IMG/VR virus record: IMGVR_UViG_3300035661_000001
Coordinates: 124,001-188,000 of that record
Reading direction: 5' to 3' (one strand)
Length of the DNA stretch: 64,000 bases
In this document: one piece after another, positions 1 to 64,000 of the stretch
Numbering within the stretch: the first letter of the stretch is position 1
How the letters are laid out: each line of letters starts with the position of its first letter
Program-made: the position numbers and the translations under genes
Notes under the pieces: model-generated
Databases searched by the model: none
What the model was told of the DNA's origin: nothing
What the model saw: the letters and a program-made list of their open reading frames with translations, nothing else

Positions 1-89
1 TCAACGTTTGCTAGAGAAGCTCAAAATTCTTTGTCTCCATTATTTAATAGTACTGCAAGATTTAATGTTACAGTAAGATAATAAATTAA

Positions 90-164
90 CGAGTAAAAGG
101 TCAGCTGGTTGCAGCCGGAGTTCTTATAAAGCTCTTGAGGTGGGTTCGATCCCCATTTACTCGA
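90..164 (+). tRNA. tRNA-Ile (anticodon TAT)
   Basis: Acceptor cgagtaa/ttactcg; anticodon arm gagtt-CT TAT AA-agctc; T arm gtggg-ttcgatc-cccat; no encoded CCA. Confidence 0.85.
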
Positions 165-181
165 CTGAAAGAAATTTAAAC

Positions 182-604
182 ATGTATGAATGGCGTAATA
201 CAGATCCACGAATAGATATCAACAAAAGAGCTGATATCATTATCATAAGACCTGATTATGAAGTTAGTAAATCACACGTAGAGACTAAACATGTTTATTG
301 TATCTTTACAAATTTTTCCGATATACGATGTATAGGTGAAGGAAAAGATTGGGATACTGAATGGAAATGGATATGGGGTCCACATTTTGGAAAATATGAT
401 TGGGATGAATGGAAAAATTCTGATCCTAGATTCGATGTAAAAGATAATAAAAATATTGTTATTGTTGCCCCTTGGTTTGGGGCAGGTAGTGGTATAGTAG
501 ATAATGAAAACGGTTGGAGCATAACATCGCCTTTTGAAGGACATGAAGTTGTAACTGTGGATGATGAATGGTGCCAAGATTGGTGGTGGATTTATGGACC
601 ATAA
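182..604 (+). CDS. Trp-rich hypothetical protein with two tandem copies of one domain
   Basis: ORF 140..604; ATG at 182 avoids tRNA overlap; EWRNTDPR..WIWGP and EWKNSDPR..WIYGP repeats. Confidence 0.7.
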   Translation: MYEWRNTDPRIDINKRADIIIIRPDYEVSKSHVETKHVYCIFTNFSDIRCIGEGKDWDTEWKWIWGPHFGKYDWDEWKNSDPRFDVKDNKNIVIVAPWFGAGSGIVDNENGWSITSPFEGHEVVTVDDEWCQDWWWIYGP

Positions 605-618
605 AATATAAGTATAAT

Positions 619-693
619 GGCTTCTTAGCTGAGATAGATTAGCGTATCCCTAAAGAGGATGAGAGGTTGGCGCAATACCAACAGGAGCCACCA
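619..693 (+). tRNA. tRNA-Phe (anticodon AAA), non-canonical T loop
   Basis: Acceptor ggcttct/aggagcc + ACCA; D stem gctg/tagc; anticodon arm tatcc-CT AAA GA-ggatg; T arm gttgg-cgcaata-ccaac. Confidence 0.8.
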
Positions 694-756
694 AAGATTA
701 ACATTCCGAACTACGCGAGGTAGGGGCGTAGCTGTTAAAAATATCCTAGGAAAAAT

Positions 757-832
757 GGCACTGTCGTATTTGTGGTCAAGACTCGGGTCTGAAAAGCCCA
801 GAAAAGCGGATCGTTACCGCTCGGTGCCACCA
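757..832 (+). tRNA. tRNA-Phe (GAA)
   Basis: Acceptor ggcactg/cggtgcc + ACCA; anticodon loop CT GAA AA; T arm agcgg-atcgtta-ccgct. Confidence 0.8.
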
Positions 833-844
833 AAACAAATTAAA

Positions 845-885
845 GAGGTGGGCTAACATAAGCAGCCATCCTATAATGAGTTGCG
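845..885 (+). ncRNA. 23S rRNA helix 43/44 (L11-binding GTPase centre)-like element
   Basis: gaggtgggc-taacat-aagcagccatcctataatgagttgcg versus conserved bacterial 23S GAGGUUGGCUUAGAAGCAGCCAUCCUUUAAAGA; intergenic, just after tRNA-Phe. Confidence 0.55.
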
Positions 886-942
886 AAAAGAATAAAGATA
901 GATTAAGAAGGCGTTAATATGAAATTTATAAGGAAAAGTTAA

Positions 943-1275
943 ATGTCATGGTGGTATGAACATCCAGAAGATTTGCAAAAATTATTGCAACCTAGTAGAG
1001 ATTTAGATAAGCAATTGATTAAACCTTTTGTAAATGAAAAGGGATATCTTGAACATTTAGATAAAAATGGTAAGATGATTAATGGATTACCAAAAAACAT
1101 TAGAATTAAATGTGGAGATTTAATGCAAGAAAGATTTCGCATCATAGATGAATATAATGGTACTCATCCAGGCAGTATATGCATAAAGTGTGGCGAAATC
1201 ATTTTAGCCAGTCAAAATGGTAAGTGTATGAATATTGCTGATTGCCCAGACGCACCGCCATTTATTGGAGGTTAA
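943..1275 (+). CDS. hypothetical protein
   Basis: 110 aa ORF with RBS-like aaggaaa upstream. Confidence 0.7.
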   Translation: MSWWYEHPEDLQKLLQPSRDLDKQLIKPFVNEKGYLEHLDKNGKMINGLPKNIRIKCGDLMQERFRIIDEYNGTHPGSICIKCGEIILASQNGKCMNIADCPDAPPFIGG

Positions 1276-1554
1276 AAATTTTTTATGAAAAGACATAAAG
1301 TTAAAGAACATTCTGGTAAAAACAGAATATTCTATATTCACGCGTATTAATGTACATAGTCCGCTCCCATCCGTCGAAGACATATTCGTAGTAGAGGGTC
1401 CTCAGTCCAAAGAAGATTTTGAAGATTTCAGATTTGACGATTGGGATAAACAAATAATTCAATACGGTAATGAATCAGAAGATGATGTTTTACTCGCAAT
1501 GACCAAACATGAAACCGAAAGACTATATTTTATGTTAGGGAAAGCATTAGGAAA

Positions 1555-1881
1555 ATGATTTTCTTTTCTTTTGAAAGAGATAAAATTTTAGAAAAACTAG
1601 TATTACCGGAACACATGATTGTATATCAGTACAACGATATGTTTTTGTATTGTACGGCTTGTGCCGAAGGGAAATTTATTACTTCTTATAACAATGAGTT
1701 TTACGAAAAAACTCATCAAGATCTTGCCAAAGATAATGTAAAATATGATAGTCCAATTTATGATGCTGCGTTAGAAGAAATAGCTAATCATTATTTGAAT
1801 TTATTAAACCCATTTATTACTTATCATAGCAAATGCATTGCCTCAGAAGAAAATAGGCAATGGAATTTACATTGCTTGTAA
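1555..1881 (+). CDS. hypothetical protein
   Basis: 108 aa ORF in co-oriented array. Confidence 0.65.
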   Translation: MIFFSFERDKILEKLVLPEHMIVYQYNDMFLYCTACAEGKFITSYNNEFYEKTHQDLAKDNVKYDSPIYDAALEEIANHYLNLLNPFITYHSKCIASEENRQWNLHCL

Positions 1882-1912
1882 ATTAATAATTTTTATTCGG
1901 TGAAAAATAATT

Positions 1913-2665
1913 ATGGATTTATTGACTCTTTTGAAATTAGATTTATCAGTTCGTGCTGATAATAATCTTTGGGGTAGTGGTTTGGGAGGTAATCCTTCTG
2001 AATTATTTTACCTTCTTAACAAGAATACTACTTTGTTTGTAGATGCTGGTGTCGCCACGACTTTTCAAGAAGATGATGAAAATTTCTCTATTATTTGTGG
2101 AGAAGAAGTTAAACTAATTCCTTTAAGAAAAAGTTTAACCCAATTTATCGGGTATCTTGAAGAAATATCTTTTGGAGAGTTAGTCCACAATATTAAGAAT
2201 AACATTGATGTGAATAACAATTCGCAAGATATCTTGGATTTAAGAGACTGTATGCTTTTGTCAGATAAATTATCTGATTGTTTGTATAGTAAAGAAGAGA
2301 AAAGAACCGCTATTCGAGATGCTTATCATAATGATGTTAAATCATTGATGGAAAGATACAGCAAATATATTGAGTATAACGATCATATGTTTAATCGCCT
2401 TGAAGGCGGGTTAGCTAGAAAATTGGATAAAGATCCCATCTGGGGTGCGCAGAAATCTTTTCTAAAAGAGAAGTCTAGAAAATTAATTGTTGAATTGTTA
2501 ACCGCTGATGAAATTCAGCTCATGGAAGAAATTAATAAATTTTCTCCACACATTACTTTTTTGTGTGCTCGGTTATTGATTGGAGTTGAGTGGTTAATGG
2601 ATTATCCTATAGATAAATATATAAACAATTTTGTTATCCCTTCAGATGGATTTAAGGTGAAATGA
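1913..2665 (+). CDS. hypothetical protein
   Basis: 250 aa ORF. Confidence 0.75.
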   Translation: MDLLTLLKLDLSVRADNNLWGSGLGGNPSELFYLLNKNTTLFVDAGVATTFQEDDENFSIICGEEVKLIPLRKSLTQFIGYLEEISFGELVHNIKNNIDVNNNSQDILDLRDCMLLSDKLSDCLYSKEEKRTAIRDAYHNDVKSLMERYSKYIEYNDHMFNRLEGGLARKLDKDPIWGAQKSFLKEKSRKLIVELLTADEIQLMEEINKFSPHITFLCARLLIGVEWLMDYPIDKYINNFVIPSDGFKVK

Positions 2666-2666
2666 T

Positions 2667-3083
2667 ATGTCAGAAGAAGAAAAGTTTTTAGATGACATTG
2701 GTTTAATTCCAGGCGCAGGTTTGGAAGCCTGGGGAAAAGCCTTAGAAGAAAAACTTGGTTTATCAATTTTTGATACACAAAAATCTATTGGTGATTGGTT
2801 AGCCGTCAATGCAGAAAAGGTTTCTCAGGAATTTATTAACATTGTTCCTAATGGAGATTATGATTTATTAATTGATGATCACGACGCAATTATTGAATAT
2901 TTGCGCACAGAAGCTTCAAAACCAGAAAATTGGGTTTTCTTGGAAGCTAGAGTTCGTGATAATTTTTTGGGTCTCGTGTTTGATTGTAAAGTTGTAGATG
3001 AAGGCGATACCTTTAAAGGTTTTGTTTTCATTGCTAAGAATGGTAAAATCAAACATGCTTTTGCTCAAAATCAAGATTTTTAA
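2667..3083 (+). CDS. hypothetical protein
   Basis: 138 aa acidic ORF, aaggtg RBS. Confidence 0.75.
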   Translation: MSEEEKFLDDIGLIPGAGLEAWGKALEEKLGLSIFDTQKSIGDWLAVNAEKVSQEFINIVPNGDYDLLIDDHDAIIEYLRTEASKPENWVFLEARVRDNFLGLVFDCKVVDEGDTFKGFVFIAKNGKIKHAFAQNQDF

Positions 3084-3120
3084 ATTAAGCTTTAGATAAG
3101 GTCAAAGCGGGTAAAATTAT

Positions 3121-3334
3121 ATGAAAAAAATAGCATTTATTTTATGTTTATTAATGTGCGCCTGTGATAAACAAACGATAGATAAACATAATGGAAATGA
3201 GTTGAGAGCTTTATCTTATTATAAAGATTCAAAAACTAAATTATGTTTTGCAGCCGCACATCTAGGATCTCAATGGGCGTGTTGACAAATGTTCCGTGTA
3301 CGCCTGAAGTAGAAAAAATCGCCGTTATTTATTA
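3121..3334 (+). CDS. small putative lipoprotein, apparently frameshifted near 3278
   Basis: MKKIAFILCLLMCAC signal/lipobox-like start; the continuation LTNVPCTPEVEK is in another frame. Confidence 0.45.
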
Positions 3335-3535
3335 GGAAAATATAAAAATGAAAAAAAATGATAATGCTTGTCGGTCTGTTGTGTATGATTGGCTGTACCA
3401 CCGCTACTAAAAATGATAAAATCATTTGTGCTATGGAAGATCCAGATCATCCAGGAGTATTAGTTGAAGTAGATTGTGACACTGGAGAACCTATTAAAAG
3501 TACTCCAAAAACCATTTCTGTAGAAATTAAGTAAT

Positions 3536-3742
3536 ATGAATGATGAAATTTGGAATGAAATTTATCAAGACTTGTATGATGAATGGTCTTCTGATGAAAT
3601 GACAGCGCCGTTCGACATTCATGAAATATCAAAAAAATATGATGTGAATGTCGATGATTTATTTAAAGAATTGAAAGAGCTATTTGATAAAGGTAATATT
3701 ATTTGGAAAAATACTATGAATACCAAATTTATATTCATTTAA
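3536..3742 (+). CDS. small acidic hypothetical protein (possible winged helix)
   Basis: 68 aa ORF. Confidence 0.55.
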   Translation: MNDEIWNEIYQDLYDEWSSDEMTAPFDIHEISKKYDVNVDDLFKELKELFDKGNIIWKNTMNTKFIFI

Positions 3743-4332
3743 GTGTTACCCCAATGTTCAATAGCATGACAATTGGCGCAAAGTATTTCTAAATTACTTT
3801 CGTCATCATTCATTCTATTCCTGTCTTTATGATGAACAATTATCGCTGCCGGATGTTCATCATAAAGACAACGTTCACAAGCTTTAGGTTTATTGGAAAA
3901 AGCAATGCGCCTATAATGTGAATGATCATCAGCTTTTGCGGTTCCAAAATGTGGGGGCATTATTTCTTTAATGCCACCAATACATTGTGCTGCATCTTTA
4001 TGAGCACGACAACAAAAGTATAACTTGCTTTTTGATAAGGCTTTTTTGGATGTAGTTTTATAAAATTTTGTGTGACAGAAAGCACATTCAACATTTGGTT
4101 CTGGTTTTGGTTCTAATGCTCTAGCATATAAACTTGCACAGCTTTGTGTACAAAATTTTCCATAACCTCTATTAATATCTTGTGAACGGGCATTAAATTC
4201 TTTTTGACATTTTAAACAATTTTGTTTTATGATTGGCATGTTGACCCCTTGTAATTTGCGCAAGTACCGTATGTTACACATAATAAGATATGCATAGATT
4301 GATATATAGTTTAATAGACACGGGGGTGTCAT
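3739..4332 (-). CDS. HNH endonuclease with N-terminal Zn fingers
   Basis: CERC..HHKDRNRMNDD..NLEILCANCHAIEH; repeated CxxC/FCxxxC; true start probably downstream (MPIIKQ). Confidence 0.85.
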   Translation of the reverse strand: MTPPCLLNYISIYAYLIMCNIRYLRKLQGVNMPIIKQNCLKCQKEFNARSQDINRGYGKFCTQSCASLYARALEPKPEPNVECAFCHTKFYKTTSKKALSKSKLYFCCRAHKDAAQCIGGIKEIMPPHFGTAKADDHSHYRRIAFSNKPKACERCLYDEHPAAIIVHHKDRNRMNDDESNLEILCANCHAIEHWGNT

Positions 4333-4395
4333 ATAGCGAGATTATGGATCCCTTGCACGGATTTCACGGGAGTTTGACTCTCCCCACCTCCACCA
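4322..4395 (+). tRNA. tRNA-Ala (TGC)
   Basis: Acceptor gggggtg/cacctcc with G3:U70; anticodon arm gatcc-CT TGC AC-ggatt; ACCA end. Confidence 0.85.
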
Positions 4396-4475
4396 GAGCC
4401 ATTCCGGAGGTAGTTAACCGGAGAATAATGAAAATTATTTTGTTAAGGGCGAATACTTGGCAATTAACTATGCAT

Positions 4476-4552
4476 GGGGAATAAGTGTTAATGGGTTCGC
4501 ACGATACACCTGCAATGTATCAGAATCGGTTCGATTCCGATATTTTCCACCA
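4476..4552 (+). tRNA. tRNA-Ala (TGC), second copy
   Basis: Acceptor ggggaat/attttcc with G3:U70; anticodon arm ataca-CC TGC AA-tgtat (C33); T loop ttcgatt; ACCA. Confidence 0.8.
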
Positions 4553-4844
4553 TATGATTTATCAAATTTTTATCAAGATTCTTAATTTAAACAGTATTAT
4601 AGGTTAAACGCATGTGTTCATCACAACATGGATTACTTATTTGTCAATTAGAAAAAAAAATCATAAAGGTCTACACAGAAACCTCGAAAAAGGTAATTTG
4701 TCTGTATGGACAAGCTGGGAGCCGGTTAAACCAGTAGTTATTACTCCTGAAAGAATGGAACGGCTCCTTAAACAAGGATATGCTTTAAGCTTAGAATTAA
4801 GCAAAAGAATCAAGTCGATGATTGTATTATAGAAAGTAAGTATT

Positions 4845-4997
4845 ATGTTATTAATTATTTTAGTTGTATTTTTAGTCTTGTCAGTTGGTGGCGGTTTTGC
4901 ATCCCATCGTGAAGGATACTATGTGGGCTGGAGTCCATTAGGATGTATTACATTGGTTTTGTTAATTTTATGGTTAGCCGGAAGATTACATTGTTGA
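4845..4997 (+). CDS. small two-TM membrane protein (DUF3309-like)
   Basis: Manual translation MLLIILVVFLVLSVGGGF..GYYVGWSPLGCITLVLLILWLAGRLHC. Confidence 0.6.
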   Translation: MLLIILVVFLVLSVGGGFASHREGYYVGWSPLGCITLVLLILWLAGRLHC

Positions 4998-5838
4998 TAA
5001 CTCGTAATTACATATTGTGGTTTTTGTTATGTATGTTTCCTTTGATTTTGCTTTGGTTAATAAAATGAACTCATGTAAATGTCAGCGTAGCCGTGATTAT
5101 GTATTTAATGTTCATGGCGCCGATTTTTATTGTCGTACTTGTAAAGTAACTCATCCTATGTGCTGCGCGGTGTTTGCCAGTTACATATGTGGTAAAGTAG
5201 ACGATCATGATGGTCCACATACTAGTATCAGCAATCATGATTGGACAAATGACGTGTATGGTAAAAAATAATATATTTGAATTGTGGTCAAGGAAATATC
5301 TACATGTATTAATGTATATGGGATTTTACTCTCACAAAATTGTTGAGTGGTTATTGAAACCCACTGAAAAATTCAAGTGTGATCCGTTTTTTATATTCAT
5401 TACGATAATTTGTTGTAAATTTTTTATGTTTATAGCTAGCTTAGCTATTTCGCTGGGGGGAAAGCATATAAAGAAATACTCATCATCAAAAGTATAAAAT
5501 TATCGGAATGATATATATTTCCACATGAGCCGCCCAATTATTATTAACTCATGTGGAAGAATTGTAATAGCTAATGATTATCTCAAATTTCGACAATCAT
5601 TAAACCAATCATTTTGGAATATTTTTTATACACCTCTTAAAGTGTCAAAAATTGATTTAGATCAAGATATTTTAAATTGGAAGCCTGAAGAGCATTGATA
5701 TATGTTTTTTAGTGAAGCACCCAATAATTATCAATTCTGAAGGTAAAGTTGAGCATCTCCCACGATTAGGAATTATTGCCAGATATTTAACTTCAGTTAA
5801 AGGTAGAAATAGCTTAATACACCTTTTCTCTGAATTAT

Positions 5839-6273
5839 ATGTTAGTATGGATAACCACGACGGACTCATTAAAAGAATTTAAGAGATTTTTAAATTCTTT
5901 ACGATGCCCTTTGTGTAATTCTCAATTAGATGGAAATATCACATTACGTGAGGCTAGTTTATATTGCGTGGGCAATAATGATGAATATCGCGGTAAATGG
6001 ACTCCTAATTCTATATTTGCCCAGACGGAAACTATCAAATATTATTATAGCGATTTTGAGTATGATATTACGATTAATCAAATCGGAAATCAAATTGGAA
6101 ATCAATTTGTAACAAGAGTAATTCGTTATAATGCTGATGTATCTATCAAATATAAAAATTCAACCAGAAAAGAATTATTTGAATATACTGGGGCTAAATT
6201 AGGATTTTTCCGTAAAAGAATGGATCAAGATGTTTTCTTGAAGAAATTAAAAACATATCAGGTTTTTAAATGA
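5839..6273 (+). CDS. Zn-ribbon hypothetical protein with shared C-terminal motif
   Basis: LRCPLC; ends KLKTYQVFK. Confidence 0.7.
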   Translation: MLVWITTTDSLKEFKRFLNSLRCPLCNSQLDGNITLREASLYCVGNNDEYRGKWTPNSIFAQTETIKYYYSDFEYDITINQIGNQIGNQFVTRVIRYNADVSIKYKNSTRKELFEYTGAKLGFFRKRMDQDVFLKKLKTYQVFK

Positions 6274-6425
6274 AAATTATGAGACGTCATTTAAGAAAAG
6301 CTAAACATGAAAATCTTTTACGATTAGCAAGTTTTCTTAAACTTAGAGTTGATGGTATGTCCCATCGCCAAATATCAAGCTTGGTGTATTGGAGAATCAC
6401 TCGAAATCAAATGAACAGGCACTAA

Positions 6426-6491
6426 ATGACACCTGAGTTAAAAAAACTATTAAATAGTCTCAGATGTCCAAATAGAAAAATGTTGACTTAA
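6426..6491 (+). pseudogene. truncated paralog of 5839..6273
   Basis: MTPELKKLLNSLRCP then stops; matches KRFLNSLRCPLC. Confidence 0.5.
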
Positions 6492-6629
6492 CCGTGTTTT
6501 AAAATTATTGGTAATACCGATATATATTTTATTCGTTATTTTATTTGTAATGTAATATACATAAAACATAATTTTTTTACCTTTATTGAAGGTGGATATT
6601 ATAATAATTTATACATAGAAAGACCTAAT

Positions 6630-7547
6630 ATGTCTACAAAAAAAATTCAGCGTACTGTTATTGAAGGAGGTAGGACTGGTAGTTCCAAGTGGAACCGCCG
6701 TAACTCCCATCACACAGAACGTGCATCGGAAAGAGACTATTGTAGAAAAATCACTGTAGACAGTGAAAGATCAGAGAACGATATCTTTATCGATCCTAAA
6801 GAAAAGGTACGAAAAGAATTCAATGATAAGTTGGGTCCAATGTATCGCTGGCTTCATAGCCAGACAGGTAAAGTTTGGAACGACGTAAAATCTGAAATTC
6901 ATCAAAAATTTGATAATCGTACCACTGCCGGACGTCATATTTTATATGATCATCTTCTTTCTTCCGTAGAAGAAGTTCCAGATTTGACATACCGTAGATG
7001 GTATCGTGACGTAGATGACTATACAAGCTCCAGATATAAAAACGATTTTTATGTAGATGATGCCGGTCTATTACAGATTAAAACTTATATTCCGCACGGT
7101 CATACTGGTGTACCTAAATTCAATATACAGAGTATAATAAACTGGCTACATAATCGTGTAGTAGGAAAAGTAGGAGATAAATTTTATTGGTTTGCCCCCG
7201 TAAGCAAAAGTAAAAAGTATGGTGGAACTAATAAAGTATGGAAAATAGAGTGGAGCGATCTCCGCTGGCAATCTCATAGAGGTTTTTTAAAATTCCTGTA
7301 TGCTTATCAAAAACCAATTTATTCCTCACAAAAAAGAGATGAAGAGTCGAAATTTAGAGAAATTATTGGATATGAAACAGTCTGGCAAGCTACTATGCCT
7401 AATCTGCGTCAGGATCGTAAATTAAATGACAAAGAATTGATTTTCTGGAATTCAATGCCTGAGTGGTATCAGAATAAAGTTTTGGAACGGTCTCCGACCC
7501 ATCCCCAAAACTTAACGCCAAAATTCGATAGTTACTATTACTATTAA
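6630..7547 (+). CDS. basic hypothetical protein
   Basis: 305 aa ORF. Confidence 0.75.
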   Translation: MSTKKIQRTVIEGGRTGSSKWNRRNSHHTERASERDYCRKITVDSERSENDIFIDPKEKVRKEFNDKLGPMYRWLHSQTGKVWNDVKSEIHQKFDNRTTAGRHILYDHLLSSVEEVPDLTYRRWYRDVDDYTSSRYKNDFYVDDAGLLQIKTYIPHGHTGVPKFNIQSIINWLHNRVVGKVGDKFYWFAPVSKSKKYGGTNKVWKIEWSDLRWQSHRGFLKFLYAYQKPIYSSQKRDEESKFREIIGYETVWQATMPNLRQDRKLNDKELIFWNSMPEWYQNKVLERSPTHPQNLTPKFDSYYYY

Positions 7548-7604
7548 ATATGATTCTTCTTAAATCACAGTGAGAATAAGGTATGCATATGCAAACATTT
7601 TCAT

Positions 7605-8141
7605 ATGGCATATGCTGATGATTTTAAAATCTGGGGTCCTTATAAGAAAAAAAATGGACGTCAAATAGTAATAGTTGTAAATCACAACGGTAAAAAAAGA
7701 ACAGTTTCCTATCCTAAATGGATAATGGAATGCCAATTAGGTCGTCAATTAGATCCTGATAAAGAAACAGTTGATCATTATGATTCTAATTTTGATAACA
7801 ATAATTTAGATAATTTACGTATTGTTGAACGATCTCAGCATTCTGGTGACGATACCCGTCGTGTTAAACATGTTAAGTTCAACTGCGCCTGGTGTGATAA
7901 AGAATTTGAAAGATCGCCACGTTTAATAAGAGATAAGGCTAAGAAAAATAAAGCTGGACCTTTTTGTGGTAGAGGTTGTGCAGGAAAGTATTCGCGTAAG
8001 CTACAGCTTAAATTAATAGATAAATTTGATAGCCAGAAAGCTATTGACAGTGAGTACTATAAAAGAAAATATGTTACAGCATCTGTTTGTATAGATGTAA
8101 ACGATATTTTTATTGATCATTATTGTGATATTTGGGAGTAA
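7605..8141 (+). CDS. HNH-family protein with C-terminal Zn finger
   Basis: ETVDHYDSNFDNNNLDNLRIV..H; CAWC..FCGRGC. Confidence 0.75.
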   Translation: MAYADDFKIWGPYKKKNGRQIVIVVNHNGKKRTVSYPKWIMECQLGRQLDPDKETVDHYDSNFDNNNLDNLRIVERSQHSGDDTRRVKHVKFNCAWCDKEFERSPRLIRDKAKKNKAGPFCGRGCAGKYSRKLQLKLIDKFDSQKAIDSEYYKRKYVTASVCIDVNDIFIDHYCDIWE

Positions 8142-8459
8142 ATTAAATTGGAACTATTTGAAATTTTACATGGTGTAAGTGATTGTTCCATGGATAGAAC
8201 AATTGTATGTTCTCATAATTGTATGGGAAATCATTATTTTATTACATGGGACTATCATGTGACATTTGAACTTTGGGGCGTAGGATTAAAAGGCGGATTT
8301 AATTTAATTAAAGATTTCACATATCCACGCGTAGATTATGGGATGACCTATGATGATGCTACTATTTATGGCGAAGAGCTTTTTGAAGAGTGGTTAAAGT
8401 CATTAGATACTGACGACGACAAATAATTGTGATGTTAGTATTAACTTGCCACATATAAT

Positions 8460-9194
8460 ATGGCGAGTATTTTTTATTTAAAATTTAAAGGAAAATTTGT
8501 TATGGACAAAATTGTAACAACTGTTGCTGCGGCTGGAGAGGCTGAGACAGCGTTTGATGTTGCGGTATTCAATATTCAGTTATCAGCCAATGATGCTGTT
8601 GCGCCAGCCGTTCGTGTACGATTAAGATCAAAAATTGATGATCTAGAAGAGGCTATTAGAAATTTGGTGGAGAACTTCCAAGTTTCTATTCTAGATGGTA
8701 GCACTAAAACAACTATAAACGTTAACCAAATTTATAATTGGGATCTCAATAATCAGAGAGTTAGTACTTGGACCGGCTCGTATAGTATGACTTTTCATAC
8801 TGATTCTATGGATAAAGTTAATAGAATCTATGAAGTGTTAGCTGCGGTTCATGAGGCAACTGTCAACTCTCCAAGCTTCTTATTGAAAAATAAAGATGTT
8901 TTGAATAAGCAGGCATTGAAAAATGCTTGGAAAAAAGTGTCTGACAGGTTTGCAGATGAATGTGAAGTTTTAGGTATAAACCCATTCGAACATGAAGTCT
9001 CTGCTTGGGAAGTTACCTATGAGGATAGCAAGCGAGATTCATTAGGTCTTGCAAAAGCTAAGGCGGCTCCTGCCGGGCTTCGTGCGGCGATTGCACTCGA
9101 TGATGCGGCTATGGCAGATGAATTAGTTAACATTGATCCTGGCAAGGCTAGAGTGGCAGTAAATTTGAATGCAGCTTTCAAGAAAAAAGGCTAA
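8460..9194 (+). CDS. SIMPL (DUF541)-like protein
   Basis: Pattern V.AAGEAET..D.A.F....ALKNA....PG...V.V.L.A.F typical of SIMPL domain. Confidence 0.6.
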   Translation: MASIFYLKFKGKFVMDKIVTTVAAAGEAETAFDVAVFNIQLSANDAVAPAVRVRLRSKIDDLEEAIRNLVENFQVSILDGSTKTTINVNQIYNWDLNNQRVSTWTGSYSMTFHTDSMDKVNRIYEVLAAVHEATVNSPSFLLKNKDVLNKQALKNAWKKVSDRFADECEVLGINPFEHEVSAWEVTYEDSKRDSLGLAKAKAAPAGLRAAIALDDAAMADELVNIDPGKARVAVNLNAAFKKKG

Positions 9195-9232
9195 ATGAAA
9201 ATCTCAGAAGAAATTATTTTAAATTCTTAATC

Positions 9233-9260
9233 TTGACAAGTCATAGGCGGTGACTATAAT
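9233..9260 (+). promoter_or_regulatory. sigma70-type promoter
   Basis: TTGACA-N16-TATAAT, both hexamers perfect, upstream of ORF with ggaga RBS. Confidence 0.75.
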
Positions 9261-9302
9261 TCCGTTAATTAAAGAGCAATTAAGCTCAAATTGGAGAATT
9301 GA

Positions 9303-9633
9303 AATGGATAAAAGTGTAAGTTCTATGTTAGAAACAGTCGGTCGTGTTTTTGAAGCGACCTTTCATTCCGTTGACTCAATGAGTCATGGTGAGAGAATTC
9401 AGCTAAAAGAATTGGCTCAGACAGTCGGATTAGCGGTAGCGATGGATCCTAAAGATGTATTAGGGTTTGTTAATTATTACGTTCATAATAGCGATATCGT
9501 CTATGTTTCGCGTGGTAAAAACGGAGGCGTTATAAAAGGATCAAGAAGCGCTAAGCCAGCAGCAAAAATTAAAATCGGCGGTCAGGTTCCTGGGGTTCCT
9601 CTAGTTGAACCCGATGATGCTAACGACGAGTGA
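9303..9633 (+). CDS. putative winged-helix DNA-binding protein
   Basis: ATG at 9303 after ggaga; VSRGKNGG wing-like motif. Confidence 0.5.
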
Positions 9634-9649
9634 TAATTTAGTTCGTTAT

Positions 9650-9675
9650 AGGATTGCTTCGGCGATCCTCTTTTG
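9650..9675 (+). terminator. intrinsic terminator
   Basis: aggattgc-ttcg-gcgatcct followed by ctttt. Confidence 0.7.
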
Positions 9676-9704
9676 TGGGGCGGTTGCCCCGGTAAAAGGA
9701 ACAG

Positions 9705-10229
9705 ATGGCTAAACTTGAGATAGAAAGAAAGTTTTTGGTTAATTTCCCATCCTCTTGGTCAGACTTAGCGGAGATGTTTGATGGATTGATTGATGTTAAA
9801 AGAATCACTCAAACATATTTGAAACCAGATGGAAAAGAACCATCTGCTAGAGTTAGAAAAACAGTTGAAGGATTAACAGGGGATACGGAAACTGTTTATC
9901 ATTTCAACCAAAAGAAATTGGTTGAATCTGGTGTTAACGAAGAAACCGAATATAAAATATCAGAAAGCAAATATAACAAACTGTTAAAAACTATTCATCC
10001 TGATAAAGTAACTCTTGAAAAAACAAGATTTGTATTTGATTATGAAGACCAGGTGTTTGAACTAGATGTTTTTAAAGGTGCTCTTAAAGGATTAGTAATT
10101 CTAGAAATAGAATTAAAAGATAAAAATCAGAAAGTGAACCTTCCTCCTTTCTTAAAAATTATTGAAGAAGTTACTAAGGATGATAGATTTAACAATTTTG
10201 AATTGGCTTCTACGCATAATCATGTATGA
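9705..10229 (+). CDS. CYTH domain protein (triphosphate tunnel metalloenzyme)
   Basis: EIERKFLV, ITQTYL, KTRFVF, FELDVF, LEIEL motifs. Confidence 0.9.
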   Translation: MAKLEIERKFLVNFPSSWSDLAEMFDGLIDVKRITQTYLKPDGKEPSARVRKTVEGLTGDTETVYHFNQKKLVESGVNEETEYKISESKYNKLLKTIHPDKVTLEKTRFVFDYEDQVFELDVFKGALKGLVILEIELKDKNQKVNLPPFLKIIEEVTKDDRFNNFELASTHNHV

Positions 10230-11068
10230 TTCTCGGAGCATACATGAAATATTTATACAAGATAACTAATTTATTAAATAACAAAGTTTATATTGGTCAA
10301 TCATATTCTGAAACAGAAAGATGGCGTCAGCATAAATATTGTGCGCGGTCAAAACCAAAACAATATATTGACCGAACTATGAAAAAATATGGTATATCAA
10401 ATTTCATTTATGAAGTGATAGCAATTGCTTTATCGCAAGAAGATACCGATTTTACTGAAATTGAATTGATAAAACAGTTTAATAGTCAAGATAGAAATTT
10501 TGGATACAATATAAGTCCTGGCGGAGATAAAATTTGGAATGAAGGATTGCCCAAAGAAAAACACCCGATGTTTGGTAGGCATCATTCCGAAGAATCTAAA
10601 AAGAAAATTTCTGAAGCTAATTCAGGTAAGTTAGTCGGACCCTGTACTGAGGAAAGAAAAAGAAAAATTTCTGAAGCAAATAAAGGAAAAACTTTTTCTT
10701 CAATACATAAGAAGAAACTAAGTGATGCAAAATTAGGAAAATCTCGTGAAAAAATGTCCGAAGAAGTCAGGCAAAAAATTGCAAAAGCAAATACTGGTAA
10801 AACGCAATCAGAAGAATTAAGAAAAAAACAATCAGAACAACGAATGGGGTTCCTTGTTTCAGATGAGGTTAAAAGAAAAATATCTCTTGCTCTAAAGGGC
10901 GAAAACGGTCCGAATTCTAAGCTATCAAACATTCAATGTTTAGAGATTATAGAAAAGAAAAAGAATGGTATTTCAGCCGTGAATTTAGCTATCGAATATA
11001 AAGTATCAAAAAAGACAATTCATAATATTGTCAAAAAAGGTATAAATTATTATGAGTCTAGAAACTGA
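10226..11068 (+). CDS. GIY-YIG homing endonuclease with NUMOD3 repeats
   Basis: YLYKITN..KVYIGQS..RW..H; GYN; HSEESKKKISEA repeats; C-terminal HTH. Confidence 0.9.
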   Translation: MILGAYMKYLYKITNLLNNKVYIGQSYSETERWRQHKYCARSKPKQYIDRTMKKYGISNFIYEVIAIALSQEDTDFTEIELIKQFNSQDRNFGYNISPGGDKIWNEGLPKEKHPMFGRHHSEESKKKISEANSGKLVGPCTEERKRKISEANKGKTFSSIHKKKLSDAKLGKSREKMSEEVRQKIAKANTGKTQSEELRKKQSEQRMGFLVSDEVKRKISLALKGENGPNSKLSNIQCLEIIEKKKNGISAVNLAIEYKVSKKTIHNIVKKGINYYESRN

Positions 11069-11254
11069 ATTAAATTCAGAAATTGTTAAGTTCTGGACCA
11101 AATCGGGCTCGTCTATTAAGAGAAAACAAATTCAAGCCAGTCAAAAGCCTTTAATCATTCATTATGTCGTAGTAGACAAGTGGGAAGTTGATAATCTGCA
11201 AAATTATTATGAGTTGGTGCAACCCCAACCCTCGACTCCAAAAATTGTGGTTTA

Positions 11255-11764
11255 ATGCGTGAGTGGTTGATATATAATTTGATATGGAAAAATATCAAAG
11301 ACAATCAAATTGTGTGTGTGTGTAGTGTTTGTTTAATAGAAATTTATAGAAGACCATTTCAAATTGCAAAAGGTCCTGTATACTGCTCTCATGAGTGTAA
11401 AGGTAAATCACAGCAAAAATTACACAAATGTACTATGTGTGATAATCAAATAAAAGCGGGTTTACATAAAAAAACTTGTAGTAGGGCTTGTGCAAATAAA
11501 CAAAAAATTGGTTTAAGTTATGGTCAGCTCGGAAGACCAATAAAAGATAAAGTAAAAAGTTTAAATGAACTTAGAAAAAGAGTCGTTGATTTACGAGGGT
11601 ATAAGTGCGAAAGATGTAATTATTCAAAATTCCAAATTTTGGAGTTGCATCATAAAATAGAGAAATCAAAAGGTGGCTCCGATGATATAGATAATTTGGA
11701 ATTAATATGTCCTAATTGTCATGCAGAAGAGCATTGTTTAAGAAGATTAAGGAATGGTGTGTGA
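11255..11764 (+). CDS. HNH endonuclease with Zn fingers; natural start probably ATG 11284, shifted by a (TG)n run
   Basis: CERC..ELHH..KSKGGSDDIDNLELICPNCHAEEH; 3' end overlaps tRNA-Ser. Confidence 0.8.
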   Translation: MREWLIYNLIWKNIKDNQIVCVCSVCLIEIYRRPFQIAKGPVYCSHECKGKSQQKLHKCTMCDNQIKAGLHKKTCSRACANKQKIGLSYGQLGRPIKDKVKSLNELRKRVVDLRGYKCERCNYSKFQILELHHKIEKSKGGSDDIDNLELICPNCHAEEHCLRRLRNGV

Positions 11765-11842
11765 GCTTGGCTGAAACAACAACCCTGGAAAGGTTGTGGC
11801 GTCGTAAGGCGCCCGAGGGTTCGAATCCCTCTCATTCCTCCA
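11751..11842 (+). tRNA. tRNA-Ser (GGA)
   Basis: caacc-CT GGA AA-ggttg; long variable arm ggcgtc..ggcgcc; T loop ttcgaat; CCA. Confidence 0.9.
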
Positions 11843-11853
11843 AATAATATAAT

Positions 11854-11940
11854 GGAAGCTAACCTCGTAGGGTGCGAGCGCTGCCTCGAAAACAGATGGA
11901 TCCTTTGAAACGGATTGGATTTCGAATATTCTGGCTTCCG
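11854..11940 (+). tRNA. tRNA-Ser (CGA), somewhat degenerate
   Basis: Acceptor ggaagct/ggcttcc; loop CT CGA AA; long variable arm; mismatches in anticodon and T stems; no CCA. Confidence 0.65.
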
Positions 11941-11981
11941 CTGCATTCTTAATTTACAAATTCAAAATTTGAAAGAAACAA

Positions 11982-12893
11982 ATGAGTAAACATGCCGTTC
12001 TAGTTGGTTGTGCTATTGGAGATTCTTTAGGTCTTTCTTTTGAAATGAAAGGTTGGTCATACCAACCTTTGTTAGATTGGAATGGCGCTTTTACTCCTGG
12101 AGGAACTTTTTGGAAAGGTCAGGCGGGTCAGTATACCGATGATACTATGATGAGCTTGGCTTTGGCTCGCAGCTTAACACGTAATGGCAAGTATGTCCCA
12201 TCGGATGTGGCTCAAGGATATTTAGAATGGTATCTATCTGGAAATACTCGTGGCATCGGGGCGACTACTGCTCAGGCAATGCACAATTTAAAAATTGAAA
12301 TTCCATGGGACCAAAGTGGTGTTGTTGGAGATAAAGTTGCAGGTAATGGAACGGCTATGAGAGTAGCTCCTCTTGGCATGGCTTATCGTCACAATTTAAT
12401 TGATCTGATTGATTTTGCTCAGACAGACGCATCAATTACTCATAATTCTCCAGAGCCTAAAGCTGGTAGTATGGCAATAGCTTTAGGAACAGCTCTTTTG
12501 AGCCATCGAAATCTGATGCCAGAAGAAGTATTAGAATCAGTAATTAATGTAATTCCAGATTCTATTGTTAAAAACAAATTGGTTTTATGCCGCCTTCATT
12601 TAAAAGAAGGTACGGATGAACGTGCCGCTTTAATTGAAATTGGTTCAGCTGGATATGTGCCGGAAACTGTTGCGGCGGCATTTTATTGTCTCATTGCTGG
12701 TAATAACTATAAAGAGGTAGTTATTAAGGCAGTAAAAGCTGGTGGTGATACTGATACAACTGCTGCTATCGCCGGGGCTATGGCTGGAGCATTTTATGGT
12801 CTAGACGGTATTCCAGATGAATATAAAGATGGTGTAGAAAATTTTGAAGAGTTATGTTCTTTAGATGAGCAACTTGTCAACATTGAGATATAG
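11982..12893 (+). CDS. ADP-ribosylglycohydrolase (DraG/ARH family)
   Basis: AIGDSLG, YTDDT, GNGTAMR, ITH, GGDTDT motifs. Confidence 0.95.
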   Translation: MSKHAVLVGCAIGDSLGLSFEMKGWSYQPLLDWNGAFTPGGTFWKGQAGQYTDDTMMSLALARSLTRNGKYVPSDVAQGYLEWYLSGNTRGIGATTAQAMHNLKIEIPWDQSGVVGDKVAGNGTAMRVAPLGMAYRHNLIDLIDFAQTDASITHNSPEPKAGSMAIALGTALLSHRNLMPEEVLESVINVIPDSIVKNKLVLCRLHLKEGTDERAALIEIGSAGYVPETVAAAFYCLIAGNNYKEVVIKAVKAGGDTDTTAAIAGAMAGAFYGLDGIPDEYKDGVENFEELCSLDEQLVNIEI

Positions 12894-12902
12894 TTTGATG
12901 CG

Positions 12903-13286
12903 ATGAGTATATTTGTTAATTGTAAAAATACGCTTTCAAAAGGTGGTTTGGGCTTAGCAAAAGCGATTTTTGAATATCAAAAATCAGGGTATAATGTTGC
13001 ATTACCATTAGTTGATAATCAAGATTATGATTTGATTATAGAAAAAGATGATAAATTTCAATCTGTACAATGTAAAGCGTCAAGTGAGAAAAGCAAAAAC
13101 GGTAAATATATTGTTGGATTGAGAACTGTCAAAACAAATACTAAAATTACTGTTACCAAACATAGAGGAAAATACGATTTGTTATTTGTATTATTTGATA
13201 ATGGAGATTGTTATTCAATACCATCAAATGTTTTACCAAAATCGTCATTAACTTTAACAGAAAAATATATAGTTTATAAATTATAA
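12903..13286 (+). CDS. PD-(D/E)XK endonuclease (intron-associated type)
   Basis: GYNV.LP..DNQDYDLIIE....VQCK; abuts tRNA-Ser. Confidence 0.8.
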   Translation: MSIFVNCKNTLSKGGLGLAKAIFEYQKSGYNVALPLVDNQDYDLIIEKDDKFQSVQCKASSEKSKNGKYIVGLRTVKTNTKITVTKHRGKYDLLFVLFDNGDCYSIPSNVLPKSSLTLTEKYIVYKL

Positions 13287-13288
13287 AT

Positions 13289-13378
13289 GGAAAATTGGGG
13301 GAGTGGTTTAACCCACTAATTTGCTAAATTAGCGATCTGTAACAGGGTCCATAGGTTCGAACCCTATATTTTCCGCCA
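13289..13378 (+). tRNA. tRNA-Ser (GCT)
   Basis: ggaaaat/attttcc; ctaat-TT GCT AA-attag; long variable arm; GCCA. Confidence 0.9.
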
Positions 13379-13425
13379 GTATTAAATAATAACGAAGATC
13401 AATTCTGTTATTATTTAGTTCTTAT

Positions 13426-13499
13426 AGGGGTATCGTTTAACGGTAGGACTGCCGCCTCCAAAACGGCTAATTCAGGTTCGACTCCTGGTGCCCCTGCCA
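13426..13499 (+). tRNA. tRNA-Trp (CCA)
   Basis: aggggta/tgcccct; loop CT CCA AA; T loop ttcgact; GCCA. Confidence 0.9.
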
Positions 13500-13536
13500 A
13501 TTTTACATTCAATATTTTAATTTAAGGAAAGAAATT

Positions 13537-14031
13537 ATGAATTCGTTCAATGAAGAATTGACGGCGTTTTTGTGTTTGCTTGAGCAACATGATTGGTTTT
13601 GTGATGCTGAAATAGATACTTTAGGAAGATTTGTTGTTTATGTTGATAGAATGGATATTCCTTTTATAGGATCTACTCCTGATAGAATTGGAGGATATCA
13701 TGTATTGTTTCATTTTATTGCTAGTCAACCAATCAGTAAAGAGCCGCTGGTAGCTGTACCTTTAGTAAAAAATGAGCCTATTATTCTTTCAAAAGAAGTT
13801 TTGGAACCAGAAGATATTTCTTATATAGATTTATTGTATTTACATTCTGAACTAGATAAATTAGAGAAAATCTGTGGTGCAAATATTCTTGCCGATCTAT
13901 TTTTTGAATCACACGATAACAAAAATGCAGTAACCAATTTGACGGCTAAATTTCCTGAAATTAGAAAATGCGTTGATTCATTATATGAAACATATGGTTT
14001 TGATATTATTTATGAAAATTTAGAATTGTAA
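13537..14031 (+). CDS. hypothetical protein
   Basis: 164 aa ORF with aagga RBS. Confidence 0.75.
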   Translation: MNSFNEELTAFLCLLEQHDWFCDAEIDTLGRFVVYVDRMDIPFIGSTPDRIGGYHVLFHFIASQPISKEPLVAVPLVKNEPIILSKEVLEPEDISYIDLLYLHSELDKLEKICGANILADLFFESHDNKNAVTNLTAKFPEIRKCVDSLYETYGFDIIYENLEL

Positions 14032-14073
14032 GATATTTTTTATGAGCATCTACCAATATTAAATCATAATCTT

Positions 14074-14808
14074 ATGATAGAATATGATTATAAATTATGT
14101 AATGATTGTAATACTATAAAAATCTTGGATGATTTTCACAAAAAACTGGATGGCAAAGCCAACTGCTGCAAATCTTGTACAAGTATTAAAAATAAAATTT
14201 ATCGTCAAAAACATAAAAATGAATTAAGTTCATACCGTAAAGAATATTACTCTTCTCATAAAGAAGAATTAATAATTTATGGGCGGGAATATAGAGATGA
14301 CTTAGAGAATAAAAAGAAGATATCTTTGTACAAAAAAGATTATTATGAACAAAATAAACAAGACATTTGTCTAATCCGCAATAAACAAAGAAAAATTCGT
14401 AGACAAACAGATCCAAGTTATAGGTTACGCGCATTAGTATCAAAAACCATTCATAGAATGTTAAAAAATAATTTATCTTCTAAGAATGGCGTTTCTATTA
14501 AATGTAAATTACAATATTCAATTGAAGAATTAAAATTACATTTAGAATCATTATTTGAGCCGTGGATGACATGGAAAAATCATGGAGCATATAATGCAAA
14601 AAAATGGAATGATGATGATCAATCTACATGGACATGGCAGATAGATCATATCATTCCACAATCAAATCTCCCATATACCTCTATGGAAGATGATAATTTT
14701 AAATTATCATGGGCATTGGAAAATTTAAGACCTTTAAATGCAAAAATTAATATAATTGAAGGGTGTTCAAGAACTCGTCATAAAAATAATAATTTACGAG
14801 GAGCTTGA
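14074..14808 (+). CDS. HNH-type endonuclease (paralog of 26725..27363)
   Basis: CNDC..CKSC; FEPWMTW..WQIDHIIP..NLRPL. Confidence 0.8.
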   Translation: MIEYDYKLCNDCNTIKILDDFHKKLDGKANCCKSCTSIKNKIYRQKHKNELSSYRKEYYSSHKEELIIYGREYRDDLENKKKISLYKKDYYEQNKQDICLIRNKQRKIRRQTDPSYRLRALVSKTIHRMLKNNLSSKNGVSIKCKLQYSIEELKLHLESLFEPWMTWKNHGAYNAKKWNDDDQSTWTWQIDHIIPQSNLPYTSMEDDNFKLSWALENLRPLNAKINIIEGCSRTRHKNNNLRGA

Positions 14809-14885
14809 CGGTTAAAAAAAAAGAATATATCATATAGTACACAACCAAAGGAAATTATTCCTTTAGGTATCTTACCAAGGAAAGA

Positions 14886-15170
14886 ATGAACATTCCTCTT
14901 CAATACATTTCAGAAATATATGATATTTTATGCGAATACGATGAAAAACCAATGTTATCAAAAGAAACCTTTTTTAGTTTTTGTTCCAAAGGTTTAATTT
15001 TTGATTATAGTTATCATTGTAATCATTGTGAATTAATTTGCACAAAACCTTTTAATTGTTCAGTAACAATGTTAGGATTAATAAAAATGCCAGAACCTAA
15101 ATTTAAAGAGTTAAACAGAAAACTTAAGAATTTTTCAACTAAATATCAAAAAACTTTAGCATTCTGGTAA
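14886..15170 (+). CDS. hypothetical protein with shared C-terminal motif
   Basis: ends KYQKTLAFW. Confidence 0.65.
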   Translation: MNIPLQYISEIYDILCEYDEKPMLSKETFFSFCSKGLIFDYSYHCNHCELICTKPFNCSVTMLGLIKMPEPKFKELNRKLKNFSTKYQKTLAFW

Positions 15171-15173
15171 AAT

Positions 15174-15557
15174 ATGTCAGAAAATATGTTTGAGTATCTG
15201 AATGTTAATCGTTCAGACACTCCTCGAATAACAGTGAAATTTGATTCAAAAAAAGATATTAATAGTTTTTTACAGCAATTGATTGAAATTAATGGAGAAT
15301 CAAATACTTGTATATTTTTTGTTGGTCATTTTCTTTGTTTGATGGAATTATCAACAACATCTAATAATATGATTTTTTGGATTGCAGAAGATGAGTCTCC
15401 TCAACTCCGTGATTTAACAAAAGATTCAAAATTTGATAATTTTGAATGGATGAAATATTATCAAATTGAGGAGAAAGTATTTGAAATGCCTTTATCTGAA
15501 TTGTATGAAATAATTCAACACTTGCTTAGAATTAATAAATTAAAATCTTTTTTATGA
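15174..15557 (+). CDS. hypothetical protein with shared C-terminal motif
   Basis: ends RINKLKSFL. Confidence 0.7.
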   Translation: MSENMFEYLNVNRSDTPRITVKFDSKKDINSFLQQLIEINGESNTCIFFVGHFLCLMELSTTSNNMIFWIAEDESPQLRDLTKDSKFDNFEWMKYYQIEEKVFEMPLSELYEIIQHLLRINKLKSFL

Positions 15558-15880
15558 GTTCCTCAAAAAAGTTAATCAGAAACAAATTTAGAGATGATTG
15601 TTTTAAACGAGATAATTATCAGTGCGTGATGTGTAAATTAAAATCTTCAAAAGAAAAATCTCAAGAAGATCTTGATGCTCATCATATTACTAATCGTACC
15701 GAAATGCCAAATGGTGGGTATGTAAAAGATAATGGAATTTCTTTATGTGCAAATTATCATATCAAAGCCGAAGAATATCATTCAACCGGAGTAGCTGTCC
15801 CAGGGTTTTCAATTGATGATTTGTATACAGCAATTAAATCATCACATGCACAAGCACTTGTAGCAAGTGAAAAGTTATGA
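15554..15880 (+). CDS. HNH-family protein
   Basis: RDNYQCVMC..LDAHHI..NGISLCANYH (second Cys of CxxC replaced by Tyr). Confidence 0.75.
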   Translation: MSSSKKLIRNKFRDDCFKRDNYQCVMCKLKSSKEKSQEDLDAHHITNRTEMPNGGYVKDNGISLCANYHIKAEEYHSTGVAVPGFSIDDLYTAIKSSHAQALVASEKL

Positions 15881-16296
15881 AAAATTTATCGTTTGAAGAC
15901 CTAGTTTCATTAAATGAAAATAATATTCTTGAATTCCTTTATGGAATGTATCCATTTAATATGGAAGCCTTGCAAGAAAAAAAACTACATACACTTACTT
16001 CATTTAAGATTAGCAATTCTTTTACATTTAAAGTATACGCCCCAACAGACTTGTCTTTTTCAAAAGTGGAAAAGATTAAAGCACATGTATATGAAATAAA
16101 TAAAAAATCATTTTATAATCCAGCATTTGAAGGATCTCAATTATTAAATGTAAAAAAAGATAATATATTTAATAGGACAGAATGGCAAGATTTATTTTTG
16201 GATGATTGGCGTTCCGCCGGAATTTTAAGTCCCGCACAATTATTAGGTATGATGAGATATACTGCCAGATTGTGTAGGCTTAGAGTATTTGAATAA
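15877..16296 (+). CDS. hypothetical protein with shared C-terminal motif
   Basis: ends RLCRLRVFE. Confidence 0.7.
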   Translation: MKNLSFEDLVSLNENNILEFLYGMYPFNMEALQEKKLHTLTSFKISNSFTFKVYAPTDLSFSKVEKIKAHVYEINKKSFYNPAFEGSQLLNVKKDNIFNRTEWQDLFLDDWRSAGILSPAQLLGMMRYTARLCRLRVFE

Positions 16297-16361
16297 TATC
16301 TGCGATTAATTTGGTATGGTATTAAACCATTGTTGAATGGAGGAAATTATTACTTAAGTTA

Positions 16362-16745
16362 TTGTGTGATTTATTAAAGACCTTTCTCATATGGAGTTGT
16401 GTTATGACTGTCCAAGATGTGAAGCTATTAGAAGCAATTGGCGTTGGCGAAGAAGAGTATAGTATCCCTTTAGATATTTCAGATATTATAAGCATCTGTA
16501 GAGAGTATAATAAATTAGGATGGCAAATTCAGAATCAAGTTGAATCCATTCTAGACCTGGGCGTAGATCAGGCAATTCAAGCCAAGTATGTCAAAAGAGA
16601 GTCTTTACCACATGTTAAAAGTTTCCTCCGTAGTATTTGCCAAAATCCTTATTTTGGCGACGCTGTCGACCAAGCACAAGATTGTATTTTTTTAATCGAA
16701 GAATACGAACAACAACATAAGCCGGTTAATATTCAAGCTAATTAA
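16362..16745 (+). CDS. hypothetical protein
   Basis: ORF; likely start MTVQD after ggag. Confidence 0.7.
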   Translation: MCDLLKTFLIWSCVMTVQDVKLLEAIGVGEEEYSIPLDISDIISICREYNKLGWQIQNQVESILDLGVDQAIQAKYVKRESLPHVKSFLRSICQNPYFGDAVDQAQDCIFLIEEYEQQHKPVNIQAN

Positions 16746-16769
16746 ATCTAACAATTAATTGATAAGCTT

Positions 16770-17006
16770 TTGGGATATGTGTCATGCATATCCCATTTTT
16801 TTGGTGATATTATGAAAATCGAAGATAAAATTATTTTAGAACAAATGATGAATTTTTATTCAGTAAAAGAGATCACTCAGACTTTAGCTGATATTTGTTT
16901 AGCTCAAGCTTCCAAAATGATTGATTACGAATTACCAAGTTCTGCCAAAGATTGGTCAGAAGTAGCATTTATTATTCAAACTATTGTTGATCAAATAAAG
17001 AAGTAA
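16770..17006 (+). CDS. hypothetical protein
   Basis: small helical ORF; likely start MKIED. Confidence 0.6.
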   Translation: MGYVSCISHFFGDIMKIEDKIILEQMMNFYSVKEITQTLADICLAQASKMIDYELPSSAKDWSEVAFIIQTIVDQIKK

Positions 17007-17050
17007 CGCGCGCGTCCCCCCCCCATCGCCTAACAGCCAAAGGTAAGGTC

Positions 17051-17557
17051 ATGAAGAATATTTTAAATAGCCCTTACAAGGTTTTAGAAGTAGACCCAAG
17101 AGCCAGCTCAATCGTAATTAAAGCGGCATATCAGGCGCTGATGAGACAGCACCATCCAGACCACAATGGAAATGAAAAACGAGCTAAAGAAATCAATGCG
17201 GCTTACGCTATTCTTTCTGACATGAAAGAAAGAAAATCATATGATGATTCAATCAGTGATAAAGTCGGCACTATGATTGGTAACTTCCGAGTACTAGAGC
17301 CCATCGCAGAGGGCGGATTCGGAAGAACCTATAAAGGCGAACATAATATCAGCAAACAGCCAGTATGTATTAAACATTGCTCAATGGTTGCCCCTGAACA
17401 CTGCCCGAATGGGCATAAACTCAAAACCGATAATGCAAGGATACCATATTTAACAAAATGTGGATACAATGTAGAAATCATTTGGGAACATGATATAATG
17501 AAAAATTTAAATAGAATAATGGATGATTTATGTCTCAAATACAATTTAATCAGTTAA
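17051..17557 (+). pseudogene. J-domain + Ser/Thr kinase N-lobe fused to an endonuclease C-terminal fragment
   Basis: PYKVL..HHPD (J domain); IAEGGFGRTYKG..CIKH (kinase subdomains I-II); then D..R..L...GYNVEIIWEHD. Confidence 0.75.
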
Positions 17558-18186
17558 ATTTATTTTTGGAAAATAAAGAACTTGTCATAGGATGTGATGA
17601 GTGTGGATATGGAAGTATTTCCGGTCCCTTATGCATTGGCGCTGTAAAGGCTCCCAAAGATTGGAAAATTGATGGTTTGAATGATTCTAAACAATTAACT
17701 CCCAAGAAAAGGGAGATAATGAGAGAAAATATTTTAGAAGCTGCATTTAAAGGAGATATTCAATTTCATATTTCCGAAAGAAGCAATAAAGATATTGATA
17801 CATTAGGGTTAGCCCCGATGTTGAAAGCTTGTTATATTGAATGTTTCAATAAATTATATTCTGAAGATTCTTTAATCATCTGTGATGGCACTCTTAAATT
17901 TGATGGATTAGGAGTAGATTCTTTTGATAAAGTTTCAATTATTAAAGCAGACACATTGCTCCCATCCGTCATGGCAGCATCTATCCTAGCTAAGACTTAT
18001 CGAGATGGTAAAATGAAAGAAAATCATAAAATCTATCCTTTTTATGATTGGGATAACAATGTAGGATATTACGGAGCAAATGGTCTTCATATTGAAGGAA
18101 TTAAAAAATATGGATATTCCCCACTACACAGATTATCTTATAAGTTAAAAGCTTTAAATGGATTAGATATTCCGGTCAATAAATGA
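17530..18186 (+). CDS. rnhB: ribonuclease HII
   Basis: GCDECGYG, LNDSKQL, ICDG, AASILAK..RD, GYSPLHRLSY. Confidence 0.93.
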   Translation: MSQIQFNQLNLFLENKELVIGCDECGYGSISGPLCIGAVKAPKDWKIDGLNDSKQLTPKKREIMRENILEAAFKGDIQFHISERSNKDIDTLGLAPMLKACYIECFNKLYSEDSLIICDGTLKFDGLGVDSFDKVSIIKADTLLPSVMAASILAKTYRDGKMKENHKIYPFYDWDNNVGYYGANGLHIEGIKKYGYSPLHRLSYKLKALNGLDIPVNK

Positions 18187-18551
18187 ATATTATAGTTTTA
18201 AAACAAGAATTAGGATACCAAGTTTCTTGGGATAAAAATAGTGATACTGTTTTTACTTCTCATAATAATAAGATTATTCCTCAAAAATGGGAACATTGTT
18301 CATGTATTAAAAATTTAGAATGTGGCACTATACCTGATAAATATATAATTCATCAGTATCTTGACGAAGATGAAGAAATAAATTGGGACTGCCCTATAGA
18401 ATTAAAATTACACAATGCTTCTAAAATAGATGAAATTTCTTTAATAGAAGCATTGTGTTTTACTTGTAATTACAAAAACATTACTTTATTGAATGAGTTA
18501 CGTCATGGTCATTCTAAATTAAAAGAATTATTATATAAATTCAAAACTTGA
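18183..18551 (+). CDS. hypothetical protein
   Basis: 122 aa ORF, start overlaps upstream stop. Confidence 0.6.
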   Translation: MNIIVLKQELGYQVSWDKNSDTVFTSHNNKIIPQKWEHCSCIKNLECGTIPDKYIIHQYLDEDEEINWDCPIELKLHNASKIDEISLIEALCFTCNYKNITLLNELRHGHSKLKELLYKFKT

Positions 18552-19479
18552 AAATACCAGTGATATGACCCCATGTTTCACCTGTAATAATTTTTTTGAT
18601 TGCTCCGCGGCTCACATTAAATTTGGTAGCTAATTCTGTTTGATTCAAACTACTAGATTGATATAAAGAAACTATTTCAAGAACATTATCATTTGTCAAT
18701 TTAACTTGTGAATGATTTTCTCCCTTTGCTGTTATGGTTCTTTTCTTATATTTTTTATCTTTGTTTAAAGAATTGCCCACGGCAAAACAACCAGAATTAA
18801 TAATATGCGTTCCTTTATTATAAGGAATCATTCCTGGTTTAAAAGATGTCTGATTAGATTTACATAATCCTTTAGAACCTTTATTCCAACCAAGATATTT
18901 TTTACCTTCTTTGGATTTTTTAATATTGTAAATCCTTTCAGAAGTATGATTGATTCCAGTTAATTTTTTGGAAATTTTCTGATTAATATCATTTTTTTTC
19001 TCATCGGTCCAGGCAGATTTAGTTTCTTTAATTTTTGAAATTGTTTCAGATTTTTCTTCTGAAGTTTTTTTAGAATGAGCTTCGGATATAGAGTTAGAAA
19101 CCCTTTCTTTAAAAGAAGGATCTGCCCAATGGTTTCTCATGGCTTGTTTGAAATCTTCCGATTTAGGAGCGACTGAGCCTCCAAGAGAAACATTATAACC
19201 TTTCATATTAGAAATATGAGATTGTTCTTGATCAATGATTAATTCTTCTGATTCGTTTGCCGCTTGTTGATCCAAGCAAGAGGCAATTATTTCAAATAAA
19301 AAATTAACAGCGTCATGTTTTTTCATAGCACTGTTAATTTTCATTGATGGAAATTCTTTTTCAGATTCTCTTTTATGCTGAGACCATCTTTTATTTGGAT
19401 ATTGAGTTTGACCAATATAAATTTTTTGATTGATTAAATTTGTGATTTTGTATATGTAGTGCATTTTGCCTCCACACAT
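18541..19479 (-). CDS. GIY-YIG homing endonuclease (NUMOD repeats, HTH)
   Basis: YIYKITN..IYIGQT..RW.QH; GYN; C-terminal KLT..V..I..LA.KFNVS HTH. Confidence 0.9.
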   Translation of the reverse strand: MCGGKMHYIYKITNLINQKIYIGQTQYPNKRWSQHKRESEKEFPSMKINSAMKKHDAVNFLFEIIASCLDQQAANESEELIIDQEQSHISNMKGYNVSLGGSVAPKSEDFKQAMRNHWADPSFKERVSNSISEAHSKKTSEEKSETISKIKETKSAWTDEKKNDINQKISKKLTGINHTSERIYNIKKSKEGKKYLGWNKGSKGLCKSNQTSFKPGMIPYNKGTHIINSGCFAVGNSLNKDKKYKKRTITAKGENHSQVKLTNDNVLEIVSLYQSSSLNQTELATKFNVSRGAIKKIITGETWGHITGIFKF

Positions 19480-19503
19480 TATATATCACAATAATCGCAT
19501 CTG

Positions 19504-20424
19504 TCATAGTTGAATCCACGTAGTTCCGGTCCATTTCCATGTATCATTGAAATCATAAGATTCATTTCTTCCTCCAAATAAGATAACTGAGCTTGAGTTA
19601 ACATCGTAAGCCATTTGAGCGCCATATCTGTAAGAAGGAGAATTTACTGGAAATTGTTGAATCCAATTGGTTCCATTAAAAATCCAAGTATCATTAAGAA
19701 TATTGACACCATCTTTACCGCCAAATAATACGATATAGCTACTATGTGCATTATCAGCACACATGGTGTGATAAATTCTTGCAGAAGGTGAATTGGTAGG
19801 ACTTAATTTTGTCCAAGTTGCTAAACTGTCATTCCATTGGTAAGTGTCATTAAACATTGTTGCATCATCAGCACCTCCAAATAATATAGATTCTCTACCA
19901 GCAATGATTCCGCCACCCAATTTTGCGCCATATCTAGCACTTGGAGATGATGCTAAAATTTGTTTGGTCCAAGTAGTACCATTCCAAAGCCATGTATCAC
20001 CAAGAACATTACGTTCATTTTTACCACCGAATAATAAAATATCAGATAAAGATGAAAATCCGCATGACATCGCAGCATCAAATCTAGTTGGAGGAGAAGT
20101 TGCTGGAGTTGGTTTGGTCCAAGTTGTACCGTTGAAAACCCATGTATCATTTAATGGATCGGTTGAACTTTTTCCACCAAACACTACAACTGTATTATTT
20201 CTTTGCAGCACAGAAGAAGAAGCATTAGTTCTTGTTGGTAAAGGTCCTAATGGATCGGTGGCAGTGGTGATAGTAGTTGTCCAATTGGTTCCATTCCATT
20301 TGTAAGTTAAATTAGTTGGTGAATTATATGTTGGATAGCTTCCACTATCTAGTAACACTGGTCCGACACCTGGGACAAGTGACATAACAGAGTGTGAACA
20401 TCTTGGTGGATTTAATGCGGGCAT
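19504..20424 (-). CDS. Kelch-repeat beta-propeller protein
   Basis: About 6 repeats of LFGG..NDTW.(F/W)NGT.W..SP..R. Confidence 0.9.
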   Translation of the reverse strand: MPALNPPRCSHSVMSLVPGVGPVLLDSGSYPTYNSPTNLTYKWNGTNWTTTITTATDPLGPLPTRTNASSSVLQRNNTVVVFGGKSSTDPLNDTWVFNGTTWTKPTPATSPPTRFDAAMSCGFSSLSDILLFGGKNERNVLGDTWLWNGTTWTKQILASSPSARYGAKLGGGIIAGRESILFGGADDATMFNDTYQWNDSLATWTKLSPTNSPSARIYHTMCADNAHSSYIVLFGGKDGVNILNDTWIFNGTNWIQQFPVNSPSYRYGAQMAYDVNSSSVILFGGRNESYDFNDTWKWTGTTWIQL

Positions 20425-20494
20425 ATTTTTCTCCGATGAAAAGATTCTATTACAATAGAATAAAAATCATATAATTAAGGTAAAATCAATAGTT

Positions 20495-20743
20495 ATGAAC
20501 ATATTATTTCCATCAAATCTTGGGTCTCCCAAAGAAGTAAGTAGCTTTTGGCAAAAAGAAGCTGATGCGGCGAAGACTGTAGGTTTTGAAATAAGTATTT
20601 TAAGTGAATCACATTTTGGATCGCCAATATCAATTTTTAATAAGAGCTCGTCTTATCTATATAGAGGCTGGATTATGAAGCCTTCTGATTATGCAGAAGT
20701 AGATGAACTAGTAACCATTGAATTGTACAATTCAATGGTATAA
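20495..20743 (+). pseudogene. N-terminal fragment of a probable ATP-grasp family protein
   Basis: ILFPS....E..AA...G..YRGW.M...DY resembles ATP-grasp N-termini; runs into a palindrome and tRNA remnant. Confidence 0.5.
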
Positions 20744-20794
20744 TGCGACTTTTACAAGGTCGATTCGATGGTTCGATTCCATCAAGCCCTACCA
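20730..20794 (+). pseudogene. tRNA-Val (TAC) lacking 5' acceptor strand
   Basis: cgact-TT TAC AA-ggtcg; gatgg-ttcgatt-ccatc; aagccct ACCA; no complementary agggctt upstream. Confidence 0.75.
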
Positions 20795-20834
20795 TATTAG
20801 TATTCACAACATTTTTATTTTGAAAGGGTAAAAC

Positions 20835-22223
20835 ATGAGAAAGTATTTTACCACTACACTTCCGTATATTAATTCAGATCCTCATTTGGGTTTTGCCCTT
20901 GAAATAATTCAAACTGATATTCTTGCACGACATTTTCGTTTGAATGGTAATGAAGTATTTTTTAATACTGGCACTGATGAACATGGCGCCAAAATCTGGG
21001 AAAAATCACAAGGAGATCCAAAAGCTTTTTGCGATCTTGCAAGTCAGAAATTTCGAGATTTGATTCCAGTTTGTGATATTTCTGAATGTAATTTTATTAG
21101 AACGACAGATCCACATCATATACATGCCGTTCAAGAATTTTGGAAAAAATGTCAACACGATATTTACAAGAGCGAATACAAAATCAAGTACTGTACTGGC
21201 TGTGAATTAGAAAAACAAGATTCTGATTTGAAAGACGGTAAATGTATTTATCACCCAAATCGTGATATTGAAGAGCGACAAGAAGAGAATTATTATTTCA
21301 AACTCAGTAAATATACTGAGCCATTGATTAAACATTTTGAATCCAATCCTAATTTTGTAGTCCCACAACATCGACATACAGAAGCTTTAAATTTTCTGAA
21401 AACTGGATTAAAAGACATATCAATTTCCAGATTGGCTAAGAAATTACCATGGGGAATTCCAGTACCAGGCGATCCTGAACATGTTATTTATGTTTGGTTC
21501 GATGCGTTGGTTAATTATATTTCCGCTTTAGGTTGGCCAGAAAAAGATATTAATGATTCATGGCCAGGAATTCAATTTGCTGGAAAAGATAACTTGCGGC
21601 AACAAAGTATCATTTGGTCTGGCATGTTATTGTCTGCCGGGCTTCCACCTCCGAAACAAATATTTATTCATGGATTTTTAACGCAAGGCGGAGAAAAAAT
21701 TTCAAAATCTGCCGGAAATTCATTAACACCCCAGTTGTTTGAAAAATTCCCTAAAGAATATTTAAGATACTGGGTAGCTAAAGAATGTTCTCAATATGAA
21801 GATACAGAAGTAAATCCTAATAGTTTAATTCAAAACTATAATGTTAATTTAGCAAAAGGTCTTGGTAATCTTTTTAGCCGAGTATTAAAACTAGCAACGA
21901 CGCATGATATTCATATAGAATATCAATACGAGTATAATTCTTTACATTTGGATAATTTTGATATTCGTGGTGGGATTAATAATATTTGGAATAAAATTTC
22001 AGAGTTGAATTCGTATATCGAACAAACTTCGCCATTTAGATTAATCAAATCTGAAAACACTAAAGGTCAAGCCATAAATGATATTCAACATTTATTACGA
22101 GAACTATATTGGATTGCGGTACAGATAGAACCTTATCTGCCAAATACTTCTTATTCAATGAAAAAACATTTACAATGTTATGAATCAGTTCAATTATTTC
22201 CCACTATAAATGAGACCGTATGA
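20835..22223 (+). CDS. metG: methionyl-tRNA synthetase
   Basis: TTTLPYIN..PHLG (HIGH), TGTDEHG.KI, FIRTT, YVWFDAL.NY, GKD, KISKS (KMSKS). Confidence 0.95.
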   Translation: MRKYFTTTLPYINSDPHLGFALEIIQTDILARHFRLNGNEVFFNTGTDEHGAKIWEKSQGDPKAFCDLASQKFRDLIPVCDISECNFIRTTDPHHIHAVQEFWKKCQHDIYKSEYKIKYCTGCELEKQDSDLKDGKCIYHPNRDIEERQEENYYFKLSKYTEPLIKHFESNPNFVVPQHRHTEALNFLKTGLKDISISRLAKKLPWGIPVPGDPEHVIYVWFDALVNYISALGWPEKDINDSWPGIQFAGKDNLRQQSIIWSGMLLSAGLPPPKQIFIHGFLTQGGEKISKSAGNSLTPQLFEKFPKEYLRYWVAKECSQYEDTEVNPNSLIQNYNVNLAKGLGNLFSRVLKLATTHDIHIEYQYEYNSLHLDNFDIRGGINNIWNKISELNSYIEQTSPFRLIKSENTKGQAINDIQHLLRELYWIAVQIEPYLPNTSYSMKKHLQCYESVQLFPTINETV

Positions 22224-22531
22224 GTGAGTACGTAAAAATCCTTATAAAAGATCGTAATAAAATTTTACAGCATCATTATTTGAATAATAAAAATTGGGGA
22301 TTACCTGGCGGCCGTATAGAAAATCAAGAAACTCCAGTGAATGCGGCTGCAAGAGAGTTATTGGAAAGAACAGGATTTAAAATTAATCCTTTGGATTTGA
22401 CATTCAAAAGAAATTTCCTTGATGAAAAAGGATTAAAATTTCATCTGTTTGTGGGGAGTATATCCAATATTGAAAAAAATAAACAAGCCTCAAACAGAAA
22501 TCAGATGGATTTCGCTGCACCCATCCGTTAA
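22220..22531 (+). CDS. Nudix hydrolase (possibly C-terminally truncated)
   Basis: WGLPGGRIENQETPVNAAARELLERTG Nudix box. Confidence 0.8.
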   Translation: MSEYVKILIKDRNKILQHHYLNNKNWGLPGGRIENQETPVNAAARELLERTGFKINPLDLTFKRNFLDEKGLKFHLFVGSISNIEKNKQASNRNQMDFAAPIR

Positions 22532-22576
22532 AAATCGTTTTACCTATTGAATAGATAACAAGAAAGTTGAAAAATA

Positions 22577-22744
22577 ATGAAATTATTTACATGTATTAGT
22601 GTGGTTTTTGTGGCTGCTATTTTAAGTTTCAGTTGTGCCCCCGAAGGTAAACCTTGTTGGGAGCCTAATGACTGTTCAGTTGCCGAGGGCTGCCTATCTG
22701 TTGATTGTATTAATGGAGAATGTACCGATTTAGGGTGCAAATGA
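22577..22744 (+). CDS. small Cys-rich putative lipoprotein
   Basis: Manual translation MKLFTCISVVFVAAILSFSCAPEGKPCWEPNDCSVAEGCLSVDCINGECTDLGCK. Confidence 0.6.
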   Translation: MKLFTCISVVFVAAILSFSCAPEGKPCWEPNDCSVAEGCLSVDCINGECTDLGCK

Positions 22745-22787
22745 ATAAATAATATGTATGAATAACCTGATATATAATCAGGTACAT

Positions 22788-22861
22788 GCGGGATTGGTAT
22801 ATAGGTCGTGCCCGAGCCTTCCAAGCTTGAGAAACCGTTTCGAGTACGGTATCCCGCTCCA
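22788..22861 (+). tRNA. tRNA-Gly (TCC)
   Basis: gcgggat/atcccgc; cgagc-CT TCC AA-gcttg; TCCA. Confidence 0.88.
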
Positions 22862-22865
22862 AAAT

Positions 22866-22937
22866 GCGGCTTTAATTCAGTAGTAGAATGCGACTTTGCC
22901 AAAGTCGATGTGGAGGGAGCATAACCCTCAAGCCGCT
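22866..22937 (+). tRNA. tRNA-Gly (GCC), non-canonical T loop
   Basis: gcggctt/aagccgc; cgact-TT GCC AA-agtcg; T arm gaggg-agcataa-ccctc. Confidence 0.8.
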
Positions 22938-22943
22938 CTAAAA

Positions 22944-23708
22944 TTATTGTGATAATTTACTATCAATTATTTGTTTAATTATTTGAAGATATTTTTCAGA
23001 ACTTGATGGTTTAAAATATTTTTGACCAGATGAGTCAATGATAACAAGTTCAATGTTTTTTTCAAGGCAAGCTTGAAATTTTCTATTATCATTATTTTGA
23101 ATTGAAGAAAGCTTATCTGAACCGTAAATAGGTTCATAATGAAAAATACCATTCAACTCAAATGCAAGTTGAAGAGACGGAATATAGATATCTAATTCAG
23201 AATTAATGGTTTCTTTACCATTAAAAATGAATTCAAGATTTGGATATAATGCAGGTAATTGTGCTTCTAACCAAATTTCTAATTTAGATTTTCTGTTACC
23301 TTTTGTTTTGTGGGTATTATTATATGTTGTCGCACATGATCTTGAACAAAAATGATTAGGATATTTAATTATTTGCTTGTTTGTTTTAGAGAAAATAGAA
23401 TTGCATTGTTTACAATTTACATTCTGTGATGTGATTTTGGATAGTGTAGCACATTTATGTGAACAATAAATTGTTTTATTTTTATTATGATTTCCAAATT
23501 TACTTTGTATAATACTCTTTTTTCTTTCAAAAGAAGCATGACAATTGGGGCATTCTAAAACCATATTTGTGTTAAATGGTAGCGATTTGATATACATCAT
23601 AAAATCTGTAGTATTTGTTGCTTGCATGGTTATATACATTTTCATTGATAGAAAATTAAATTTCAAACCATTGTAACCGTTCAAAAATTTTATGAGTGGC
23701 AACCACAT
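22944..23708 (-). CDS. Zn-finger + PD-(D/E)XK (Vsr/Hef-like) putative homing endonuclease
   Basis: CPNC, YCSHKC, FCSRSC; ELDIYIPSLQLAFELNGIFHY..D..K. Confidence 0.8.
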   Translation of the reverse strand: MWLPLIKFLNGYNGLKFNFLSMKMYITMQATNTTDFMMYIKSLPFNTNMVLECPNCHASFERKKSIIQSKFGNHNKNKTIYCSHKCATLSKITSQNVNCKQCNSIFSKTNKQIIKYPNHFCSRSCATTYNNTHKTKGNRKSKLEIWLEAQLPALYPNLEFIFNGKETINSELDIYIPSLQLAFELNGIFHYEPIYGSDKLSSIQNNDNRKFQACLEKNIELVIIDSSGQKYFKPSSSEKYLQIIKQIIDSKLSQ

Positions 23709-24468
23709 AACACAAAAACAGTATATGATTGATATTTTAGAAAATAAACAATATCACAAATTTTCTAAAAACCCCTATAAAGGATATAATTGGTTTACTA
23801 GTACAAATTATAAAGATAATGAATTTTGTTATGATAGGTCTTTCAAAAAGAATATCATTAAAAAATACGATCCAGAAATTAATGGAAATGGTACTTGTAA
23901 AATATTTTCAAAAATAGAATCATCAGTTAATAATGTAACTCAAATTTGTGAAACTGGATATGATATAGTAGATCATAACAAAAAAATAGATTATGGTTTA
24001 CATTTAATTGCAAGATTTTTAATTCCAAAATTGCTTGATGATAATGATTATGAAATTCCAGATTTCAAAACATCATTTGATGCATTAAAAGAAGAGTGTT
24101 CTTTATATTTTTCAAAGCAAGATATCATCGCTTTAAACAAAAATTATTCATATAAAAGAATTTTTACTGGTATTATAAGATACAGTAAAAAATATCTGAT
24201 AATTTCAGATACCCCTATTATCTATGTAGATAATAGTTTTATGTGTTACCCTTTATCTGCTGACACATTATTTGTTTCAGGAATTTGTGGAAATGATATG
24301 GCTGAGGGTAATTTACAAGCTATTAAAAATAGTATATATAATTGGATTGATTTTATTTGTAGAAAATCAAATTTGTATTTAATAGGTCATGATGATCTAT
24401 CAATAGACATTAAAGATTGCATACAACATTTATATGAAAATGAAATTTATACATTTTCTATAAAATAA
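23692..24468 (+). CDS. hypothetical protein
   Basis: 258 aa ORF. Confidence 0.65.
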   Translation: MSGNHITQKQYMIDILENKQYHKFSKNPYKGYNWFTSTNYKDNEFCYDRSFKKNIIKKYDPEINGNGTCKIFSKIESSVNNVTQICETGYDIVDHNKKIDYGLHLIARFLIPKLLDDNDYEIPDFKTSFDALKEECSLYFSKQDIIALNKNYSYKRIFTGIIRYSKKYLIISDTPIIYVDNSFMCYPLSADTLFVSGICGNDMAEGNLQAIKNSIYNWIDFICRKSNLYLIGHDDLSIDIKDCIQHLYENEIYTFSIK

Positions 24469-24482
24469 CTTAAGGTGATATT

Positions 24483-25475
24483 ATGAGTAAGTCAGATTTA
24501 TTAAGAGAGTTAAGATCCTTAACTCAAGCCGGTATGAAAGATTGTGTTAAAGCATTAGAAGAATCAAATTTTGATATTAATAAAGCTGTTGACATTATCA
24601 AAACCAAAGGACAGAATATTGTTTCTGGTAGAGAAGGTAAAGTTGCAGCTGAAGGTTTAGTATTAATTGGTAAAACAGGATTTTTGAAAAATAAAACCGC
24701 TTTATTAATGTTAGAAGTAAATTGTGAAACAGATTTCACAGCTAAGAGTCCAGAATTCAGAATGTTTGCAAAAGATGTTTGGAATAACATCGCAGCTTGT
24801 TATCTTGGCAATGTGCCTTTTTCTGAAGGTACAAATAGTGAAGCACTATTTGCACAAACAGGCATTTCTACGAAAACTAAAGAAAAATGTATTTTTAATC
24901 GTTGGTGGATCGAAGAGCCCATCGACGATGCTTGTCGGGCGTTTGGATATGTACATCATCCCACAGATAAATTAGCTTCAATAATTACATTGAAAGCTCC
25001 TTCTGTAGAACTTGCAGATTCAGAAGAATTTTCCAAAATTGGTCACGATCTTGCTATGCAAATAGTAGCGCTGAATCCAATAGCTGTATCTCCTGAATCT
25101 TTATCAGAAGATGTTGTTGTTCGGCAAAAAGATATATTTGAAGCTCAAATGAAAGAGCTTGGTAAACCTCAATCACAGTGGGCTAGAATTATTGAAGGTA
25201 AACTTAATAAGTGGTATACCGAAGTTTGTTTAATAAAACAAGAATCAGTAGTATTTCCTAAGAAAAGTATCGAGCAGCTTATTGAGACTCAGTATGCGGC
25301 TCTGTTAGGTGGCAAGATTGAAATTGTTAATTTCATTCGTTGTCAAGTAGGTGAAGGTTTAGTAAAACCTAAGGGCGATTCTTTTGCTTTAGAAGTTGCA
25401 AAATTATCAAATGTACCGGCAGCGGCGTGCCCTACTGCCGAAAAAGGAGTATGTGACCATACTCATACTAAATAA
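24483..25475 (+). CDS. tsf: translation elongation factor Ts
   Basis: LRELR..T.AGM.DC.KAL; AAEGLV; EVNCETDF; LAMQIVA.NP; F.R..VGEG. Confidence 0.95.
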   Translation: MSKSDLLRELRSLTQAGMKDCVKALEESNFDINKAVDIIKTKGQNIVSGREGKVAAEGLVLIGKTGFLKNKTALLMLEVNCETDFTAKSPEFRMFAKDVWNNIAACYLGNVPFSEGTNSEALFAQTGISTKTKEKCIFNRWWIEEPIDDACRAFGYVHHPTDKLASIITLKAPSVELADSEEFSKIGHDLAMQIVALNPIAVSPESLSEDVVVRQKDIFEAQMKELGKPQSQWARIIEGKLNKWYTEVCLIKQESVVFPKKSIEQLIETQYAALLGGKIEIVNFIRCQVGEGLVKPKGDSFALEVAKLSNVPAAACPTAEKGVCDHTHTK

Positions 25476-25489
25476 GAAAGATTATTCAA

Positions 25490-25819
25490 ATGAATACACA
25501 AACGTTAATTGAAAAGATTACCAAGGCTATCGCTTTTGTTTATAAGTCTGATGGTACGGTTCCTGGGTTAACAATTGCTATGTTGCCTCATAACGGATCG
25601 TTTTATGTATCTGTTGTACGCTGGGTAGCTGGTGAAAAAGAAGTGGCTTGCTCTAATTCTCATTCAAGCTTGAATGAAGCTTTGATTGGTTTATCTGGTA
25701 AGTTTCTTCTAGCAAGTATGGCACCAGTTAACCCATTAGATGAACTGTCAGAATTTTTGGCAAATGAACCTATCTCAGTAGAAGAGTCAGAGCTTGAAAT
25801 TGTAGCGTTAGCTAACTAA
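25490..25819 (+). CDS. hypothetical protein
   Basis: 109 aa ORF with aagga RBS. Confidence 0.7.
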   Translation: MNTQTLIEKITKAIAFVYKSDGTVPGLTIAMLPHNGSFYVSVVRWVAGEKEVACSNSHSSLNEALIGLSGKFLLASMAPVNPLDELSEFLANEPISVEESELEIVALAN

Positions 25820-25854
25820 TATTTCAACATATGAAAAGAGAAGTCTTTTCATAT

Positions 25855-25928
25855 TGGGAGATCGTTCAATGGCAGGACAGCGGATTCTGAATCCGTGAAT
25901 CTGAGTTCGAGTCTCAGTCTCCCAACCA
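25855..25928 (+). tRNA. tRNA-Gln (CTG)
   Basis: tgggaga/tctccca; gcgga-TT CTG AA-tccgt; ACCA. Confidence 0.92.
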
Positions 25929-26301
25929 TGATATTAAAGTACAAAATACAAGATTTAGATTTATCTATTTTCAAAAAACATTCATTTCATTATTTATCTA
26001 GTATGAAAAAACTAGGTCTTGAAAAAATAGAATTTCATGTGGTTCTTGATACATTTGAAATTTTTATTAAAGCATTAGGGGCGCCCGATGAATGTTGGAT
26101 TTATATAGAAGATAAAGGCACAACAATAAAACCTTTGTCTGATCCAAGATTTTGTAATTTTAAAGTGATTCGTGAAATTTTTAAAGGTCCCACAGCATTG
26201 ACGATTTTTTCAAACAAAGATCCTAAAACTTTTACTGATCAATTCTGTAAATATTAATTGAAGCTGTTGAAAAGATTAATAAATTAAAATCATTCTGGTA
26301 A
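25928..26301 (+). CDS. hypothetical protein with shared C-terminal motif (1-nt frameshift near 26250)
   Basis: ATG overlaps tRNA 3' end; adding one A at tgtaaa restores ..ILIEAVEKINKLKSFW*. Confidence 0.6.
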
Positions 26302-26313
26302 ATTATTCATTGT

Positions 26314-26703
26314 ATGAAATCAATTGGTAAATTGATATACAATCCTCGTACCCATTTATCTTCTAGCGATCGTTGGTTGATTATAGCGTGTGATGATGAA
26401 ATATCTAAATATTATCGACATTTATTTTATGTGGAAACTCCTTGGTTGGGCAAATTAACCCGACCAGTTTGGGGCGCCCACATTTCTGTTATTAGGGGCG
26501 AAAGAGTGCCCAATAATCTATGGAGATTAGACGAAAACAAAATTATAGAATATGAATATGAAGGGGGTGTTCAAACCAACGGCGAATATTATTGGTTAAC
26601 TGTATCTTGTCCGTATCTATTAGATTTACGTGAGAGATATGGTTTGTCAAGGGAACCGAGGTATGGACTACATCTGACCGTAGGTCGTACTACCAATAGT
26701 TAA
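26314..26703 (+). CDS. 2H phosphoesterase
   Basis: Two Hx(S/T) motifs, AHISVI and LHLTVG. Confidence 0.75.
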   Translation: MKSIGKLIYNPRTHLSSSDRWLIIACDDEISKYYRHLFYVETPWLGKLTRPVWGAHISVIRGERVPNNLWRLDENKIIEYEYEGGVQTNGEYYWLTVSCPYLLDLRERYGLSREPRYGLHLTVGRTTNS

Positions 26704-26724
26704 AAGACTGATATATTATTATGT

Positions 26725-27363
26725 ATGATAACAAAAATATGTAGTAATTGCCATCAAGAAAAACCAGAAAAAGATTTTCGTAAAGAAAAATTTAAAAAAC
26801 AATGTAGAACTTGTTTAAGTCTCAAGAGCAAAGAATATAATAAAAAAAATGAAGATAAATATAAAAAGAATCAAGAAAAATTTAGAAAATCTTCTAAAAG
26901 AAAAGAATATTTATCTCAATATTATATTTTAAACGAAAATAAAATGAAATTACGTCAAAAACATTATGAAAATAGAAAATATTCCGAAGATCCTATTTAT
27001 CGAATGAGAAGAATAATTTCTGCCTCAATTACCAAATCATTAAGATCAAGAAATTTTTCTAAGTCAAAAATATCTTTTTTAAATCATATAAACTATTCAT
27101 TACAAGAATTAAAAGAATATTTGGAAAAACAATTTGAGCCGTGGATGACTTGGCTGAATCGCGGAAAATACAATTCAAAAACTTGGAATGATAATGACCA
27201 ATCTACCTGGACCTGGCAAATAGATCATGTTGTACCTCATTCAACATTTAAATATTCATCTATGGAAGATGAAGAATTTAAGAAATGTTGGTCTTTAGAA
27301 AACTTAAGACCTTATTCTGCTAAACAAAATATTATAGATGGAACTACAGGAGTACGACATTAA
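26725..27363 (+). CDS. HNH-type endonuclease (paralog of 14074..14808)
   Basis: CSNC..CRTC; FEPWMTW..WQIDHVVP..ENLRP. Confidence 0.8.
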   Translation: MITKICSNCHQEKPEKDFRKEKFKKQCRTCLSLKSKEYNKKNEDKYKKNQEKFRKSSKRKEYLSQYYILNENKMKLRQKHYENRKYSEDPIYRMRRIISASITKSLRSRNFSKSKISFLNHINYSLQELKEYLEKQFEPWMTWLNRGKYNSKTWNDNDQSTWTWQIDHVVPHSTFKYSSMEDEEFKKCWSLENLRPYSAKQNIIDGTTGVRH

Positions 27364-28009
27364 GATGATAGAAAATAATGAATTTTTACTTACCCTGATT
27401 CGACATGGAGAATCAGAGATCAATGCCACTCCTGATGTCGTAGGTCAATCGCCAGATGTTCAATTGACTTCAAAAGGAAGAGAACAGGCGCGAAAACTCC
27501 GCGCCCGCTTTCTTCATAACAAAGAAAAATTTGATTTTGTTTATTCCTCCACCTATGATAGAGCTTTACAAACTGCTCATATAGCAATTCCAGATTCAGA
27601 ACAAGATATTCAGAAAGTCTATGATCTTCGTGAGTATAGTGCTGGAGAATGGACCGGTGGCAGTAGAGAAAAATTATTCACTCCTGAAGTTAAGAGACAA
27701 ATGAATAATTTTAATTTAGGTTTTCTTCCACCTGGAGGAGAGTCTTTGCATATGGTGGAAAGAAGGGTTTCAACTTGGTTAGAAAAGGAATTGATTTTTA
27801 ATCCTAAGATGGCTGGTGGAAAACCCTTGAGTATTGCATGTTTTTCTCATGGTCAAGTTATTAAATCTTTACTACATTATGTCGCGGGATTTGATAAAAG
27901 TTTTGTTTGGAAAATTCAAATAAACAACACATCACTCACCAGATTGTATTTTGATCAGGATGGTTGGCGTTTACTTAGTGTTAACGATTCTTCCCATCTT
28001 GAGGTGTAA
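27338..28009 (+). CDS. histidine phosphatase superfamily protein
   Basis: LIRHGES, RA.QTA, LRE..AG.W.G, PPGGES, SHG. Confidence 0.9.
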   Translation: MELQEYDIKMIENNEFLLTLIRHGESEINATPDVVGQSPDVQLTSKGREQARKLRARFLHNKEKFDFVYSSTYDRALQTAHIAIPDSEQDIQKVYDLREYSAGEWTGGSREKLFTPEVKRQMNNFNLGFLPPGGESLHMVERRVSTWLEKELIFNPKMAGGKPLSIACFSHGQVIKSLLHYVAGFDKSFVWKIQINNTSLTRLYFDQDGWRLLSVNDSSHLEV

Positions 28010-28011
28010 TC

Positions 28012-28530
28012 GTGAGCATGCAGGAACGAAAAAGACAGAAAAAAATTCGTGAGTATGTGGTACGACGTGATGGAAACACTTGTTGTTACTGCGAAAAACC
28101 ATTAGTCATCGAAAAAATTACAATGGAACATATAGTTCCAGATTCCAAAAGGGGGACTTTTAATTCTACAAACTTAACCGTTTCTTGTTATGAATGTAAT
28201 AATAGCAGAGGCGATAAGCCATTTTTTGATTACATCAAGAATTTTAATTTTAGTGAGAACAAAATTGCAAAATATAAAAAAATGTATTTTAACAATTTAA
28301 AAATCAAAATATTAAATATCGCCAAAGAAGAATGTTTGAAAGAAGAAAAAGCTGTTCCTCAAAGTTTGATTAAACAAGCTTGCCAAATTTTAAAAATTAA
28401 AGATGTTGATTTTTCTGATTATGAAAAACGATTTATTTTTGAAATAAAATTTGAAGAATTGAATGATCGAAGAAGAATCAAATATTGTTTTGAACAATTA
28501 ATTAGATTGTTAGAAGCAGATAGTGAATAA
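28012..28530 (+). CDS. HNH endonuclease
   Basis: RDGNTCCYC..TMEHIVP..GT..NL..SCYECNNSRG. Confidence 0.85.
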   Translation: MSMQERKRQKKIREYVVRRDGNTCCYCEKPLVIEKITMEHIVPDSKRGTFNSTNLTVSCYECNNSRGDKPFFDYIKNFNFSENKIAKYKKMYFNNLKIKILNIAKEECLKEEKAVPQSLIKQACQILKIKDVDFSDYEKRFIFEIKFEELNDRRRIKYCFEQLIRLLEADSE

Positions 28531-28578
28531 AATTTAAGATTGAAAGGAGGGCAAGATAGTAATCTTGCCTTTTATTTT

Positions 28579-29184
28579 ATGAAACAGTATCCATCAATAA
28601 CGAAAAATATTAGAAAAGATTTATACATTTACGCATTTGATAAGCTTGATGGCAGTAATATCAGAGCCGGATGGAATTCAAAAAAAGGTTTTTACAAGTT
28701 TGGATCTCGAACTGAATTAATTGATAAGTCGAGTCCATTCGGCGGGGCAATATCTTTAATTCAAGATAAGTATAGCCAAGATTTGTCAAGAGTTTTTAAA
28801 GACTTAAAATGGTCTGAAGCCGTTTGTTTTTTTGAATATTTTGGTCCTAGTTCTTTTGCAGGTTCTCATAATTTTAAAGAGGACATGGATACTGTTTTGA
28901 TTGACATTTCACCTTTTAAAATAGGTATTCTGCCTCCAGCTCGTTTCATTGAATATTTTGGACATTTGAATACTGCAAAAGTACTTTATGAAGGCGATAT
29001 TACTTCAGACCTATTTGATACTGTAAAACAATCGACTATGCAAGGAATGACATCAGAAGGCGTAGTTTGCAAAGGGATGGATGATAAACATTTGATTATG
29101 TTTAAAATCAAATCAAACGCTTGGCTAGATAAACTTAAAATTCATTGTAATGGAAATGATTTTCTTTACCAAAAATTAGAGTAA
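28579..29184 (+). CDS. RNA ligase (Rnl2-like nucleotidyltransferase)
   Basis: DKLDGSN (motif I), FFEYFG, EGVV, FKIK; likely start MKQYPSI. Confidence 0.75.
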   Translation: MKQYPSITKNIRKDLYIYAFDKLDGSNIRAGWNSKKGFYKFGSRTELIDKSSPFGGAISLIQDKYSQDLSRVFKDLKWSEAVCFFEYFGPSSFAGSHNFKEDMDTVLIDISPFKIGILPPARFIEYFGHLNTAKVLYEGDITSDLFDTVKQSTMQGMTSEGVVCKGMDDKHLIMFKIKSNAWLDKLKIHCNGNDFLYQKLE

Positions 29185-29194
29185 CAGATATTAA

Positions 29195-29839
29195 ATGAAT
29201 ACTAAATATGATTTGGATTTTTTAGAATCTAGGTGGGCGGCGCATTTCTCTTCAAAAGAAAAGAAAAGTTTAAAAGAGAAATTCTCCAAACAAAGAGAAA
29301 ATATTCTTTTCTTCAAAAAGAAAAAGATTTTTGCCCCTCCGCCACAAGTCAATGATATTGATTATCATCAAATATTAAACGCCGAACCAAATCATACTAT
29401 TTTGATTGTAGGTGGAGAGGGGAAATCTGTTTTCCCCAATTCAAAAACATTTAATCTATATCCAGGCGCGCACGCAAATGTAACTGGAGATATTGCTCGT
29501 ACTTGTTTCAAAGACGAAACATTTGATGTAGTTTTTTTCGAACGAATTGGTTTTTGTAAATCTGTGCTCAAATCAAAATGTATTAGTGCTAAATTTAACT
29601 CTTTAAAAGAAGCTTATCGTATTTTAAAACCAAATGGCAGATTAGTTTTAATTACTGGAATTCTATATGAAAAAATTGTAGAAGATTTCTTAAATCAAGA
29701 AGGCAAATGGTCGCCAGCCTCAGAAATGAAAATATTAAATTCTGAATTACCAATTGATAAATTTGCAAAAATAACAAATGAATTTGTATACAATCCCTTG
29801 CATTTTTTAAGACGAAAAGAAATTAATGATAAAAAATGA
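29195..29839 (+). CDS. class I SAM-dependent methyltransferase-like protein
   Basis: LIVGGEG; FKDETFDVV; EAYRILKPNG.L. Confidence 0.65.
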   Translation: MNTKYDLDFLESRWAAHFSSKEKKSLKEKFSKQRENILFFKKKKIFAPPPQVNDIDYHQILNAEPNHTILIVGGEGKSVFPNSKTFNLYPGAHANVTGDIARTCFKDETFDVVFFERIGFCKSVLKSKCISAKFNSLKEAYRILKPNGRLVLITGILYEKIVEDFLNQEGKWSPASEMKILNSELPIDKFAKITNEFVYNPLHFLRRKEINDKK

Positions 29840-29900
29840 TAAGATCTATGAAAGATCTGATATATGAATTGGTGGAGTTTAATTCCACACAGGAGATTAT

Positions 29901-30817
29901 ATGTCACAAGAAAAATACACGCTCGAAATTATTAGTCACAGCCCTAATTTCAAAAATAAAACATTGAAAAAATATGCAGTGGACGGTATTGATACTATCG
30001 GAGCTTGGGCGATGAACCATTTGAATTGAAATTTAAAAATAATACTTTTTCTAAAGTTCAAGTCAGACTATCGATAGATGGCACTGATATTTTAACAGCC
30101 TTGCCTGCTACTACCGGAACTGCTGGTTCTATGTGGGTAGTTAATGGTCATGATACTTTGTCATTAAAAGCTTGGCCAGAAAATAGTAAGAGTGGTGCTA
30201 GTTTTGTTTTTACCAGTGCTCAAAATAGCGTTGCGCTACATACTCATGGAGATTTAAGCAGCCGTGGAATTATTGCAGCCGCTGTTTTTGAAGAAGGTTA
30301 TGTAGAGCCAATTAGATTTGTAAAATACGTTGATATTTCTGATTCTGGTAGAGTTGGATCAGATTCTGATCTCAGAAGCTATGACTATAGCTGTTCCGAT
30401 TCAATCACTTCAATTCACGAATCATTGAGCTTTAATGATTGTGGTCCTGTTGCAGCTGCTGGTCCAGCTAGCGCTGAACCTACAAAATCATCAGGTGAAT
30501 TTTCATCAAGAAGACGCGCTAAAGAATTACAGAGTTTAGTTGCAGTTGGCGCAGGCAAACAGGTTGAACAAGAAATAACTTATGTTAAAGGATTGAAACA
30601 ACCTATATTGGCTGAAACTGTTAAAGTACGTTATCTTTGGTGGGATGAATTAAAAGCTAAGTTGAAGGATCAAAAACCAGAAGACATCCACCCATCAGGT
30701 TTTCCGGGCGACAAGGCTCATAAGATAATAAGCTTAGGGGCTACGCCAAGAATTGGAAATCAATCTAAAAAATTGAGACGCGACGGAAAAGTATCACAAG
30801 AATTTTCGAGATTTTAA
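29901..30817 (+). CDS. hypothetical protein (1-nt frameshift near 30008)
   Basis: aggag RBS then ATG 29901 MSQEKYTLEII..IGAW, continuing GDEPFE in another frame. Confidence 0.65.
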
Positions 30818-30853
30818 TCTTCCCATCAGCGAAGACACATGCAGTTGAATAAC

Positions 30854-30885
30854 AAAATGAGCAACCCAGGTTGCTCATTTTTTTT
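30854..30885 (+). terminator. intrinsic terminator
   Basis: aaaatgagcaacc-ca-ggttgctcatttt plus T run. Confidence 0.75.
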
Positions 30886-30899
30886 ATATAGGACAAATT

Positions 30900-32279
30900 A
30901 TGAGAATTAATTATCTATTTGACACTGATAGTTACAAAGTTTCACATTATTTACAGTACCCACCTGGTACTACTAGCATGTTTAGTTATATCGAATCCCG
31001 GGGTGGTGATTATGATTACACGGTGTTTGCTGGGCTCCAGTACATCTTAAAAGAATACTTGACGTATCGTGTCACGGCTGAGGATGTAAACCGAGCTAAT
31101 GCTCTTTATACGTTACATGGCGAGCCTTTTAATTACGAAGGCTGGATGTATATTGTAAACAATTTGAATGGTAAATTGCCATTGAGAATTCGTGCAGTCC
31201 CAGAAGGAACTGTAGTTCCGGGTCATAACATTTTAGTCAGCATTGAATCGACGGATCCAAAAGTGTTTTGGGTAGCATCATGGATGGAGACTATGCTCTT
31301 GAGAGTTTGGTATCCAATTACGGTCGCGACCAGAAGTCATAAAATCAAAAGTATAATTCATAAAGCTCTCGAAAAATCATCTGATGATCCCGATGTTGAA
31401 ATTATGTTTAAACTTCATGATTTTGGATCAAGAGGTGTATCAAGTCAGGAATCAGCTATGTTAGGCGGATTATCTCATTTGATTAATTTCCGAGGCAGTG
31501 ATACTATTGCCGGTATTATTTGCGGCATTGATTACTATCATTGTGATATGGCTGGGTTTAGTATTCCAGCAGCCGAACATAGTTCAATTACCTCTTGGGG
31601 TAAAGAAAACGAAGTTGAAGCTTATCGAAATATGATTAAGCAATTTGCTAAGCCAGGAGCATTGGTAGCAGTTGTTTCTGATTCATATGATTTGTATAAT
31701 GCTTGTGAAAAACTTTGGGGAGATTTGCTTAAGCAAGAAGTTATTGATTCTGGAGCAATTGTGGTAATTAGACCGGATTCTGGTCATCCACCAACAGTTG
31801 TTTTGAAAACTGCTGAAATTCTGGCATCCAAGTTTGGGCATACAGTCAATTCAAAAGGCTACAAAGTTATCAACAACGTTCGTATTATCCAGGGTGACGG
31901 AGTGAATGAGCATTCGATTAAAGAGATTTTAGACAATCTTATGGGTGCCGGATTCAGTGCCACCAATGTTGGTTTCGGCATGGGCGGTCAGCTTCTACAG
32001 GGATTGAATAGAGATACCTTGAAATTCGCTATGAAATGCTCAGACGTTATCGTGAATGGCAATCACCGAGATGTATTTAAGGATCCCGTCACAGATCATG
32101 GCAAAAAGTCCAAGGCTGGCAGATTGGATCTAGTACGGATTAAGGATGGTTCTTACAAGACTATTAAGTTGCCACCAGGCGCTGTTTCTTGGGGCAATTC
32201 TGTCATGAGAACGATATACGAAAACGGAGAGATTTTGGTCGATGATTCTCTAGACACTATCAGAAGTAGAGTTACATGA
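30900..32279 (+). CDS. nadV: nicotinamide phosphoribosyltransferase (NAMPT)
   Basis: TDSYKVSH, LHDFGSRG, SIPAAEHS, VSDSYD, IRPDSG, IQGDG, GFGMGG, KDPVTD.GKKSK.GR. Confidence 0.95.
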   Translation: MRINYLFDTDSYKVSHYLQYPPGTTSMFSYIESRGGDYDYTVFAGLQYILKEYLTYRVTAEDVNRANALYTLHGEPFNYEGWMYIVNNLNGKLPLRIRAVPEGTVVPGHNILVSIESTDPKVFWVASWMETMLLRVWYPITVATRSHKIKSIIHKALEKSSDDPDVEIMFKLHDFGSRGVSSQESAMLGGLSHLINFRGSDTIAGIICGIDYYHCDMAGFSIPAAEHSSITSWGKENEVEAYRNMIKQFAKPGALVAVVSDSYDLYNACEKLWGDLLKQEVIDSGAIVVIRPDSGHPPTVVLKTAEILASKFGHTVNSKGYKVINNVRIIQGDGVNEHSIKEILDNLMGAGFSATNVGFGMGGQLLQGLNRDTLKFAMKCSDVIVNGNHRDVFKDPVTDHGKKSKAGRLDLVRIKDGSYKTIKLPPGAVSWGNSVMRTIYENGEILVDDSLDTIRSRVT

Positions 32280-32294
32280 TATATGCGTTAAGTT

Positions 32295-32443
32295 TCAAGC
32301 ACCCAATTCCAGCCCTAATTGATGCTGTAAAAATTGACAGCGCCATCACCCATCAGTCGAATGATGCTGAAGCGGGAGCATTAGCAATTGCTTTGGCGAC
32401 AGCTTATATTACCAATCATGATACTGACAATTTGAAAAATTAA
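32295..32443 (+). pseudogene. internal fragment of a second ADP-ribosylglycohydrolase
   Basis: LIDAVKIDSAITHQSNDAEAGALAIALAT aligns with LIDFAQTDASITHNSPEPKAGSMAIALGT of 11982..12893. Confidence 0.65.
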
Positions 32444-32478
32444 GATCTGGGAGTGCAGATGAGTATGCTGTTTTTATA

Positions 32479-32790
32479 TTGTATGATACTCGTAGTAACG
32501 ATAAAAAACGCAAACTAGATAATAATCTTACATTGGATTTCATTAAAACAACTTTATCGGTAGGTAAGTGTTCTTATTGTGAAGAATCAAAATACAAACT
32601 TACACTTGATCGTATAGATAATAATAAAGGTCATACTACTGATAATGTAATTGTTAGTTGTAATAATTGCAATATCATTAGAGGAAATATACCATACGAT
32701 GCTTGGATGTGTATTGTTCCCGGTGTTAAGAAAGCGCGCGAGTTAGGTTTATTAAATAATTGGTCGGCTTATAACAGGAGATTTGGATAA
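32479..32790 (+). pseudogene. C-terminal part of HNH-type endonuclease
   Basis: CSYC..LTLDRIDNNKGH..DNV..SCNNCN; no convincing start. Confidence 0.65.
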
Positions 32791-32792
32791 CT

Positions 32793-33755
32793 ATGGGATG
32801 CTGGTCAGGAACATGCGGGATTACTCAACTTCCAATCAAAGCTGGCGATAAGATTCGTGCTTTTATCCTAGTAGATAATACTTACAAAGGTGAAGTGCGG
32901 GGCGGCGGAAATTATTATCCGCATGATGAATGGATGCCACTTGGTATTTCTGTTCAAGGCACTTATGATGATTATGGCGGAATGGAAAATATCGTCGAGA
33001 ATGAAACAACTCATCTTATGCTTGACCTTCTTAAAGAAGGTTGGTCAATAGATGGTGAGGATAAATCAAGATATAACATTCCAGATACTAGCAAGCTTAA
33101 ATTGGCTGATGTTTTGAATGGCGTCGAAAGAGACGCAGCGAAATATAGCACTCTTTGTCGAAAAAATAGAACGCTTGGTATTATGTATGTTTTGGAAGAA
33201 GTATATCAGTCTATAATGGAGTTTGATCCAATTGGTGTACATTATACTAAACCAGAATACCAATATAAACCAGAAAAAAGTATCTTCGTAGAAGAACTCA
33301 AAAAGTGGTATGAACAATCTTTGTCAAATTTTGCGAGTTTACTATCTGGAGATGACAAAACAAAATTCTTATTCAGAATGGCAACGGCTGATATTTTCTC
33401 CGCTCATCATAGAGATAACGAATTATTTCATATCTTGAGAACCAAGTTCGTTGAGTTAATTGAAGCTGGAGTTCCATTTGATGATGCTAGGGTCCAGACG
33501 TGGTGTAATCCATTATGGGAAATGTCTCATTTTCAAATCACAATGATGCGTGCTAGAAAGTTCTGGCACCCCCAAAGTGGCAAAGGCAGTCAAAATCAGG
33601 ACCTCGATATTCATAAAAAATTGCAAGAGGCAGTGTCCTGTGTTATTATGAGGCGAGAGTTGGAATCCGAAGAGGATGGTCGCGCCGCGCCTGATGAAAA
33701 TGGATACTATCCATACATGTTAGAACAAAACGCCAAAGTACATAGCAAAATGTAA
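32793..33755 (+). CDS. hypothetical protein
   Basis: 320 aa ORF (MGCWSGTCGITQLPI; G.YDDYG). Confidence 0.75.
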   Translation: MGCWSGTCGITQLPIKAGDKIRAFILVDNTYKGEVRGGGNYYPHDEWMPLGISVQGTYDDYGGMENIVENETTHLMLDLLKEGWSIDGEDKSRYNIPDTSKLKLADVLNGVERDAAKYSTLCRKNRTLGIMYVLEEVYQSIMEFDPIGVHYTKPEYQYKPEKSIFVEELKKWYEQSLSNFASLLSGDDKTKFLFRMATADIFSAHHRDNELFHILRTKFVELIEAGVPFDDARVQTWCNPLWEMSHFQITMMRARKFWHPQSGKGSQNQDLDIHKKLQEAVSCVIMRRELESEEDGRAAPDENGYYPYMLEQNAKVHSKM

Positions 33756-33766
33756 ATTCGAGTATT

Positions 33767-35416
33767 ATGACCAAGAAAACAAATAAATATCCACCCAAGA
33801 AGCCTGACAATTCACATATAGTCAAGGCGAACCCCAAAAGAGATTGGTCTAGATATCAGAAAGATATTTTCAAAGATATCGCTAAAGGGAACGATCATAC
33901 TGTCGTCATTGCTCGTGCTGGTAGCGGTAAGACCAGCACGATTATTGAAGGATTTAAATATATCCCCCGTGGTAAAAAAACTTTAATGGTGGCTTTTAAT
34001 AAGTCAATAGCCGATGAGTTAAGAGAACGCGCGCCGTCGTACATTGAAGTTTTTACACTTCATTCTCTTGGGTTCCGTGCGATTAAACAAAGTTTTGGCG
34101 AAGTCACGCTAGATAACGACAAATGTAGAATAATCGTAAATGATCTTATTGGTAATGATCGTGATTTATGGTATTTAAATCAAAATATTTGCAAATGTGT
34201 TTCTTTATGTAAAGGTTTTTTATGGGACACTCCTGCGCGTATTGAAGAGTTAATTGAAAAATTTGGAATTGAAACTTTTGATTTAACAAAAGAGCAATTC
34301 ATACAACATGTTATCAAAACTCTATCTCTATCTAAATCTCAAAAACAAATAATAGATTTTGATGATATGATCTATTTCCCATTTGTGTATCGGCTTAATG
34401 TTGGTAAATTTGATGTAGTTTTTGTAGATGAAGCTCAAGATTTAAATACAGCCCAAATGGCAATGGTCTTGTCTGCTTGTAAAATGGGTGGTAGAATTAT
34501 TGCTGTAGGAGATCCTGCTCAAAGCATTTATCAATTTCGAGGAGCTGATAGCGAAGCTATTCCAAATTTCATCAACAAATTAAAAGCTAAAACCCTTCCT
34601 CTATCAGTAACATATCGTTGTCCTAAAAAAATAGTTGCTCTAGCCAAAGAAGTTGTTCCAGATATCGAATGTCCAGATTCCGCTATTGATGGTATCGTTG
34701 AAAATATTAAATCTAGCGATTTATTAAAAATGGTAAGACCTGGTGATTTCGTACTATCTAGAACCAACGCGCCCCTGATTAAACACTGTATGGCTTTATT
34801 AAAAGCTAATATACCTGCCAATATTCAAGGAAGAGACGTAGGAGCAAATTTACTCTATTTTATTAAAAAATCTAAAGCGAAAACTGTAAATACATTTATT
34901 TCATATGTAAATGAATGGAGAGACCAAGAAGTTAAAAGATTGCTTTATGAAAAGAAAAATACCGAAAATTGTCTTGATAAAGCAGAATGTCTACTTAATC
35001 TTTGCGAGGGCGCTTTAACTATTAAAGATCTTCAAGAGACTATAGAAAAACTTTTTGATGATGATGATGATGATTCTAAAAGAGTTATTCTTTCTACCAC
35101 TCATAAAGCAAAAGGTTTAGAACGAGATAGAGTCTTTATGTTGGTTAATACATATCGTTATGGTCCAGGTGTAACTGGAGAAGAGGCGAACTTGTATTAT
35201 GTAGCTATGACTCGAAGTAAAAAAGAACTCTATATGGTTAGAACCTCAAGCAAATACTCTAAGTTCGATAATAAGAAAAAGAAACCAATGATTGATCCAA
35301 ATACAGGAGAAATTCATAACCCTTGCTCTAAATTCTTATGTGATGGCTGCGATGAATGTTGTGATTCTGATCATCATTTTATAGATCATTATTATAGTGA
35401 AGGCGCTTTTGCATAA
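33767..35416 (+). CDS. UvrD/Rep-like superfamily 1 helicase
   Basis: ARAGSGKT, VDEAQD, GDPAQSIYQFRGA, TYRCP, THKAKGLE, YVAMTR. Confidence 0.93.
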   Translation: MTKKTNKYPPKKPDNSHIVKANPKRDWSRYQKDIFKDIAKGNDHTVVIARAGSGKTSTIIEGFKYIPRGKKTLMVAFNKSIADELRERAPSYIEVFTLHSLGFRAIKQSFGEVTLDNDKCRIIVNDLIGNDRDLWYLNQNICKCVSLCKGFLWDTPARIEELIEKFGIETFDLTKEQFIQHVIKTLSLSKSQKQIIDFDDMIYFPFVYRLNVGKFDVVFVDEAQDLNTAQMAMVLSACKMGGRIIAVGDPAQSIYQFRGADSEAIPNFINKLKAKTLPLSVTYRCPKKIVALAKEVVPDIECPDSAIDGIVENIKSSDLLKMVRPGDFVLSRTNAPLIKHCMALLKANIPANIQGRDVGANLLYFIKKSKAKTVNTFISYVNEWRDQEVKRLLYEKKNTENCLDKAECLLNLCEGALTIKDLQETIEKLFDDDDDDSKRVILSTTHKAKGLERDRVFMLVNTYRYGPGVTGEEANLYYVAMTRSKKELYMVRTSSKYSKFDNKKKKPMIDPNTGEIHNPCSKFLCDGCDECCDSDHHFIDHYYSEGAFA

Positions 35417-35430
35417 AATACCATAGAAGT

Positions 35431-36645
35431 ATGGTAAAATTCAAAATGATAGGGAGAGATATAAACTCTTCTCCAACTCAATATAGAACATGGGTAGTTA
35501 ATGAAGAGCCTGATTTTACTGGATTACAATATTCAGGTTTAAAATCAGGTGATTCGCCTTTAATCAATATTGAGCCTTATCTTATTCCTGATGATTCAGT
35601 TGCAGATTTTAATCTTCCAGATCCATTACAATGGGAAACTACTTATAAAGTATTACCAAGTCCTGTCGCTAGTAGCCAAGTAGCTATTATTGATGGATAT
35701 GCTTATTTATTTGGTGGCAAGGTTTCTGGAAAAATATACAAAGCTTCCCTTAATAATCCGACATTTTGGGAAGATACCCAGGCGCAACTTCCATCACCAC
35801 TATATGGATCTCAATTAGTCATTATAGGCAGTTTTATCTATTTAATTGGTGGTAATGATAGCTCTGGTTCTACTAGCCATATTTATGGCGCTCATGTGGA
35901 CGATCCTTTAACTTGGTTGGATTTAGGACCCAAATTACCAACACCTGTACAAAATGCGCAAGCTATTATTGCCAATAACAATATTTATTTATTAGGAGGC
36001 AAATCAGATGCAAATACAGTTTTGGATAAAATCTATACGGCACCCGTATCAGATATTTTAAATTGGACAGATTTAGGGTCTCAACTACCTATACCTTTAC
36101 ATAATTCTCAGGTAGGAATTGTAGACGGATATGCTTATTTATTTGGAGGATCTAATACTGTTAATAGCTTGACTGATAGTATTTGTCGAGCATCTTTAAA
36201 TGATTTATTAAATTGGGATATTTCGGGATATTTACCTTATCAATCGGCAAATGGACAATTCATTATTGTCGGTGATAAAGGATATTTAATAACTCCTACT
36301 GACGGATATGGAATTGATGGTTATTCAGCCCCACCTTCTTCTGGGACGAAAATTTTTCAATGTAATTTACATGATCCAAACCAATGGATTGATACCGGGA
36401 AAATTGTTCCAGGTGAAATATCAGAATCACAAATAGCTATTATATATGATAGAATTTTTCTATTTGGTGGTAATGCTAGCACTGTAATTTTTGCCAGTAA
36501 CATTAAATACAAATATCTGTTAACAAATTTGACCGCTATTGAATATGGTTACGTTACTCGAACATTGGTAGAAAATGCTTCTTCCAAATTAGATTTATTT
36601 CAAATTTTAGGTTTCCCGCCGTGGAAAAGCGATTATGAACGATGA
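35431..36645 (+). CDS. Kelch-like beta-propeller protein
   Basis: Repeats of YL(F/I/L)GG....IY.A.....W...G..LP. Confidence 0.8.
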   Translation: MVKFKMIGRDINSSPTQYRTWVVNEEPDFTGLQYSGLKSGDSPLINIEPYLIPDDSVADFNLPDPLQWETTYKVLPSPVASSQVAIIDGYAYLFGGKVSGKIYKASLNNPTFWEDTQAQLPSPLYGSQLVIIGSFIYLIGGNDSSGSTSHIYGAHVDDPLTWLDLGPKLPTPVQNAQAIIANNNIYLLGGKSDANTVLDKIYTAPVSDILNWTDLGSQLPIPLHNSQVGIVDGYAYLFGGSNTVNSLTDSICRASLNDLLNWDISGYLPYQSANGQFIIVGDKGYLITPTDGYGIDGYSAPPSSGTKIFQCNLHDPNQWIDTGKIVPGEISESQIAIIYDRIFLFGGNASTVIFASNIKYKYLLTNLTAIEYGYVTRTLVENASSKLDLFQILGFPPWKSDYER

Positions 36646-36725
36646 GCCCATCGTTGTTTTGAGCATTTGCCTTAAATGAATAAAGGTAAATAATTTACCT
36701 GCTTTGAACTTGCCAGAGGTGTTTT

Positions 36726-37118
36726 ATGAGTAAGCAATGCCGCGTCTGTGATTTATCCAAAAGAGGTTTCCCTGAATATTACGGAAGCTGTGAAGAAATT
36801 ACGATAGATTTTAAATGCCTTATGTGTAAAGGTGTTAATAATGTTATACACCATGCTAATGACAGTGTTTTCACGGGTCAAATATTTGAATGTAATATTT
36901 GTCATAATTATATTCAATATTATGATGATGATGATATGCTTCTATATAAATATGAATTTTATTATGACGAATTATTAATTGTTAATGATTTTGAATCAAA
37001 ACAAACGCATATTTCTTTTGACCCTTTATACGAAGCAGTTATTACATTACCATTTATTGAATTTTCAGATAAAGATCGTTTCTTCAAGAAAATTAAATCC
37101 TTAATCATTTTTTCGTGA
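36726..37118 (+). CDS. Zn-ribbon hypothetical protein with shared C-terminal motif
   Basis: Three CxxC; LPFI..; ends KIKSLIIFS. Confidence 0.7.
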   Translation: MSKQCRVCDLSKRGFPEYYGSCEEITIDFKCLMCKGVNNVIHHANDSVFTGQIFECNICHNYIQYYDDDDMLLYKYEFYYDELLIVNDFESKQTHISFDPLYEAVITLPFIEFSDKDRFFKKIKSLIIFS

Positions 37119-37122
37119 GCCT

Positions 37123-38991
37123 ATGAAGCGTATTAAAGAGTTAGAAAAGAAAATCACCAGTGCTCGTAATGACTATTATAATGGTCAAACTGAAATTTCA
37201 GATCAAATCTACGATGCCTGGGTAGATGAATTAAAAACATTAGATGCTAATAATCCCGCCGTAACTGCTATTGGAGCGCCCGTTGCCCCTTCAGAATGGA
37301 AAAAAGCTCAGCATAAAATTCCTATGGGATCTTTGGATAAAGTCAATTTACCAGAAGAATTGACTAAATGGGTTGAAGACCACGCGGCAAATGAATTGCT
37401 ATGGGTAGTAGAAAAATTAGATGGAATAAGTATTGAATTAGTTTATGAAAATGGTAAGCTAGTATCAGCTATTACTCGTGGTGATGGTACTATTGGCGAA
37501 GATATTACTTCAAATGTTATTAACATGCGTGGAGTTAAAACTAAATTAAAAACCAAATTCACAGGTTCTATTCGTGGTGAGATTATTATGAATAAAAGTA
37601 TTCATACAGAACACTTTTCTGAGAAAGCTAACCCTCGTAATGCAGCATCAGGTACCTCTAAAAGATTAGATGGTGTTGGAAGCGAATATTTGAATGTGAT
37701 AGTTTATCAAGTATTAGGGGATGAAGAATTTCAAACCGAATCTGAGCAATTCGAATGGTTAACTAATCATGGTCTTTATGTGCCTAATTATGGATTGTTT
37801 AAATCTGCGGAAGATGTTAATGCATATTGGAGAGATTATCAAGATAAATTTCGTTCAGTATTAGATTACGATATTGATGGTTTAGTTATTAGAATAAATA
37901 ATTTGACTGTTCAAACTGCTTTGGGTGATAGAGATATGCGTCCCAAAGGAGCTATTGCTTTCAAATTTGATAATGAAGCTCGCGAATCTGTTATTCGAGC
38001 TATTGTTTGGCAAGTTGGTAATTCTGGCAGATTAACTCCAGTTGCTACGGTCGATCCTGTTATGTTGGTAGGTGCATCTGTCAGTAGAGCTAGTTTGTAT
38101 AACATAGCATATGTGCAACAATTAGGATTAGATGTTGGAGCCACAGTATTAGTCGCAAGAGCTAATGATGTAATTCCAAGAGTTGAAGCATTGATTACTG
38201 GTACAGGAACTGTATTGTCCGCCCCTACTCATTGTCCAGAGTGCAATGGATTAGTAGAAATTTCAGGAGAATTTTTAAATTGCACTAATAGTGCAGGATG
38301 TCCAGCACAAGTACTCGGTAGAATTGAAAATTGGGTCAACGAATTAAATTTGTTGGAATGGGGAGAAGCCCTTCTATCTAAATTAGTGAAATCCAATAAA
38401 GTTCTTAAAGTACCTGATCTTTATAAGTTATCTGTAAATGATCTTATGGAATTAGATCGTATGGGCGAAGTCTCTGCTCAAAAATGCCATGATATTTTGT
38501 GGAAATCGTCGGAAGTTCCATTAGAAGTATTTTTGGGAGGATTATCCATTCCATGGATTGGAAAATCCACTATAAGACTTTGTATGACTGCCGGATATGA
38601 TACTTTAGATAAGTTAGAAAAATGTTCTGTAACTGATTTTGAAAATATTCCAGGGTTAGGTCCAGTCAAAGCTAAATCTTTATTTGATGGAATCAAATCA
38701 AATTATGAATTAATGCTAGAGCTTTTAGACAATGGGGTTACTCTTAAACAAGTGGTAGTTGGTAAGCTTAGTAATACTTCTGTGTGTTTTACTGGAGCCA
38801 TGGTTAATAAAAGACCTTTATTAGAAAAAATGGCAATAGATGCTGGGGCTGCTATAAAGAGTTCTGTTGGTAAAGGATTAACATATCTTGTTATTGCCGA
38901 TCCAAATAGTAATACTTCTAAAGCAGTTTCTGCTAGAAAACTAGGAACTAAGTTACTATCGGAAGAAGATTTTTTGGAACTTATTAAATAA
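37123..38991 (+). CDS. ligA: NAD-dependent DNA ligase
   Basis: EKLDG, TRGDG..GED, RGE, NPRNAA.G, IDGLV, AFKF, Zn finger, HhH, BRCT. Confidence 0.97.
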   Translation: MKRIKELEKKITSARNDYYNGQTEISDQIYDAWVDELKTLDANNPAVTAIGAPVAPSEWKKAQHKIPMGSLDKVNLPEELTKWVEDHAANELLWVVEKLDGISIELVYENGKLVSAITRGDGTIGEDITSNVINMRGVKTKLKTKFTGSIRGEIIMNKSIHTEHFSEKANPRNAASGTSKRLDGVGSEYLNVIVYQVLGDEEFQTESEQFEWLTNHGLYVPNYGLFKSAEDVNAYWRDYQDKFRSVLDYDIDGLVIRINNLTVQTALGDRDMRPKGAIAFKFDNEARESVIRAIVWQVGNSGRLTPVATVDPVMLVGASVSRASLYNIAYVQQLGLDVGATVLVARANDVIPRVEALITGTGTVLSAPTHCPECNGLVEISGEFLNCTNSAGCPAQVLGRIENWVNELNLLEWGEALLSKLVKSNKVLKVPDLYKLSVNDLMELDRMGEVSAQKCHDILWKSSEVPLEVFLGGLSIPWIGKSTIRLCMTAGYDTLDKLEKCSVTDFENIPGLGPVKAKSLFDGIKSNYELMLELLDNGVTLKQVVVGKLSNTSVCFTGAMVNKRPLLEKMAIDAGAAIKSSVGKGLTYLVIADPNSNTSKAVSARKLGTKLLSEEDFLELIK

Positions 38992-39046
38992 TTGTAGCTC
39001 CCATCCAACATTTACCCTCATCGCGTTAATAAATTGGTATTATTTT

Positions 39047-39856
39047 ATGCGGGAAAAATCGAAATACATTTGGCTCACAGATACTCACCTGAATAAGGTG
39101 AATCCAATCACTAAAACTTCTTTTATTTATCGGTTACGCCAAGAAAAACCTAAAGGTATCTTTTTGACTGGAGATATTTCTAATGGTTTATTGACAGGAT
39201 TTGATTTAAAAATCATGGCAAAATTTCTGGGGTGCCCTATTTATTTTGTATTAGGGAACCATGATTATCATTTTTCTTCTTCTTTTGAAGATACTCATGT
39301 AAAAATAAGAGAACTTTGTAAAGAAAATCCAAATCTTATATGGATGACAGAATCTGATCCAATTCCTTTAACTGAAGAAATTGCAGTTATTGGAACTGAA
39401 GGTTGGTATGATGCTGGTGCTGGAAATGCTAAATATCTCAAGGTTACCCCAGACTGGTTGATGATAAAAGAACTGCGCGATCTTTCAACAATGGAGGATC
39501 GCGTTTTAGCTTTTCAAAAATTAGCTGATGAAAGCTGCATTAAAATAACTAAAAAGTTGGAACAAGCTTTATCTCAAGGCTACAAAACAATTTATCTTTT
39601 AACTCATATCCCTCCGTGGAGAGAGGCAACCCGTAACGTAGGGACAATTTTTGAGAATTTTTGGCTGCCCTATAATGCTAATTTAAGATTAGGGGACACT
39701 ATTGAAAAAATCATGAAAAACCATCCTGACAGACACGTTATATGCTTGGCAGGACATACTCATGATCCAAAAACAGTTCGTATATGTTCAAACATAGAGT
39801 GTCATGTAGGGTATCCTTATGATAAAAAATATTGGGGTCATCCTATATTTATTTGA
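39047..39856 (+). CDS. metallophosphoesterase (calcineurin-like)
   Basis: DTH, TGD, GNHD, TH.PP, GHTH. Confidence 0.9.
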   Translation: MREKSKYIWLTDTHLNKVNPITKTSFIYRLRQEKPKGIFLTGDISNGLLTGFDLKIMAKFLGCPIYFVLGNHDYHFSSSFEDTHVKIRELCKENPNLIWMTESDPIPLTEEIAVIGTEGWYDAGAGNAKYLKVTPDWLMIKELRDLSTMEDRVLAFQKLADESCIKITKKLEQALSQGYKTIYLLTHIPPWREATRNVGTIFENFWLPYNANLRLGDTIEKIMKNHPDRHVICLAGHTHDPKTVRICSNIECHVGYPYDKKYWGHPIFI

Positions 39857-40608
39857 GATTTTAATTCTTTCCATTTACGATCTAGAATAAATGAATATTT
39901 ATTTATTTCTAATAAATTTGCTAAATCAATAACATCTTGTTTTCTTTGAATTCTTATTCTTTTCCATTTATTATTCACAATTTGTGAATTAATGTTTCCA
40001 TTAAAACCGAGAGATTTGATGGCATCAGTAAACCAATCAATATTTTGTGGATGATTTATTAATGATATTGAATGTGATTTTTTATGAAATGAAATGCTGC
40101 CATCAGCATCAATTAAACCAATTAAAAATGGTTTTAAATAATTATTTGGGACTGATAAAATAGATGGATTATAAGTTTTATTTCTGACTAATCCTAAATG
40201 CGCCCAGTTTTGTTGCCAGACATCTCCGCTAAGATCTAATCTGACAAATTGATTATAATGTTTAATACATTCTTTTGGTAAATTTAACCATTTTACAAAT
40301 TGTAATAATATACATTTATCTTTATTGTGCAAAGTTACGGTATATTTATATTTTTTGTAACTTTGTACAAGTGATCCGTCCCCTAATGAAAATCCTTAAA
40401 AATAATATTTTTCATCTGAACTATTTAAGATAAAATCCTGATTATAATTAAATTTTAATTTTATTGGATTTGCAAAAAGTCCATTTTTATCTAATATAGA
40501 TTTTATTTTATATTGTGAAACGCCATATAATTTAGATAATTGCCTTATAGAAACATTGTTTTTATGGTGTGATATAATTTCTTGGTCTGGTAGTTGTATG
40601 TATTTCAT
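39838..40608 (-). pseudogene. LAGLIDADG homing endonuclease with in-frame nonsense codon
   Basis: YYF*GFSLGDGS (TAA at 40396-40398) and FLIGLIDADGS in the same frame; paralog of 54748..55548. Confidence 0.8.
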
Positions 40609-40679
40609 ACATTATATATAAAGATATGACCGTATCTCAGCAAGATGCTTGAACAATTTACAAACGAACAAAATAATTT

Positions 40680-41270
40680 ATGATTAAAGATCCCAAATTT
40701 GTTATCTCTGAAGAAGTTTTTGATAAGTGTACAAAATTCGCGCAGGACTCTGTTGAATCTAGTGCTAATAAATATGCTCGTAGAAATCAATGGAATGTCG
40801 CCAAAATAATGGATGACATTAGAAATGGCAAAATAGCTGAGGAAATGGTTTATCAAAAAGTTTCAGAACTATATCCAAATATTTCTAAACCAGATTTTAA
40901 CGTTTACGAAAAGAAAAATAAAAGTTGGGATCCTGATTTAACTGATCCTGCTGTACCTGTAAGAATTGCTGTTAAGTCTCAAGATATTAAAGCTGATCTT
41001 GCATATGGTCGCTCTTGGGTATTTCAATTTGGAAATGGTAAAGTCGATTGTGACACCGGAATTTTTGGTGAGAAAGACAATCATCACTACGTATGTTTTG
41101 TTTCTTTGAATACTCCAAAACGTATTGGAGAGCTACGAAGCATGGTAAAAGTTTCATGGCTACACGAAAAAGAATTATTCAAACCAATGAAGTTGAAAAA
41201 TTTGAGTAGTAAATTAGCTGTGTATTATGATGATTTGGAGCCATTAGCAGATCAATTGTGGCAGCTCTGA
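40680..41270 (+). CDS. hypothetical protein, possible PD-(D/E)XK nuclease fold
   Basis: GKIAEE..PDF..WDPDL..VKS. Confidence 0.55.
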   Translation: MIKDPKFVISEEVFDKCTKFAQDSVESSANKYARRNQWNVAKIMDDIRNGKIAEEMVYQKVSELYPNISKPDFNVYEKKNKSWDPDLTDPAVPVRIAVKSQDIKADLAYGRSWVFQFGNGKVDCDTGIFGEKDNHHYVCFVSLNTPKRIGELRSMVKVSWLHEKELFKPMKLKNLSSKLAVYYDDLEPLADQLWQL

Positions 41271-41285
41271 TGAGTTATTCTTTAA

Positions 41286-41525
41286 TTGATAAAATTAAAG
41301 ATCATGCTTATAAAATGGGCGGCATGTCTGGAAATTCCATATATGAAGTTTGGCATTATGATGCTGAGTCACCGCAATGATGGTTCCGCATATACAATGT
41401 ATGAATTATCGTTACCAGGTGATGAAATAAGTTATCACCGAGAATGGTGGCACATGGGAAAGAAACTCAATTGTTCTTCACAAAAAGAATTTGAGAAACT
41501 ATTGAAGTTGAAAGTATTTTGGTAA
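41286..41525 (+). CDS. hypothetical protein with shared C-terminal motif
   Basis: ends KLLKLKVFW. Confidence 0.6.
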   Translation: MIKLKIMLIKWAACLEIPYMKFGIMMLSHRNDGSAYTMYELSLPGDEISYHREWWHMGKKLNCSSQKEFEKLLKLKVFW

Positions 41526-41526
41526 T

Positions 41527-42333
41527 ATGACGATTACACCTTTTCGTTATCCTGGGGCAAAAAACAAAATGCTTCCACTCATCATGCATTATTTGGATCA
41601 AATAATATCAGATGAAAATCATTTTATCGATTTATTTGTTGGCGGCGGATCTGTTTTATTAGAAGTCGCAAATAGATATCCAGATATTAAGCTTTATGCT
41701 AATGATAAAGATTATTGGATTTCTTCTTTTTGGAGCGTCGTCGCTGGAGACGATTCCAAAAAATTAGGCGAGCTGCTTGCCCGAGTCGAGGTGCAGCCGA
41801 CGCTAGATCTATTTTATAAATTGCGTGGAGAGCCACCAGCGGACGACGTAGAGTGCGCCTACCGAGCTATTTTTTTCAACAGGACGACCTTCTCTGGAAT
41901 TTTTAATAGTGGACCAATTGGTGGTAAAGGTCAGAAAAGTAAATACACAATTGATTGTAGATATAATGTCGATAAAATTCAGAAAAAGATTTTGAATTGT
42001 GCTAGACTTTTATCAGGAAGAACTCAAGTTACTTGTTTAGATTTTTCTGATCATCCAGAATTTATTAATACAGATTATCCTGTTTATTTAGATCCTCCGT
42101 ATGTAAAAGCTGGGAAAGCTTTATATGCCGTGTTCATGGATAATAATGAACACATTCACTTAGCATCTTTATTATCAAAAAAGAAAAATTGGATCCTTTC
42201 ATATGACGATCATGAATTAATCAGATCTTTGTATAAAAATTGTGATTTTTATGATGCTGAAAGAAATTATAGTATTAATGGTTCGAAGACCGAGTGGTCT
42301 CAGAAAACAGAGTTAATTATAGTCCCGAAATGA
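41527..42333 (+). CDS. DNA adenine methyltransferase (D12/Dam class)
   Basis: PFRYPG.K, DLFVGGGSV, ND, FNRT.FSG, YLDPPY, LSYDD, TEL. Confidence 0.92.
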   Translation: MTITPFRYPGAKNKMLPLIMHYLDQIISDENHFIDLFVGGGSVLLEVANRYPDIKLYANDKDYWISSFWSVVAGDDSKKLGELLARVEVQPTLDLFYKLRGEPPADDVECAYRAIFFNRTTFSGIFNSGPIGGKGQKSKYTIDCRYNVDKIQKKILNCARLLSGRTQVTCLDFSDHPEFINTDYPVYLDPPYVKAGKALYAVFMDNNEHIHLASLLSKKKNWILSYDDHELIRSLYKNCDFYDAERNYSINGSKTEWSQKTELIIVPK

Positions 42334-42520
42334 GTGTTTTATGAATGGCAGTTTTATTCGACTCGATGAATCTTGGATTGGCAAGACAGTTTTATATGGA
42401 AACCAGACAGCTATTAAAGGGTGTCATTGTGAAACTTGCACATGTATTGATTACTAATTATATTTGATATTTTGTAAATAAAAAACATGATTTAACCTTT
42501 CTTTTATAAGGAATCTATAA

Positions 42521-42835
42521 ATGAATACAGTGATATTGATAGCTTCGATCTACGGGCTTGTATTTTTGATTAAAGAAACTGATGGTCCATGGGGAACGAT
42601 CAGTTGGTTTAGAAACAAATTAATGAACAATAAGTTTGTAGGAGTATTTTTCTACAAATTACTATCTTGTTATTTTTGCTCTGGTTGTCATGCCGGTTGG
42701 ATGGTCTATTTGTTAAGCGCCTCATACCATGAATGGTCTGTAAACAATTTTGTTTTATGGATCTTGGCTGGTGGAGCTATTAGTTTTATATTGAATTTGA
42801 TTGTAGAAAAATTAAGCAATCAGTCGGAGATATGA
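42521..42835 (+). CDS. small membrane protein (DUF1360-like)
   Basis: Hydrophobic segments; DGP..FR..LLSCYFC.G. Confidence 0.6.
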   Translation: MNTVILIASIYGLVFLIKETDGPWGTISWFRNKLMNNKFVGVFFYKLLSCYFCSGCHAGWMVYLLSASYHEWSVNNFVLWILAGGAISFILNLIVEKLSNQSEI

Positions 42836-43224
42836 TGGACTCATATGCGCTTTTTGAAGATATCATTTTTAATGATCTAGATGATAATTGCCCTTACAAC
42901 AACTCTTCAAATTACGAAGATTCTACTATTAAATATAATGATAATAATGTCAGAATTGTGGCTTCATCATTAGATTTTTGTTATGACATAACAACTGAAA
43001 AATATAGTGTTGTATGGTATGTCTCACCAACAGACGAGATAATAGTTTACGGGCGCGAATCTAAAACACATTTGCTCCAGTGTGCAAAAATATTTGATAT
43101 GTCTTACTTAGCAGAAATAGAAGATAATTCAGTTAACCCAGGCAAACTAGAAATTTTATACAGTTGTTCTGAACTTGTTGATAAACAAATAGATAGGTTG
43201 TTGAATTTAAAAGCATTTTTATGA
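42832..43224 (+). CDS. hypothetical protein with shared C-terminal motif
   Basis: ends RLLNLKAFL. Confidence 0.7.
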   Translation: MMDSYALFEDIIFNDLDDNCPYNNSSNYEDSTIKYNDNNVRIVASSLDFCYDITTEKYSVVWYVSPTDEIIVYGRESKTHLLQCAKIFDMSYLAEIEDNSVNPGKLEILYSCSELVDKQIDRLLNLKAFL

Positions 43225-43463
43225 ATAAAATATTAAACGAACAAGAAAAGATCAAAATGACGGAACTTCGTGAAAGAAGTGGAAACGTAACTATTGATAG
43301 TCGTTTAGTTAGTTTTTTATACGAATTGATGAGAGATCATTTACCAACTGGCGTCGTAGAAGAAATAATATTAGCATCAGAAAATGAATCGGAAGTTACA
43401 TATAGTAATGGCTATTTAGCCAAGTATGCTGAAGATTTGGCTAATAGATTAAAGGATAAATAA
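43221..43463 (+). CDS. hypothetical protein
   Basis: 80 aa ORF, coupled start/stop. Confidence 0.7.
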   Translation: MNKILNEQEKIKMTELRERSGNVTIDSRLVSFLYELMRDHLPTGVVEEIILASENESEVTYSNGYLAKYAEDLANRLKDK

Positions 43464-43464
43464 T

Positions 43465-43785
43465 ATGGGAATGGATGCAGGGGCTGAATTTGGTTACGGA
43501 TTTAAATTAACCAATAAAAAATTGATTGAAAAAATCAATGAAGAAGAATTAGATCTAAATAAAGATTTAGATGTAATGTTTCATGGCGGTGATAACTGTG
43601 AAATCTTATTAATTTGTATTAAAAAAAGTACTATTAGTACAAGTAATTGGAATGATCCAAAAATGTTTTCCTCTGATAAACTTGTAGTTAAAGAGGATTG
43701 GGATGAGAAATTACAAGCTTGGGCTAAAGAAAACAAAATTTCTAAACCTAAAATTGGTTGGTGGCTTTACTGCTCAATGGGGTAA
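43465..43785 (+). CDS. hypothetical protein
   Basis: 106 aa ORF. Confidence 0.7.
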   Translation: MGMDAGAEFGYGFKLTNKKLIEKINEEELDLNKDLDVMFHGGDNCEILLICIKKSTISTSNWNDPKMFSSDKLVVKEDWDEKLQAWAKENKISKPKIGWWLYCSMG

Positions 43786-43788
43786 ATT

Positions 43789-44148
43789 ATGATTACAATG
43801 CAAGTAACTAAAGAAGAATACGATTCGATTCACAAAGCCCGTGAAGAGCAAGGGTTTTATAAATCAAGTAAAATAGGTTTACTTAATGAAGATATGTGGC
43901 AGTTTCACAAAACTCATGAATTTGATATGCTAAATAGCATATCACTTTTTACGACAACAGATAAAGAAAAATTCATTAACAATCTTCCAGGGCAATTTAA
44001 ATTGTATTGTCCTAAAGGAACTAAATTTTTCTGTCATGCAAATGGTAATGAAGAGATTTGGACGGGTCCTGATGATGCGTTTGAATCTATGTCTGCTGGT
44101 TGGGCAAAAAGACATCTAACAGATATTGAGCCATATGAACAAGATTAA
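43789..44148 (+). CDS. hypothetical protein
   Basis: 119 aa ORF. Confidence 0.7.
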   Translation: MITMQVTKEEYDSIHKAREEQGFYKSSKIGLLNEDMWQFHKTHEFDMLNSISLFTTTDKEKFINNLPGQFKLYCPKGTKFFCHANGNEEIWTGPDDAFESMSAGWAKRHLTDIEPYEQD

Positions 44149-44337
44149 ATTACCTCCTCGTGAACAAGTATATTTTACTGTTATGAAATGGTCAAAATAT
44201 CATACAAATGGTTGTGATTTAATGTGTTCAAATTTATCTTGTAATAGATCATGTATATCTTGGAAAGATAATTATCCTAATTTTTGTATAGATTGCGGTC
44301 ATAAACTATATGCACCACAAACAGATGAGTATTGATT

Positions 44338-44420
44338 ATGACCTGGAAAGATGTTTTTCAAGAAGAATCTCAAAAAGACTACTATAAAAATATAATTACA
44401 TTTTTGCAAGAAGATATAGA
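44338..44420 (+). pseudogene. N-terminal fragment of uracil-DNA glycosylase (Ung)
   Basis: MTWKDVFQEESQKDYYKNIITFL resembles the family-1 UDG N-terminus (TW.DVL.EE....Y), then unrelated sequence. Confidence 0.55.
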
Positions 44421-44518
44421 TATTACCATTATAGGCGTAATGGTAATAGAGTGTATAGAAAATAAACACATTATTTTTAGTGAGATTTTTGATAATGATT
44501 TTAATCAATTAAAATGGA

Positions 44519-44962
44519 GTGATTATGTCTATTAAGTTTTATAAAATCAAAGATCCTCATGGTTACATGAGTAACTATTCTCGTCATAGATTTTTTGTTT
44601 ATGGTCGATGGTGGAATTGTGTCGAAGCTCCTTATCAAGCTGCAAAAACTTTTGATGAAGCAGAAAAAAACCTTATCCATCAAGCAAAAGGTTCTAATGA
44701 GGCAAGACTTTTAGGACAAAAAGTTACTTTCCGTTCAGATTGGGATCAAGTCAAAGATATTGTAATGGAAGAGTGTTTAATAGCTAAATTTCTACAACAT
44801 AAAGACATACGAGATCAATTAATAGCAACAGGTGAAGAAGAGCTTATAGAAGATACTACATCATCTAATGATATGTATTGGGGATGTGGTACCGATGGTA
44901 CTGGTCAAAATAAACTAGGTAAAATACTTATGAAGGTAAGAAAAGAATTAAAGGGCGAATAA
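44519..44962 (+). CDS. NADAR (YbiA-like) ADP-ribose/N-glycosidase
   Basis: G.MSN, E..YQA.K, R.DWDQVK..VM....AKFLQH, L.ATG, L.ED..D.YWG.G.DG.G.N.LG.ILM.VR. Confidence 0.92.
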   Translation: MIMSIKFYKIKDPHGYMSNYSRHRFFVYGRWWNCVEAPYQAAKTFDEAEKNLIHQAKGSNEARLLGQKVTFRSDWDQVKDIVMEECLIAKFLQHKDIRDQLIATGEEELIEDTTSSNDMYWGCGTDGTGQNKLGKILMKVRKELKGE

Positions 44963-45613
44963 TTACTGTTGAAACAATGTCCAGCCTTGACAAGATGGTC
45001 TATTGCCTTTAACCATAGAATTCATATTTCCTTTATGAAGATTATATTTTCGACAATGTTCTGCCATATTTTTTACAATCATAATTTCACCTTCTGGTGA
45101 TACTATGGTGTAAGTTTTAGAAAACTTATCAATACTTTCTTGTGCGTGATGTTTACCATAAAAAGCGTTATTACTCCCTTTATTGGCATCTGATATTTTC
45201 TTTTTTTGTTCTAGTGGTAATGTTTTGCCCTTATGAGCATTGGACATATTTTGTCGAGCTTCAATAGAGCGCTTTTTACCCGTATTAGCAGCGGCTATTT
45301 TGTTTCTAGTTTCCAATGACATAGAACCTTTTCCGTTACCAGCTCTTAAATTATAGCCATTGGGAGACCAAGTTTTTAATTCGTTAGTATAAAAATTTTC
45401 CTGTTCATTTAATTGCTGTTGTGATGAACAGGATGTTAAGATTTGTATGGTGAAATTTTCTTTACCATATTTAACAATAGCTTTACATATAGGCATGCTA
45501 TTTTTAGAAGTAGACTTCCAACAATGGCGCCGCCATCTCTTTTCAAGAGATTGAATAGTTTGTCCAACATATTGTTTTTTATTAAGCACATTAGTAATAA
45601 GGTATATAATCAT
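44963..45613 (-). CDS. GIY-YIG homing endonuclease (NUMOD3)
   Basis: IIYLITN..YVGQT..RW..H; PNGYNL. Confidence 0.9.
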   Translation of the reverse strand: MIIYLITNVLNKKQYVGQTIQSLEKRWRRHCWKSTSKNSMPICKAIVKYGKENFTIQILTSCSSQQQLNEQENFYTNELKTWSPNGYNLRAGNGKGSMSLETRNKIAAANTGKKRSIEARQNMSNAHKGKTLPLEQKKKISDANKGSNNAFYGKHHAQESIDKFSKTYTIVSPEGEIMIVKNMAEHCRKYNLHKGNMNSMVKGNRPSCQGWTLFQQ

Positions 45614-45664
45614 ATACTCTTACAATATTATTGATAGGACAATCTTCATTAAAAAGAGAGTAGT

Positions 45665-46222
45665 TTATTTCTTTTCTACTTTTGTAACATTCGCTGCATC
45701 CGTTGAAGGCGCATATATTTCTTTTTCAAATTTCAGAGGAATTGTCTCAACCAATTTAGATTTTTGTGATAAAGTATTTTTTGTAGTGTAAGCTAATCGT
45801 AATAAATTATTTATACTGTTTACTCTAACTTGCGAAAACCCACTATGTGGGGTAAAATCAATTTCTTTTGATTTTAAGAATTTTTGAATTTCAGCATGTA
45901 GATTAATAAGAAGCGTTTTAACTGCTTTAGAAAACAGATATACTAATACCATATCTATGCTTTCAAGTGGTTGACTATCATTTAATGATTTGAATTTGTC
46001 ACGCAAAATTTGATGAAGGTCTTTAAATGATTTTAATAGGTTTTTATCCGCCCCTTTAATTCTTAAAGTTAATAGATCTCCGTCCATTTCATTTAAAACA
46101 GATCGTAATTCAGATTTGAATTTGTTAAAATATTCTTGTATTTCTAATTTAGAATTATTAGCTTCTTCTGCAATTTTAATAGAGAATTTTTGAGCCAATT
46201 TTAAAATGTTATTATATGACAT
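45665..46222 (-). CDS. hypothetical helical protein
   Basis: 185 aa ORF with aagga RBS. Confidence 0.7.
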   Translation of the reverse strand: MSYNNILKLAQKFSIKIAEEANNSKLEIQEYFNKFKSELRSVLNEMDGDLLTLRIKGADKNLLKSFKDLHQILRDKFKSLNDSQPLESIDMVLVYLFSKAVKTLLINLHAEIQKFLKSKEIDFTPHSGFSQVRVNSINNLLRLAYTTKNTLSQKSKLVETIPLKFEKEIYAPSTDAANVTKVEKK

Positions 46223-46252
46223 AATTTTTCCTTAACATCATAATATGAAAAT

Positions 46253-46837
46253 ATGAATAATTTACAAGAAGTTTGGGAGCATTGTTTATTTTGTCCTCTA
46301 TGTCAAGACGTTTGTCGAGAGATGCATATGGCTCCTTTTTTAAAAGGAGCATTAATAGATAATATTAACAAACAAAATAATACTCTTGAATTTGATTGTC
46401 AAATCACTATAGTAAAAAAATCTTCCAAAAACATAAAAATTCATTATGTTATTGATCTAATTAATAATTCTTTTGAATCAAAAACACTTGATCCTAGTGA
46501 TGAGATGACAATAATTAATATGTCTGTAGGTATACAAGGCATATGTAAAAAATGTGAAGGCACTCTTTCCATATCTTCATCATTTGATATGGAAATCAAA
46601 TCTAAAACTATTTCAAATTTTGAAATAGCTAAAGATAGTGTAACTTTATTTGATGAAAATAATTATTATTGCATTACAGTTTTGAACTATTCAAAACAAT
46701 TATTAGTATCAAAATCATCTGATAAAGATTCTGGGCACTTCATTTCTGGAGCTATTATTCTGCCTTTTATAAATTTGGATTTTGCTAATCCAAAAGCTGT
46801 AATTTCAAAAATTAAAACTTTACTACTTTTTTCATAA
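46253..46837 (+). CDS. Zn-ribbon hypothetical protein with shared C-terminal motif
   Basis: CPLC, CKKC; LPFI; ends KIKTLLLFS. Confidence 0.72.
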   Translation: MNNLQEVWEHCLFCPLCQDVCREMHMAPFLKGALIDNINKQNNTLEFDCQITIVKKSSKNIKIHYVIDLINNSFESKTLDPSDEMTIINMSVGIQGICKKCEGTLSISSSFDMEIKSKTISNFEIAKDSVTLFDENNYYCITVLNYSKQLLVSKSSDKDSGHFISGAIILPFINLDFANPKAVISKIKTLLLFS

Positions 46838-46875
46838 ATATACGCACAACAAACCTATAATTAATAAGGTGGTCT

Positions 46876-47079
46876 ATGGCAACATTTTTCGAAGCAAATC
46901 AAGCACGAATGTCCTTAAAAATGAAACTAAGCAATTTTGCTTGGTACAATTGGAGTGTAGTTATATCCGAACAAGATGGTTATTCTATTTTAATAAACGT
47001 GAAGAAAATAGATAATTCTGTTAGAAAGCTTGTGGCGCCAGTAGTAAAAGGTGTTAGTACAAGATTGGAGCTAGAATGA
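46876..47079 (+). CDS. hypothetical protein
   Basis: 67 aa ORF with aaggtgg RBS. Confidence 0.65.
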   Translation: MATFFEANQARMSLKMKLSNFAWYNWSVVISEQDGYSILINVKKIDNSVRKLVAPVVKGVSTRLELE

Positions 47080-47104
47080 ATAGAGCAAATAAAGGTTTAA
47101 TAAA

Positions 47105-47773
47105 TTGAAACTAGTAATTATTTCTGATACACATGGACAACATAGTTTTGATCTCCCAGAAGGAGATATTTTAATTCACTGCGGTGATTTCACAAAAAAG
47201 GGCGGGCTGCTTGAAATAAAAGATTTTATGAATTGGTTTGAAAAACAATCATTTTCTAATAAAGTTTTAATCGCAGGCAATCATGAATTAGGTTTAGATC
47301 GTGGTCCAGCTCGAGAAAGTAAATTAGAGATAATCACTGATTATACTGAAAGAAATCCTAATCTTTTTTATTTAGAAAATTCGGGAGTAGAAATTGAAGG
47401 TTTGAAAATTTGGGGATCTCCTAATACTCCGTTCTTTTATAATTGGGCTTTTAACTCCCATCGGGGAGAAGATATTGATAAGGTTTGGAATATGATCCCT
47501 CAAGATTGTAATATTTTGATTACTCATGGTCCGCCTGCTGGTATTTTGGATATTGTCCCATCCGACAGGTTGCTCGGACCAGATGAGAAAATTGGCTGTG
47601 AAGGTCTGTTAAACAAGATCGGTCAATTGAAAGATTTGAAATTACATGCATTCGGACACATTCATACTGGTCATGGAATTATGATCAAAGATAATGTAAC
47701 ATTCGTTAATGCATCTATTTGTGGCGATCGTGGTCATGTTGTAGAATATAATCCTATAGTTATTGAATGGTGA
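47105..47773 (+). CDS. metallophosphoesterase (MPPED-like)
   Basis: ISDTH, HCGD, AGNHE, THGPP, FGHIH. Confidence 0.92.
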   Translation: MKLVIISDTHGQHSFDLPEGDILIHCGDFTKKGGLLEIKDFMNWFEKQSFSNKVLIAGNHELGLDRGPARESKLEIITDYTERNPNLFYLENSGVEIEGLKIWGSPNTPFFYNWAFNSHRGEDIDKVWNMIPQDCNILITHGPPAGILDIVPSDRLLGPDEKIGCEGLLNKIGQLKDLKLHAFGHIHTGHGIMIKDNVTFVNASICGDRGHVVEYNPIVIEW

Positions 47774-48213
47774 GGTATGGGAGTGAGACATACGGAATGT
47801 ACTGGATGTGGGCGCTCAGGGAGCGCTCATGAAGATACAAATTATATTTACGAGTGTGGTCGGTGTGAACTTGATAGATTAAATTCACGAATCAAAAGAT
47901 CTGTCAAACAGATTTGGTGGATTGAATTATTATATTGGTTAACCGATAAAAAATCTACTATCTATTATAGAGAAAATATTAAACAATTACACGAATTAAT
48001 TGTGAAAAATATATGAATTTCAGTGACGGTTATAGTTTCGAACAAACATGGGAAAAGGTAAAGTTTGTATCTTGCCCAAAATGTAATAAAAACAATGTTG
48101 TTCATCAATCTCATGAATACTCTCAAGCAAACCTGAGAGAAGAACATTATAAATGCAAGTCTTGTAATAACAAATGGATTGATTCAAAATCAATTCATTA
48201 AAGGTAAAAATCA

Positions 48214-48570
48214 ATGCATATTAAACCTAAAGAAATTTTTGTTAACCTGCCTATTGCGTTAACATTTGAGAATGCAGATGGAATTCTTGCATTTGTTTCT
48301 AATATCAATACCATTATTCATGGCAAAGTAAAAGTCAAATGTGAAGAACTAGGAAGTTTGGGAGGGAAACATGTTGGAATTTTCTACATCCAAAGAAATG
48401 GAGAATATCAGGAATTGCGAAATTCATTCATGGAATTAATTGAGAATGAAGAGATGGAACAACCACATCTTTTCAAAGATCTTAAACCATTAGAAGAATA
48501 TTCAGATAATGATTTGTTTAGACATCTAGAAAGTGCGGCAGACGACCCATCCGGCGGAAGCTCATTTTAA
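48214..48570 (+). CDS. hypothetical protein
   Basis: 118 aa ORF. Confidence 0.65.
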   Translation: MHIKPKEIFVNLPIALTFENADGILAFVSNINTIIHGKVKVKCEELGSLGGKHVGIFYIQRNGEYQELRNSFMELIENEEMEQPHLFKDLKPLEEYSDNDLFRHLESAADDPSGGSSF

Positions 48571-48572
48571 TT

Positions 48573-48884
48573 ATGAAATGTAAATTTTGTACTTCAGAAC
48601 TTGAAGTTAAGCGTTTTCAATATGTAGATTATATGATATGTAGTCATCATAAACCCTCAAAAGTAGTATATAGATATGTAGCACCATATGGTGATAAATG
48701 GACTATTACTCATGGTGATTATAGTTTGTACTATAATAAAGGTAGAACACTTTTTCGAAAAATAAATGAAAAATCCGAAAAATCACAAGAATTTTATACG
48801 ATCATTAAAAGATTTGATCATGAATTAAATATTAAACCCGAAGATTTTGGTAAAAAAATACCAACATTATTAACATTTTTATGA
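48573..48884 (+). CDS. Zn-ribbon protein with shared C-terminal motif
   Basis: MKCKFC..C..H; IKPEDF; ends KIPTLLTFL. Confidence 0.72.
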   Translation: MKCKFCTSELEVKRFQYVDYMICSHHKPSKVVYRYVAPYGDKWTITHGDYSLYYNKGRTLFRKINEKSEKSQEFYTIIKRFDHELNIKPEDFGKKIPTLLTFL

Positions 48885-49174
48885 ATTGTAATTTTTGTAA
48901 AAGAGGTACTGTTCCTCATATTGTAAAAGTCAGTGGAGTATATAAAACATTTTATCAATGTTTTCGACATCCTAAATTAAGGGTTTCGTGGAAAACACCA
49001 GGAGTATTTGGAATCTCTAATGGTTCTTATAGAATAAGAAATGTTCCTGGTGGAAAATTCTATTTAGATAGATTACTGCCTAGTTTAAAAGTGTTAATGA
49101 GATTAGAAAGTGATCCTAAAGTAACACCTGAGAATTTTGAAAAGAAATTGAAAGTTCTACTGGCATTTTCGTGA
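48881..49174 (+). CDS. Zn-ribbon protein with shared C-terminal motif
   Basis: MNCNFC..C..H; VTPENF; ends KLKVLLAFS. Confidence 0.72.
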   Translation: MNCNFCKRGTVPHIVKVSGVYKTFYQCFRHPKLRVSWKTPGVFGISNGSYRIRNVPGGKFYLDRLLPSLKVLMRLESDPKVTPENFEKKLKVLLAFS

Positions 49175-49594
49175 GGCGTTTATATGAATGAATTTTTAAT
49201 TAAAATAGATGGACAAGTACCAATTCTTTGCAAAGCAGATAAATTAAAATCTACAGTATTGGAGTTACGTAAAATTCATGAACAAAAAAATATTCATTGT
49301 TATGAATTAGGTGAAAAGCATTTGATTCGAGATATACTGTGGTTTAGGAATACGCCATGATTATTTTTATACTTGTGTTCATATTAACAACAGTATGTTT
49401 TCAATTTATATCATATCATTTAAAATCCAAAAGGAACTTAAGATTAATATTTTCTGACTGGAATGCTACATTGGAATTGTGGGGAGGTTTAAATAAATTA
49501 CTAGCTGCTAAATCTAAAGTTGATGTTGATTCTTTATATGAAGAAGCATTGAGAAACATATGTGTTCAAGAAAAAATTCAAAGAGTAGCTTGTA

Positions 49595-49918
49595 ATGAAA
49601 AATAATTTTAAATGTACTTTTTGTAATAAAGCATGTAAGTTTTCTAAAAGAAAGAAAAAGCATTATTGCAATAACCATTTAATTATAGTATGTTATACTA
49701 TATAATATGGCGATCCCAAAGAAGTAAATTATTATGAATTAATATCTGATGAATTTCGCGCTGTAATAACAGATCATGAATATCAACAATATACAAGTAT
49801 ATTTAATGAAAATATTTCTGATGTCAAATATAAAAAAATATTTACCTTGCCATATGTCGTAAATATTACTCCTGACAATTTTAAAGAAAAAATCAAAACA
49901 CTAATAACATTTAGCTGA
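49595..49918 (+). pseudogene. Zn-ribbon paralog with shared C-terminal motif and in-frame TAA at 49703
   Basis: MKNNFKCTFC..C..H..*..ITPDNFKEKIKTLITFS in a single frame. Confidence 0.65.
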
Positions 49919-50394
49919 AATATTATGGAATATAAATTTATAATTGAAAACAAAGGATCAATTACTTTAATTTCTGATTTGAAAGAATTAAAAAATACGA
50001 TAATTGAATTGAAAAAATCTAATGATTTAAAAGATATTATATGTCATGAAGTGGGTAAAAGAATTTTAATTAGAGAATTATTTTAAAATGAAATTTACAA
50101 ACAGTATATTGATAATAAATGATAATTTATCATATAATAATGTTGATGGTAATTACTCTAATAATTCTAAAACAATTATAAGTAAAACATTAAATAAAGG
50201 TTTTGCAGGAGTTACGCCACCTTTTAATAATATAAAATTTAATATTGATATACAATTATTAGTTGACGATAAATTTGAAATTTTTGATTCAAATAATCTA
50301 TTAATTATTAGTGGGAAAATTAAACAAATAATGCCTCGTAATTCTTATTTATTTGCGAGAGTACACAGCCCAGATAATCTATGAATAATATTGA

Positions 50395-51108
50395 ATGGAT
50401 AATATGAAATTATCAATTCAAGAAATAATCAAAATTTATCATGAAGTTAAAAGTATTCGTAAAACTGCAACATTATCTGGATATTCCAAATCTGGTGTGG
50501 AATATTTATTAAAGAAAAATAATATAAAATTATTTTCAAAAAATAGAAATGGTGATGAAAATTCTTCGCGCAAAGCAATTGAAAATTTAAATATTAATGA
50601 TCCAAGAAAATTAGTGCGTGATCCAATATATATGTTTGAGCTTTATGTTCAGAATAAAATGTCTATACCTGAAATAGCTAATAAATTACAAATAAGTAAT
50701 ACGACAGTAATTACTGGTTTAAATCAATGTGGCATAAAAAGAAGATCTAAAAAAGAAGCTTTAAAAGGTAAGTCGCGTCCAAATGTACAAGGTTCAAAAA
50801 ATATAAATTGGAGAGGCGGCATTACTGGTTGGCGTAAATTGGCACGAGGCAGATTAAATGAACATTTTGTAAAACCTATTATGGAAAGAGATAATTTTAA
50901 TTGCCAATGGTGTTTTTCTAAAAAAAATATAGTAGTACATCATCATGTAAGATCATTTATGGAAATTGTAAATATTGTTCGTCAACGCATTAATGAATTA
51001 AATATTGAAGATTTTGTAAATGAAATAGTTAAAGAGCATAAATTAAAAGACGGCATTACAATTTGTAAAATTTGCCATGATAATTTTCATAAGGAACATG
51101 GAAAATGA
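50395..51108 (+). CDS. HTH-containing HNH endonuclease
   Basis: NWRGG; RDNFNCQWC..VHHH..GITICKICH..FH. Confidence 0.8.
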   Translation: MDNMKLSIQEIIKIYHEVKSIRKTATLSGYSKSGVEYLLKKNNIKLFSKNRNGDENSSRKAIENLNINDPRKLVRDPIYMFELYVQNKMSIPEIANKLQISNTTVITGLNQCGIKRRSKKEALKGKSRPNVQGSKNINWRGGITGWRKLARGRLNEHFVKPIMERDNFNCQWCFSKKNIVVHHHVRSFMEIVNIVRQRINELNIEDFVNEIVKEHKLKDGITICKICHDNFHKEHGK

Positions 51109-51590
51109 TAATATCTTTTACTGGACACAGACTTGATAAATTGCCAAATAAAGAAACAGGATACAATCTTCCAAATCCAACGTACAATTATGTATGTCAA
51201 GAGATTGAAAAAAATCTTAAACTATTAAATCCTGAAAAAGCCATTTCTGGAATGGCTCTTGGGGTTGATCAGTGGGGCGCCTTCATCTCCCATCGGCTAG
51301 GGATTCCGTTCATAGCCGCGGTACCGTTTGAAGGTCAAGAGAAAAAATGGCCAGCCAAGTCACAAAAGATTTATCATAAACTTATTAGTTTGGCAGCAGA
51401 AGTAATTATAGTCTCTCCTGGTGGATACTCTGTGGAGAAAATGCAAATTAGAAACCAATTCATGGTTGACAGGTGTGATAAACTTATCGCAATTTATAAT
51501 GGTGATAAATCTGGCGGAACAGCAAACTGCGTAAATTATGGAAAATCAATAAATAAAGAAATTATAATTATAGATCCCACCGTGACATAA
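51105..51590 (+). CDS. SLOG superfamily (YspA/DUF1273-like) protein
   Basis: FTGHR, ISGMALGVDQW, PFEGQ..KW, RNQFMVD, SGGT.NC. Confidence 0.88.
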   Translation: MIISFTGHRLDKLPNKETGYNLPNPTYNYVCQEIEKNLKLLNPEKAISGMALGVDQWGAFISHRLGIPFIAAVPFEGQEKKWPAKSQKIYHKLISLAAEVIIVSPGGYSVEKMQIRNQFMVDRCDKLIAIYNGDKSGGTANCVNYGKSINKEIIIIDPTVT

Positions 51591-51643
51591 TTGTGATTAA
51601 AATTTTTTAAGGATTAATCTATGATTATAATGGTATTTATCAT

Positions 51644-52577
51644 ATGAAAGCTATTAATTTAGAAAATCAAAAATTTGGATATTTAACTGCACGGTCATTA
51701 TTAATAAAAAAAGATATTACAAATGCCTATGTATTTGTGGTATAGAAATAAATAGAACTGTATCTCAATTACGTGCCGGTGGTACTTATCAAAGTTGTGG
51801 TTGTAAAAAAAATGAAATATATGAAACAATTTATAATTTAGTAGGTGAAAAATTTGGCGATTTAATAGTTACTAAAAGAATTGGTACAGATAAAAAATCA
51901 AAATCTGTTTTATATGAATGTTTGTGCAAATTATGCGGAAGGAATGCCTTAATTACTTCTAAATCTTTATTGCGTAAAAAACATAAACTTGATCAACATT
52001 GTGGATGCGCCGGTGTTCCAGGAAAAAGATTACCAGGTAATCGTGGAATATTTAATAAATTAGTAGGGTCTTATAAATCAAATGCAAAAAAGAAAAATTT
52101 TCGATTTGGATTAACAGATGAACAATGCAAACAATTATTCGAAAATAATTGTTTTTATTGCGGAGTAGAACCTAAACAAATATTCAAACATAAAAAATGT
52201 CATGGGCAATTAATTTATAATGGCATAGATAGATTAGATAATGAGACGGGATATTTTTATGAAAATGTAGTATCTTGTTGTTCTATATGTAATTATATGA
52301 AAAGCAATCATTCATTAAATGATTTTATTTCTTGGATTGATAAAGTTTATAATAATAGAATTGTTTCTAATTATAGTTGTAATTTATGTGGCACTACATT
52401 AAAACAACAATATTTTGAGGCGGATGATAGAATTTTATCTTGTCCAAATTGTAGATTGGGAAATGATAGTAAATTTGAATTAAGGTTTGAATCTAATGGA
52501 GATTGGCAACAAGGAAGATGTATCACCACTATTAATAATAAAAATTATATGTTATGGGTAAGAGGTGATGAATTAGA
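51644..52577 (+). pseudogene. frameshifted HNH-type endonuclease fused to a Zn-ribbon fragment, truncated by the GC-rich insert
   Basis: KFG.L.V repeats, SCGC, CFYC, NGIDRLDN..GY..ENVVSCC..CN; frameshift near 51695. Confidence 0.65.
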
Positions 52578-53078
52578 CCACCCCGTCTCACCCGGCGAGG
52601 AGGATCACATGCAAGCCGCTAAGGCGCACTTCGCAGAATTTGCCCGCGTCGAGGGGGTGTCCTGCATTCAGGCATCAGATCACGACATGCGCATCTCTCC
52701 AGAGTCTCTCGCAATGTTGCGAGCAGGCATCGCGAGCGGCAAGTCCGAGCCCTCGGTGTACCTCGGAAGTTTCGCGCAATATTTGGATGACGAGGACGAC
52801 GAGTAGTCTTCCCTCTTCCCATCCGTCCCGCTTCGCGCCTTAATCTCGGCGCATGCCGTTCCGTCTAGATTTCACGCCCGAAGCAAGCCGCCAGCTGGCG
52901 GCGCTTGCTCTGGACAGCGGGCTTTCCAAGCGCTTGAAGGCGGTGCGCAAGGCGCTCGCGCTTCTTGAGCAAAATCCGAACCATCCAGGGCTCAACGCTC
53001 ACCAGTGGCGTGGAGAATCGTGTCCGCACAACGGGCAGTTATTTGAGGCATACGCCGAGAACAACACGCCCGGCGCAT
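52578..53078 (+). mobile_element. GC-rich foreign insert carrying a toxin-antitoxin pair
   Basis: Abrupt switch to GC-rich sequence (over 60% by eye) in an AT-rich background, with sharp borders. Confidence 0.75.
52609..52806 (+). CDS. putative antitoxin
   Basis: gaggagg RBS; ..PESLAMLRAGIASGK..YLGSFAQYLDDEDDE acidic tail; directly upstream of a RelE-like gene. Confidence 0.6.
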   Translation: MQAAKAHFAEFARVEGVSCIQASDHDMRISPESLAMLRAGIASGKSEPSVYLGSFAQYLDDEDDE

Positions 53079-53080
53079 GA
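52853..53080 (+). pseudogene. RelE/ParE-superfamily toxin, apparently 3'-truncated
   Basis: F.L.FTPEA..QL..L..KAVRKAL.LL..NP.HPGL..H..FEAYAEN.TPGA; ends at the insert border without the usual R.h strand. Confidence 0.65.
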
Positions 53081-53108
53081 TTACATTACACGTATCGAAA
53101 GAAAACAA

Positions 53109-53255
53109 ATGAAAAAATTACTTGTCGGAATGATTGTTTGCATGATTGGCTGTTCAGTAGATGCTCCTAAAGTTAAGCATCTGGATGCTGGTTTAGGTGG
53201 AAGCTCAAGTGTTTCTTCTGCCTCCGCTTCAAGTGGCGGAGCTGGCGGACAGTAA
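53109..53255 (+). CDS. small putative lipoprotein with Gly/Ser tail
   Basis: MKKLLVGMIVCMIGC lipobox; DAGLGGSSSVSSASASSGGAGG. Confidence 0.6.
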   Translation: MKKLLVGMIVCMIGCSVDAPKVKHLDAGLGGSSSVSSASASSGGAGGQ

Positions 53256-53290
53256 ATAAACCGATCATATCAATAATTTGATATGATCAA

Positions 53291-53380
53291 ACCGGGCGCG
53301 TGGCGGAACTGGCAGACACAGCAGACTCAAAATCTGCCGCCCGTAAGGGCGTGAGGGTTCGAGTCCCTCTTTCGGTACCA
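53291..53380 (+). tRNA. tRNA-Leu (CAA), irregular acceptor stem
   Basis: gcaga-CT CAA AA-tctgc; long variable arm; gaggg-ttcgagt-ccctc; ACCA. Confidence 0.75.
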
Positions 53381-53391
53381 ATATTAACTAT

Positions 53392-53475
53392 GGCTCTGTG
53401 GTGGAATGTTAGACACGCAACGCTTAGAACGTTGTTCCTTCGGGAGTGTAGGTTCAAGTCCTATCAGAGCTACCA
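53392..53475 (+). tRNA. tRNA-Leu (TAG)
   Basis: ggctctg/cagagct; caacg-CT TAG AA-cgttg; long variable arm; ACCA. Confidence 0.9.
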
Positions 53476-53481
53476 AATTAA

Positions 53482-53949
53482 ATGAAGTATTCTAAAGAAA
53501 TATTAGAGAAAATAGCAAAGAAATCCGTTTCTTATCAACAAGTAATGAGAGAGTTAGGATTGAAAATTAGTGGTGGAAGTAGTTCTTACCTAAAATCCAG
53601 ATTCAAACTCTACAATATAGATACTTCGCATTTCACAGGACAGGCTCACAATCGTGGAAAAGTTTCTAATCTTAAAATAAATCATGAAGATATTTTAGTT
53701 TTAGATCGTTTTTGTGGTCGTAGAGATCATGGATGGAGAATTAAACAGGCGCTTATTGAATCTGGTGTTGAAGAAAAATGTGCGTTATGTTTTATCGGTC
53801 CTCAGTGGAATGATAAAAAATTGGTTTTACAAATAGATCATATTGATGGTAATGGGTTAGACAATCGCAAGGAAAATCTAAGATTCTTATGCCCTAATTG
53901 CCATTCTCAAACAGATAATTATTGTTTTAAAAATATTAAATTATGTTAA
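53482..53949 (+). CDS. HNH endonuclease
   Basis: LQIDHIDGNGLDNRKENLRFLCPNCHSQT. Confidence 0.9.
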   Translation: MKYSKEILEKIAKKSVSYQQVMRELGLKISGGSSSYLKSRFKLYNIDTSHFTGQAHNRGKVSNLKINHEDILVLDRFCGRRDHGWRIKQALIESGVEEKCALCFIGPQWNDKKLVLQIDHIDGNGLDNRKENLRFLCPNCHSQTDNYCFKNIKLC

Positions 53950-54125
53950 TAAGACGATATAATATTTACGTACCCATTGCACGTCCAAATTAATTTTTAG
54001 GAAGGGTGACCCATCGCTTCGCAAGAAGTCGAGATGTATTAAGGCAGACTGTGAACAACAGAATCGCTTATTAGATATGGGTTTCGTTGCCTGAGTTTAT
54101 GTAAGAAATTACATAAACTCCTACT

Positions 54126-54199
54126 GGTCTATTAGATTATTGGTAAATCCGAAGACTTTCAATCTTCAGAAACGAGTTCGATCCTCGTATAGATCACCA
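54126..54199 (+). tRNA. tRNA-Glu (TTC)
   Basis: ggtctat/atagatc; gaaga-CT TTC AA-tcttc; T loop ttcgatc; ACCA. Confidence 0.88.
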
Positions 54200-54416
54200 G
54201 AAATAATGAAAGAAGTAAGATGATTAATATAAGACAATTTACCAGGGCTCCCTTTCGTTTTATTTGATAATAATTGGTCGCTAGAGCAAGCTCAACTTGC
54301 AAAAAAGTTTTTAACTGATGATGGATTTATTTGTTCTTTCAAAAAAGAAAGAAAATGTTTAGATTATGATGTACCAACATTAACAGATGTTATGTACGTC
54401 TCTTGGGCATGAAGAA

Positions 54417-54755
54417 ATGTCAAAAGTTGTTCATTGTAAAAAAGAACCATACGACGTATACATAGGTAGACCTTCTCGTTTTGGAAATCCGTTCTCCCAT
54501 CTACCAGGAACTCTTGCGCAATGGAAAGTTGATACAAGAGAAGAAGCAATTGAATGTTTTAAAAATTATCTAATGAATACTCCTATGCTTCTCAAGGCGG
54601 TTAAAGAAGAACTGCGCGACAAAATATTGGGTTGTTGGTGCCGCCCTGAATTTCCTTGTCATGGGGATGTATTGTTGGAAATATCAAACAAGGATGATGA
54701 TAGTGTATTTAATCCCGTTATCAATGGAGTTGATCCTACAGCATTTATTAAATAA
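54417..54755 (+). CDS. DUF4326-family protein
   Basis: VVHC..YDVYIGRPS.FGNPF..REEAI..EL..K.LGCWC.P..CHGDVL. Confidence 0.85.
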   Translation: MSKVVHCKKEPYDVYIGRPSRFGNPFSHLPGTLAQWKVDTREEAIECFKNYLMNTPMLLKAVKEELRDKILGCWCRPEFPCHGDVLLEISNKDDDSVFNPVINGVDPTAFIK

Positions 54756-55548
54756 ATTGTGACCATTTCCTTGGTAAAATTAATTGGCGATATTTATCAA
54801 TTTCAAGAATTTTTGATAAATCAATAATTTGTTGTTTTTGATATAATCTCGCTCTTTTCCAAACTTTTTCAGAAGGATCTTCAAATTTGAATTGATGTTC
54901 AAATCCCAACGAGTGAATTTTGCCACAGAACCAATCTATTAATATTTTATTACCAACGATATTAAAATGACTATTTCTAGAAATTTTAATAGAACCATCT
55001 CCATCAATATACCCTAGAATAAATGGTTTGATAAATTCATCCTTCACATTGGGAATAACTGGATAATAAGTTTTATTATTAACTAAACCCCATTTTGAAA
55101 AATCTTGTTTGAAAATTTTATGATTAAAACATAATCTATTTATTTCTCTATTTTTTCTTTTTGAAATAAATAATTTATCGTATTTTGTCCAATCACAAAA
55201 TTTATTTAAAATACTAATGTCTTGTGCATGAAGGCAAACTTCTAATGTAGACCTATGACTTTGTACTGGACTAATCGACCCATCAGCCAAGCAGAAACCC
55301 ATAAAATACGCAAGCTCATCAGTTTCCTCAAAAAAGAAATTAGTATCAAATATTCTTTGTTTAACCTCTGATCTAGATCGTGTTTTAATATTGTTAGACA
55401 GTAGAAATTTACGCATCCATGCTTCTGATACTTGAAAATCTTTTCCTAAAGATTTTATAGTTTTTCCCGATTCATAAAGTTTTATAATTAACTCACCATT
55501 ATCCATCAATAAATTTGTTTTATTCATGAAACCTCCGTATTCCTGCAT
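54748..55548 (-). CDS. LAGLIDADG homing endonuclease with N-terminal HTH
   Basis: AYFMGFCLADGS and FILGYIDGDGS. Confidence 0.88.
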   Translation of the reverse strand: MQEYGGFMNKTNLLMDNGELIIKLYESGKTIKSLGKDFQVSEAWMRKFLLSNNIKTRSRSEVKQRIFDTNFFFEETDELAYFMGFCLADGSISPVQSHRSTLEVCLHAQDISILNKFCDWTKYDKLFISKRKNREINRLCFNHKIFKQDFSKWGLVNNKTYYPVIPNVKDEFIKPFILGYIDGDGSIKISRNSHFNIVGNKILIDWFCGKIHSLGFEHQFKFEDPSEKVWKRARLYQKQQIIDLSKILEIDKYRQLILPRKWSQFI

Positions 55549-55580
55549 AAAATATTATTGATAGGAGAACAAAATAAAAA

Positions 55581-55886
55581 ATGCATAATAGAATAGTCTC
55601 TATAGAAGAAATAAAAAAATATGATAAAATCATCGATGATGATCCTTTAATACCAACAGCAATGAAAACAATTCAGGTGATACGTGAGGTCTGCCGTGCA
55701 GGTCTTTGGTTATCTGAGCAACTAGTAAAATCAGGATGCCCTGATATTTTAATCCCGAGGATAAGTTGGACGGCAGGCAAGCTTTCATTTGGAAGAGATG
55801 TCTGGGATGTCCACCAGGAAATCTTACAAAAATATCAAGATAATGAATTGTTATTTGAAGAAGATCCTGACGAAATTAAAAACTAA
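55581..55886 (+). CDS. hypothetical protein
   Basis: 101 aa ORF with aggaga RBS. Confidence 0.7.
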   Translation: MHNRIVSIEEIKKYDKIIDDDPLIPTAMKTIQVIREVCRAGLWLSEQLVKSGCPDILIPRISWTAGKLSFGRDVWDVHQEILQKYQDNELLFEEDPDEIKN

Positions 55887-55941
55887 ATATCGAACATTGA
55901 CAATAATTTATTAATTATTACATTTTGGAAAAGGTAAAATA

Positions 55942-57078
55942 ATGGCGAATAACAACACTCAAATGGCAAGTTCAGATTTCAATCTTGAAAGACTCAACAC
56001 CAAAGACCTCGCGGAACATGTTGCTTCATCAATTGATATTGGTGGTAATATCGCAATTTTTGGTCGTAGAGGAACTGGTAAAACTGAAATTTCCAAACAA
56101 GAAATTAAGAAGTCTGAATTACAAGAAGTGTATATCAACTTATCCGTTTTGGAAAGAGTAGATATGGGAGGCTATCCAGACATCATGGGTCGAGCCTCAG
56201 AAGAAGAAAAACGTAGAAAGTTCGTTGACTTCTTGCTGCCCAAATTCTATGAGCCAATGCTTGTAGGTAAAAGAGGCGTAGTCGCTCTCTTAGATGAAGT
56301 TGATAAAGCTGATCCAAGTTTGTGGGCACCTCTTTTGGAGTTCACTCAGTTTAAATCTATCAATGGCAATCCCTTACCTAATCTGCAAGCAATTATCATG
56401 ACTGGAAATTTGATTAGCGAAGGTGGTGCAAGACCAAGCTTGCCCTTGTTGGATAGAGCTGAAAAGTATTTGGTAGAAGCAGATGCTACTTCTTGGTTGG
56501 AATGGGCTGGTAAATCAGGACATATTCATCCTTCTATTACCGCATATATTTTAGATCATCCTAAGGATCTTTTCGGAGCTGTAGATCCAGAAGATCGTTA
56601 TGCAGATCCTTCACCTCGTGGCTGGCACCGAGCATCCGATATTCTTAACAAAGGTGAAGCGAAGGGTTGGTCACCAGTCCTGTTGAATAAGAAAGTTTGC
56701 GGTTGTATTGGTAAAGATGCTGGTATTGCATACAGCAATTATTATGAACACTATCAGCAACTGCTACCTATGGTAGAAGACATTTATCATGGTAAGGATG
56801 TATCAAAACGCTATGAAGCAATGGAGCCTACCAAGAAATTGGTTGCCTGTATGATTACTTGTGCCCGGCTGGCAACTCAGCTAGATCAGTCAAAAGGTAA
56901 AGACATTCCAGAGTCTGTTGGAAATGTTGGTAAATTCTTACAGAAAGTTTCTTCGGAAAATGTATTGGTAACTGTTAGAAGCCAAGTTCGGATCGATCGT
57001 ATCATTGATTATAATTTGGATGAGCATCCTGATTGGGAGTCTATCATGGCTAAAATCAACAAACAAGTAGATGACTGA
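55942..57078 (+). CDS. MoxR-like AAA+ ATPase
   Basis: Walker A GRRGTGKT, Walker B LLDEVD, TGN, LLDR, PSPRGW. Confidence 0.9.
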   Translation: MANNNTQMASSDFNLERLNTKDLAEHVASSIDIGGNIAIFGRRGTGKTEISKQEIKKSELQEVYINLSVLERVDMGGYPDIMGRASEEEKRRKFVDFLLPKFYEPMLVGKRGVVALLDEVDKADPSLWAPLLEFTQFKSINGNPLPNLQAIIMTGNLISEGGARPSLPLLDRAEKYLVEADATSWLEWAGKSGHIHPSITAYILDHPKDLFGAVDPEDRYADPSPRGWHRASDILNKGEAKGWSPVLLNKKVCGCIGKDAGIAYSNYYEHYQQLLPMVEDIYHGKDVSKRYEAMEPTKKLVACMITCARLATQLDQSKGKDIPESVGNVGKFLQKVSSENVLVTVRSQVRIDRIIDYNLDEHPDWESIMAKINKQVDD

Positions 57079-57113
57079 TACGTCACTCTGATGTATGATC
57101 CTAATGGAGAAAT

Positions 57114-58763
57114 ATGAAATTTTCTAAGATAATTGGAAAAACTAATGATAAGATGGTAGCCCAGGCTGAAGAGAAACTATCTCAGGTTTTTTTGGAGCTG
57201 GGCACCGCTTATGATAACGGTCACATTGGTTCAGGTATGGGAGGAGATCCTTTAATCTTCGGATTAATGTATCCTGTAGAACATATCTGTACTATGAATA
57301 TTCCAACTGCTGCCACAGATGGCAAAAGATATTATTGGAATCCCAAATTCGTAATTAAACAATCTAGAATTGGTTTACGTATTATTTGTGGTCACGAAGC
57401 TTGGCACGCCCTGTATATGCATCCTCAGCGCAGAGGATCTCGTTTACCTAAATTGTGGAACATCGCTGTTGATTATATTGTTAATAGCACTGTTATGGAT
57501 GATTTTAAAGCTCGCAAAATGAATGCTGCCGAAATGTTTGTCAAACATCTTGGCAAATTCATGACACTGCCACAATATGCAGAATTACTTAAAGACCCTT
57601 TCGCTAATCATAAAGGATTTGACGATCTGGATCCAACTGCTGGCGCACACGAATCAAGTATTTCTCTTCCAGGTCCAAATGAAGATCGTGAATTAACTGC
57701 TGAAGAACAAAAAGAATTGGAAAAAAGAGAAAAACCAGTTCGTTTTTATTATGCAGATCCGGACCTAACAGAAGAGATGAGAAGCCCAGAGAAGATTTAT
57801 GATTTTCTTTATAGCTTACTTCCTAAATGTCCTAAGTGCGGTAGTGTAGGAGTATACAAACCTCCGTCAAAAAATAAGGGCGGCGCTGGTAAAAACAAAT
57901 CTGAAGACAAGGAAAAATCTCAGGGCAAAGGTAAAGAACAAGACAAACATAATCATGAACATGGTGATGGAGAATCTTGTGATTGCGGTGAGCCTCATGA
58001 TGGTCAGGGTCAAGATCAAGACGGCAAAGGTTGTTGTGACCAGTGTGGCGGTGGTGTTGATATCTTTGGTTTAGGTGGTACCGTTGATGATCATATGGAT
58101 ACTGAAGAAACCCAAGAGAAACTAGCTAAGAGAGTTTCTGATGCTATGGAAGCTGCTAGAAAAATGGCAGGATATGTTCCAGCAGCATTGGAAGATGAAC
58201 TTGGAAAGTTAACTGCCCCTAGAGTAACTTGGCGAGATATTGTTAGAACGAAATTGTTAAAAGTTCGTGCTGGTAATGGAAGAAATGATTGGACCAGATT
58301 TAGAAGTCGTCCAATGTTTAGTGGGGTAATGACTCCTAAAAGAAGAAATTATTTTGCTCATTTCGGATGCTTGTTAGATACGTCTGGTAGTATGTCAAGA
58401 GATGATATGGCTCTTGGTATTAGTCAGCTTCAAGGACTAGATGATCGTGGAGAATGTGTTTTAACTTGTGGTGATGCTGAGATTTACTGGGATACCAGCG
58501 CAAAAATCAAAAGATGCAATGCTGAAGAATTACGCAAGATTGTTCCAAAGGGTCGAGGCGGTACGATGTATGCTTCTTATTTCTCTGATTATAGAAAACA
58601 TATTGGTGAATGTGACTTCTTAATTGTTATTAGCGATTTGTACTTATTAGACCAAGATGTTGCAGAAATGAAAGATCCTGGCGTTGATGTATTTTGGCTA
58701 TGTACCAGCAACAATACTTCTTTCAAAGCGCCATTTGGGAGAGTACTTCATTTAGATAAATAA
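57114..58763 (+). CDS. DUF2201-type metallopeptidase + VWA domain protein
   Basis: TAATDG, HEAWH (HExxH), WNIA.D; C-terminal MIDAS DTSGSM, GRGGT, ISD. Confidence 0.88.
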   Translation: MKFSKIIGKTNDKMVAQAEEKLSQVFLELGTAYDNGHIGSGMGGDPLIFGLMYPVEHICTMNIPTAATDGKRYYWNPKFVIKQSRIGLRIICGHEAWHALYMHPQRRGSRLPKLWNIAVDYIVNSTVMDDFKARKMNAAEMFVKHLGKFMTLPQYAELLKDPFANHKGFDDLDPTAGAHESSISLPGPNEDRELTAEEQKELEKREKPVRFYYADPDLTEEMRSPEKIYDFLYSLLPKCPKCGSVGVYKPPSKNKGGAGKNKSEDKEKSQGKGKEQDKHNHEHGDGESCDCGEPHDGQGQDQDGKGCCDQCGGGVDIFGLGGTVDDHMDTEETQEKLAKRVSDAMEAARKMAGYVPAALEDELGKLTAPRVTWRDIVRTKLLKVRAGNGRNDWTRFRSRPMFSGVMTPKRRNYFAHFGCLLDTSGSMSRDDMALGISQLQGLDDRGECVLTCGDAEIYWDTSAKIKRCNAEELRKIVPKGRGGTMYASYFSDYRKHIGECDFLIVISDLYLLDQDVAEMKDPGVDVFWLCTSNNTSFKAPFGRVLHLDK

Positions 58764-58765
58764 AA

Positions 58766-58808
58766 TAAAAGAAACGGACAGAAGAATTCTTCTGTCCATT
58801 TCTTTTTG
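58766..58808 (+). terminator. intrinsic terminator
   Basis: ggacagaag-aatt-cttctgtcc hairpin followed by atttcttttt. Confidence 0.7.
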
Positions 58809-58819
58809 AAAGTTCCAAT

Positions 58820-59257
58820 ATGAAAAGTGATAAATATCAAATTTACAAAGAGCCTGTTTCCGATATAGAAGAATATTTATTACTTGTCGCATTATTTGTA
58901 ACAGATCCTAAAATGAATCCTAACCAGGATTTAGATTTTTTCGTAGAATTAATATTTGATAGTAAATGGGGTCATATCCACACTAGGTTTTGTCGGTACT
59001 TTTTAGTAAAAAATGAAGATTATCTTTTTACATTTGAAGCTATTTCTAAATTTTTAGAATTTTTATCTGTAGATTCAATTTTATTTACTAATGATTTTTT
59101 CCATACCTTGTGTTCAGATTACCCTTCTGTTATGGTTGAAAAGGTATTTAATAATTTACCAAATTATTTGAAACATCAATCATTAGAAGTTCTTGTTAAA
59201 TACGACAAAATAGTAAATGAAATTCCAAGAATTAAAACTTACATGGTATTTTCATGA
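58820..59257 (+). CDS. hypothetical protein with shared C-terminal motif
   Basis: ends RIKTYMVFS. Confidence 0.7.
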   Translation: MKSDKYQIYKEPVSDIEEYLLLVALFVTDPKMNPNQDLDFFVELIFDSKWGHIHTRFCRYFLVKNEDYLFTFEAISKFLEFLSVDSILFTNDFFHTLCSDYPSVMVEKVFNNLPNYLKHQSLEVLVKYDKIVNEIPRIKTYMVFS

Positions 59258-59302
59258 TTAAAAATTATACAATAGAATTTAGGCGATATCAAATCAGCCA
59301 TT

Positions 59303-59590
59303 ATGAATATAAAAAGTTTAAAACCATATTTACATTATGTAGTTGACAATGAATTGGGTAAAAATAAAAAATTTGAATTCATTTCTTTAAAAGGTAAAAT
59401 TTACAATTTACTATTTTATAAGTTAAATGAGTTAGATCCACCATTTGAAGTTCTTTGCATCATAGATACGAAAAATAATTATAGGCATTTTTATGAGATT
59501 TCATGTGGAAAGATTATTTGGGATAATAAAATATCTAAACAATTAAAAAATTACTGTGATAGAGTTATGGGAATGTTCGTGTTTCTATAA
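59303..59590 (+). CDS. hypothetical protein with shared C-terminal motif
   Basis: ends RVMGMFVFL. Confidence 0.65.
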   Translation: MNIKSLKPYLHYVVDNELGKNKKFEFISLKGKIYNLLFYKLNELDPPFEVLCIIDTKNNYRHFYEISCGKIIWDNKISKQLKNYCDRVMGMFVFL

Positions 59591-60019
59591 TTAAGCTTTT
59601 TCTGTAATAGTAACTTGATACAATGATTGTCCTGTATTATTTTCTCCTTGATATTCTGTGCTAATAGAATGAATTAACATACCAAATTTGGATTGAATTT
59701 GATTTTCTACTTGGCTAATTATATTTAAATTTCCTGTTTGTTGTAGATTTTTTGGTACTGGAGATGTACCATATGTAAAAGTAATAGTGGGTCCCCAGGG
59801 CTCATAGACGCGACCTTCAGGAACTTCTACTTGGTACGTACGGGGTATTAACATAACTCCCGGAACATTTCCAACACATTGTAGAATTTCTAATTGGCTA
59901 ATAACACGATATTCTGGTGCGGCAGCTTCTGGCTGACCTTTCCAGGGATCGACAATTTGATCTAAATTATATTTCGCTTCAATTCTTTTGAAGAATTTAT
60001 TTCTTTGAAATTTATTCAT
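59591..60019 (-). CDS. hypothetical protein
   Basis: 142 aa ORF. Confidence 0.65.
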   Translation of the reverse strand: MNKFQRNKFFKRIEAKYNLDQIVDPWKGQPEAAAPEYRVISQLEILQCVGNVPGVMLIPRTYQVEVPEGRVYEPWGPTITFTYGTSPVPKNLQQTGNLNIISQVENQIQSKFGMLIHSISTEYQGENNTGQSLYQVTITEKA

Positions 60020-60037
60020 ATATAAATAAGTAGTTTT

Positions 60038-60376
60038 ATGCAGAGGAAAAAAATGATTACTTTAACAACTAAAGCAGTAACTAAAATAAAAGAAATAGCC
60101 GAATCAGACGCTATAGAAACTTTAACTTTGCGAGTTAAAGTTTTAGGTGGAGGTTGTGCTGGATTCTCTTATGACTTGTATTTTGAGGATAACATCACAG
60201 ATATGGATGAAGTTTTTGAAAAGGATGATGTCAAAATAGCAGTAGACATGCTCTCCCATCAGTATCTTGACGGCGTCGAGATTGATTATGTAGAGGGAGT
60301 TATGGGTGCCGGATTTAAGTTTTTGAACCCTAATGTTAAAAGTACGTGCGGTTGTGGATCATCTGTAGAATTTTAA
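60038..60376 (+). CDS. A-type Fe-S carrier (IscA/ErpA/HesB family)
   Basis: GGGCAGFSY, DY..G.M.AGF...NPN..STCGCGSS. Confidence 0.93.
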   Translation: MQRKKMITLTTKAVTKIKEIAESDAIETLTLRVKVLGGGCAGFSYDLYFEDNITDMDEVFEKDDVKIAVDMLSHQYLDGVEIDYVEGVMGAGFKFLNPNVKSTCGCGSSVEF

Positions 60377-61011
60377 ACATCTTTCCAGATTTTTCTTCGT
60401 ACTACTAATCTAATTAATGATGAAGAAACATTATTTTCTTCAGCCAAATATTTTATAGTATATTTTCCTGAAGCGTGCTTTTCTCGTATGTCTATTACTT
60501 TTTCTACTGTTAATTTTGATCTTTTGAGTACTTCTTGTTGTGAACATTTTCTTCCCGAAGTTTGAGATTTAATGTTATTAATAGTTTCTTGTGAATGATG
60601 TTTTCCATAAAAAGAATTTTTCGTTCCAAGTCTAGTACCTTTTCTATTTTTGCTCATTTGTGATTTAGTTTCTTCTGAGTGTTTAAATCCACTTGAACCA
60701 TCGCCACCGGCGGTTAAATTATACCCTGCTGGTCCAAATGATTGATAATGTTGAATCCAAAATACTTCTCTCTCTAATCCTAGAACTTCTGATTCCAATT
60801 CTTCAATTATCTCAAAAGTAAAATTATTTACACCATATTTATTTATAGCTTTATGAATAGCCTGATAAGCATGATTATAAGTTGTTTTGTATTTGGCAAC
60901 ATTGATATGTTTAGCCCATCTGTTGTGCGGAGTTTTGTTAGTTGTTTTTCCAATGTAAATTTTACCATTGGTTAAGTTTGTAATTTTGTAGATAAAAGTT
61001 TTTGATTCCAT
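60373..61011 (-). CDS. GIY-YIG homing endonuclease (NUMOD3, HTH)
   Basis: FIYKITN..IYIGKT..RW..H; GYNLT.GGDG; HSEET. Confidence 0.9.
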   Translation of the reverse strand: MESKTFIYKITNLTNGKIYIGKTTNKTPHNRWAKHINVAKYKTTYNHAYQAIHKAINKYGVNNFTFEIIEELESEVLGLEREVFWIQHYQSFGPAGYNLTAGGDGSSGFKHSEETKSQMSKNRKGTRLGTKNSFYGKHHSQETINNIKSQTSGRKCSQQEVLKRSKLTVEKVIDIREKHASGKYTIKYLAEENNVSSSLIRLVVRRKIWKDV

Positions 61012-61067
61012 GTGTATATGGAATATTATGCCGAAATGCGGAAGTTCTTTCTCAGTCTAAGGAAAAT

Positions 61068-61631
61068 ATGAATTACGATTTTGTAAATGTTATTGATGTG
61101 GAATCCACTTGTTGGGAACCACCAGAGTATCAACCACGTGATCAAATTTCAGAGATCATAGAAGTTGGAATAGCTGTTGTTGATTTGAAAAATCTAGTCA
61201 TCACAGAGAACGAAGGGATTTTGATTAAACCTCAAAATTCTAAATTGAGCAAGTTTTGCACAAAGCTTACAACTTTAACTCAGGAACAAGTAGATAAAGG
61301 TATTTTTATTCAAGAAGCTTATGAGCTTTTGAAAAATAAATATGGCTCTAAAAATAGGACTTTCATAAGTTGGGGCGATTATGATCGTTCTATGTTTGAA
61401 AGAAATTCCAGAGATTATGGAATTAAATATCCATTTGGTCCACGACATCACAATTTGAAAAACGCTTTCACACTATTGTATGGTTTGGACCGTGAATTGG
61501 GGGTCGATAAAGCCTTGGAATATCTAGGCATGGAATTAGAGGGCACACACCACAGGGGTGTGGATGATAGTAGAAACATTGCCAAGATTTTGATACATAA
61601 TCTAAAACGGTTTAGAAGTCATGGAAAATGA
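61068..61631 (+). CDS. DEDDh 3'-5' exonuclease (ERI-1/KapD-like)
   Basis: IDVESTCW, EIIEVG, LSKFC.KLT, SWGDYD, GTHHRG.DD..N. Confidence 0.9.
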   Translation: MNYDFVNVIDVESTCWEPPEYQPRDQISEIIEVGIAVVDLKNLVITENEGILIKPQNSKLSKFCTKLTTLTQEQVDKGIFIQEAYELLKNKYGSKNRTFISWGDYDRSMFERNSRDYGIKYPFGPRHHNLKNAFTLLYGLDRELGVDKALEYLGMELEGTHHRGVDDSRNIAKILIHNLKRFRSHGK

Positions 61632-61962
61632 ATACCAAGTATTTATTTCTGAATCCGCGGCTGGTCAAATAAAAGATCAGTTCAAAAAGCGCGGCACACC
61701 TGATGCTTATTTGAGGCTAGGAATTAAAGGTGGCGGATGTTCCGGATTCTCCTATGTGCTTCAGTACGAAGATTCAGCTCCTAGAGAAAAAGACCTATTA
61801 TTTACTGTTCACGATATAAAAGTAATAGTAGATAAAAAAAGTATTATTTATTTAACTGGAACAATTTTAGATTGGGAAAAAACATTTATCTATAGTGGTT
61901 TCAAATTTGTAAACCCACAAGAAAAAAATAAATGTGGATGTGGAAATAGTTTTAATATTTGA
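61621..61962 (+). CDS. A-type Fe-S carrier (IscA family), second copy
   Basis: GIKGGGCSGFSY, GF.F.NP...KCGCGNSF. Confidence 0.93.
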   Translation: MENEYQVFISESAAGQIKDQFKKRGTPDAYLRLGIKGGGCSGFSYVLQYEDSAPREKDLLFTVHDIKVIVDKKSIIYLTGTILDWEKTFIYSGFKFVNPQEKNKCGCGNSFNI

Positions 61963-62223
61963 GGTGAATATGTTTCATGGAGTTTATGTGAAGAGCCATC
62001 CCCGTGGCAAATGGTATTTGGCAACTTTAACTATTTCCGTCGAAACAGCATTGGCAGATAGACGAGCTATTATTCAACAAGCTGTATTAGAAGATAATAT
62101 AAAGGTTGAAGTTAAGATTCAATCTTTTACATCTGGATTTTATATTCCAGAAATGTTATCTGAAGTTAAAGAGTCAACATTACAATATAATTGACACATT
62201 GAATTTATGTTATATGACTGTAT

Positions 62224-63330
62224 ATGACAAATGCGTTGAATCTTCAAGAAATTGATCAAGAGCAAGCTCTTAATTTAAATAAGTTTTTTATTAAATCACA
62301 TCAAAATATTTTTTTATTTGGACGTCGAGGAGTTGGTAAAACTCATATTGCATTACAGGCAATAAAAGAATGTGGATTTAAAATAAATTATATCAATCTA
62401 AGCGTACTAGAAAGACCAGATTTAGCTGGATATCCAGATATTCATTCCCCTGGGGATGTGGTAAATTTTAAATCCCCTGCTTATTTGCCTTCTTTAAAAG
62501 ACGCATCTCCTGATAGCGTTATTTTATTTGATGAAGTAGATAAAGCTCCACCAGAAATTACCGCTCCATTATTAGAGATTTTACAATTCAAGCAAATAAA
62601 TGGTAATAAAATTAATGCTCTTTGCTGCATATTAACTGGTAATTTATCTAATGAAGGAACTTATTCCAACGCTATTAATTCTGCCTTATTAGATAGAGGC
62701 GCTAAATACATATTATCCTTCAATTTTGAAAAATGGGTTGATTGGGCAAAATCAAATCAAGTCCATGATTTGATTTTAGGTTTTCTTCGAAGTAATCCAG
62801 AATTTGCTTGCGGCAAGATAGATGACGCCTGTTATGCATCTCCATCACCTAGAGGTTGGACTATGGCATCAGAAGCGCTGATCAAAGCTAAAGAATTAAA
62901 AATTATTGATATTGACACTGTAACTCATATTATTTCCGGTTTTGTGGGAAATGAAGCGGGATTAAGATTTAAATTATGGTATGAACATTATCGTAAATTT
63001 GAACCATTTGTACATACATTAATATATTCTGGCAATTTAACAATAGACTATAACGAATTAACACCTACCGAAAAAATTATATTTGTAATAACAGCTTGTT
63101 ATTATGCTAAACAAAAATTAATGGAGCCTACCAAAAAGAATAGGTTTTTACCATTAGATAATTTGTGTAAATTTTTGACTACTAATAAAGTAGACTATGA
63201 AGTCCAAGTAATGGGCTTGTATAATAGTTTTGATTTCGATTATGTTATTAAAAACAAATTATATGAATGTAAACCATTTTTCGAATTATTCACTAAGATC
63301 AGTGAAAGCGTAACTATTAAAGGAAAATAA
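62224..63330 (+). CDS. MoxR-like AAA+ ATPase, paralog of 55942..57078
   Basis: GRRGVGKT, YINLSVLER.D..GYPD, FDEVDKA, TGNL, LLDR, SPSPRGW. Confidence 0.9.
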   Translation: MTNALNLQEIDQEQALNLNKFFIKSHQNIFLFGRRGVGKTHIALQAIKECGFKINYINLSVLERPDLAGYPDIHSPGDVVNFKSPAYLPSLKDASPDSVILFDEVDKAPPEITAPLLEILQFKQINGNKINALCCILTGNLSNEGTYSNAINSALLDRGAKYILSFNFEKWVDWAKSNQVHDLILGFLRSNPEFACGKIDDACYASPSPRGWTMASEALIKAKELKIIDIDTVTHIISGFVGNEAGLRFKLWYEHYRKFEPFVHTLIYSGNLTIDYNELTPTEKIIFVITACYYAKQKLMEPTKKNRFLPLDNLCKFLTTNKVDYEVQVMGLYNSFDFDYVIKNKLYECKPFFELFTKISESVTIKGK

Positions 63331-63331
63331 T

Positions 63332-63646
63332 ATGAGTTTAAAAATTGTAGATGATTCTTCTTTTGATAAAGAAGTTTTGAAATCTGAGACTCCTGTTCTA
63401 GTTGATTTCTCAGCCGCGTGGTGCGGTCCTTGTAAAAGACAGCTCCCTGTATTAGAGGAAGCTCAAAACGAATATAATGAATCAGTTAAGTTCGTTAAAA
63501 TTGATGTAGATGATAGTCCTGAGACTGCTGCAAAATTCAAAGTAAGAAGTATCCCAACAATTATTTTATTCAAACAAGGGGTACCTTCTAAAAATCATAC
63601 AGGTTTAATGTCAAAATCTGTGTTACAAAAATTTATTAGTGAATGA
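63332..63646 (+). CDS. trxA: thioredoxin
   Basis: VDFSAAWCGPCK; SIPT. Confidence 0.95.
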   Translation: MSLKIVDDSSFDKEVLKSETPVLVDFSAAWCGPCKRQLPVLEEAQNEYNESVKFVKIDVDDSPETAAKFKVRSIPTIILFKQGVPSKNHTGLMSKSVLQKFISE

Positions 63647-63660
63647 TTAAAGGTAAAAAA

Positions 63661-64000
63661 ATGGATAAATATTTTTCTGGAGGAGACGTAATGGAAGATG
63701 GATTGCAATATGCTGCAAAAGCATTTAAGAAAAAATCTTACAAAGGTCTTGAGGATTTTGGTCTCACCGAAGCGTCAGATTATGTTGATTTAAACAAAGA
63801 ATATGGTTTGCTATCATATTACGATGTTTATTCAAATAAAAATAAAATACCAAATCTTTTCAATTTCCTAGCAAATTCGATTGAAGCTGGTCAATGGTCA
63901 CTTCTTGACTTGAATCAGGTACAGATAGATGTTACTCGACATTTTAAGTATCTAGCTTTGAAGAAAGCTTATACAGAATTAGCTGTTGAAGCAAAAGGTA
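63661..64000 (+). CDS. hypothetical protein, partial (runs off window)
   Basis: aaggta RBS, ATG 63661, open to end. Confidence 0.6.
   Translation, partial: MDKYFSGGDVMEDGLQYAAKAFKKKSYKGLEDFGLTEASDYVDLNKEYGLLSYYDVYSNKNKIPNLFNFLANSIEAGQWSLLDLNQVQIDVTRHFKYLALKKAYTELAVEAKG

What the first reader, a model, noticed from the sequence alone, without database searches (positions are those of the whole stretch)
619..693. tRNA-Phe with AAA anticodon beside a normal Phe(GAA)
The cloverleaf is complete with encoded CCA, but the anticodon is AAA. Established: bacteria normally use only Phe(GAA), and A34 tRNAs are essentially limited to TadA substrates such as Arg(ACG). It could serve the abundant UUU codons of this AT-rich phage, escape anticodon nucleases, or superwobble into Leu UUA/UUG (inference).
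Basis: partly seen in the sequence, partly recalled or inferred. Interest (0 to 1): 0.6.

Follow-up and report, generated by a model that had tools for sequence, protein, structure and literature searches.

The report
Huge-phage tRNA-Phe with mutated AAA anticodon
One of three phenylalanine tRNA genes in a 452-kb phage carries a recent single-base change that turns its anticodon from GAA to AAA; related phages all keep GAA, so it is probably a tolerated mutation in a spare gene copy and not a new decoding system.

Summary
Window 619-693 (+) folds into a perfect 75-nt cloverleaf with U33, anticodon AAA (652-654), G37, A73 and an encoded CCA. ARAGORN and Rfam both miss it. It is about 80% identical to annotated tRNA-Phe genes of T4-like, T5-like and other phages.

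The window is part of a 452-kb IMG/VR phage contig. A second assembly from another sample (3 SNPs in 12.8 kb) has the same AAA, so this is not a random sequencing error.

The syntenic gene in diverged relatives (L009, L010; neighbouring ORF 87% and 82% identical) has GAA, as do all the other distinct members of its subfamily. The AAA is therefore a derived G34A transition private to this phage population. The phage keeps a Phe(GAA) gene 64 nt downstream and another about 5 kb upstream.

G34 is a major PheRS identity element. The most likely reading is a near-neutral variant of a redundant gene: poorly charged, and reading UUU (with some UUC) as Phe when it is charged. A specialised Watson-Crick UUU decoder is not excluded (about 0.2).

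The more unusual result is a by-product. This phage tRNA-Phe family switches between G18/U55 and A18/G55 with no mixed states among 78 distinct sequences, and many A18/G55 members are invisible to standard tRNA finders.

The parts
619..693 (+). tRNA-Phe-type gene with anticodon AAA. Acceptor 619-625/683-689, D arm 628-643, anticodon arm 645-661, T arm 666-682, A73 at 690, CCA at 691-693.
   Evidence: Sequence. The MFE fold is the cloverleaf. About 80% identical to annotated phage tRNA-Phe genes. Cloverleaf covariation in the orthologue alignment. Missed by ARAGORN and Rfam.
652..654 (+). Anticodon AAA. Position 652 is nucleotide 34, where all relatives have G.
   Evidence: Alignments A1 and A3. 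Family table: G34 in 76 and A34 in 2 of 78 distinct sequences. Identical in two assemblies.
636..636 (+). A18 in the D-loop (AGATAGAT), in place of the near-universal G18.
   Evidence: A18 always occurs together with G55.
672..672 (+). G55 in the T-loop (CGCAATA), in place of the near-universal U55. It covaries with A18.
   Evidence: 49 G18/U55, 29 A18/G55 and 0 mixed; at least 4 coupled switches on supported branches.
757..832 (+). Neighbouring tRNA-Phe(GAA), T-loop ATCGTTA, encoded CCA. This is the redundant copy that keeps the standard anticodon.
   Evidence: ARAGORN. Rfam 28.1 bits against a gathering score of 29. Conserved in L010 and L011.
90..165 (+). tRNA-Ile(TAT), the upstream member of the same conserved tRNA/ORF block.
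   Evidence: ARAGORN. Rfam 36.5 bits. Same position in L009 and L010.
182..604 (+). 140-aa Trp-rich ORF of unknown function immediately upstream. Used as the synteny anchor to find orthologous tRNAs.
   Evidence: Homologues at 87%, 82% and 76% identity. Their contigs carry the orthologous tRNA directly downstream.
20835..22223 (+). Methionyl-tRNA synthetase-like gene. Context: the phage encodes translation components.
   Evidence: Pfam tRNA-synt_1g, E = 7.4e-80.
24483..25475 (+). Elongation factor Ts-like gene (context).
   Evidence: Pfam EF_TS, E = 1.6e-37.

Best explanation
Window 619-693 is a genuine, structurally intact member of a widespread phage tRNA-Phe family, in its A18/G55 elbow subfamily. 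In this one huge-phage population it has acquired a single G-to-A transition at wobble position 34, changing GAA to AAA. The change is recent and private to the lineage, and it sits in one of three Phe tRNA genes.

The most likely consequence (inferred) is near-neutral. The transcript still folds and is processed as a tRNA. It is a poor substrate for PheRS because G34 is a principal Phe identity element. Whatever fraction is charged reads UUU by Watson-Crick pairing, and UUC weakly, still as Phe. Nothing is recoded, and the two GAA copies carry normal Phe decoding.

A34 is also the least harmful anticodon mutation available to a tRNA-Phe. U34 or C34 would redirect it to Leu codons. This would explain why A is the only non-G base seen at position 34 in the family.
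For: Shown by tools:
- Homology to annotated phage tRNA-Phe genes at about 80% identity.
- Perfect cloverleaf with strong compensatory covariation among orthologues.
- Identical AAA in two assemblies from different samples that differ by 3 SNPs over 12.8 kb.
- The syntenic gene directly after the same ORF has GAA in L009 (ORF 87% identical) and L010 (82%).
- All the other distinct A18/G55 sequences, and 76 of 78 distinct family sequences, have GAA; none has C or U at position 34.
- Exhaustive AAA-pattern scans found only this phage in 2.9 million viral contigs, nothing genuine in the JGI metagenomes, and one unrelated case in 185,579 species genomes.
- The two AAA cases are separate tips on the family tree.
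- Redundancy: Phe(GAA) at 757-832 and at L005 6271-6346.
- No change accompanies G34A elsewhere in the anticodon loop; C32, U33, G37 and A38 are the same as in L010.

From the literature:
- G34, A35, A36 and A73 are the conserved Phe identity set, and G34 is the strongest determinant in T. thermophilus (PMC9976931).
- G34A in human mt-tRNA-Phe is pathogenic (PMC7540514).
- An engineered yeast tRNA-Phe(AAA) in E. coli occupies about 50% of UUU codons and about 6% of UUC codons (PMC4814082).
Against: Nothing here measures expression, charging or decoding. The variant has survived in two sampled populations, although these are almost identical. The gene shows no other sign of decay: all 21 pairs are intact, and CCA and A73 are kept. 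UUU is 78% of Phe codons, so a Watson-Crick UUU reader could in principle be useful. The phage encodes its own MetRS and EF-Ts, so a phage PheRS with relaxed anticodon recognition elsewhere in the 452-kb genome cannot be excluded; only about 78 kb of it could be read here. A34 anticodons in other two-codon boxes (Ser ACU, Tyr AUA, Cys ACA) recur at low frequency in phage tRNA arrays. This could be mutational noise or an unrecognised phage habit.
Confidence: 0.55

Rival explanations
1. Adaptive UUU specialist. The AAA tRNA is expressed, adequately charged with Phe by the host PheRS or a phage-encoded one, and selected because it reads the dominant UUU codon by a Watson-Crick A-U pair in place of the G-U wobble. 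This would speed translation of the AT-rich phage genes.
For: UUU 572 against UUC 161 in window ORFs. The gene is fully intact and keeps A73 and CCA. The phage invests in translation genes such as MetRS and EF-Ts. An engineered tRNA-Phe(AAA) competes well at UUU on E. coli ribosomes (PMC4814082). An independent Phe(AAA) of the same family exists in a Lachnospiraceae tRNA array.
Against: Related phages keep GAA at the orthologous gene. Both AAA cases are isolated tips with no diversified clade behind them. G34 is a key PheRS determinant (PMC9976931). No PheRS was found in the readable part of the genome.
Confidence: 0.2
2. Counter-defence variant. The wobble change makes this copy resistant to a host anticodon nuclease or modifier that recognises the GAA loop, or makes it a decoy for such an enzyme. 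This would keep some Phe decoding alive during infection.
For: Phage tRNAs are proposed to evade host tRNases through anticodon-loop changes (PMC10264068). Three differently deviant Phe tRNA genes in one phage, with G33, A34 and unusual elbows, suggest diversification.
Against: The published escape changes flank the anticodon and do not alter it (PMC10264068). No nuclease that targets tRNA-Phe is implicated here. Relatives lack the change. The change costs a PheRS identity element.
Confidence: 0.07
3. Code-bending tRNA. A34 is deaminated to inosine, or reads promiscuously (superwobble), so that Phe is inserted at Leu UUA/UUG codons.
For: Unmodified A34 can read more than U in some systems (references cited in PMC4814082). 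UUA is the commonest Leu codon in the window (662).
Against: I34 is tolerated only in 3- and 4-codon boxes (PMC8879553). The loop has A35-A36, not the C35-G36 of the bacterial TadA substrate. No deaminase domain was found among 87 window ORFs scanned. Proteome-wide Leu-to-Phe errors would be costly. Relatives have GAA.
Confidence: 0.03
4. Dead gene. The AAA copy is an untranscribed or unprocessed pseudogene on its way to decay.
For: It is redundant with two GAA genes. It is not recognised by ARAGORN or Rfam. No promoter-like site lies directly upstream.
Against: All stems, A73 and CCA are intact. GAA orthologues with the same core are equally missed by both detectors, so non-detection says nothing about decay. 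It lies in a co-oriented tRNA/ORF block that is probably co-transcribed.
Confidence: 0.1
5. Sequencing or assembly artefact at position 652.
For: It is a single-base difference from the family consensus.
Against: Identical in two assemblies from different samples that differ elsewhere by 3 SNPs. The change is a substitution, not a homopolymer length error.
Confidence: 0.03

Closest known systems
tRNA-Phe genes of T4-like, T5-like, Acinetobacter and Xanthomonas phages (e.g. Enterobacter phage PG7, Escherichia phage SpoonbillGilly, Xanthomonas phage X1)
   Same: About 77-81% identity. Same D arm (GCTGAGATNGATTAGC), same AGAG variable region, same GTTGG/CCAAC T stem, A73 and encoded CCA.
   Different: Those genes have G18, U55 and anticodon GAA. 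The window copy has A18, G55 and AAA.
Orthologous tRNA-Phe(GAA) of related huge phages (L009, L010, L017/L018)
   Same: In L009 and L010, the same position directly after the same ORF. In all of them, the same acceptor stem or one compensated pair different, the same A18/G55 elbow, and in L010 the same CGCAATA T-loop.
   Different: They have GAA, differently compensated anticodon stems, and A15/U48 where the window copy has G15/G48.
Engineered yeast tRNA-Phe(AAA) used to split the UUU and UUC codons in E. coli (Tirrell laboratory; PMC4814082, PMC13631461)
   Same: A Phe-type tRNA body with anticodon AAA. It shows how such a tRNA decodes: UUU well, UUC weakly.
   Different: It is man-made, overexpressed and paired with an engineered yeast PheRS. 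The window tRNA is natural and its synthetase is unknown.
Human mitochondrial tRNA-Phe G34A (MERRF-associated; PMC7540514)
   Same: The same substitution at the same position of a tRNA-Phe, removing the G34 contact with PheRS.
   Different: It is a pathogenic variant of the sole Phe tRNA of the organelle. Here there are two GAA back-up genes.
Natural bacterial A34 tRNAs (Arg ACG deaminated by TadA; occasional unmodified A34 in four-codon boxes; PMC8879553)
   Same: An encoded adenosine at the wobble position.
   Different: Those lie in 3- or 4-codon boxes, where broad reading is harmless. Phe is a two-codon box, and the loop lacks the C35-G36 of the TadA substrate.

Membership tests
tRNA (canonical cloverleaf, Rfam RF00005) | 7-bp acceptor stem, D arm, 5-bp anticodon stem with a 7-nt loop (U33, purine 37), and 5-bp T stem with a 7-nt loop | tested here: met
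   Sequence and MFE fold. 100% of 252 pair cells are paired, with 14 of 21 pairs compensatory, across 12 orthologues.
tRNA (canonical cloverleaf, Rfam RF00005) | Conserved elbow nucleotides G18-G19 and T54-Psi55-C56 | tested here: not met
   The D-loop is AGATAGAT (A18, G19) and the T-loop is CGCAATA (C54, G55, C56). The A18/G55 combination is conserved and covaries in 29 distinct relatives.
tRNA (canonical cloverleaf, Rfam RF00005) | Score at or above the family gathering threshold (29 bits) | tested here: not met
   Not reported at E <= 10 on 1500-, 251- or 89-nt slices, nor at E <= 1 in the identical L007 copy. Orthologues L009, L010, L017 and L020 score 44.7-52 bits. GAA members L012, L014, L015, L016 and L022 are missed too.
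Phage-type tRNA-Phe family | Family-specific body: D arm GCTGAGATNGATTAGC, 4-nt variable region, and sequence similarity to annotated members | tested here: met
   blastn identity of 77-81% to annotated tRNA-Phe genes in GenBank phages; 213 records matched the 4-kb query and every listed hit maps to this stretch. Alignments A1 and A3.
Phage-type tRNA-Phe family | Phe identity set: G34, A35, A36, A73 (PMC9976931) | tested here: not met
   A35, A36 and A73 are present. Position 34 is A, not G.
Phage-type tRNA-Phe family | Orthology by synteny with GAA-bearing genes in related phages | tested here: met
   Directly downstream of the same ORF in L009 and L010.
Phage-type tRNA-Phe family | Aminoacylation with phenylalanine | not testable with these tools
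   Requires charging assays or tRNA-seq.
TadA (A34-to-I34) substrate | A34 in an Arg(ACG)-like loop with C35 and G36, within a 3- or 4-codon box | tested here: not met
   The loop is CUAAAGA (A35, A36). Phe is a two-codon box (PMC8879553).

The most novel reading that the evidence does not exclude
A natural, functional tRNA-Phe(AAA). On this reading the huge phage deliberately keeps a Watson-Crick UUU decoder alongside its GAA copies, perhaps charged by a phage-encoded or anticodon-tolerant PheRS. The sparse A34 anticodons in other two-codon boxes of phage tRNA arrays (Ser ACU, Tyr AUA, Cys ACA) would then be the same strategy, an exception to the near-universal avoidance of A34 in split codon boxes.
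Probability: 0.2. Interest if true: 0.75.

Novelty: new variant of a known kind. Interest (0 to 1): 0.42.

Why it matters
If the AAA tRNA is charged and used, it would be a natural counter-example to the rule that A34 is excluded from two-codon boxes. It would also be a ready-made, evolved part for splitting the UUU and UUC codons in genetic-code engineering.

Even if it is only a tolerated mutation, following it up exposed two things of practical value. First, a large phage tRNA-Phe family replaces the 'invariant' G18-U55 elbow contact with A18-G55, in a strictly coupled way. Second, many of these genes are missed by ARAGORN and Rfam, so phage tRNA inventories under-count tRNA-Phe. Both points bear on how tRNA elbows are recognised by RNase P, the CCA-adding enzyme, TruB/TrmA, the ribosome and tRNA-targeting defences.

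Tried and rejected
- Two viral-contig scans were wasted on a pattern that was one base out of register. After that, patterns were validated locally first.
- Megablast of a 10-kb piece of the window (30000-40000) against GenBank phages found nothing. No sequenced isolate is close.
- The narrow AAA pattern found nothing in the JGI metagenomes or GTDB genomes.
- The broader AAA pattern gave two false positives inside a coding sequence (L024, L025).
- I tried to test whether AAA persists in the Lachnospiraceae lineage (L026) through homologues of its neighbouring YkuK-type gene. The related arrays lack a Phe gene or are cut off, so persistence there is untested.
- The simple promoter and terminator scan around the tRNA pair was no better than shuffled sequence.
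- No PheRS, deaminase or other tRNA-modifying enzyme was found in the window.
- A full-text search for 'A18' with 'G55' in tRNA T-loops found no paper. This is absence from that library, not proof of novelty.
- The family tree rests on 72 columns and is poorly resolved. Only the counts forced by well-supported branches are used.

Full report
**1. The observation.** Window 619-693 (+) reads as a 75-nt cloverleaf. Its parts are as follows:

| Part | Sequence or coordinates |
|---|---|
| Acceptor stem | GGCTTCT with AGGAGCC, 7 pairs, one G-U |
| D stem | GCTG with TAGC |
| D-loop | AGATAGAT |
| Anticodon stem | TATCC with GGATG |
| Anticodon loop | CTAAAGA (anticodon AAA at 652-654) |
| Variable region | AGAG |
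| T stem | GTTGG with CCAAC |
| T-loop | CGCAATA |
| Discriminator | A690 |
| 3' end | CCA at 691-693 |

The minimum-free-energy structure is exactly this cloverleaf (-22.9 kcal/mol, z = -2.5).

ARAGORN tRNAs in the window, including Phe(GAA) at 757-832 and Ile(TAT) at 90-165, but it does not call this one. The Rfam tRNA model does not report it either, even on an 89-nt slice at E <= 10, nor in the identical copy in L007.

**2. What it is related to.** In a blastn search of window 1-4000 against GenBank phages, the only part that matched was this stretch. Every listed hit maps to it at 77-81% identity, and most fall on genes annotated as tRNA-Phe in T4-like, T5-like, Acinetobacter and Xanthomonas phages. 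The alignment shows a shared body: D arm GCTGAGATGGATTAGC, loop CTGAAGA, variable region AGAG and T stem GTTGG/CCAAC. The window copy differs at three functionally loaded positions: G18 to A, G34 to A and U55 to G.

**3. The genome.**
- The window is identical to positions of about 124,001-188,000 of IMGVR_UViG_3300035661_000001, a 452-kb viral contig.
- A 349-kb contig from another sample (3300035182) differs by 3 SNPs in 12.8 kb and has the same tRNA sequence. A random base-calling error is therefore very unlikely. The two are effectively one population, though, so this says nothing about long-term retention.
- GC content is about 0.32.
- The window encodes MetRS, EF-Ts, an RNA-ligase-like protein, an RNase T-like exonuclease, NAMPT, an NAD-dependent ligase and many homing endonucleases.
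- The window holds no PheRS or deaminase domain, but it is only about 14% of the genome.
- A third Phe(GAA) gene lies about 5 kb upstream of the window. It has G33 and a TTAAAAT T-loop.

**4. Orthologues.** The 140-aa ORF just upstream of the tRNA (182-604) has homologues at 87%, 82% and 76% identity on other contigs.
- In L009 (a 240-kb JGI contig) and L010 (a Logan contig), the orthologous tRNA sits directly after that ORF.
- Both keep the same acceptor stem and the A18/G55 elbow. L010 even has the same CGCAATA T-loop. Their anticodon stems are different but fully compensated.
- Both have anticodon GAA.
- L011 lacks this copy and keeps only the 757-type Phe(GAA).

A D-arm pattern scan of IMG/VR returned 12 further contigs with A18. 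All of them have G55 and GAA. On a 12-sequence alignment, the cloverleaf is paired in 100% of 252 cells, 14 of 21 pairs show changes on both sides, and no shuffle or slide control approaches this. The lineage is therefore a real, structurally constrained tRNA, and AAA is a derived state private to the window phage.

**5. How rare is AAA?**
- AAA-specific pattern scans were exhaustive for exact pattern matches. They found only this phage among the viral contigs, nothing genuine in the JGI metagenome collection, and one case among the species-representative genomes.
- That one case is a 14-tRNA array in Lachnospiraceae bacterium AD3010, flanked by a PBECR4 phage-type nuclease gene. Its family member is of the G18/U55 type and ARAGORN calls it Phe(aaa).
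- Among 78 distinct intact family sequences, position 34 is G in 76, A in 2, and never C or U.
- The two AAA cases are far apart on the family tree, so they are independent tip events.
- I could not establish whether AAA persists in relatives of the Lachnospiraceae array.

**6. Mechanism.** Established knowledge bears on this in four ways.
- G34, A35, A36 and A73 are the conserved Phe identity set, and G34 is the strongest determinant in T. thermophilus PheRS (PMC9976931).
- The same G34A change in human mt-tRNA-Phe is pathogenic (PMC7540514).
- I34 is compatible only with 3- or 4-codon boxes, and in bacteria it is mostly confined to Arg(ACG) (PMC8879553).
- An engineered tRNA-Phe(AAA) works on E. 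coli ribosomes, taking about 50% of UUU and about 6% of UUC codons (PMC4814082; see also PMC13631461).

Combined with the comparative data, my best reading (inference, confidence about 0.55) is as follows. This is a recent transition in a redundant gene. It yields a correctly folded but poorly charged tRNA, and any charged fraction still inserts Phe at Phe codons, so it is nearly neutral. A is also the only anticodon change that does not redirect the tRNA to Leu codons, which fits the absence of C34 and U34 from the family.

The rivals are an adaptive Watson-Crick UUU decoder (0.2), a dead gene (0.1), nuclease escape or a decoy (0.07), inosine or superwobble reading into Leu codons (0.03) and an artefact (0.03). 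UUU makes up 78% of Phe codons (572 against 161). That keeps the adaptive reading alive, but related phages keep GAA.

**7. Why the detectors fail.** Orthologues L009, L010, L017 and L020 score 44.7-52 bits with Rfam. GAA-bearing members L012, L014, L015, L016 and L022 share the window copy's A18/G55 and G15/G48 core, and both programs miss them as well. Non-detection therefore reflects the unusual tertiary-interaction nucleotides. It does not reflect the anticodon or decay.

**8. By-products.**
- Positions 18 and 55 covary perfectly in the family: 49 G18/U55, 29 A18/G55 and 0 mixed. There are 17 switches on the best tree, and at least 4 are forced by well-supported branches.
- G19 and C56 are constant across the 12-sequence subfamily alignment and in every T-loop variant tabulated.
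- Positions 15 and 48 covary: G/G in 67, A/U in 7 and G/C in 4.
- Positions 54 and 58 occur as A/U in 33, U/A in 21 and C/A in 18.
- A text search found no paper describing an A18/G55 T-loop variant.
Of these, 59 have A34: 36 are Arg(ACG), and the other 23 include Ser(ACU) four times, Tyr(AUA) three times and Cys(ACA) once. A34 in split codon boxes is therefore sparse in phage arrays but not unique to this phage.

**9. Verdict.** The functional interpretations are not supported by conservation, and they have not been disproved either. The feature is a new variant of a known kind: a phage tRNA-Phe with a private G34A change on an unusual A18/G55 body. Interest is moderate for the AAA anticodon itself and higher for the elbow covariation and the hidden tRNA-Phe genes.

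Noticed in passing
window 636 and 672; loci L001-L139 (family table): In the phage tRNA-Phe family, D-loop position 18 and T-loop position 55 covary perfectly: 49 distinct sequences are G18/U55, 29 are A18/G55 and none is mixed. The best tree needs 17 switches, and well-supported branches force at least 4. A text search found no paper describing this variant.
   Followed up: partly
L012 4224-4298, L014 12659-12733, L015 759-833, L016 1687-1761, L022 10349-10423: tRNA-Phe(GAA) genes with intact cloverleaves and the A18/G55 + G15/G48 core are missed by both ARAGORN and Rfam. The tRNA arrays of these phages would wrongly appear to lack tRNA-Phe.
   Followed up: partly
L026 3799-3872 (Lachnospiraceae bacterium AD3010, JHWU01000021.1): An independent tRNA-Phe(AAA) of the same family (G18/U55 type, no encoded CCA) sits inside a 14-tRNA array that shows no Phe(GAA) within 8 kb. 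A PBECR4 phage-type nuclease gene and a YkuK-type RNase H-like gene flank the array.
   Followed up: partly
L016 2114-2200; L036 9668-9758; L051 954-1027; L122 5305-5379; others: Other A34 anticodons in two-codon boxes occur in phage tRNA arrays: Ser(ACU) four times, Tyr(AUA) three times and Cys(ACA) once, among 1,283 distinct ARAGORN calls. A34 also occurs in four-codon boxes: Leu AAG, Thr AGU, Ser AGA, Val AAC and Pro AGG. Some calls may be misassigned.
   Followed up: no
L005 6271-6346 (about 5 kb upstream of the window start): The phage's third tRNA-Phe(GAA) has G33 in place of the universal U33, a D-loop without GG, and a TTAAAAT T-loop (A56). All three Phe tRNAs of this phage deviate at normally invariant positions.
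   Followed up: no
window 633 and 665; family table: The Levitt-pair positions 15 and 48 covary in the family: G15/G48 in 67, A15/U48 in 7 and G15/C48 in 4. Positions 54 and 58 occur as A/U in 33, U/A in 21 and C/A in 18, so the T-loop is unusually plastic.
   Followed up: no
L011 1160-1234; L010 about 1270-1601; window 833-895: In the relatives, the Phe(GAA) gene is followed by about 350 nt of structured-looking RNA. It ends in a tRNA-like domain with a G3-U70 pair, a canonical TTCGACT T-loop and CCA, which resembles a tmRNA; the Rfam tmRNA score is only 16.9 bits. The window keeps only the first 60 nt or so and lacks the tRNA-like end.
   Followed up: partly
L017 9607-9953 (IMGVR_UViG_3300035661_003237). 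Its tRNA-Phe is identical to that of the 446-kb contig IMGVR_UViG_3300036715_004471: A full-length bacterial class A RNase P RNA (288 bits) lies on a tRNA-rich viral contig from the same sample as the window phage. It may be a phage-encoded RNase P RNA or a misbinned bacterial fragment.
   Followed up: no
window 20835-22223, 24483-25475, 28540-29184, 61002-61631: The phage encodes a MetRS-like protein, an EF-Ts-like protein, an RNA-ligase-like protein and an RNase T-like exonuclease among its scattered tRNA genes.
   Followed up: no
window 22866-22937 and 20729-20783: Rfam reports a tRNA (49.6 bits) and a partial tRNA (34.7 bits, model positions 9-63) that ARAGORN does not call. In the whole-window run Rfam in turn misses the ARAGORN calls at 90-165, 757-832 and 11751-11842. 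The window's tRNA inventory is therefore incomplete with either tool.
   Followed up: no
window 10226-11068, 18541-19479, 44963-45613, 54748-55548, 60373-61011, plus small HNH ORFs: Homing-endonuclease genes (GIY-YIG/NUMOD3, HNH, LAGLIDADG-like) are densely interspersed with the tRNA genes. In relative L009, an HNH-type ORF follows the Phe(GAA) orthologue where the window has the second Phe gene.
   Followed up: no

Follow-up and report, generated by a model that had tools for sequence, protein, structure and literature searches.

Positions 833-895 of the stretch of phage DNA studied here (64,000 nucleotides, hereafter the window) are very probably the 5' relic of a phage stable-RNA gene whose product is folded like the GTPase-associated centre (GAC, helices 42-44) of 23S rRNA. 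The window copy keeps only the front third of that gene, i.e., the 5' closing strand, helix 43 and the junction, and we infer that it has lost both the fold and the activity of a GAC mimic. Intact members of the family are carried by more than 200 viral contigs, MAGs and cultured phages. The sequence-only reading of the window, which had pointed to a miniature GAC inside a tRNA cluster, had caught a real and apparently undescribed RNA family, as is borne out by homologues, by covariation and by a match to 23S rRNA of a covariance model built from phage copies only (R1).

Genomic setting and raw resemblance to rRNA

The source phage genome, which comes from microbial-mat and sediment metagenomes, is complete and has 451,956 bp, direct terminal repeats, 36.5% G+C and 41 tRNA genes called by ARAGORN; the window corresponds to its bases 124001-188000. 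The candidate element lies in tRNA-rich surroundings on the plus strand. Its upstream neighbour on the same strand is tRNA-Phe(GAA) at 757-832, which was called by ARAGORN and has an Rfam tRNA score of 28.1 bits, slightly below the gathering score. Downstream is a 110-aa ORF of unassigned function (943-1275, plus strand, taken from the ORF list) that served as a synteny anchor; its homologue is P0002 on contig L004 (54% identity), and identical copies occur in five assemblies.

Two further tRNA observations concern this genome. A tRNA-like gene at 622-697 in the window is homologous to the tRNA-Phe(GAA) of L007, a relative described below, and shares about 80% identity with the tRNA-Phe of T4-like and T5-like phages. 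It has the anticodon loop CUAAAGA (anticodon AAA) and the T-loop CGCAAUA, it drew no call from ARAGORN or Rfam, and it is possibly a decaying duplicate that was replaced by the tRNA-Phe(GAA) at 757-832. Outside the window, at 80119-80195 of the genome (G000:C1), one of the 41 tRNAs has a CUA anticodon and is an amber suppressor, labelled 'Pyl' by ARAGORN, which hints at TAG read-through or recoding in this phage.

The letters quoted by the sequence-only reading were found at 845-919, 12 nt downstream of tRNA-Phe(GAA) (direct reading and ARAGORN), and they include the exact block AAGCAGCCATC, which is identical to E. coli 23S 1069-1079. The accompanying statement that no other rRNA-like sequence is present was confirmed for the window and for the whole 452-kb genome. 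As for the likeness to rRNA, relatives and covariance models establish that it is real, but the raw match by itself is at chance level. The window and E. coli 23S rRNA have 54 exact 11-mers in common, compared with about 88 expected under uniform composition. When 23S rRNA was compared with the phage genome by sensitive BLAST, the alignment was absent from the 40 best local matches, and dozens of others scored higher. None of the Rfam LSU models matched the window or the genome, either at the gathering threshold or at E <= 10. These include the bacterial LSU model RF02541, the search that had been proposed as a check, for which the window stretch does not reach the gathering threshold; no full-length rRNA gene is present. 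The chance test alone would have dismissed the rRNA likeness, and it was overturned by the relatives. The orthologue in L007 has a 21-nt exact match to 23S 1059-1079, and the window copy scores 24.8 bits against R1 (E about 7e-7, E-values of this model being rough).

A family of GAC-mimic RNAs in phages

An exact 19-mer of the conserved part occurs in 13 viral contigs, many of them from huge phages, with unrelated flanks on both sides. Two more features lie downstream of this first block. One is another conserved stretch, UUUGGCGUAAUAGCACAC, the GAC helix 44 hairpin; the other is a strand that can pair with the bases immediately 5' of the first block and whose sequence differs in every phage. 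A degenerate helix 43 pattern was found in 116 viral stretches, and a helix 44 pattern was found in at least 119, most of which are new loci. The helix 44 pattern also hit bacterial genomes and MAGs from many phyla, in 44 stretches, at least 30 of which are full-length by covariance model. Three independent pattern scans yielded 168 loci with both modules, and 81 elements whose ends and closing helix could be defined; the scans bias membership, and the motifs recovered are partly enforced by the patterns.

Intact members are single-copy and about 120-440 nt long (median about 220). From the 5' end they consist of a closing strand, A-GG and helix 43, which has a loop of 9 nt (the module as a whole reads AGG-N-GGC, the loop YUARARGCA, GCCAUC-N); next come the 1082:1086 lone pair (E. 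coli 23S numbering) and GAGU, followed by a variable stem insert of about 35-350 nt, UUU(G/A), the helix 44 hairpin GCGUA(A/G)(Y)AGC, ACAC and the second closing strand. RNAalifold, applied to 21 short members, recovered the closing helix, the lower and upper parts of helix 43, the base of the insert stem and helix 44. In a CM alignment of 91 distinct sequences, 95% of the cells are paired, compared with 30-57% in slid controls, and the double-change cells number 169, compared with 47 +/- 7 in shuffles, none of 500 of which reached 169. Homologues in related phages and covariation, both of which had been named as checks on the original proposal, are thus present for the intact family. Covariation is heavy in the closing helix and the insert stem, and there is next to no variation in upper helix 43 or in helix 44, which matches their behaviour in rRNA.

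Individual pairs were counted in a sample selected through the 3' module, so the counts are independent of the 5' module. Pair 1058:1080 is U:A in 34 members, G:C in 24, A:U in 14 and C:G in 2, and pair 1057:1081 is A:U in 69 and C:G in 6. The 1082:1086 lone pair, which is annotated in the Rfam LSU consensus, occurs as U:A (41), C:G (21), A:U (12) or another combination (2). Pair 1060:1078 remains non-Watson-Crick (U.U in 63, U.C in 11), and position 1061 is free opposite an invariant A1077. When R1 was run against the E. coli rrn locus, its sole match was 23S 1046-1113, at 43.6 bits, and the Rfam model LSU_rRNA_archaea gave a weak local match to an intact member in its GAC segment (model positions 1182-1231). 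The fine structure and the R1 match to 23S 1046-1113 together identify the family as a replica of helices 42-44.

The resemblance to the GAC of 23S rRNA (1051-1108) is close in detail. Helix 43 of intact members is near-identical to that of rRNA, with a 9-nt loop that holds the A1067 equivalent. Both RNAs have the U1060.U1078 mismatch, a variable position 1061, the 1082:1086 lone pair and A1088 within GAGU, and both have the helix 44 sequence GCGUAAYAGC, the C1092-G1099 pair and the A1095 equivalent. The phage RNAs differ from rRNA in being free-standing genes of 120-440 nt outside any LSU rRNA, in a lower helix 43 stem that covaries freely, and in having ACAC, i.e., A1101 rather than U1101. 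Moreover, the equivalents of U1090 and G1091 are separated by an inserted, variable stem domain, and helix 42 is replaced by a free closing helix. The sequence of this closing helix is not conserved, so the RNA does not reproduce the part of helix 42 that binds L10. The window copy differs further in being only the first third of the RNA.

Within the family, some members carry additional features. About 20% (e.g., L025, L028, L109 and L012) have an insert sub-motif, GCACCCCG-(U/G)AA-(N)-CGGUAAGGC, that forms a hairpin with a UAA bulge and might serve one clade as a second functional module. In L024, L032, L048, L053, L055, L062, L063, L079, L097, L098 and others, the 3' strand of helix 43 carries an additional hairpin of 10-59 nt directly after GCAGCC-A, and this position is a second tolerated insertion site. 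Among irregular copies, L147:202-479 consists of two tandem partial elements and L209:2164-2240 has no helix 43; thus, gene decay or rearrangement is not unique to the window. A search of the insert for a mimic of the sarcin-ricin loop gave only five weak matches. Rfam 15 has no dedicated family for intact members, and the phage RNA gene is apparently undescribed in Rfam 15 and the literature searched.

Genomic context and carriers of the family

A tRNA or tmRNA gene lies within 300 nt of 82 of the 168 elements, always on the same strand. Intact members are often found with tRNA, tmRNA or RNase P RNA genes on either side, in the same orientation. L018 has the order RNase P RNA, tmRNA, element, and L017 has the order element, tRNA, tmRNA. 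Intact, unannotated copies are present in several cultured phages, namely Pseudomonas phage pf16, where the copy (KU873925, 29414-29608) sits between tRNA-Asn and tRNA-Pro and scores 95 bits, Aeromonas phage 4_4572 (81 bits), Xanthomonas phage XacN1 (75 bits) and Cronobacter phage GAP32 (64.5 bits). BLAST matches over most of the element were also obtained in Astolliot, UNO-G1W1 and Milchi. The idea that a GAC-mimic RNA resides in phage tRNA arrays on the tRNA strand holds for the family, but the copy in the window, for which it was put forward, lacks helix 44.

Clustering of the ORFs within 3 kb revealed no conserved protein partner in more than 10 of the 168 loci. The largest neighbour family is a metallophosphoesterase (10 loci), followed by a CCA-adding enzyme (7 loci), and TerD-type genes accompany one clade. 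The recurrent neighbours are enzymes of RNA metabolism, and XacN1 has a 2'-5' RNA ligase. No phage-encoded L11, L10 or L12 scored above the cut-off, and no r-protein gene lies downstream of an element, so the arrangement is not of the L10-leader type (the window copy precedes the 110-aa ORF). Genuine 23S rRNA was found in some contigs filed as viral (L050, L102 and L105) and in GenBank 'phage' records H40-H56, and these 23S-bearing 'viral' contigs are probably host contamination or mis-binned fragments.

Anatomy of the window copy

The window copy begins at 833-845 (all coordinates on the plus strand) with the 5' strand remnant of the closing, helix 42-like helix, which aligns to L007:2742-2756. 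In intact members the 5' closing strand pairs, with covariation, with the bases after ...AGCACAC. In the window this partner has been deleted, and the CM alignment places no complementary 3' strand downstream. The helix 43-like hairpin, equivalent to 23S 1057-1081, follows at 846-872. As had been read from the sequence, its stem is retained (direct reading and CM alignment); pair 1058:1080 is G:C, and 1060:1078 is the U.U mismatch. Its loop, UAACAUAAGCA (854-864), has 11 nt rather than 9 and is aligned by R1 with a 2-nt insertion. A 9-nt loop is found in all other inspected copies, including ten found without any helix 43 pattern, the length being enforced by the pattern scans for most copies. 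The hairpin has a predicted folding energy of -11.9 kcal/mol (z = -2.1).

The junction AUAAUGAGU at 873-881 is equivalent to 23S 1082-1090 and has the combination typical of the family, pairing at 1082:1086 plus GAGU, with the tertiary pair in its A:U form, which 12 of 76 members in an independent sample also have. Of the inserted stem domain, only the first 14 nt are left (UGCGAAAAGAAUAA, 882-895); they are identical to L007:2790-2803 and end at the deletion junction, the microhomology of which is 888-895. The adjoining 896-942 is outside the RNA and comprises a Shine-Dalgarno sequence and the start of a small ORF, 95% identical to L007:3742-3784, a segment that contains the last part of an HNH gene as well as the ATG at L007:3773. 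The small ORF, which is homologous to the start of a 74-aa ORF in L007, is cut to 7 codons in the window (919-942).

The suggestion that 'ggcgttaata' at 910-919 might be the remnant of helix 44 did not survive this comparison. In L007 these bases are separate from the RNA, in the Shine-Dalgarno/ATG region of the 74-aa ORF, and the true helix 44 module is at about L007:2980-3003; moreover, 'ggcgttaata' is incapable of forming the G1091-C1100 and C1092-G1099 pairs. R1 matches window 835-912 by skipping 98 insert positions and 14 helix 44 positions, and its score of 24.8 bits for the window compares with 40-124 bits for intact copies and 74.9 bits for the L007 element. Pattern and CM searches for the helix 44 hairpin, UUU(G/A)-GCGUARYAGC-ACAC, gave no match in the window or in the whole genome, and the CM matched the complete 452-kb genome just once, so that no second copy of the element was found. 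Elsewhere, the missing 3' half has a single near match, a 13-mer, GGCGTAGTAGCAC, at genome position 10165 on the minus strand, which was rejected as it has no 5' module nearby.

Comparison with relatives and origin of the truncation

L007, a 240-kb metagenome contig, was fetched with the neighbouring proteins as anchors, and these proteins are about 54-64% identical between the two phages. Window 832-895 is 89% identical over 64 nt to L007:2742-2803, with 36 consecutive identical nucleotides. The window copy is orthologous to, and syntenic with, the intact L007 element (L007:2745-3006, 74.9 bits), and the flanking genes are common to both. By junction alignment and BLAST, the window tracks L007 as far as GAAAAGAAUAA (895) and then resumes at L007:3750, and the breakpoints carry the imperfect repeat AAGAA(N)AATAA on both sides. 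Compared with L007, about 940 nt are gone. They include most of the insert, helix 44 and the 3' closing strand of the RNA, as well as two tRNA-like genes, a 57-aa ORF, tRNA-Ile(GAT) and an HNH gene. Both L007 and L004 retain the 3' module. L004 was considered as a case in which the element is absent and was rejected as such, since this contig begins inside the RNA and the 3' module is kept.

The truncated form is present in four assemblies from different samples, and this recurrence across samples rules out an error of assembly. In run X8 (labelled 'RNA?'), a near relative is represented by a 188-nt contig that contains tRNA-Phe and the element with a canonical 9-nt loop, and its match ends at 895. 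The canonical loop in this contig indicates that the loop changes are recent and specific to the truncated lineage. The contig is no proof of transcription, and none of the RNA runs searched clearly contained this phage. In this phage lineage, the deletion very probably took place between the two AAGAA(N)AATAA repeats, after which the helix 43 loop gained a 2-nt insertion and two substitutions.

Other features of the region differ between the relatives. Directly 3' of the intact GAC-mimic RNA, L007:3010-3190 and L004:150-330 encode two tRNA-like RNAs of about 75 and 96 nt that have a GGTTCGA T-arm, one of them with a CCA end; they received no call from ARAGORN or Rfam, and they are deleted in the window. 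HNH-type endonuclease genes are scattered among the tRNA genes (window 3739-4332 on the minus strand; L007:1830-2516 and 3448-3771), and most of the rearrangements that set the window apart from L007 here come down to whether such a gene is present.

Discussion

The homology of the window copy, the architecture and covariation of the family, and the truncation are direct observations, and several readings of the element can be weighed against them. It is very unlikely that the window element is itself a working GAC mini-mimic, with helix 43 and a degenerate helix 44, that is co-transcribed with the tRNAs and serves to titrate L11/L10 or to soak up toxins. In its favour, neither the stem of helix 43 nor the junction is damaged (G:C at 1058:1080, A:U at 1082:1086), the element starts 1 nt after the tRNA on the same strand, the hairpin has a folding z-score of -2.1, and the relic is well conserved relative to L007. 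Against this, the element has neither helix 44 nor a closing strand, the supposed helix 44 is a ribosome-binding site that L007 carries separately, and the loop that holds the A1067 equivalent has 11 nt whereas every other copy seen has 9. It is established that L11 and thiostrepton require the helix 43/44 tertiary fold of the 1051-1108 RNA for binding, so a lone, altered helix 43 hairpin is unlikely to bind them. More improbable still is co-option of the relic as a promoter or 5' leader of the downstream ORF through TATAAT at 872-877. That hexamer is perfect, it lies 66 nt upstream of the ORF start at 943, and the surrounding 36 nt are identical to L007. Yet it looks as it does owing to the A:U version of the covarying 1082:1086 pair, which GC-rich phages have as well, and in intact members the same bases are internal to the RNA. 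No acceptable -35 accompanies it, and a scan of 550-1350 for sigma-70-type promoters (-35 and -10 hexamers with 16-18 nt spacing) was empty. Neither a promoter nor a terminator was called at the site of the TATAAT and the hairpin, and both were dismissed.

The remaining two alternatives concern the rRNA likeness itself. We regard it as highly improbable that a piece of host 23S rDNA was recently captured along with the tRNA genes. Identity to rRNA is very high in helix 43, and some 'viral' contigs do contain genuine rRNA fragments (L050, L102, L105), but the family has traits foreign to rRNA, namely the inserted domain, ACAC rather than UCAC and the free closing helix. In addition, the element is orthologous to that of L007, the family covaries where rRNA varies far less, and, in the Pseudomonas and Cronobacter phage copies, either 1058:1080 or the 3' strand of helix 43 departs from gammaproteobacterial rRNA. 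A mere chance match, to which the number of shared 11-mers (54) and the absence of an Rfam match would be congenial, has the least probability of all and was ruled out by the 21-nt exact match in the L007 orthologue, the R1 score of the window and the R1 match to E. coli 23S rRNA, in agreement with the hundreds of homologues. A point that sits uneasily with the preferred reading, that of a truncated relic, is its 89% identity to L007 when the neighbouring proteins are only about 54-64% identical, which could reflect a recent deletion, gene conversion or a retained role for the hairpin. In light of this high identity, there is a small chance that the relic has a residual role.

What might the intact RNA do? 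The isolated 58-nt RNA 1051-1108 folds alone and binds uL11 and thiopeptides, for which both hairpins are needed. The sequence features required for the L11/thiostrepton site are present in intact members and missing from the window copy, which has no helix 44. We infer that intact members work by molecular mimicry, in that they would present the GAC surface off the ribosome and thereby capture a factor that recognises the GAC, the main candidates being uL11 and a toxin or defence enzyme that targets the GAC. The most general candidate would be uL11, since its site is universal, and it would fit a core that is near-invariant across phages of many phyla. Alternatively, the partner may be a GAC-directed toxin, and the neighbourhood of tRNA and RNA-repair genes would fit a role in counter-defence. 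There is a precedent for such a toxin in Tre23, which ADP-ribosylates helix 44 at 1095-1098 (PMC8661411). Capture of uL11 would be expected to blunt the activation of RelA; the alternative target would be a toxin of the Tre23 kind, directed at the GAC by a defence system or a competitor. As a hypothesis, a decoy function of the intact family is plausible. The full proposal, that phages of many bacterial phyla encode an undescribed stable RNA that combines a stand-alone GAC replica with a variable domain, is co-expressed with tRNAs, tmRNA or RNase P RNA and acts as a decoy, is one that we hold only tentatively, as somewhat less probable than the contrary. The decayed copy in the window indicates that the gene can be lost.

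The family invites comparison with other RNAs that imitate or accompany parts of the translation apparatus. RNAs that mimic an rRNA site are known as cis-acting leaders of r-protein operons, and 'rRNA mimicry' is reportedly the subject of a review (Meyer 2018). Like the L10 leader (RF00557), the phage RNA imitates a protein-binding site of rRNA off the ribosome. The r-protein leaders are cis-acting, precede r-protein genes and bear a loose likeness to rRNA, whereas the phage RNA is not upstream of r-protein genes, is usually flanked by tRNAs and has a core that is nearly identical to rRNA. With the tmRNA and RNase P RNA of phage tRNA arrays, it has the same genomic niche and strand orientation in common. 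Those are functional whole cellular RNAs, in contrast to the phage RNA, which is one rRNA domain and not workable as a ribosome part alone. Pseudo-ToxI of phage PhiTE is said to be a phage RNA decoy, and bacterial Y RNA is reported to be a tRNA mimic. By analogy with pseudo-ToxI, the phage RNA is proposed here to be a look-alike carried by a mobile element that captures a protein partner. It differs from such decoys in mimicking a ribosomal functional centre, and it is known here from sequences, with candidates only for the partner.

For the window, the message is modest: the element is most likely a gene remnant. For phage genomics, the family accounts for unannotated gaps of 150-300 nt in many phage tRNA arrays, and it means that short rRNA-like matches in phage contigs are not always contamination. 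The family is present in cultivable phages with tractable hosts, including pf16 (Pseudomonas putida), GAP32 (Cronobacter), XacN1 (Xanthomonas) and 4_4572 (Aeromonas). The literature searched apparently contains no description of a whole ribosomal functional centre that is replicated by a phage-encoded, trans-acting RNA. If intact members bind uL11 or a GAC-directed enzyme, they would represent a new route by which phages manipulate or protect translation, and, if true, this would point to host defences that attack the GAC, analogous to the relationship between phage tRNAs and anticodon nucleases.

What the first reader, a model, noticed from the sequence alone, without database searches (positions are those of the whole stretch)
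5839..59590. Shared 9-residue C-terminal tag on at least 14 small proteins: candidate undescribed docking or targeting system
Seen in sequence, last 9 residues (stop coordinate): KLKTYQVFK (6273), KYQKTLAFW (15170), RINKLKSFL (15557), RLCRLRVFE (16296), KINKLKSFW (26301, after frameshift), KIKSLIIFS (37118), KLLKLKVFW (41525), RLLNLKAFL (43224), KIKTLLLFS (46837), KIPTLLTFL (48884), KLKVLLAFS (49174), KIKTLITFS (49918, pseudogene), RIKTYMVFS (59257), RVMGMFVFL (59590). All have K/R at -9, a hydrophobic residue at -8 and Phe at -2; 13 of 14 have a hydrophobic residue at -5. The spacing is fixed relative to the stop codon. There are two flavours, K-[IL]-K-T-[LY]-x-x-F-S and [KR]-[IL]-x-[KNR]-L-K-x-F-[LW]. 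The tagged proteins are 80-195 aa orphans scattered over 54 kb, and none of the recognisable enzymes carry the tag. Inference: a short amphipathic helix read by one phage-encoded receptor, allowing a diverse effector repertoire to plug into a common hub. Options include a sliding-clamp motif (LxxF[WL] resembles the hydrophobic core of the PCNA PIP box; T4 gp45 partners also use C-terminal peptides), a capsid-packaging or ejection signal, import into a phage compartment, or a degron or substrate tag for the MoxR AAA+/VWA module in this window.
Basis: partly seen in the sequence, partly recalled or inferred. Interest (0 to 1): 0.92.

Follow-up and report, generated by a model that had tools for sequence, protein, structure and literature searches.

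The report
Shared C-terminal helix on phage ORFans
About one in ten genes in this stretch of a 452-kb uncultured "huge" phage ends in the same short helix ([K/R]-h-x-x-h-x-x-Phe-x-stop); the pattern is real and selected at the protein level, but it is the conserved ending of several large uncharacterised phage protein families, not yet a proven universal docking tag.

Summary
All 14 C-termini are as described. Eleven of 120 ORFs match [KR][ILVYM]xx[LYMIV]xxFx at the C-terminus, against about 0.06 expected (p ~4e-22). There is one internal match in 18,800 positions, and it lies inside a carrier. Synonymous codons vary, so selection acts on the peptide.

The window belongs to a 452-kb uncultured phage. 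The 9-mer is the end of a longer module: a short strand, an N-cap, then a 14-18-residue helix.

It is the hallmark ending of at least three unannotated families:
- A: a ~200-aa zinc-ribbon beta-meander family (window 46253; at least 394 clusters; AlphaFold pLDDT 85, tail helical).
- B: a 23-aa HRxDGPA/WYxNG hairpin-repeat family ending ...KLKAFW (window 41286; more than 6,500 proteins).
- C: ~100-aa CxxC tandem paralogs.
- Several further ORFans share only the tail.

Only 36726 is detectably homologous to A. Carriers occupy variable slots between conserved core genes.

My best reading is a conserved capping and self-association helix of fast-evolving small-protein families. A shared docking helix is a serious rival. 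No receptor was identified. PIP-box and degron definitions are not met. No Pfam, PHROG, PDB or literature match exists. Interest is moderate.

The parts
5839..6273 (+). Carrier, 144 aa, N-terminal CxxC, tail KLKTYQVFK
   Evidence: HHalign to family A aligns only the last 15 residues.
14886..15170 (+). Carrier, 94 aa, tail KYQKTLAFW (Thr at -5). First gene of a local cluster.
15174..15557 (+). Carrier, 127 aa, no CxxC, tail RINKLKSFL. Its only relative is a reading frame in the 446-kb phage (L017 3214-3879) ending ...KKLTAFL.
15877..16296 (+). Carrier, 139 aa, tail RLCRLRVFE. It also holds the only internal motif match of the window (aa 36-44, KLHTLTSFK), so it is probably a fusion of two tagged units.
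25895..26301 (+). Disrupted carrier: ORF 25895-26257 (120 aa) followed by tail KINKLKSFW, which is encoded in a different frame (26251-26301)
   Evidence: Identical in three assemblies.
36726..37118 (+). Carrier, 130 aa, three CxxC pairs, tail KIKSLIIFS. Homologue of the C-terminal half of family A.
   Evidence: blastp to 46253, E 1e-4. HMM E 1.3e-6 over 100 residues. HHalign probability 92%.
41286..41525 (+). Carrier, family B (HRxDGPA/WYxNG hairpin repeat plus ...SSQKEFEKLLKLKVFW). The likely true start is near 41343.
42832..43224 (+). Carrier, 130 aa, tail RLLNLKAFL. A weak positional relative in L063 ends RYLNLKAFV.
46253..46837 (+). Family A founder in the window: 194 aa, a Cys4 site from two distant CxxC pairs, a beta meander, and C-terminal helix 180-193 ending KIKTLLLFS
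48573..48884 (+). Family C tandem paralogue, 103 aa, N-terminal CxxC, tail KIPTLLTFL
48881..49174 (+). Family C tandem paralogue, 97 aa, N-terminal CxxC, tail KLKVLLAFS
49595..49918 (+). Family C pseudogene: CxxC piece 49595-49702, in-frame TAA at 49703-49705, then 49706-49918 ending KIKTLITFS
58820..59257 (+). Carrier, 145 aa, directly downstream of the VWA/DUF2201 gene, tail RIKTYMVFS. L055 has a family-A-like 116-aa carrier next to its MoxR gene.
59303..59590 (+). Carrier, 95 aa, tail RVMGMFVFL (the most divergent)

Best explanation
The 'tag' is the last two turns of a conserved C-terminal module. The module has a short beta-strand (often h-x-h-P-h), an N-cap ([ST/D/P]-x-x-[ED]), and a 14-18-residue amphipathic helix. 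The helix has a hydrophobic residue at -12/-11, K/R at -9, hydrophobic residues at -8 and -5, Phe at -2, and one more residue before the stop. This module terminates several large, phage-restricted, unannotated families of small, mostly beta-rich proteins:
- A: zinc-ribbon beta-meander proteins of about 200 aa, plus half-size forms.
- B: 23-residue HRxDGPA/WYxNG hairpin-repeat proteins.
- C: about 100-aa CxxC tandem paralogues.
- Further ORFans.

These genes are fast-turnover accessory genes. They duplicate in tandem, fuse, decay, and move between slots separating conserved core genes. This phage has accumulated many of them.

I infer that the helix persists while the bodies diverge because it caps and packs against the terminal hairpin of each body, and probably provides a self-association surface. 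On this reading it is primarily an intrinsic structural and assembly element inherited with the module. It is not a detachable address label.

Shown: enrichment, peptide-level selection, helicity, family membership, clade-wide conservation, variable gene slots.
Inferred: common descent of the module across families, and the capping/self-association role.
For: - The motif extends beyond 9 residues. All 14 carriers have a hydrophobic residue at -12/-11 and most have an N-cap just upstream.
- The family A model is confident (pLDDT 85, pTM 0.79). The tail is helix 180-193 with block pLDDT 86-93, directly after strand 168-171 and with no linker.
- Within family A the tail is one of the three most conserved segments, alongside the Cys4 site and the N-terminal helix.
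- In family B the helix takes the place of the next repeat unit, as a cap would. It is the best-predicted part of an otherwise poor model.
- Non-shared tail positions are family-specific and conserved across many phages. Family A has K-7, T-6 and S-1 at 76-84%. Family B has K-6, K-4, A-3 and W-1. This fits co-adaptation of each tail to its own body better than one shared reader.
- 36726 and L055_5190 are homologues of the A C-terminal half.
- BFVD hits of the A model include short 96-132-aa proteins, annotated as from uncultured Caudovirales phage, with probability 0.66-1.0.
- About half of the window carriers have an N-terminal CxxC.
- Family C members end in either FS or FL, which bridges the two 'flavours'.
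- Tandem arrays, fusions with internal tails (15877; L070 4664-5152) and pseudogenes show birth-and-death evolution.
- Carriers occupy different slots in the 446-kb relative.
Against: - Bodies of 10 of 12 intact carriers show no detectable similarity to family A or to each other once the tail is removed. Common descent of the module is therefore inferred and not shown.
- Some carriers in the relative look all-helical by sequence (L017 7641-7919 and 7921-8202). A hairpin cap makes little sense there.
- Phe at -2 is almost invariant across families (131 of 138 in A; all window carriers). K/R at -9 is also conserved and polar. On a helical wheel these two lie side by side, away from the main hydrophobic stripe. 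The chain always ends one residue after Phe. These features are more typical of a specific binding epitope than of generic packing.
- I had no model coordinates, so I could not verify that the helix is buried.
- The family B model is of low confidence (pLDDT 54).
Confidence: 0.42

Rival explanations
1. Shared docking helix. Diverse small accessory proteins use the same C-terminal helix, with an exposed K/R(-9) and Phe(-2) stripe and a free carboxylate one residue later, to bind one conserved hub. Because the B-type tail occurs in thousands of proteins from many phages, the hub would be a widely conserved host or phage protein (for example a clamp, a chaperone or unfoldase, or a Kelch propeller), not a clade-specific receptor.
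For: - Extreme C-terminal specificity: 11 matches against 0.06 expected, and none internal except within a fused carrier.
- Near-invariant Phe at -2 and K/R at -9 across bodies with no detectable similarity.
- The chain always ends right after Phe-x.
- Carriers are variable accessory genes, as expected for an effector repertoire.
- The window encodes candidate readers: two Kelch propellers, two MoxR AAA+ proteins, a VWA protein and a J-domain protein.
- L(-5)-x-h(-3)-F(-2) resembles the core of bacterial clamp-binding motifs (from memory, not tested).
Against: - No linker separates body and tail, and the tail is an integrated helix in the only confident model.
- Tail sequences are family-specific, not genome-specific.
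- Relatives that keep the Kelch gene showed no tagged ORFs in their 20-kb samples (L006, L008).
Confidence: 0.33
2. Membrane-targeting amphipathic helix. The basic-plus-hydrophobic C-terminal helix lies in the plane of the inner membrane, like the MinD or FtsA C-terminal targeting sequences, and concentrates many small phage proteins at the membrane.
For: - The tail is helical, amphipathic, Lys/Arg-rich, has Phe/Trp/Leu near the end, and sits at the extreme C-terminus.
- It occurs on many unrelated-looking small proteins.
- The resemblance to MinD-type sequences is recalled from memory.
Against: - Membrane helices tolerate F/L/W/Y/I exchange and shifts in register. Here Phe and the register are nearly invariant.
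- Conserved Thr and Asn positions in family A are not expected for a membrane helix.
- The high pLDDT and compact model suggest the helix packs on the protein.
Confidence: 0.1
3. C-terminal degron or substrate tag for a protease or unfoldase (host ClpXP/Lon/Tsp, or the phage MoxR/VWA pair), which would time the removal of early proteins.
For: - The position is fixed relative to the free C-terminus.
- Two carriers lie directly downstream of the VWA gene, and a relative has one next to MoxR.
Against: - The known C-terminal degron classes recalled from the literature (ssrA-like LAA, MuA-like basic tails) do not match.
- Degrons are normally unstructured, whereas this is a confident helix.
- Family A is a conserved core gene in a replication-type module in many phages, only some of which show MoxR nearby.
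Confidence: 0.05
4. Artefact of AT-rich composition or of overlapping start/stop signals. K, I, L, F and S are common in a 32% GC genome, and the ATGA overlaps fix the last codon.
For: - GC is 0.28-0.36.
- Many carriers end xxA-TGA, overlapping the next ATG, which may bias the last residue.
Against: - Composition and shuffles predict 0.06-0.07 matches against 11 observed.
- The internal rate is 1 in 18,700 positions.
- Synonymous codons vary, including TCN versus AGC for Ser.
- The same tail is conserved in phages of 31-48% GC.
Confidence: 0.01

Closest known systems
Terminal capping helices of repeat proteins (for example caps of MORN, LRR or ankyrin arrays)
   Same: In family B the helix replaces the next 23-residue hairpin repeat at the end of the array. 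In family A it follows the last strand of a beta meander. It is amphipathic, integral to the domain and has no linker.
   Different: The cap-like helix here has a nearly invariant Phe at -2, K/R at -9 and a fixed chain end. It recurs on bodies with no detectable similarity. MORN_2 and DUF6745 hits are partial or below threshold.
Poxvirus ankyrin-repeat proteins with the C-terminal PRANC/F-box-like domain
   Same: This is a viral multigene family with variable target-binding bodies and a conserved C-terminal element that plugs them into one host hub. It is the best analogy for the docking reading.
   Different: There is no sequence or Pfam relationship. The module here is 25-30 residues, not about 60. 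The host is bacterial, and no hub is known.
Clamp-binding peptides (PIP box Qxx[ILM]xx[FY][FY]; bacterial QL[SD]LF; C-terminal tails of T4 gp45 partners)
   Same: They are short, near the C-terminus, and have Leu and Phe three residues apart. The window is rich in replication and repair genes.
   Different: There is no Gln at the defining position in 14 of 14 carriers. An aromatic at -1 occurs in only 3 of 14. The tail is predicted as a packed helix without a flexible linker. No clamp gene was seen in the sampled DNA.
C-terminal membrane-targeting sequences of MinD/FtsA
   Same: They are extreme C-terminal, basic, amphipathic helices of about 10-15 residues.
   Different: The register is strict, Phe is invariant and polar positions are conserved. 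The helix is predicted to pack on the domain.
Targeting peptides for protein shells (T4 capsid-targeting sequence; encapsulin cargo-loading peptides)
   Same: One short terminal peptide is shared by otherwise unrelated cargo proteins of a virus or virus-like shell.
   Different: By established knowledge, the T4 signal is N-terminal and cleaved, and encapsulin peptides are Gly/Ser-rich extended tails after a linker. Neither resembles this helix. No virion data are available.

Membership tests
PIP box (PCNA-interacting peptide) | Gln at position 1, an aliphatic residue at position 4, and aromatic residues at positions 7 and 8 (Qxx[ILM]xx[FY][FY]) | tested here: not met
   With Phe(-2) as position 7, position 1 is -8 (I/L/V/Y in 14 of 14, never Q). 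Position 8 (-1) is aromatic in 3 of 14.
Bacterial beta-clamp-binding motif | QL[SD]LF or QLxLxL consensus | tested here: not met
   L/Y/M at -5 and F at -2 fit the xLxhF core. Position -6 is T/K/N/S/V/G, never Q. Position -3 is often A/S/T. Actual binding is not testable here.
Bacterial beta-clamp-binding motif | Flexible, exposed peptide able to adopt an extended conformation | tested here: inconclusive
   The tail is helical with pLDDT 86-93 in the family A model. In the poor B model the last three residues are coil. No coordinates were available.
HbYX-type C-terminal docking tails | Hydrophobic-Tyr-X at the free C-terminus | tested here: not met
   The penultimate residue is Phe in 14 of 14 and Tyr in 0 of 14. 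In family A it is F 131, L 5, Y 2 of 138.
ssrA-like or MuA-like C-terminal degrons | Terminal LAA-type or basic RRKKAI-type ending (recalled from the literature) | tested here: not met
   No carrier ends in these patterns.
   Met for 36726 and 46253, and for L055_5190. Met weakly for 48573 and 48881 (blastp E 1e-3). Not met for the other carriers with tails removed. Structural comparison was possible for family A only.
Family A (new; zinc-ribbon beta-meander, about 200 aa) | Full-length profile match, two distant CxxC pairs, and a tail of the form [KR][IL]KT[LIM][IL]xFS | tested here: met
   Window 46253-46837 aligns end to end with 8 and then 138 relatives. The Cys columns are 99-100% conserved.
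Family B (new; HRxDGPA/WYxNG 23-residue hairpin repeats) | At least one repeat plus the ...SQEEFE[RK]hhKhK[AV]FW ending | tested here: met
   Window 41286-41525 matches L070, L005 and L152 with E 1e-13 to 5e-7 and aligns in A4. The family has more than 6,568 members.
Pfam MORN_2 / DUF6745 | Score at or above the Pfam gathering threshold | tested here: not met
   MORN_2 scores 12-15 bits against a cutoff of 29.6. DUF6745 matches only profile positions 63-103 of 206 and is above the cutoff in some relatives only.
MinD/FtsA-type membrane-targeting sequence | C-terminal amphipathic basic helix that is free to insert into the bilayer | tested here: inconclusive
   Amphipathic and basic: yes. Freedom from the body could not be assessed without coordinates. 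The high pLDDT suggests packing.
Any curated family (Pfam, PHROGs, PDB sequences) | Significant hit | tested here: not met
   Foldseek against PDB gave TM below 0.21.

The most novel reading that the evidence does not exclude
The helix is a portable docking element. Thousands of otherwise unrelated small proteins of environmental (mostly huge) phages would use [KR]-h-x-x-h-x-x-F-x-COOH to plug into one conserved hub, either a host machine or a conserved phage protein. That would be a phage counterpart of the poxvirus PRANC system and a general handle for finding and sorting phage effectors.
Probability: 0.3. Interest if true: 0.85.

Novelty: new variant of a known kind. Interest (0 to 1): 0.52.

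Why it matters
Huge phages carry hundreds of small ORFans with no clue to function. This work shows that a sizeable fraction of them share one strongly constrained C-terminal module. That fraction is about 10% of ORFs in this window, at least 394 clusters of one family, and more than 6,500 proteins of another. None of these are in Pfam, PHROGs, the PDB or the searched literature.

If the module is a cap or assembly helix, it defines a new, very large superfamily of diversifying phage proteins and gives a sequence handle for annotating them. If it is a docking helix, a single pull-down with a 20-residue peptide would identify a hub that many phage accessory proteins converge on. It would also turn a list of orphans into a testable effector repertoire.

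Tried and rejected
- DNA-level motif (promoter, terminator or translational-coupling signal): rejected because synonymous codons vary.
- Composition artefact: rejected.
- Close cultured relatives: none. blastn and tblastn against phage records gave nothing useful for the carriers.
- Word-indexed homologue searches on 36726 and 42832 returned only the query proteins themselves.
The first DNA pattern had too few fixed bases.
- PDB sequence and fold searches for families A and B found nothing.
- AlphaFold of family B (6 sequences) gave pLDDT 54. It was too poor for a fold search, so the planned test 'is B a different known fold?' stayed open.
- A GTDB genome scan with the family A tail pattern found no real members among 121 hits.
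- Kelch as receptor: the Kelch gene is kept in relatives whose 20-kb samples show no tags, so there is no support from co-occurrence.
- Cultured jumbo phages PA5oct (gp156) and Atu_ph07 (gp088) have B-type repeats but not the tail.
- Literature searches for the motif strings, DUF6745 and jumbo-phage C-terminal motifs found nothing relevant.


Full report
**What the window is.** The window has 32% GC and its genes lie almost entirely on one strand. It is part of IMG/VR contig 3300035661_000001 (451,956 bp). The same genome was assembled independently as a 451,948-bp JGI contig and a 349-kb contig. No cultured phage is close.

Recognisable genes in the window include:
- translation and chaperone-type genes: MetRS, EF-Ts, a J-domain protein;
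- NAD and ADP-ribose genes: NAMPT, NUDIX, ADP-ribosylglycohydrolase, NADAR;
- DNA genes: a UvrD-type helicase, NAD-dependent ligase, a Dam-type methylase, RNase HII;
- two metallophosphoesterases, two Kelch propellers, two MoxR-like ATPases, and a DUF2201 VWA protein;
- many GIY-YIG and HNH endonucleases.

None of these ends in the motif.

**Checking the observation.** In a mechanical, non-overlapping set of 120 ORFs, 11 end in [KR][ILVYM]xx[LYMIV]xxFx. The other three cases are 15170 (Thr at -5), the frameshifted 26301 and the interrupted 49918.
- The same pattern occurs once in about 18,700 internal positions.
- Composition predicts 0.058 matches. In 2000 per-protein shuffles the mean is 0.07 and the maximum 2. 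The binomial p is 4e-22.
- The single internal match lies in carrier 15877 (aa 36-44). It looks like the tail of a former upstream unit fused to the next one.
- Codon usage at the conserved residues varies (Ser as TCA, TCG or AGC). This excludes a nucleotide-level signal.
- The frameshift at 26257 and the in-frame TAA at 49703-49705 are present in three assemblies.

**The tag is longer than nine residues.** When the last 24 residues are aligned, every carrier has a hydrophobic or aromatic residue at -12 or -11. Most have a helix N-cap ([ST/P/D]-x-x-[ED]) a few residues further up. Several have a short h-x-h-P-h strand before that. The unit is a strand-plus-helix module of about 25-30 residues that follows the body directly, with no Gly/Ser/Pro-rich linker.

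**Family A.** I scanned IMG/VR for DNA encoding K-I-K-T-L-x-x-F-[ST]-stop. This returned 53 hits. Most fall in very short open frames and look like chance matches. Eleven loci, including two copies of the window genome, carry a 190-220-aa ORF orthologous to window 46253-46837. These come from large contigs of 31-48% GC. The gene sits in conserved synteny, followed by a 67-aa gene and a metallophosphoesterase.
- A profile of eight members found 394 representative clusters at E <= 1e-3 in 1.84 billion representatives. Nearly all are full length and end exactly at the profile's last position.
- In 138 of them the tail reads [KR]-[IL]-K-T-[LIM]-[IL]-x-F-S, with Phe at -2 in 131.
- The tail is one of the three most conserved segments, with the Cys4 site (two distant CxxC pairs) and an N-terminal helix.
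- AlphaFold gives a confident model (pLDDT 85, pTM 0.79): an N-terminal helix, a beta meander, and a C-terminal helix 180-193 that is the tag.
- There is no Pfam, PHROG or PDB relative.
- BFVD contains only uncharacterised proteins annotated as from uncultured Caudovirales phage. These include short 96-132-aa ones that match part of the fold.
- 36726 and a 116-aa protein next to MoxR in L055 are homologues of the C-terminal half.

**Family B.** Window 41286-41525 and its relatives consist of HRxDGPA...WYxNG hairpin repeats with a 23-residue period, like MORN repeats. They are followed by ...[CS]xSQEEFE[RK]hhKhK[AV]FW.
- A profile search found more than 6,568 proteins among the 8,000 candidates scored. 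Many come from contigs of 200-540 kb, and a few from bacterial records.
- 68 of the top 120 hits end in the motif.
- Pfam sees only a partial DUF6745 or sub-threshold MORN_2 signal.
- Cultured jumbo phages PA5oct and Atu_ph07 have the repeats without this tail.
- The AlphaFold model was poor (pLDDT 54). It placed a helix at the tail with the best local confidence.
- One relative (L070 4664-5152) is a head-to-tail fusion that keeps an internal tail.

**Family C and the rest.** 48573, 48881 and the pseudogene 49595-49918 form a tandem array of about 100-aa CxxC proteins. A 394-kb relative has a similar triple array. Its members end in FS or FL, which bridges the two 'flavours'.

The remaining carriers are 5839, 14886, 15174, 15877, 42832, 58820, 59303 and the 25895 ORF.
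- They share nothing detectable with families A, B or C, or with each other, once the tail is removed.
- Carriers in the 446-kb relative include two that look helical by sequence, plus a 347-aa protein.
- None has a Pfam domain.

**Genomic behaviour.** In the comparison with the 446-kb relative, core genes are collinear but tagged genes sit in different slots. For example, a tagged gene lies before the ligase in one genome and after it in the other, and likewise for the 104-aa gene. Some are present in only one genome. Outside the window the same genome has further carriers: a 195-aa protein ending TLKTLLLFS, a tandem pair ending RLKKLLIFT and KLKKLLIFA, and a weak case. The density there is lower than in the window. 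More distant relatives sampled around the helicase showed none in 20 kb.

**Interpretation.**

Arguments for an intrinsic capping or assembly helix:
- It has no linker.
- It is an integral, confidently predicted helix in family A.
- It replaces a repeat unit in family B.
- Each family conserves its own residues at the non-shared tail positions across many phages. This suggests co-adaptation of the tail to its own body.

Arguments for a docking epitope:
- Phe(-2) is nearly invariant and K/R(-9) is conserved across bodies with no detectable similarity.
- These two residues lie next to each other on the helix, beside the main hydrophobic stripe and not within it.
- The chain always ends one residue later.
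- The carriers behave like a variable effector set.

I could not inspect coordinates or run multimer predictions, so the two readings cannot be separated here. I rank the intrinsic-module reading first (0.42) and docking second (0.33). Membrane targeting (0.10) and a degron (0.05) follow. Composition artefacts are excluded.

**Comparison with known systems.** The PIP box, the bacterial clamp-binding consensus, HbYX and the known C-terminal degrons each fail on a defining residue. The families themselves are absent from Pfam, PHROGs, the PDB and the searched literature.

**Verdict.** The feature is real and strongly selected. It was previously undescribed, and it marks very large families of small phage proteins.

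Noticed in passing
window 15877-16296 (aa 36-44, nt 15982-16008); L070 4664-5152: Two carriers contain an internal copy of the tail followed by a second unit that ends in another tail. These look like tandem tagged genes fused by loss of a stop codon. The 15877 copy is the only internal motif match in the whole window.
   Followed up: partly
window 25895-26301 and 49595-49918: Two decaying carriers. One has its tail shifted into another frame after 26257. The other is split by an in-frame TAA at 49703-49705. Both lesions are identical in three independent assemblies, so they are real alleles and not assembly errors. I did not assess programmed frameshifting or readthrough.
   Followed up: partly
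window 11982-12893, 20835-22531, 24483-25475, 30900-32279, 44519-44962; L312 8115-8681: The phage carries an unusual set of host-like functions: MetRS, EF-Ts and a ribosome recycling factor (the last just outside the window). It also has an NAD/ADP-ribose cluster of NAMPT, NUDIX, ADP-ribosylglycohydrolase and NADAR. That cluster is suggestive of NAD+ replenishment against NAD-depleting defences.
   Followed up: no
window 19504-20424 (-) and 35431-36645 (+): There are two Kelch beta-propeller proteins, which are rare in phages. The second is conserved after the helicase in four relatives. Its best Pfam match is the KLHDC2/KLHL20-type propeller model. The eukaryotic namesakes of that model read C-terminal degrons (from memory). 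This is a speculative candidate reader for the tails.
   Followed up: partly
window 55942-57078 / 62224-63330 and 60038-60376 / 61621-61962: Duplicated gene pairs: two MoxR-like AAA+ proteins (35% identity) and two IscA-type Fe-S assembly proteins (36% identity). A GIY-YIG endonuclease and an RNase T gene lie between the two IscA-type genes.
   Followed up: no
window 3739-4332, 10226-11068, 11255-11764, 18541-19479, 28012-28530, 44963-45613, 50395-51108, 53482-53949, 60373-61011: The window has a very high load of free-standing homing-endonuclease-like genes (GIY-YIG/NUMOD3 and HNH paralogues; LAGLIDADG just outside the window). Like the tagged genes, they are interspersed between core genes.
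   Followed up: no
L303 20385-20624 (about 9 kb right of the window): A 79-aa protein has a precomputed Pfam hit to Acb5 (an anti-CBASS family), next to an RNA ligase and a polynucleotide kinase/phosphatase. This looks like an anti-defence and RNA-repair neighbourhood.
   Followed up: no
whole window: TAG is almost unused as a stop codon (3 of about 100 plus-strand ORFs). Most stops are TAA, or TGA overlapping the next ATG. I saw no sign of stop-codon recoding, but I ran no dedicated test.
   Followed up: no
window 39047-39856; L005 18418-19224; L008 19030-19836: The metallophosphoesterase also has Phe at -2 (ending ...IFI or ...MFI) in several relatives, but it lacks the rest of the motif. 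This is a conserved family ending unrelated to the tag. It shows that Phe(-2) alone is not diagnostic.
   Followed up: partly

What the first reader, a model, noticed from the sequence alone, without database searches (positions are those of the whole stretch)
48573..49918. Expanding Zn-ribbon family carrying the C-terminal tag
Three nearby ORFs (48573, 48881 and pseudogene 49595) share N-terminal CxFC..C..H, a variable middle and the ending [IV][KT]P[ED][ND]F-x-x-K-[IL]-x-x-L-x-x-F-[SL]. Genes 36726 and 46253 share CxxC pairs and LPFI before the same tail. Gene 5839 has CPLC and a truncated copy at 6426. Conserved ends around a hypervariable core suggest a modular adaptor family that diversifies to bind different targets (inference).
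Basis: partly seen in the sequence, partly recalled or inferred. Interest (0 to 1): 0.6.

Follow-up and report, generated by a model that had tools for sequence, protein, structure and literature searches.

The report
Zinc-knuckle protein family in huge phages
The ORFs belong to a real, previously undescribed family of small zinc-binding proteins that huge phages carry in 10 to 25 diverged copies, and the shared "C-terminal tag" is the family's last helix; what the proteins do is still unknown.

Summary
The window lies in a complete 452-kb phage genome found in microbial-mat and sediment metagenomes. ORFs 48573, 48881, 49595 (one in-frame TAA), 36726, 46253 and 5839 all match one profile.

A search of 1.84 billion proteins found 276 cluster representatives. 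All are unnamed and about 100-150 aa. They have an invariant N-terminal CxxC (mostly CPxC), a third invariant Cys followed by His or Cys, and a strongly conserved ending, LP[FY]FEPDFS[DN]Y.KL..K[IL]KTYL.FS, that always closes the protein. No Pfam, PHROG or NCBIfam family matches, and no bacterial genome carries it.

With the deep alignment AlphaFold2 gives a confident model (pLDDT 94): zinc knuckle, antiparallel beta-meander, C-terminal amphipathic helix. It has no convincing PDB counterpart (Z 5.4 or less). So the "tag" is part of the fold, not an appended peptide. One unrelated 145-aa protein (58820) does carry the last nine residues.

The ends are more conserved than the middle. However, the duplications are old, orthologs are under purifying selection along their whole length, one copy here is decaying, and this phage's main array (5-6 copies) is smaller than relatives' (19-24). 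"Expanding" and "hypervariable" are therefore overstated. The adaptor idea remains an inference.

The parts
48573..48884 (+). Family member, 103 aa. Zn knuckle C3/C6/C23 plus H25/26, beta-meander, C-terminal helix 89-101.
   Evidence: Profile E 1.9e-12. AF2 pLDDT 94.2, pTM 0.85. Ortholog in L003 10001-10312 is 69% identical.
48881..49174 (+). Family member, 97 aa. Its start overlaps the previous stop (ATGA).
   Evidence: Profile E 2.8e-8. Ortholog L003 10309-10602 is 62% identical, dN/dS 0.19.
49595..49918 (+). Family member broken by one in-frame TAA (49703-49705); otherwise a full-length 107-codon frame.
   Evidence: Profile match over positions 4-114 with 1 TAA, E 1.3e-12. Read with X at the stop it aligns end to end with the intact 107-aa gene L003 10599-10922 at 32% identity. 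The stop is reproduced in L004 and run X4.
46253..46837 (+). Two-module member, 194 aa: an N-terminal partial copy of the domain plus a complete C-terminal copy with LPFI and the tail.
   Evidence: Profile positions 11-45 at residues 14-68 and 26-114 at the C-terminal half, E 9e-10. Ortholog L003 7788-8366 is 60% identical.
36726..37118 (+). Family member, 130 aa, with three CxxC pairs, LPFI and the tail. Lies between a Kelch-repeat gene and the NAD-dependent DNA ligase gene.
   Evidence: Profile E 1.1e-7. AF2 model pLDDT 71.7 with the same sheet-plus-helix architecture.
5839..6273 (+). Family member, 144 aa, with CPLC and tail ending VFK.
   Evidence: Profile E 2.8e-5 and 1e-6. External relative P0059 of 151 aa.
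6426..6491 (+). Relic of an N-terminal fragment of a 5839-type copy (21 codons).
   Evidence: tblastn finds 9 of 12 residues identical, E 1.3e-4 in a 367-nt search space; nothing else of a copy remains. The codons differ at synonymous sites.
58820..59257 (+). Unrelated 145-aa protein that ends with the family's last nine residues (RIKTYMVFS).
   Evidence: Tail HMM E 0.03-0.13, match anchored at the stop. The L003 ortholog keeps RIKTFMIFS. hhalign against the family gives probability 22%, tail only.
49184..49360 (+). 58-aa ORF directly after member 48881; paralog of 49925-50086.
   Evidence: blastp 35% identity over 49 aa, E 1.8e-7 genome-wide.
49925..50086 (+). 53-aa ORF directly after the broken member; paralog of 49184-49360.

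Best explanation
Shown: these ORFs are copies of an undescribed protein family so far seen only in viral and metagenome contigs. Each copy is one compact domain of about 100-130 aa. It has an N-terminal zinc knuckle (CPxC, then Cys, then His or Cys), an antiparallel beta-meander, and a C-terminal amphipathic helix that always terminates the protein. The "C-terminal tag" is that helix together with the loop before it (LP[FY]FEPDFS). In the model it is packed into the domain. The family was multiplied long ago in a clade that includes phages of about 450-480 kb and is kept as tandem, start/stop-overlapping arrays plus scattered single genes. Copies are gained, lost and broken in individual lineages.

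Inferred: the copies act as a battery of soluble binding proteins. The zinc knuckle and terminal helix provide the common scaffold and probably a common contact face. That face would include the conserved polar residues K-9, K-7, T-6 and S-1 and the FEPD loop. The divergent sheet surface and loops would give each copy a different target, most plausibly host or defence proteins during takeover.
For: Family and tail:
- 276 representatives at E <= 1e-3, each covering nearly the whole profile and ending at the C-terminus.
- Tail statistics: K-9 in 145 of 148, F-2 in 142 of 148.
- An external-only tail HMM recovers the genome's copies.
- Conservation is at protein level, not DNA level. Third codon positions are 44% identical against 59% for positions 1 and 2, and Ser is encoded by both TCN and AGC.

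Fold:
- pLDDT 94.2, pTM 0.85, with the helix at pLDDT 91-97.
- The same architecture appears for a paralog.
- BFVD returns only other uncharacterized proteins of uncultured Caudovirales phages, TM up to 0.77.

Copy numbers: 11 in this genome and 21, 22, 8 and 9 in four related records. Arrays reach 19-24 tandem copies.

Old duplications and purifying selection.

Variable body: net charge of whole proteins ranges from -9 to +10; the body (tail removed) has median 0 and the tail median +3.

Not cellular: no hit in 185,579 prokaryote species genomes.
Against: - No partner, expression data or activity is known. No RNA run holds the locus.
- The conserved polar tail residues could be purely structural, for example a salt bridge to the FEPD loop. 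I had no model coordinates to check this.
- One unrelated protein carries the last nine residues, which a pure fold-element view does not explain.
- The orthologous middles are not under detectable diversifying selection, but only one genome pair was tested.
Confidence: 0.5

Rival explanations
1. The last nine or so residues ([KR][IL]KT[YL]..FS-COOH) are a portable address label read by a machine. It could be a C-terminal degron or tether for a Clp-type protease, or a signal that loads the proteins into the capsid for co-injection. The role would be analogous to the capsid-targeting sequence of T4 internal proteins.
For: - The motif is anchored 0-1 residue from the free C-terminus in every member.
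- Polar positions are conserved.
- The same ending sits on an unrelated 145-aa protein and its ortholog. By my own rough estimate from residue frequencies, the chance of such an ending is about 1e-6 per genome.
- The phage encodes two tandem cellular-type ClpP-like genes (157 bits against ClpP but only 48 bits against head-maturation protease).
- The tail is basic then hydrophobic, like MuA-type ClpX motifs (from my own knowledge).
Against: - AF2 places the tail as a confidently packed helix, not a free peptide.
- No PDZ, S41 or ClpB-D2-small type domain was found in the genome.
- No virion or degradation data exist.
- The two further tail-like proteins (L001 3624-4157 and 4164-4658) are not significant with the external HMM.
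Confidence: 0.2
2. They are nucleic-acid-binding regulators: zinc-ribbon transcription or translation factors, each copy controlling a different gene set. The main array lies beside a phage release-factor-2-like gene.
For: - Zinc knuckle, and a tail with median net charge +3.
- The main array directly follows the RF2-like gene in this phage and in a 480-kb relative.
- The family's median pI is 8.4.
Against: - Body charge ranges from strongly acidic to strongly basic.
- No match to any DNA- or RNA-binding fold or family.
- Adjacency to RF2 is the only link to translation.
Confidence: 0.12
3. The tail is a sliding-clamp-binding peptide, and the family tethers different cargos to the replisome.
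For: It is a hydrophobic or aromatic motif at the extreme C-terminus, as in Pol II, Pol IV and T4 gp43 (from my own knowledge). Several copies sit among replication and repair genes.
Against: - The motif does not fit QL[SD]LF or the PIP box.
- No DnaN N- or C-terminal domain and no gp45-type clamp domain was detected in the genome.
- The tail is modelled as a packed helix.
Confidence: 0.03
4. The similarity is chance, low-complexity or a DNA-level signal, and the ORFs are not a protein family.
For: Pairwise BLAST between paralogs is weak. The genome is AT-rich.
Against: - Profile E-values reach 1e-26.
- There are 276 external homologs.
- Orthologs have dN/dS below 1.
- Synonymous sites in the tail vary.
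- The fold is predicted confidently.
Confidence: 0.01

Closest known systems
Zinc-ribbon / zinc-knuckle small proteins (e.g. Pfam Trm112p-like, DUF2089 zinc ribbon)
   Same: N-terminal CPxC knuckle followed by a second Cys/His pair on a beta-hairpin; small size.
   Different: Only sub-threshold hits restricted to the CPxC stretch (E 0.03-0.2, below the gathering score). The rest of the domain and the tail have no counterpart.
Mam33 / p32 / gC1qR fold (antiparallel sheet crossed by a C-terminal helix)
   Same: A run of antiparallel strands with a C-terminal helix. Best structural alignments cover 79-80 of 103 residues.
   Different: Z is only 4.9-5.0 (rmsd 3.5-4.2 A), below the level the tool itself calls noise (7-8). 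The family has no N-terminal helix, no uniform acidity, and has zinc ligands.
T4 internal proteins (IPI-III) with a shared capsid-targeting sequence
   Same: Small phage proteins in a variable multi-gene locus that share a short conserved terminal sequence on different bodies. This analogy comes from my own knowledge.
   Different: The T4 signal is N-terminal and is cleaved by the prohead protease. Here the motif is C-terminal and modelled as part of the fold, and packaging is untested.
Substrate-adaptor families with a conserved docking module (F-box proteins; SspB-type ClpX adaptors with a C-terminal tether)
   Different: No sequence or fold relation. No docking partner has been identified. 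The tail is not on a flexible linker.

Membership tests
Curated protein families (Pfam-A, PHROGs v4, NCBIfam not scanned for family members) | Score above the family's curated cut-off or a significant E-value | tested here: not met
   16 family members were scanned against Pfam and PHROGs. The best hits are E 0.002-0.3 and all below cut-off. A PDB sequence profile search gives a best E of 0.17. The ESM Atlas feature score is 0.76, a lead only.
Zinc ribbon (structural class) | Four Cys/His ligands arranged as two knuckles on beta-hairpins | tested here: met
   C3, C6 and C23 are invariant in 149 of 149 sequences. A His or Cys follows the third Cys within 1-7 residues in 143 of 148. The model puts them on hairpins.
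Zinc ribbon (structural class) | Actual zinc binding | not testable with these tools
   Needs metal analysis of purified protein.
Mam33/p32 fold | Structural alignment clearly above background over the whole domain | tested here: inconclusive
   VIA-align Z 5.0 (79 aligned residues, rmsd 4.2) and Z 4.9 (80 aligned, rmsd 3.5). Foldseek E 0.4.
Beta-clamp / gp45-clamp binding proteins | QL[SD]LF-type or PIP-type motif, and a clamp to bind | tested here: not met
   The tail consensus K[IL]KTYL.FS does not fit. No PF00712, PF02768 or PF02916 match in the genome.
T4-type internal proteins | N-terminal capsid-targeting sequence cleaved by the prohead protease; presence in virions | tested here: not met
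   The conserved element is C-terminal and the N-terminus is the zinc knuckle. Virion presence is not testable here.
Homo-oligomeric assembly | Predicted dimer interface above controls | tested here: inconclusive
   Complex prediction with 2 copies gave ipSAE 0.03-0.04 and verdict 'no answer'.

The most novel reading that the evidence does not exclude
The C-terminal nonapeptide is a portable address label that a phage or host machine reads, such as a Clp-type protease or the capsid-loading apparatus. It would turn 10-25 diverged zinc-knuckle proteins, plus at least one unrelated protein, into a co-regulated or co-injected effector battery. That would be a C-terminal counterpart of the T4 capsid-targeting sequence in huge phages.
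Probability: 0.17. Interest if true: 0.75.

Novelty: new variant of a known kind. Interest (0 to 1): 0.45.

Why it matters
Huge phages devote much of their genomes to genes of unknown function. This is a family found only in viral and metagenome contigs, with hundreds of sequence clusters and up to about two dozen tandem copies per genome. It has a confidently predicted fold with no clear solved counterpart, and a C-terminal signature conserved far more strongly than the rest of the protein.

That combination usually marks proteins that share one partner while diversifying against many targets, as in host takeover or counter-defence. The family is small, soluble-looking and easy to express, so the question can be tested directly. 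If the terminal motif proved to be a sorting or turnover label, it would reveal a new way large phages organise sets of effectors.

Tried and rejected
- Megablast and tblastn against the phage collection found no match.
It worked with the closer set A5.
- Cross-cluster HMMs built from five copies each detect the other cluster only weakly, E 0.04-0.4. The deep external profile was needed.
- Foldseek against PDB, VIA-align wide and ESM Atlas gave no convincing match for either model.
- The homodimer prediction returned "no answer" and is not evidence either way.
- The clamp-binding idea was rejected.
- A search for a C-terminus-reading domain (PDZ_2, peptidase S41, ClpB D2-small) found nothing.
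- Recoding as an explanation for the in-frame stop was rejected. The stop is TAA, whereas the phage's suppressor-like tRNA has anticodon CUA, which reads TAG. Code 11 already gives 89% ORF coverage. No other genetic code was used.
- A DNA-level or gene-conversion explanation of the tail was rejected.
- Two literature searches found nothing on this family.
- The two further tail-like proteins outside the window (L001 3624-4157 and 4164-4658) are paralogs of each other (E 4e-10). They are not significant with the external tail HMM, so I do not count them.

Full report
**Setting.** The window is bases 124001-188000 of a single 451,956-bp virus record. The record has direct terminal repeats and is rated 100% complete. 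GC content is 36.5% and it carries 41 tRNA genes. The window encodes MetRS, EF-Ts, NAMPT, a UvrD helicase and an NAD-dependent ligase. This is a huge phage. Near-identical DNA occurs in microbial-mat and sediment metagenomes, and no RNA run holds it. The standard bacterial code fits, with 89% ORF coverage.

**The observation.**
- 48573-48884 and 48881-49174 overlap by ATGA.
- 49595-49918 is one frame of 107 codons with a single TAA at 49703-49705.
- That stop is identical in an independent IMG/VR contig and in a contig from another sediment study, so it is not an assembly slip.
- With X at the stop, the frame aligns end to end with an intact 107-aa gene at the same position in a related contig.
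- 6426-6491 keeps only 12 recognisable residues of a 5839-type N-terminus.

**Is it one family?**
- Pairwise BLAST between paralogs is weak (E 0.004-0.6), although nearly every top hit is another member.
- A profile of 14 copies searched against 1.84 billion representatives returned 276 proteins at E <= 1e-3. The 150 listed are 96-194 aa long and cover nearly the whole profile up to their last residue.
- They share an invariant N-terminal CxxC (Pro after the first Cys in 109 of 149), a third invariant Cys followed by His or Cys, a conserved Trp in the sheet, and the ending LP[FY]FEPDFS[DN]Y.KL..K[IL]KTYL.FS.
- A tail HMM built only from foreign sequences recovers 10 ORFs here, and each match ends 0-1 residue from the stop.
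- Codons in the tail differ freely at synonymous sites, so the constraint acts on the protein.
- None of Pfam, PHROGs, PDB sequences or the ESM Atlas knows the family.
- A pattern scan of 185,579 prokaryote genomes found none.
- UniProt holds members only as uncharacterized proteins of uncultured Caudovirales phages.

**Structure.**
- With the deep alignment, AlphaFold2 models the 103-aa protein at pLDDT 94.2 and pTM 0.85.
- The model has two short hairpins carrying the zinc ligands, five further antiparallel strands, and a helix at residues 89-101.
- A shallower model of the 130-aa paralog shows the same sheet and terminal helix.
- The tail is therefore a confidently placed element of the domain.
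- On a helical wheel (my own calculation), L-12, I-8, Y-5 and L-4 form the buried face. K-9, T-6 and F-2 form a second conserved stripe. That second stripe, together with the conserved FEPD loop, is why I suspect a functional face. I could not inspect coordinates to check it.
- Fold searches gave nothing convincing. Foldseek against PDB gave E >= 0.26. VIA-align gave Z <= 5.4, with Mam33/p32 at Z 4.9-5.0.

**Evolution.**
- Column conservation is 1.42 bits for the N-terminal 28 residues, 0.77 for the middle, 2.0 for the last 29 residues and 2.8 for the last 12. The "conserved ends, variable middle" pattern is real across paralogs.
- Between orthologs in a related 240-kb contig (L003), identity is 60-69%. 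The middle is 56-64% identical with dN/dS of about 0.27-0.6, much like neighbouring genes.
- For 63 of 78 copies from six records the best partner lies in another phage, often at the same array position. Most duplications therefore predate these phages.
- Copy number varies. This genome has 11 profile hits: six in the window and a cluster of 5-6 directly after an RF2-like gene at genome 408-410 kb. Relatives carry 19-24 tandem copies at that site.
- This genome shows decay (one nonsense copy, one relic) rather than expansion.

**The tag outside the family.**
- A 145-aa protein (58820-59257) ends RIKTYMVFS and its ortholog ends RIKTFMIFS.
- The rest of that protein shows no detectable relation to the family.
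- This single case keeps alive the idea that the last nine residues work as a portable signal.
- As a possible reader of such a signal, I note two tandem cellular-type ClpP-like genes in the phage. No PDZ, S41 or Clp-ATPase small domain was found.

**Mechanism.**
- Shown: a family seen only in viral and metagenome contigs, anciently multiplied, single-domain and zinc-knuckle-bearing. Its C-terminal helix and preceding loop are its most constrained part.
- Inferred: a battery of binders with a common scaffold or contact face and copy-specific surfaces, probably used against host or defence targets.
- Rivals: a portable degron or packaging label, nucleic-acid-binding regulators, and clamp tethers.
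- A homodimer prediction gave no verdict.

**Verdict.** The finding is real and the family is new to the databases searched. "Expanding", "hypervariable" and "tag" each need toning down, and the function is open.

Noticed in passing
window 49184-49360 and 49925-50086: Two small ORFs (58 and 53 aa) are paralogs (35% identity, E 1.8e-7). Each lies directly after a family member, so a two-gene unit seems to have been duplicated. Both are absent from the syntenic stretch of relative L003, where the three family copies abut.
   Followed up: partly
genome 407194-408282 (L002 3194-4282), outside the window: A release-factor-2-like gene (362 aa, GGQ motif) sits immediately upstream of the main family array. 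The same arrangement occurs in a 480-kb relative (PCRF and RF-1 domains). A secreted-looking trypsin-like protease gene closes the array on the opposite strand in both.
   Followed up: partly
genome 80119-80195, outside the window: There is a tRNA with anticodon CUA (amber-suppressor type; ARAGORN calls it Pyl). TAG is the rarest stop (21 of 341 long ORFs). Reading TAG through adds little ORF coverage, so the standard code fits.
   Followed up: partly
genome 217515-218048 and 218129-218653 (L012, L013), outside the window: Two tandem ClpP-like genes score far better against cellular ClpP (157 bits) than against phage head-maturation proteases (48 bits). The second match contains one in-frame TGA.
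   Followed up: partly
window 50395-51108: A 237-aa ORF with an HNH-type ending (CKICHDNFH) and helix-turn-helix-like repeats, probably a homing endonuclease. It lies in a stretch (about 49180-51100) that is rearranged relative to L003.
   Followed up: no
window 35431-36645: A Kelch-repeat beta-propeller protein (404 aa) encoded by a phage, directly upstream of family member 36726.
   Followed up: no
window 49299-49375: One 151-nt contig of run X1 (depth 2.7) differs from the window by 13 changes, all G>A. It may be a damaged or hypermutated molecule, or an assembly artefact.
   Followed up: no
window 46253-46837 and L002 4269-4838: The roughly 190-aa members are two-module proteins (a partial domain plus a complete domain). 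Relatives keep orthologous ~200-aa forms just upstream of the array.
   Followed up: partly
L001 3624-4157 and 4164-4658 (genome 197624-198658): Two adjacent paralogs (24% identity, E 4e-10) without zinc ligands end RLKKLLIFT and KLKKLLIFA. These resemble the family tail but are not significant with the external tail HMM.
   Followed up: partly
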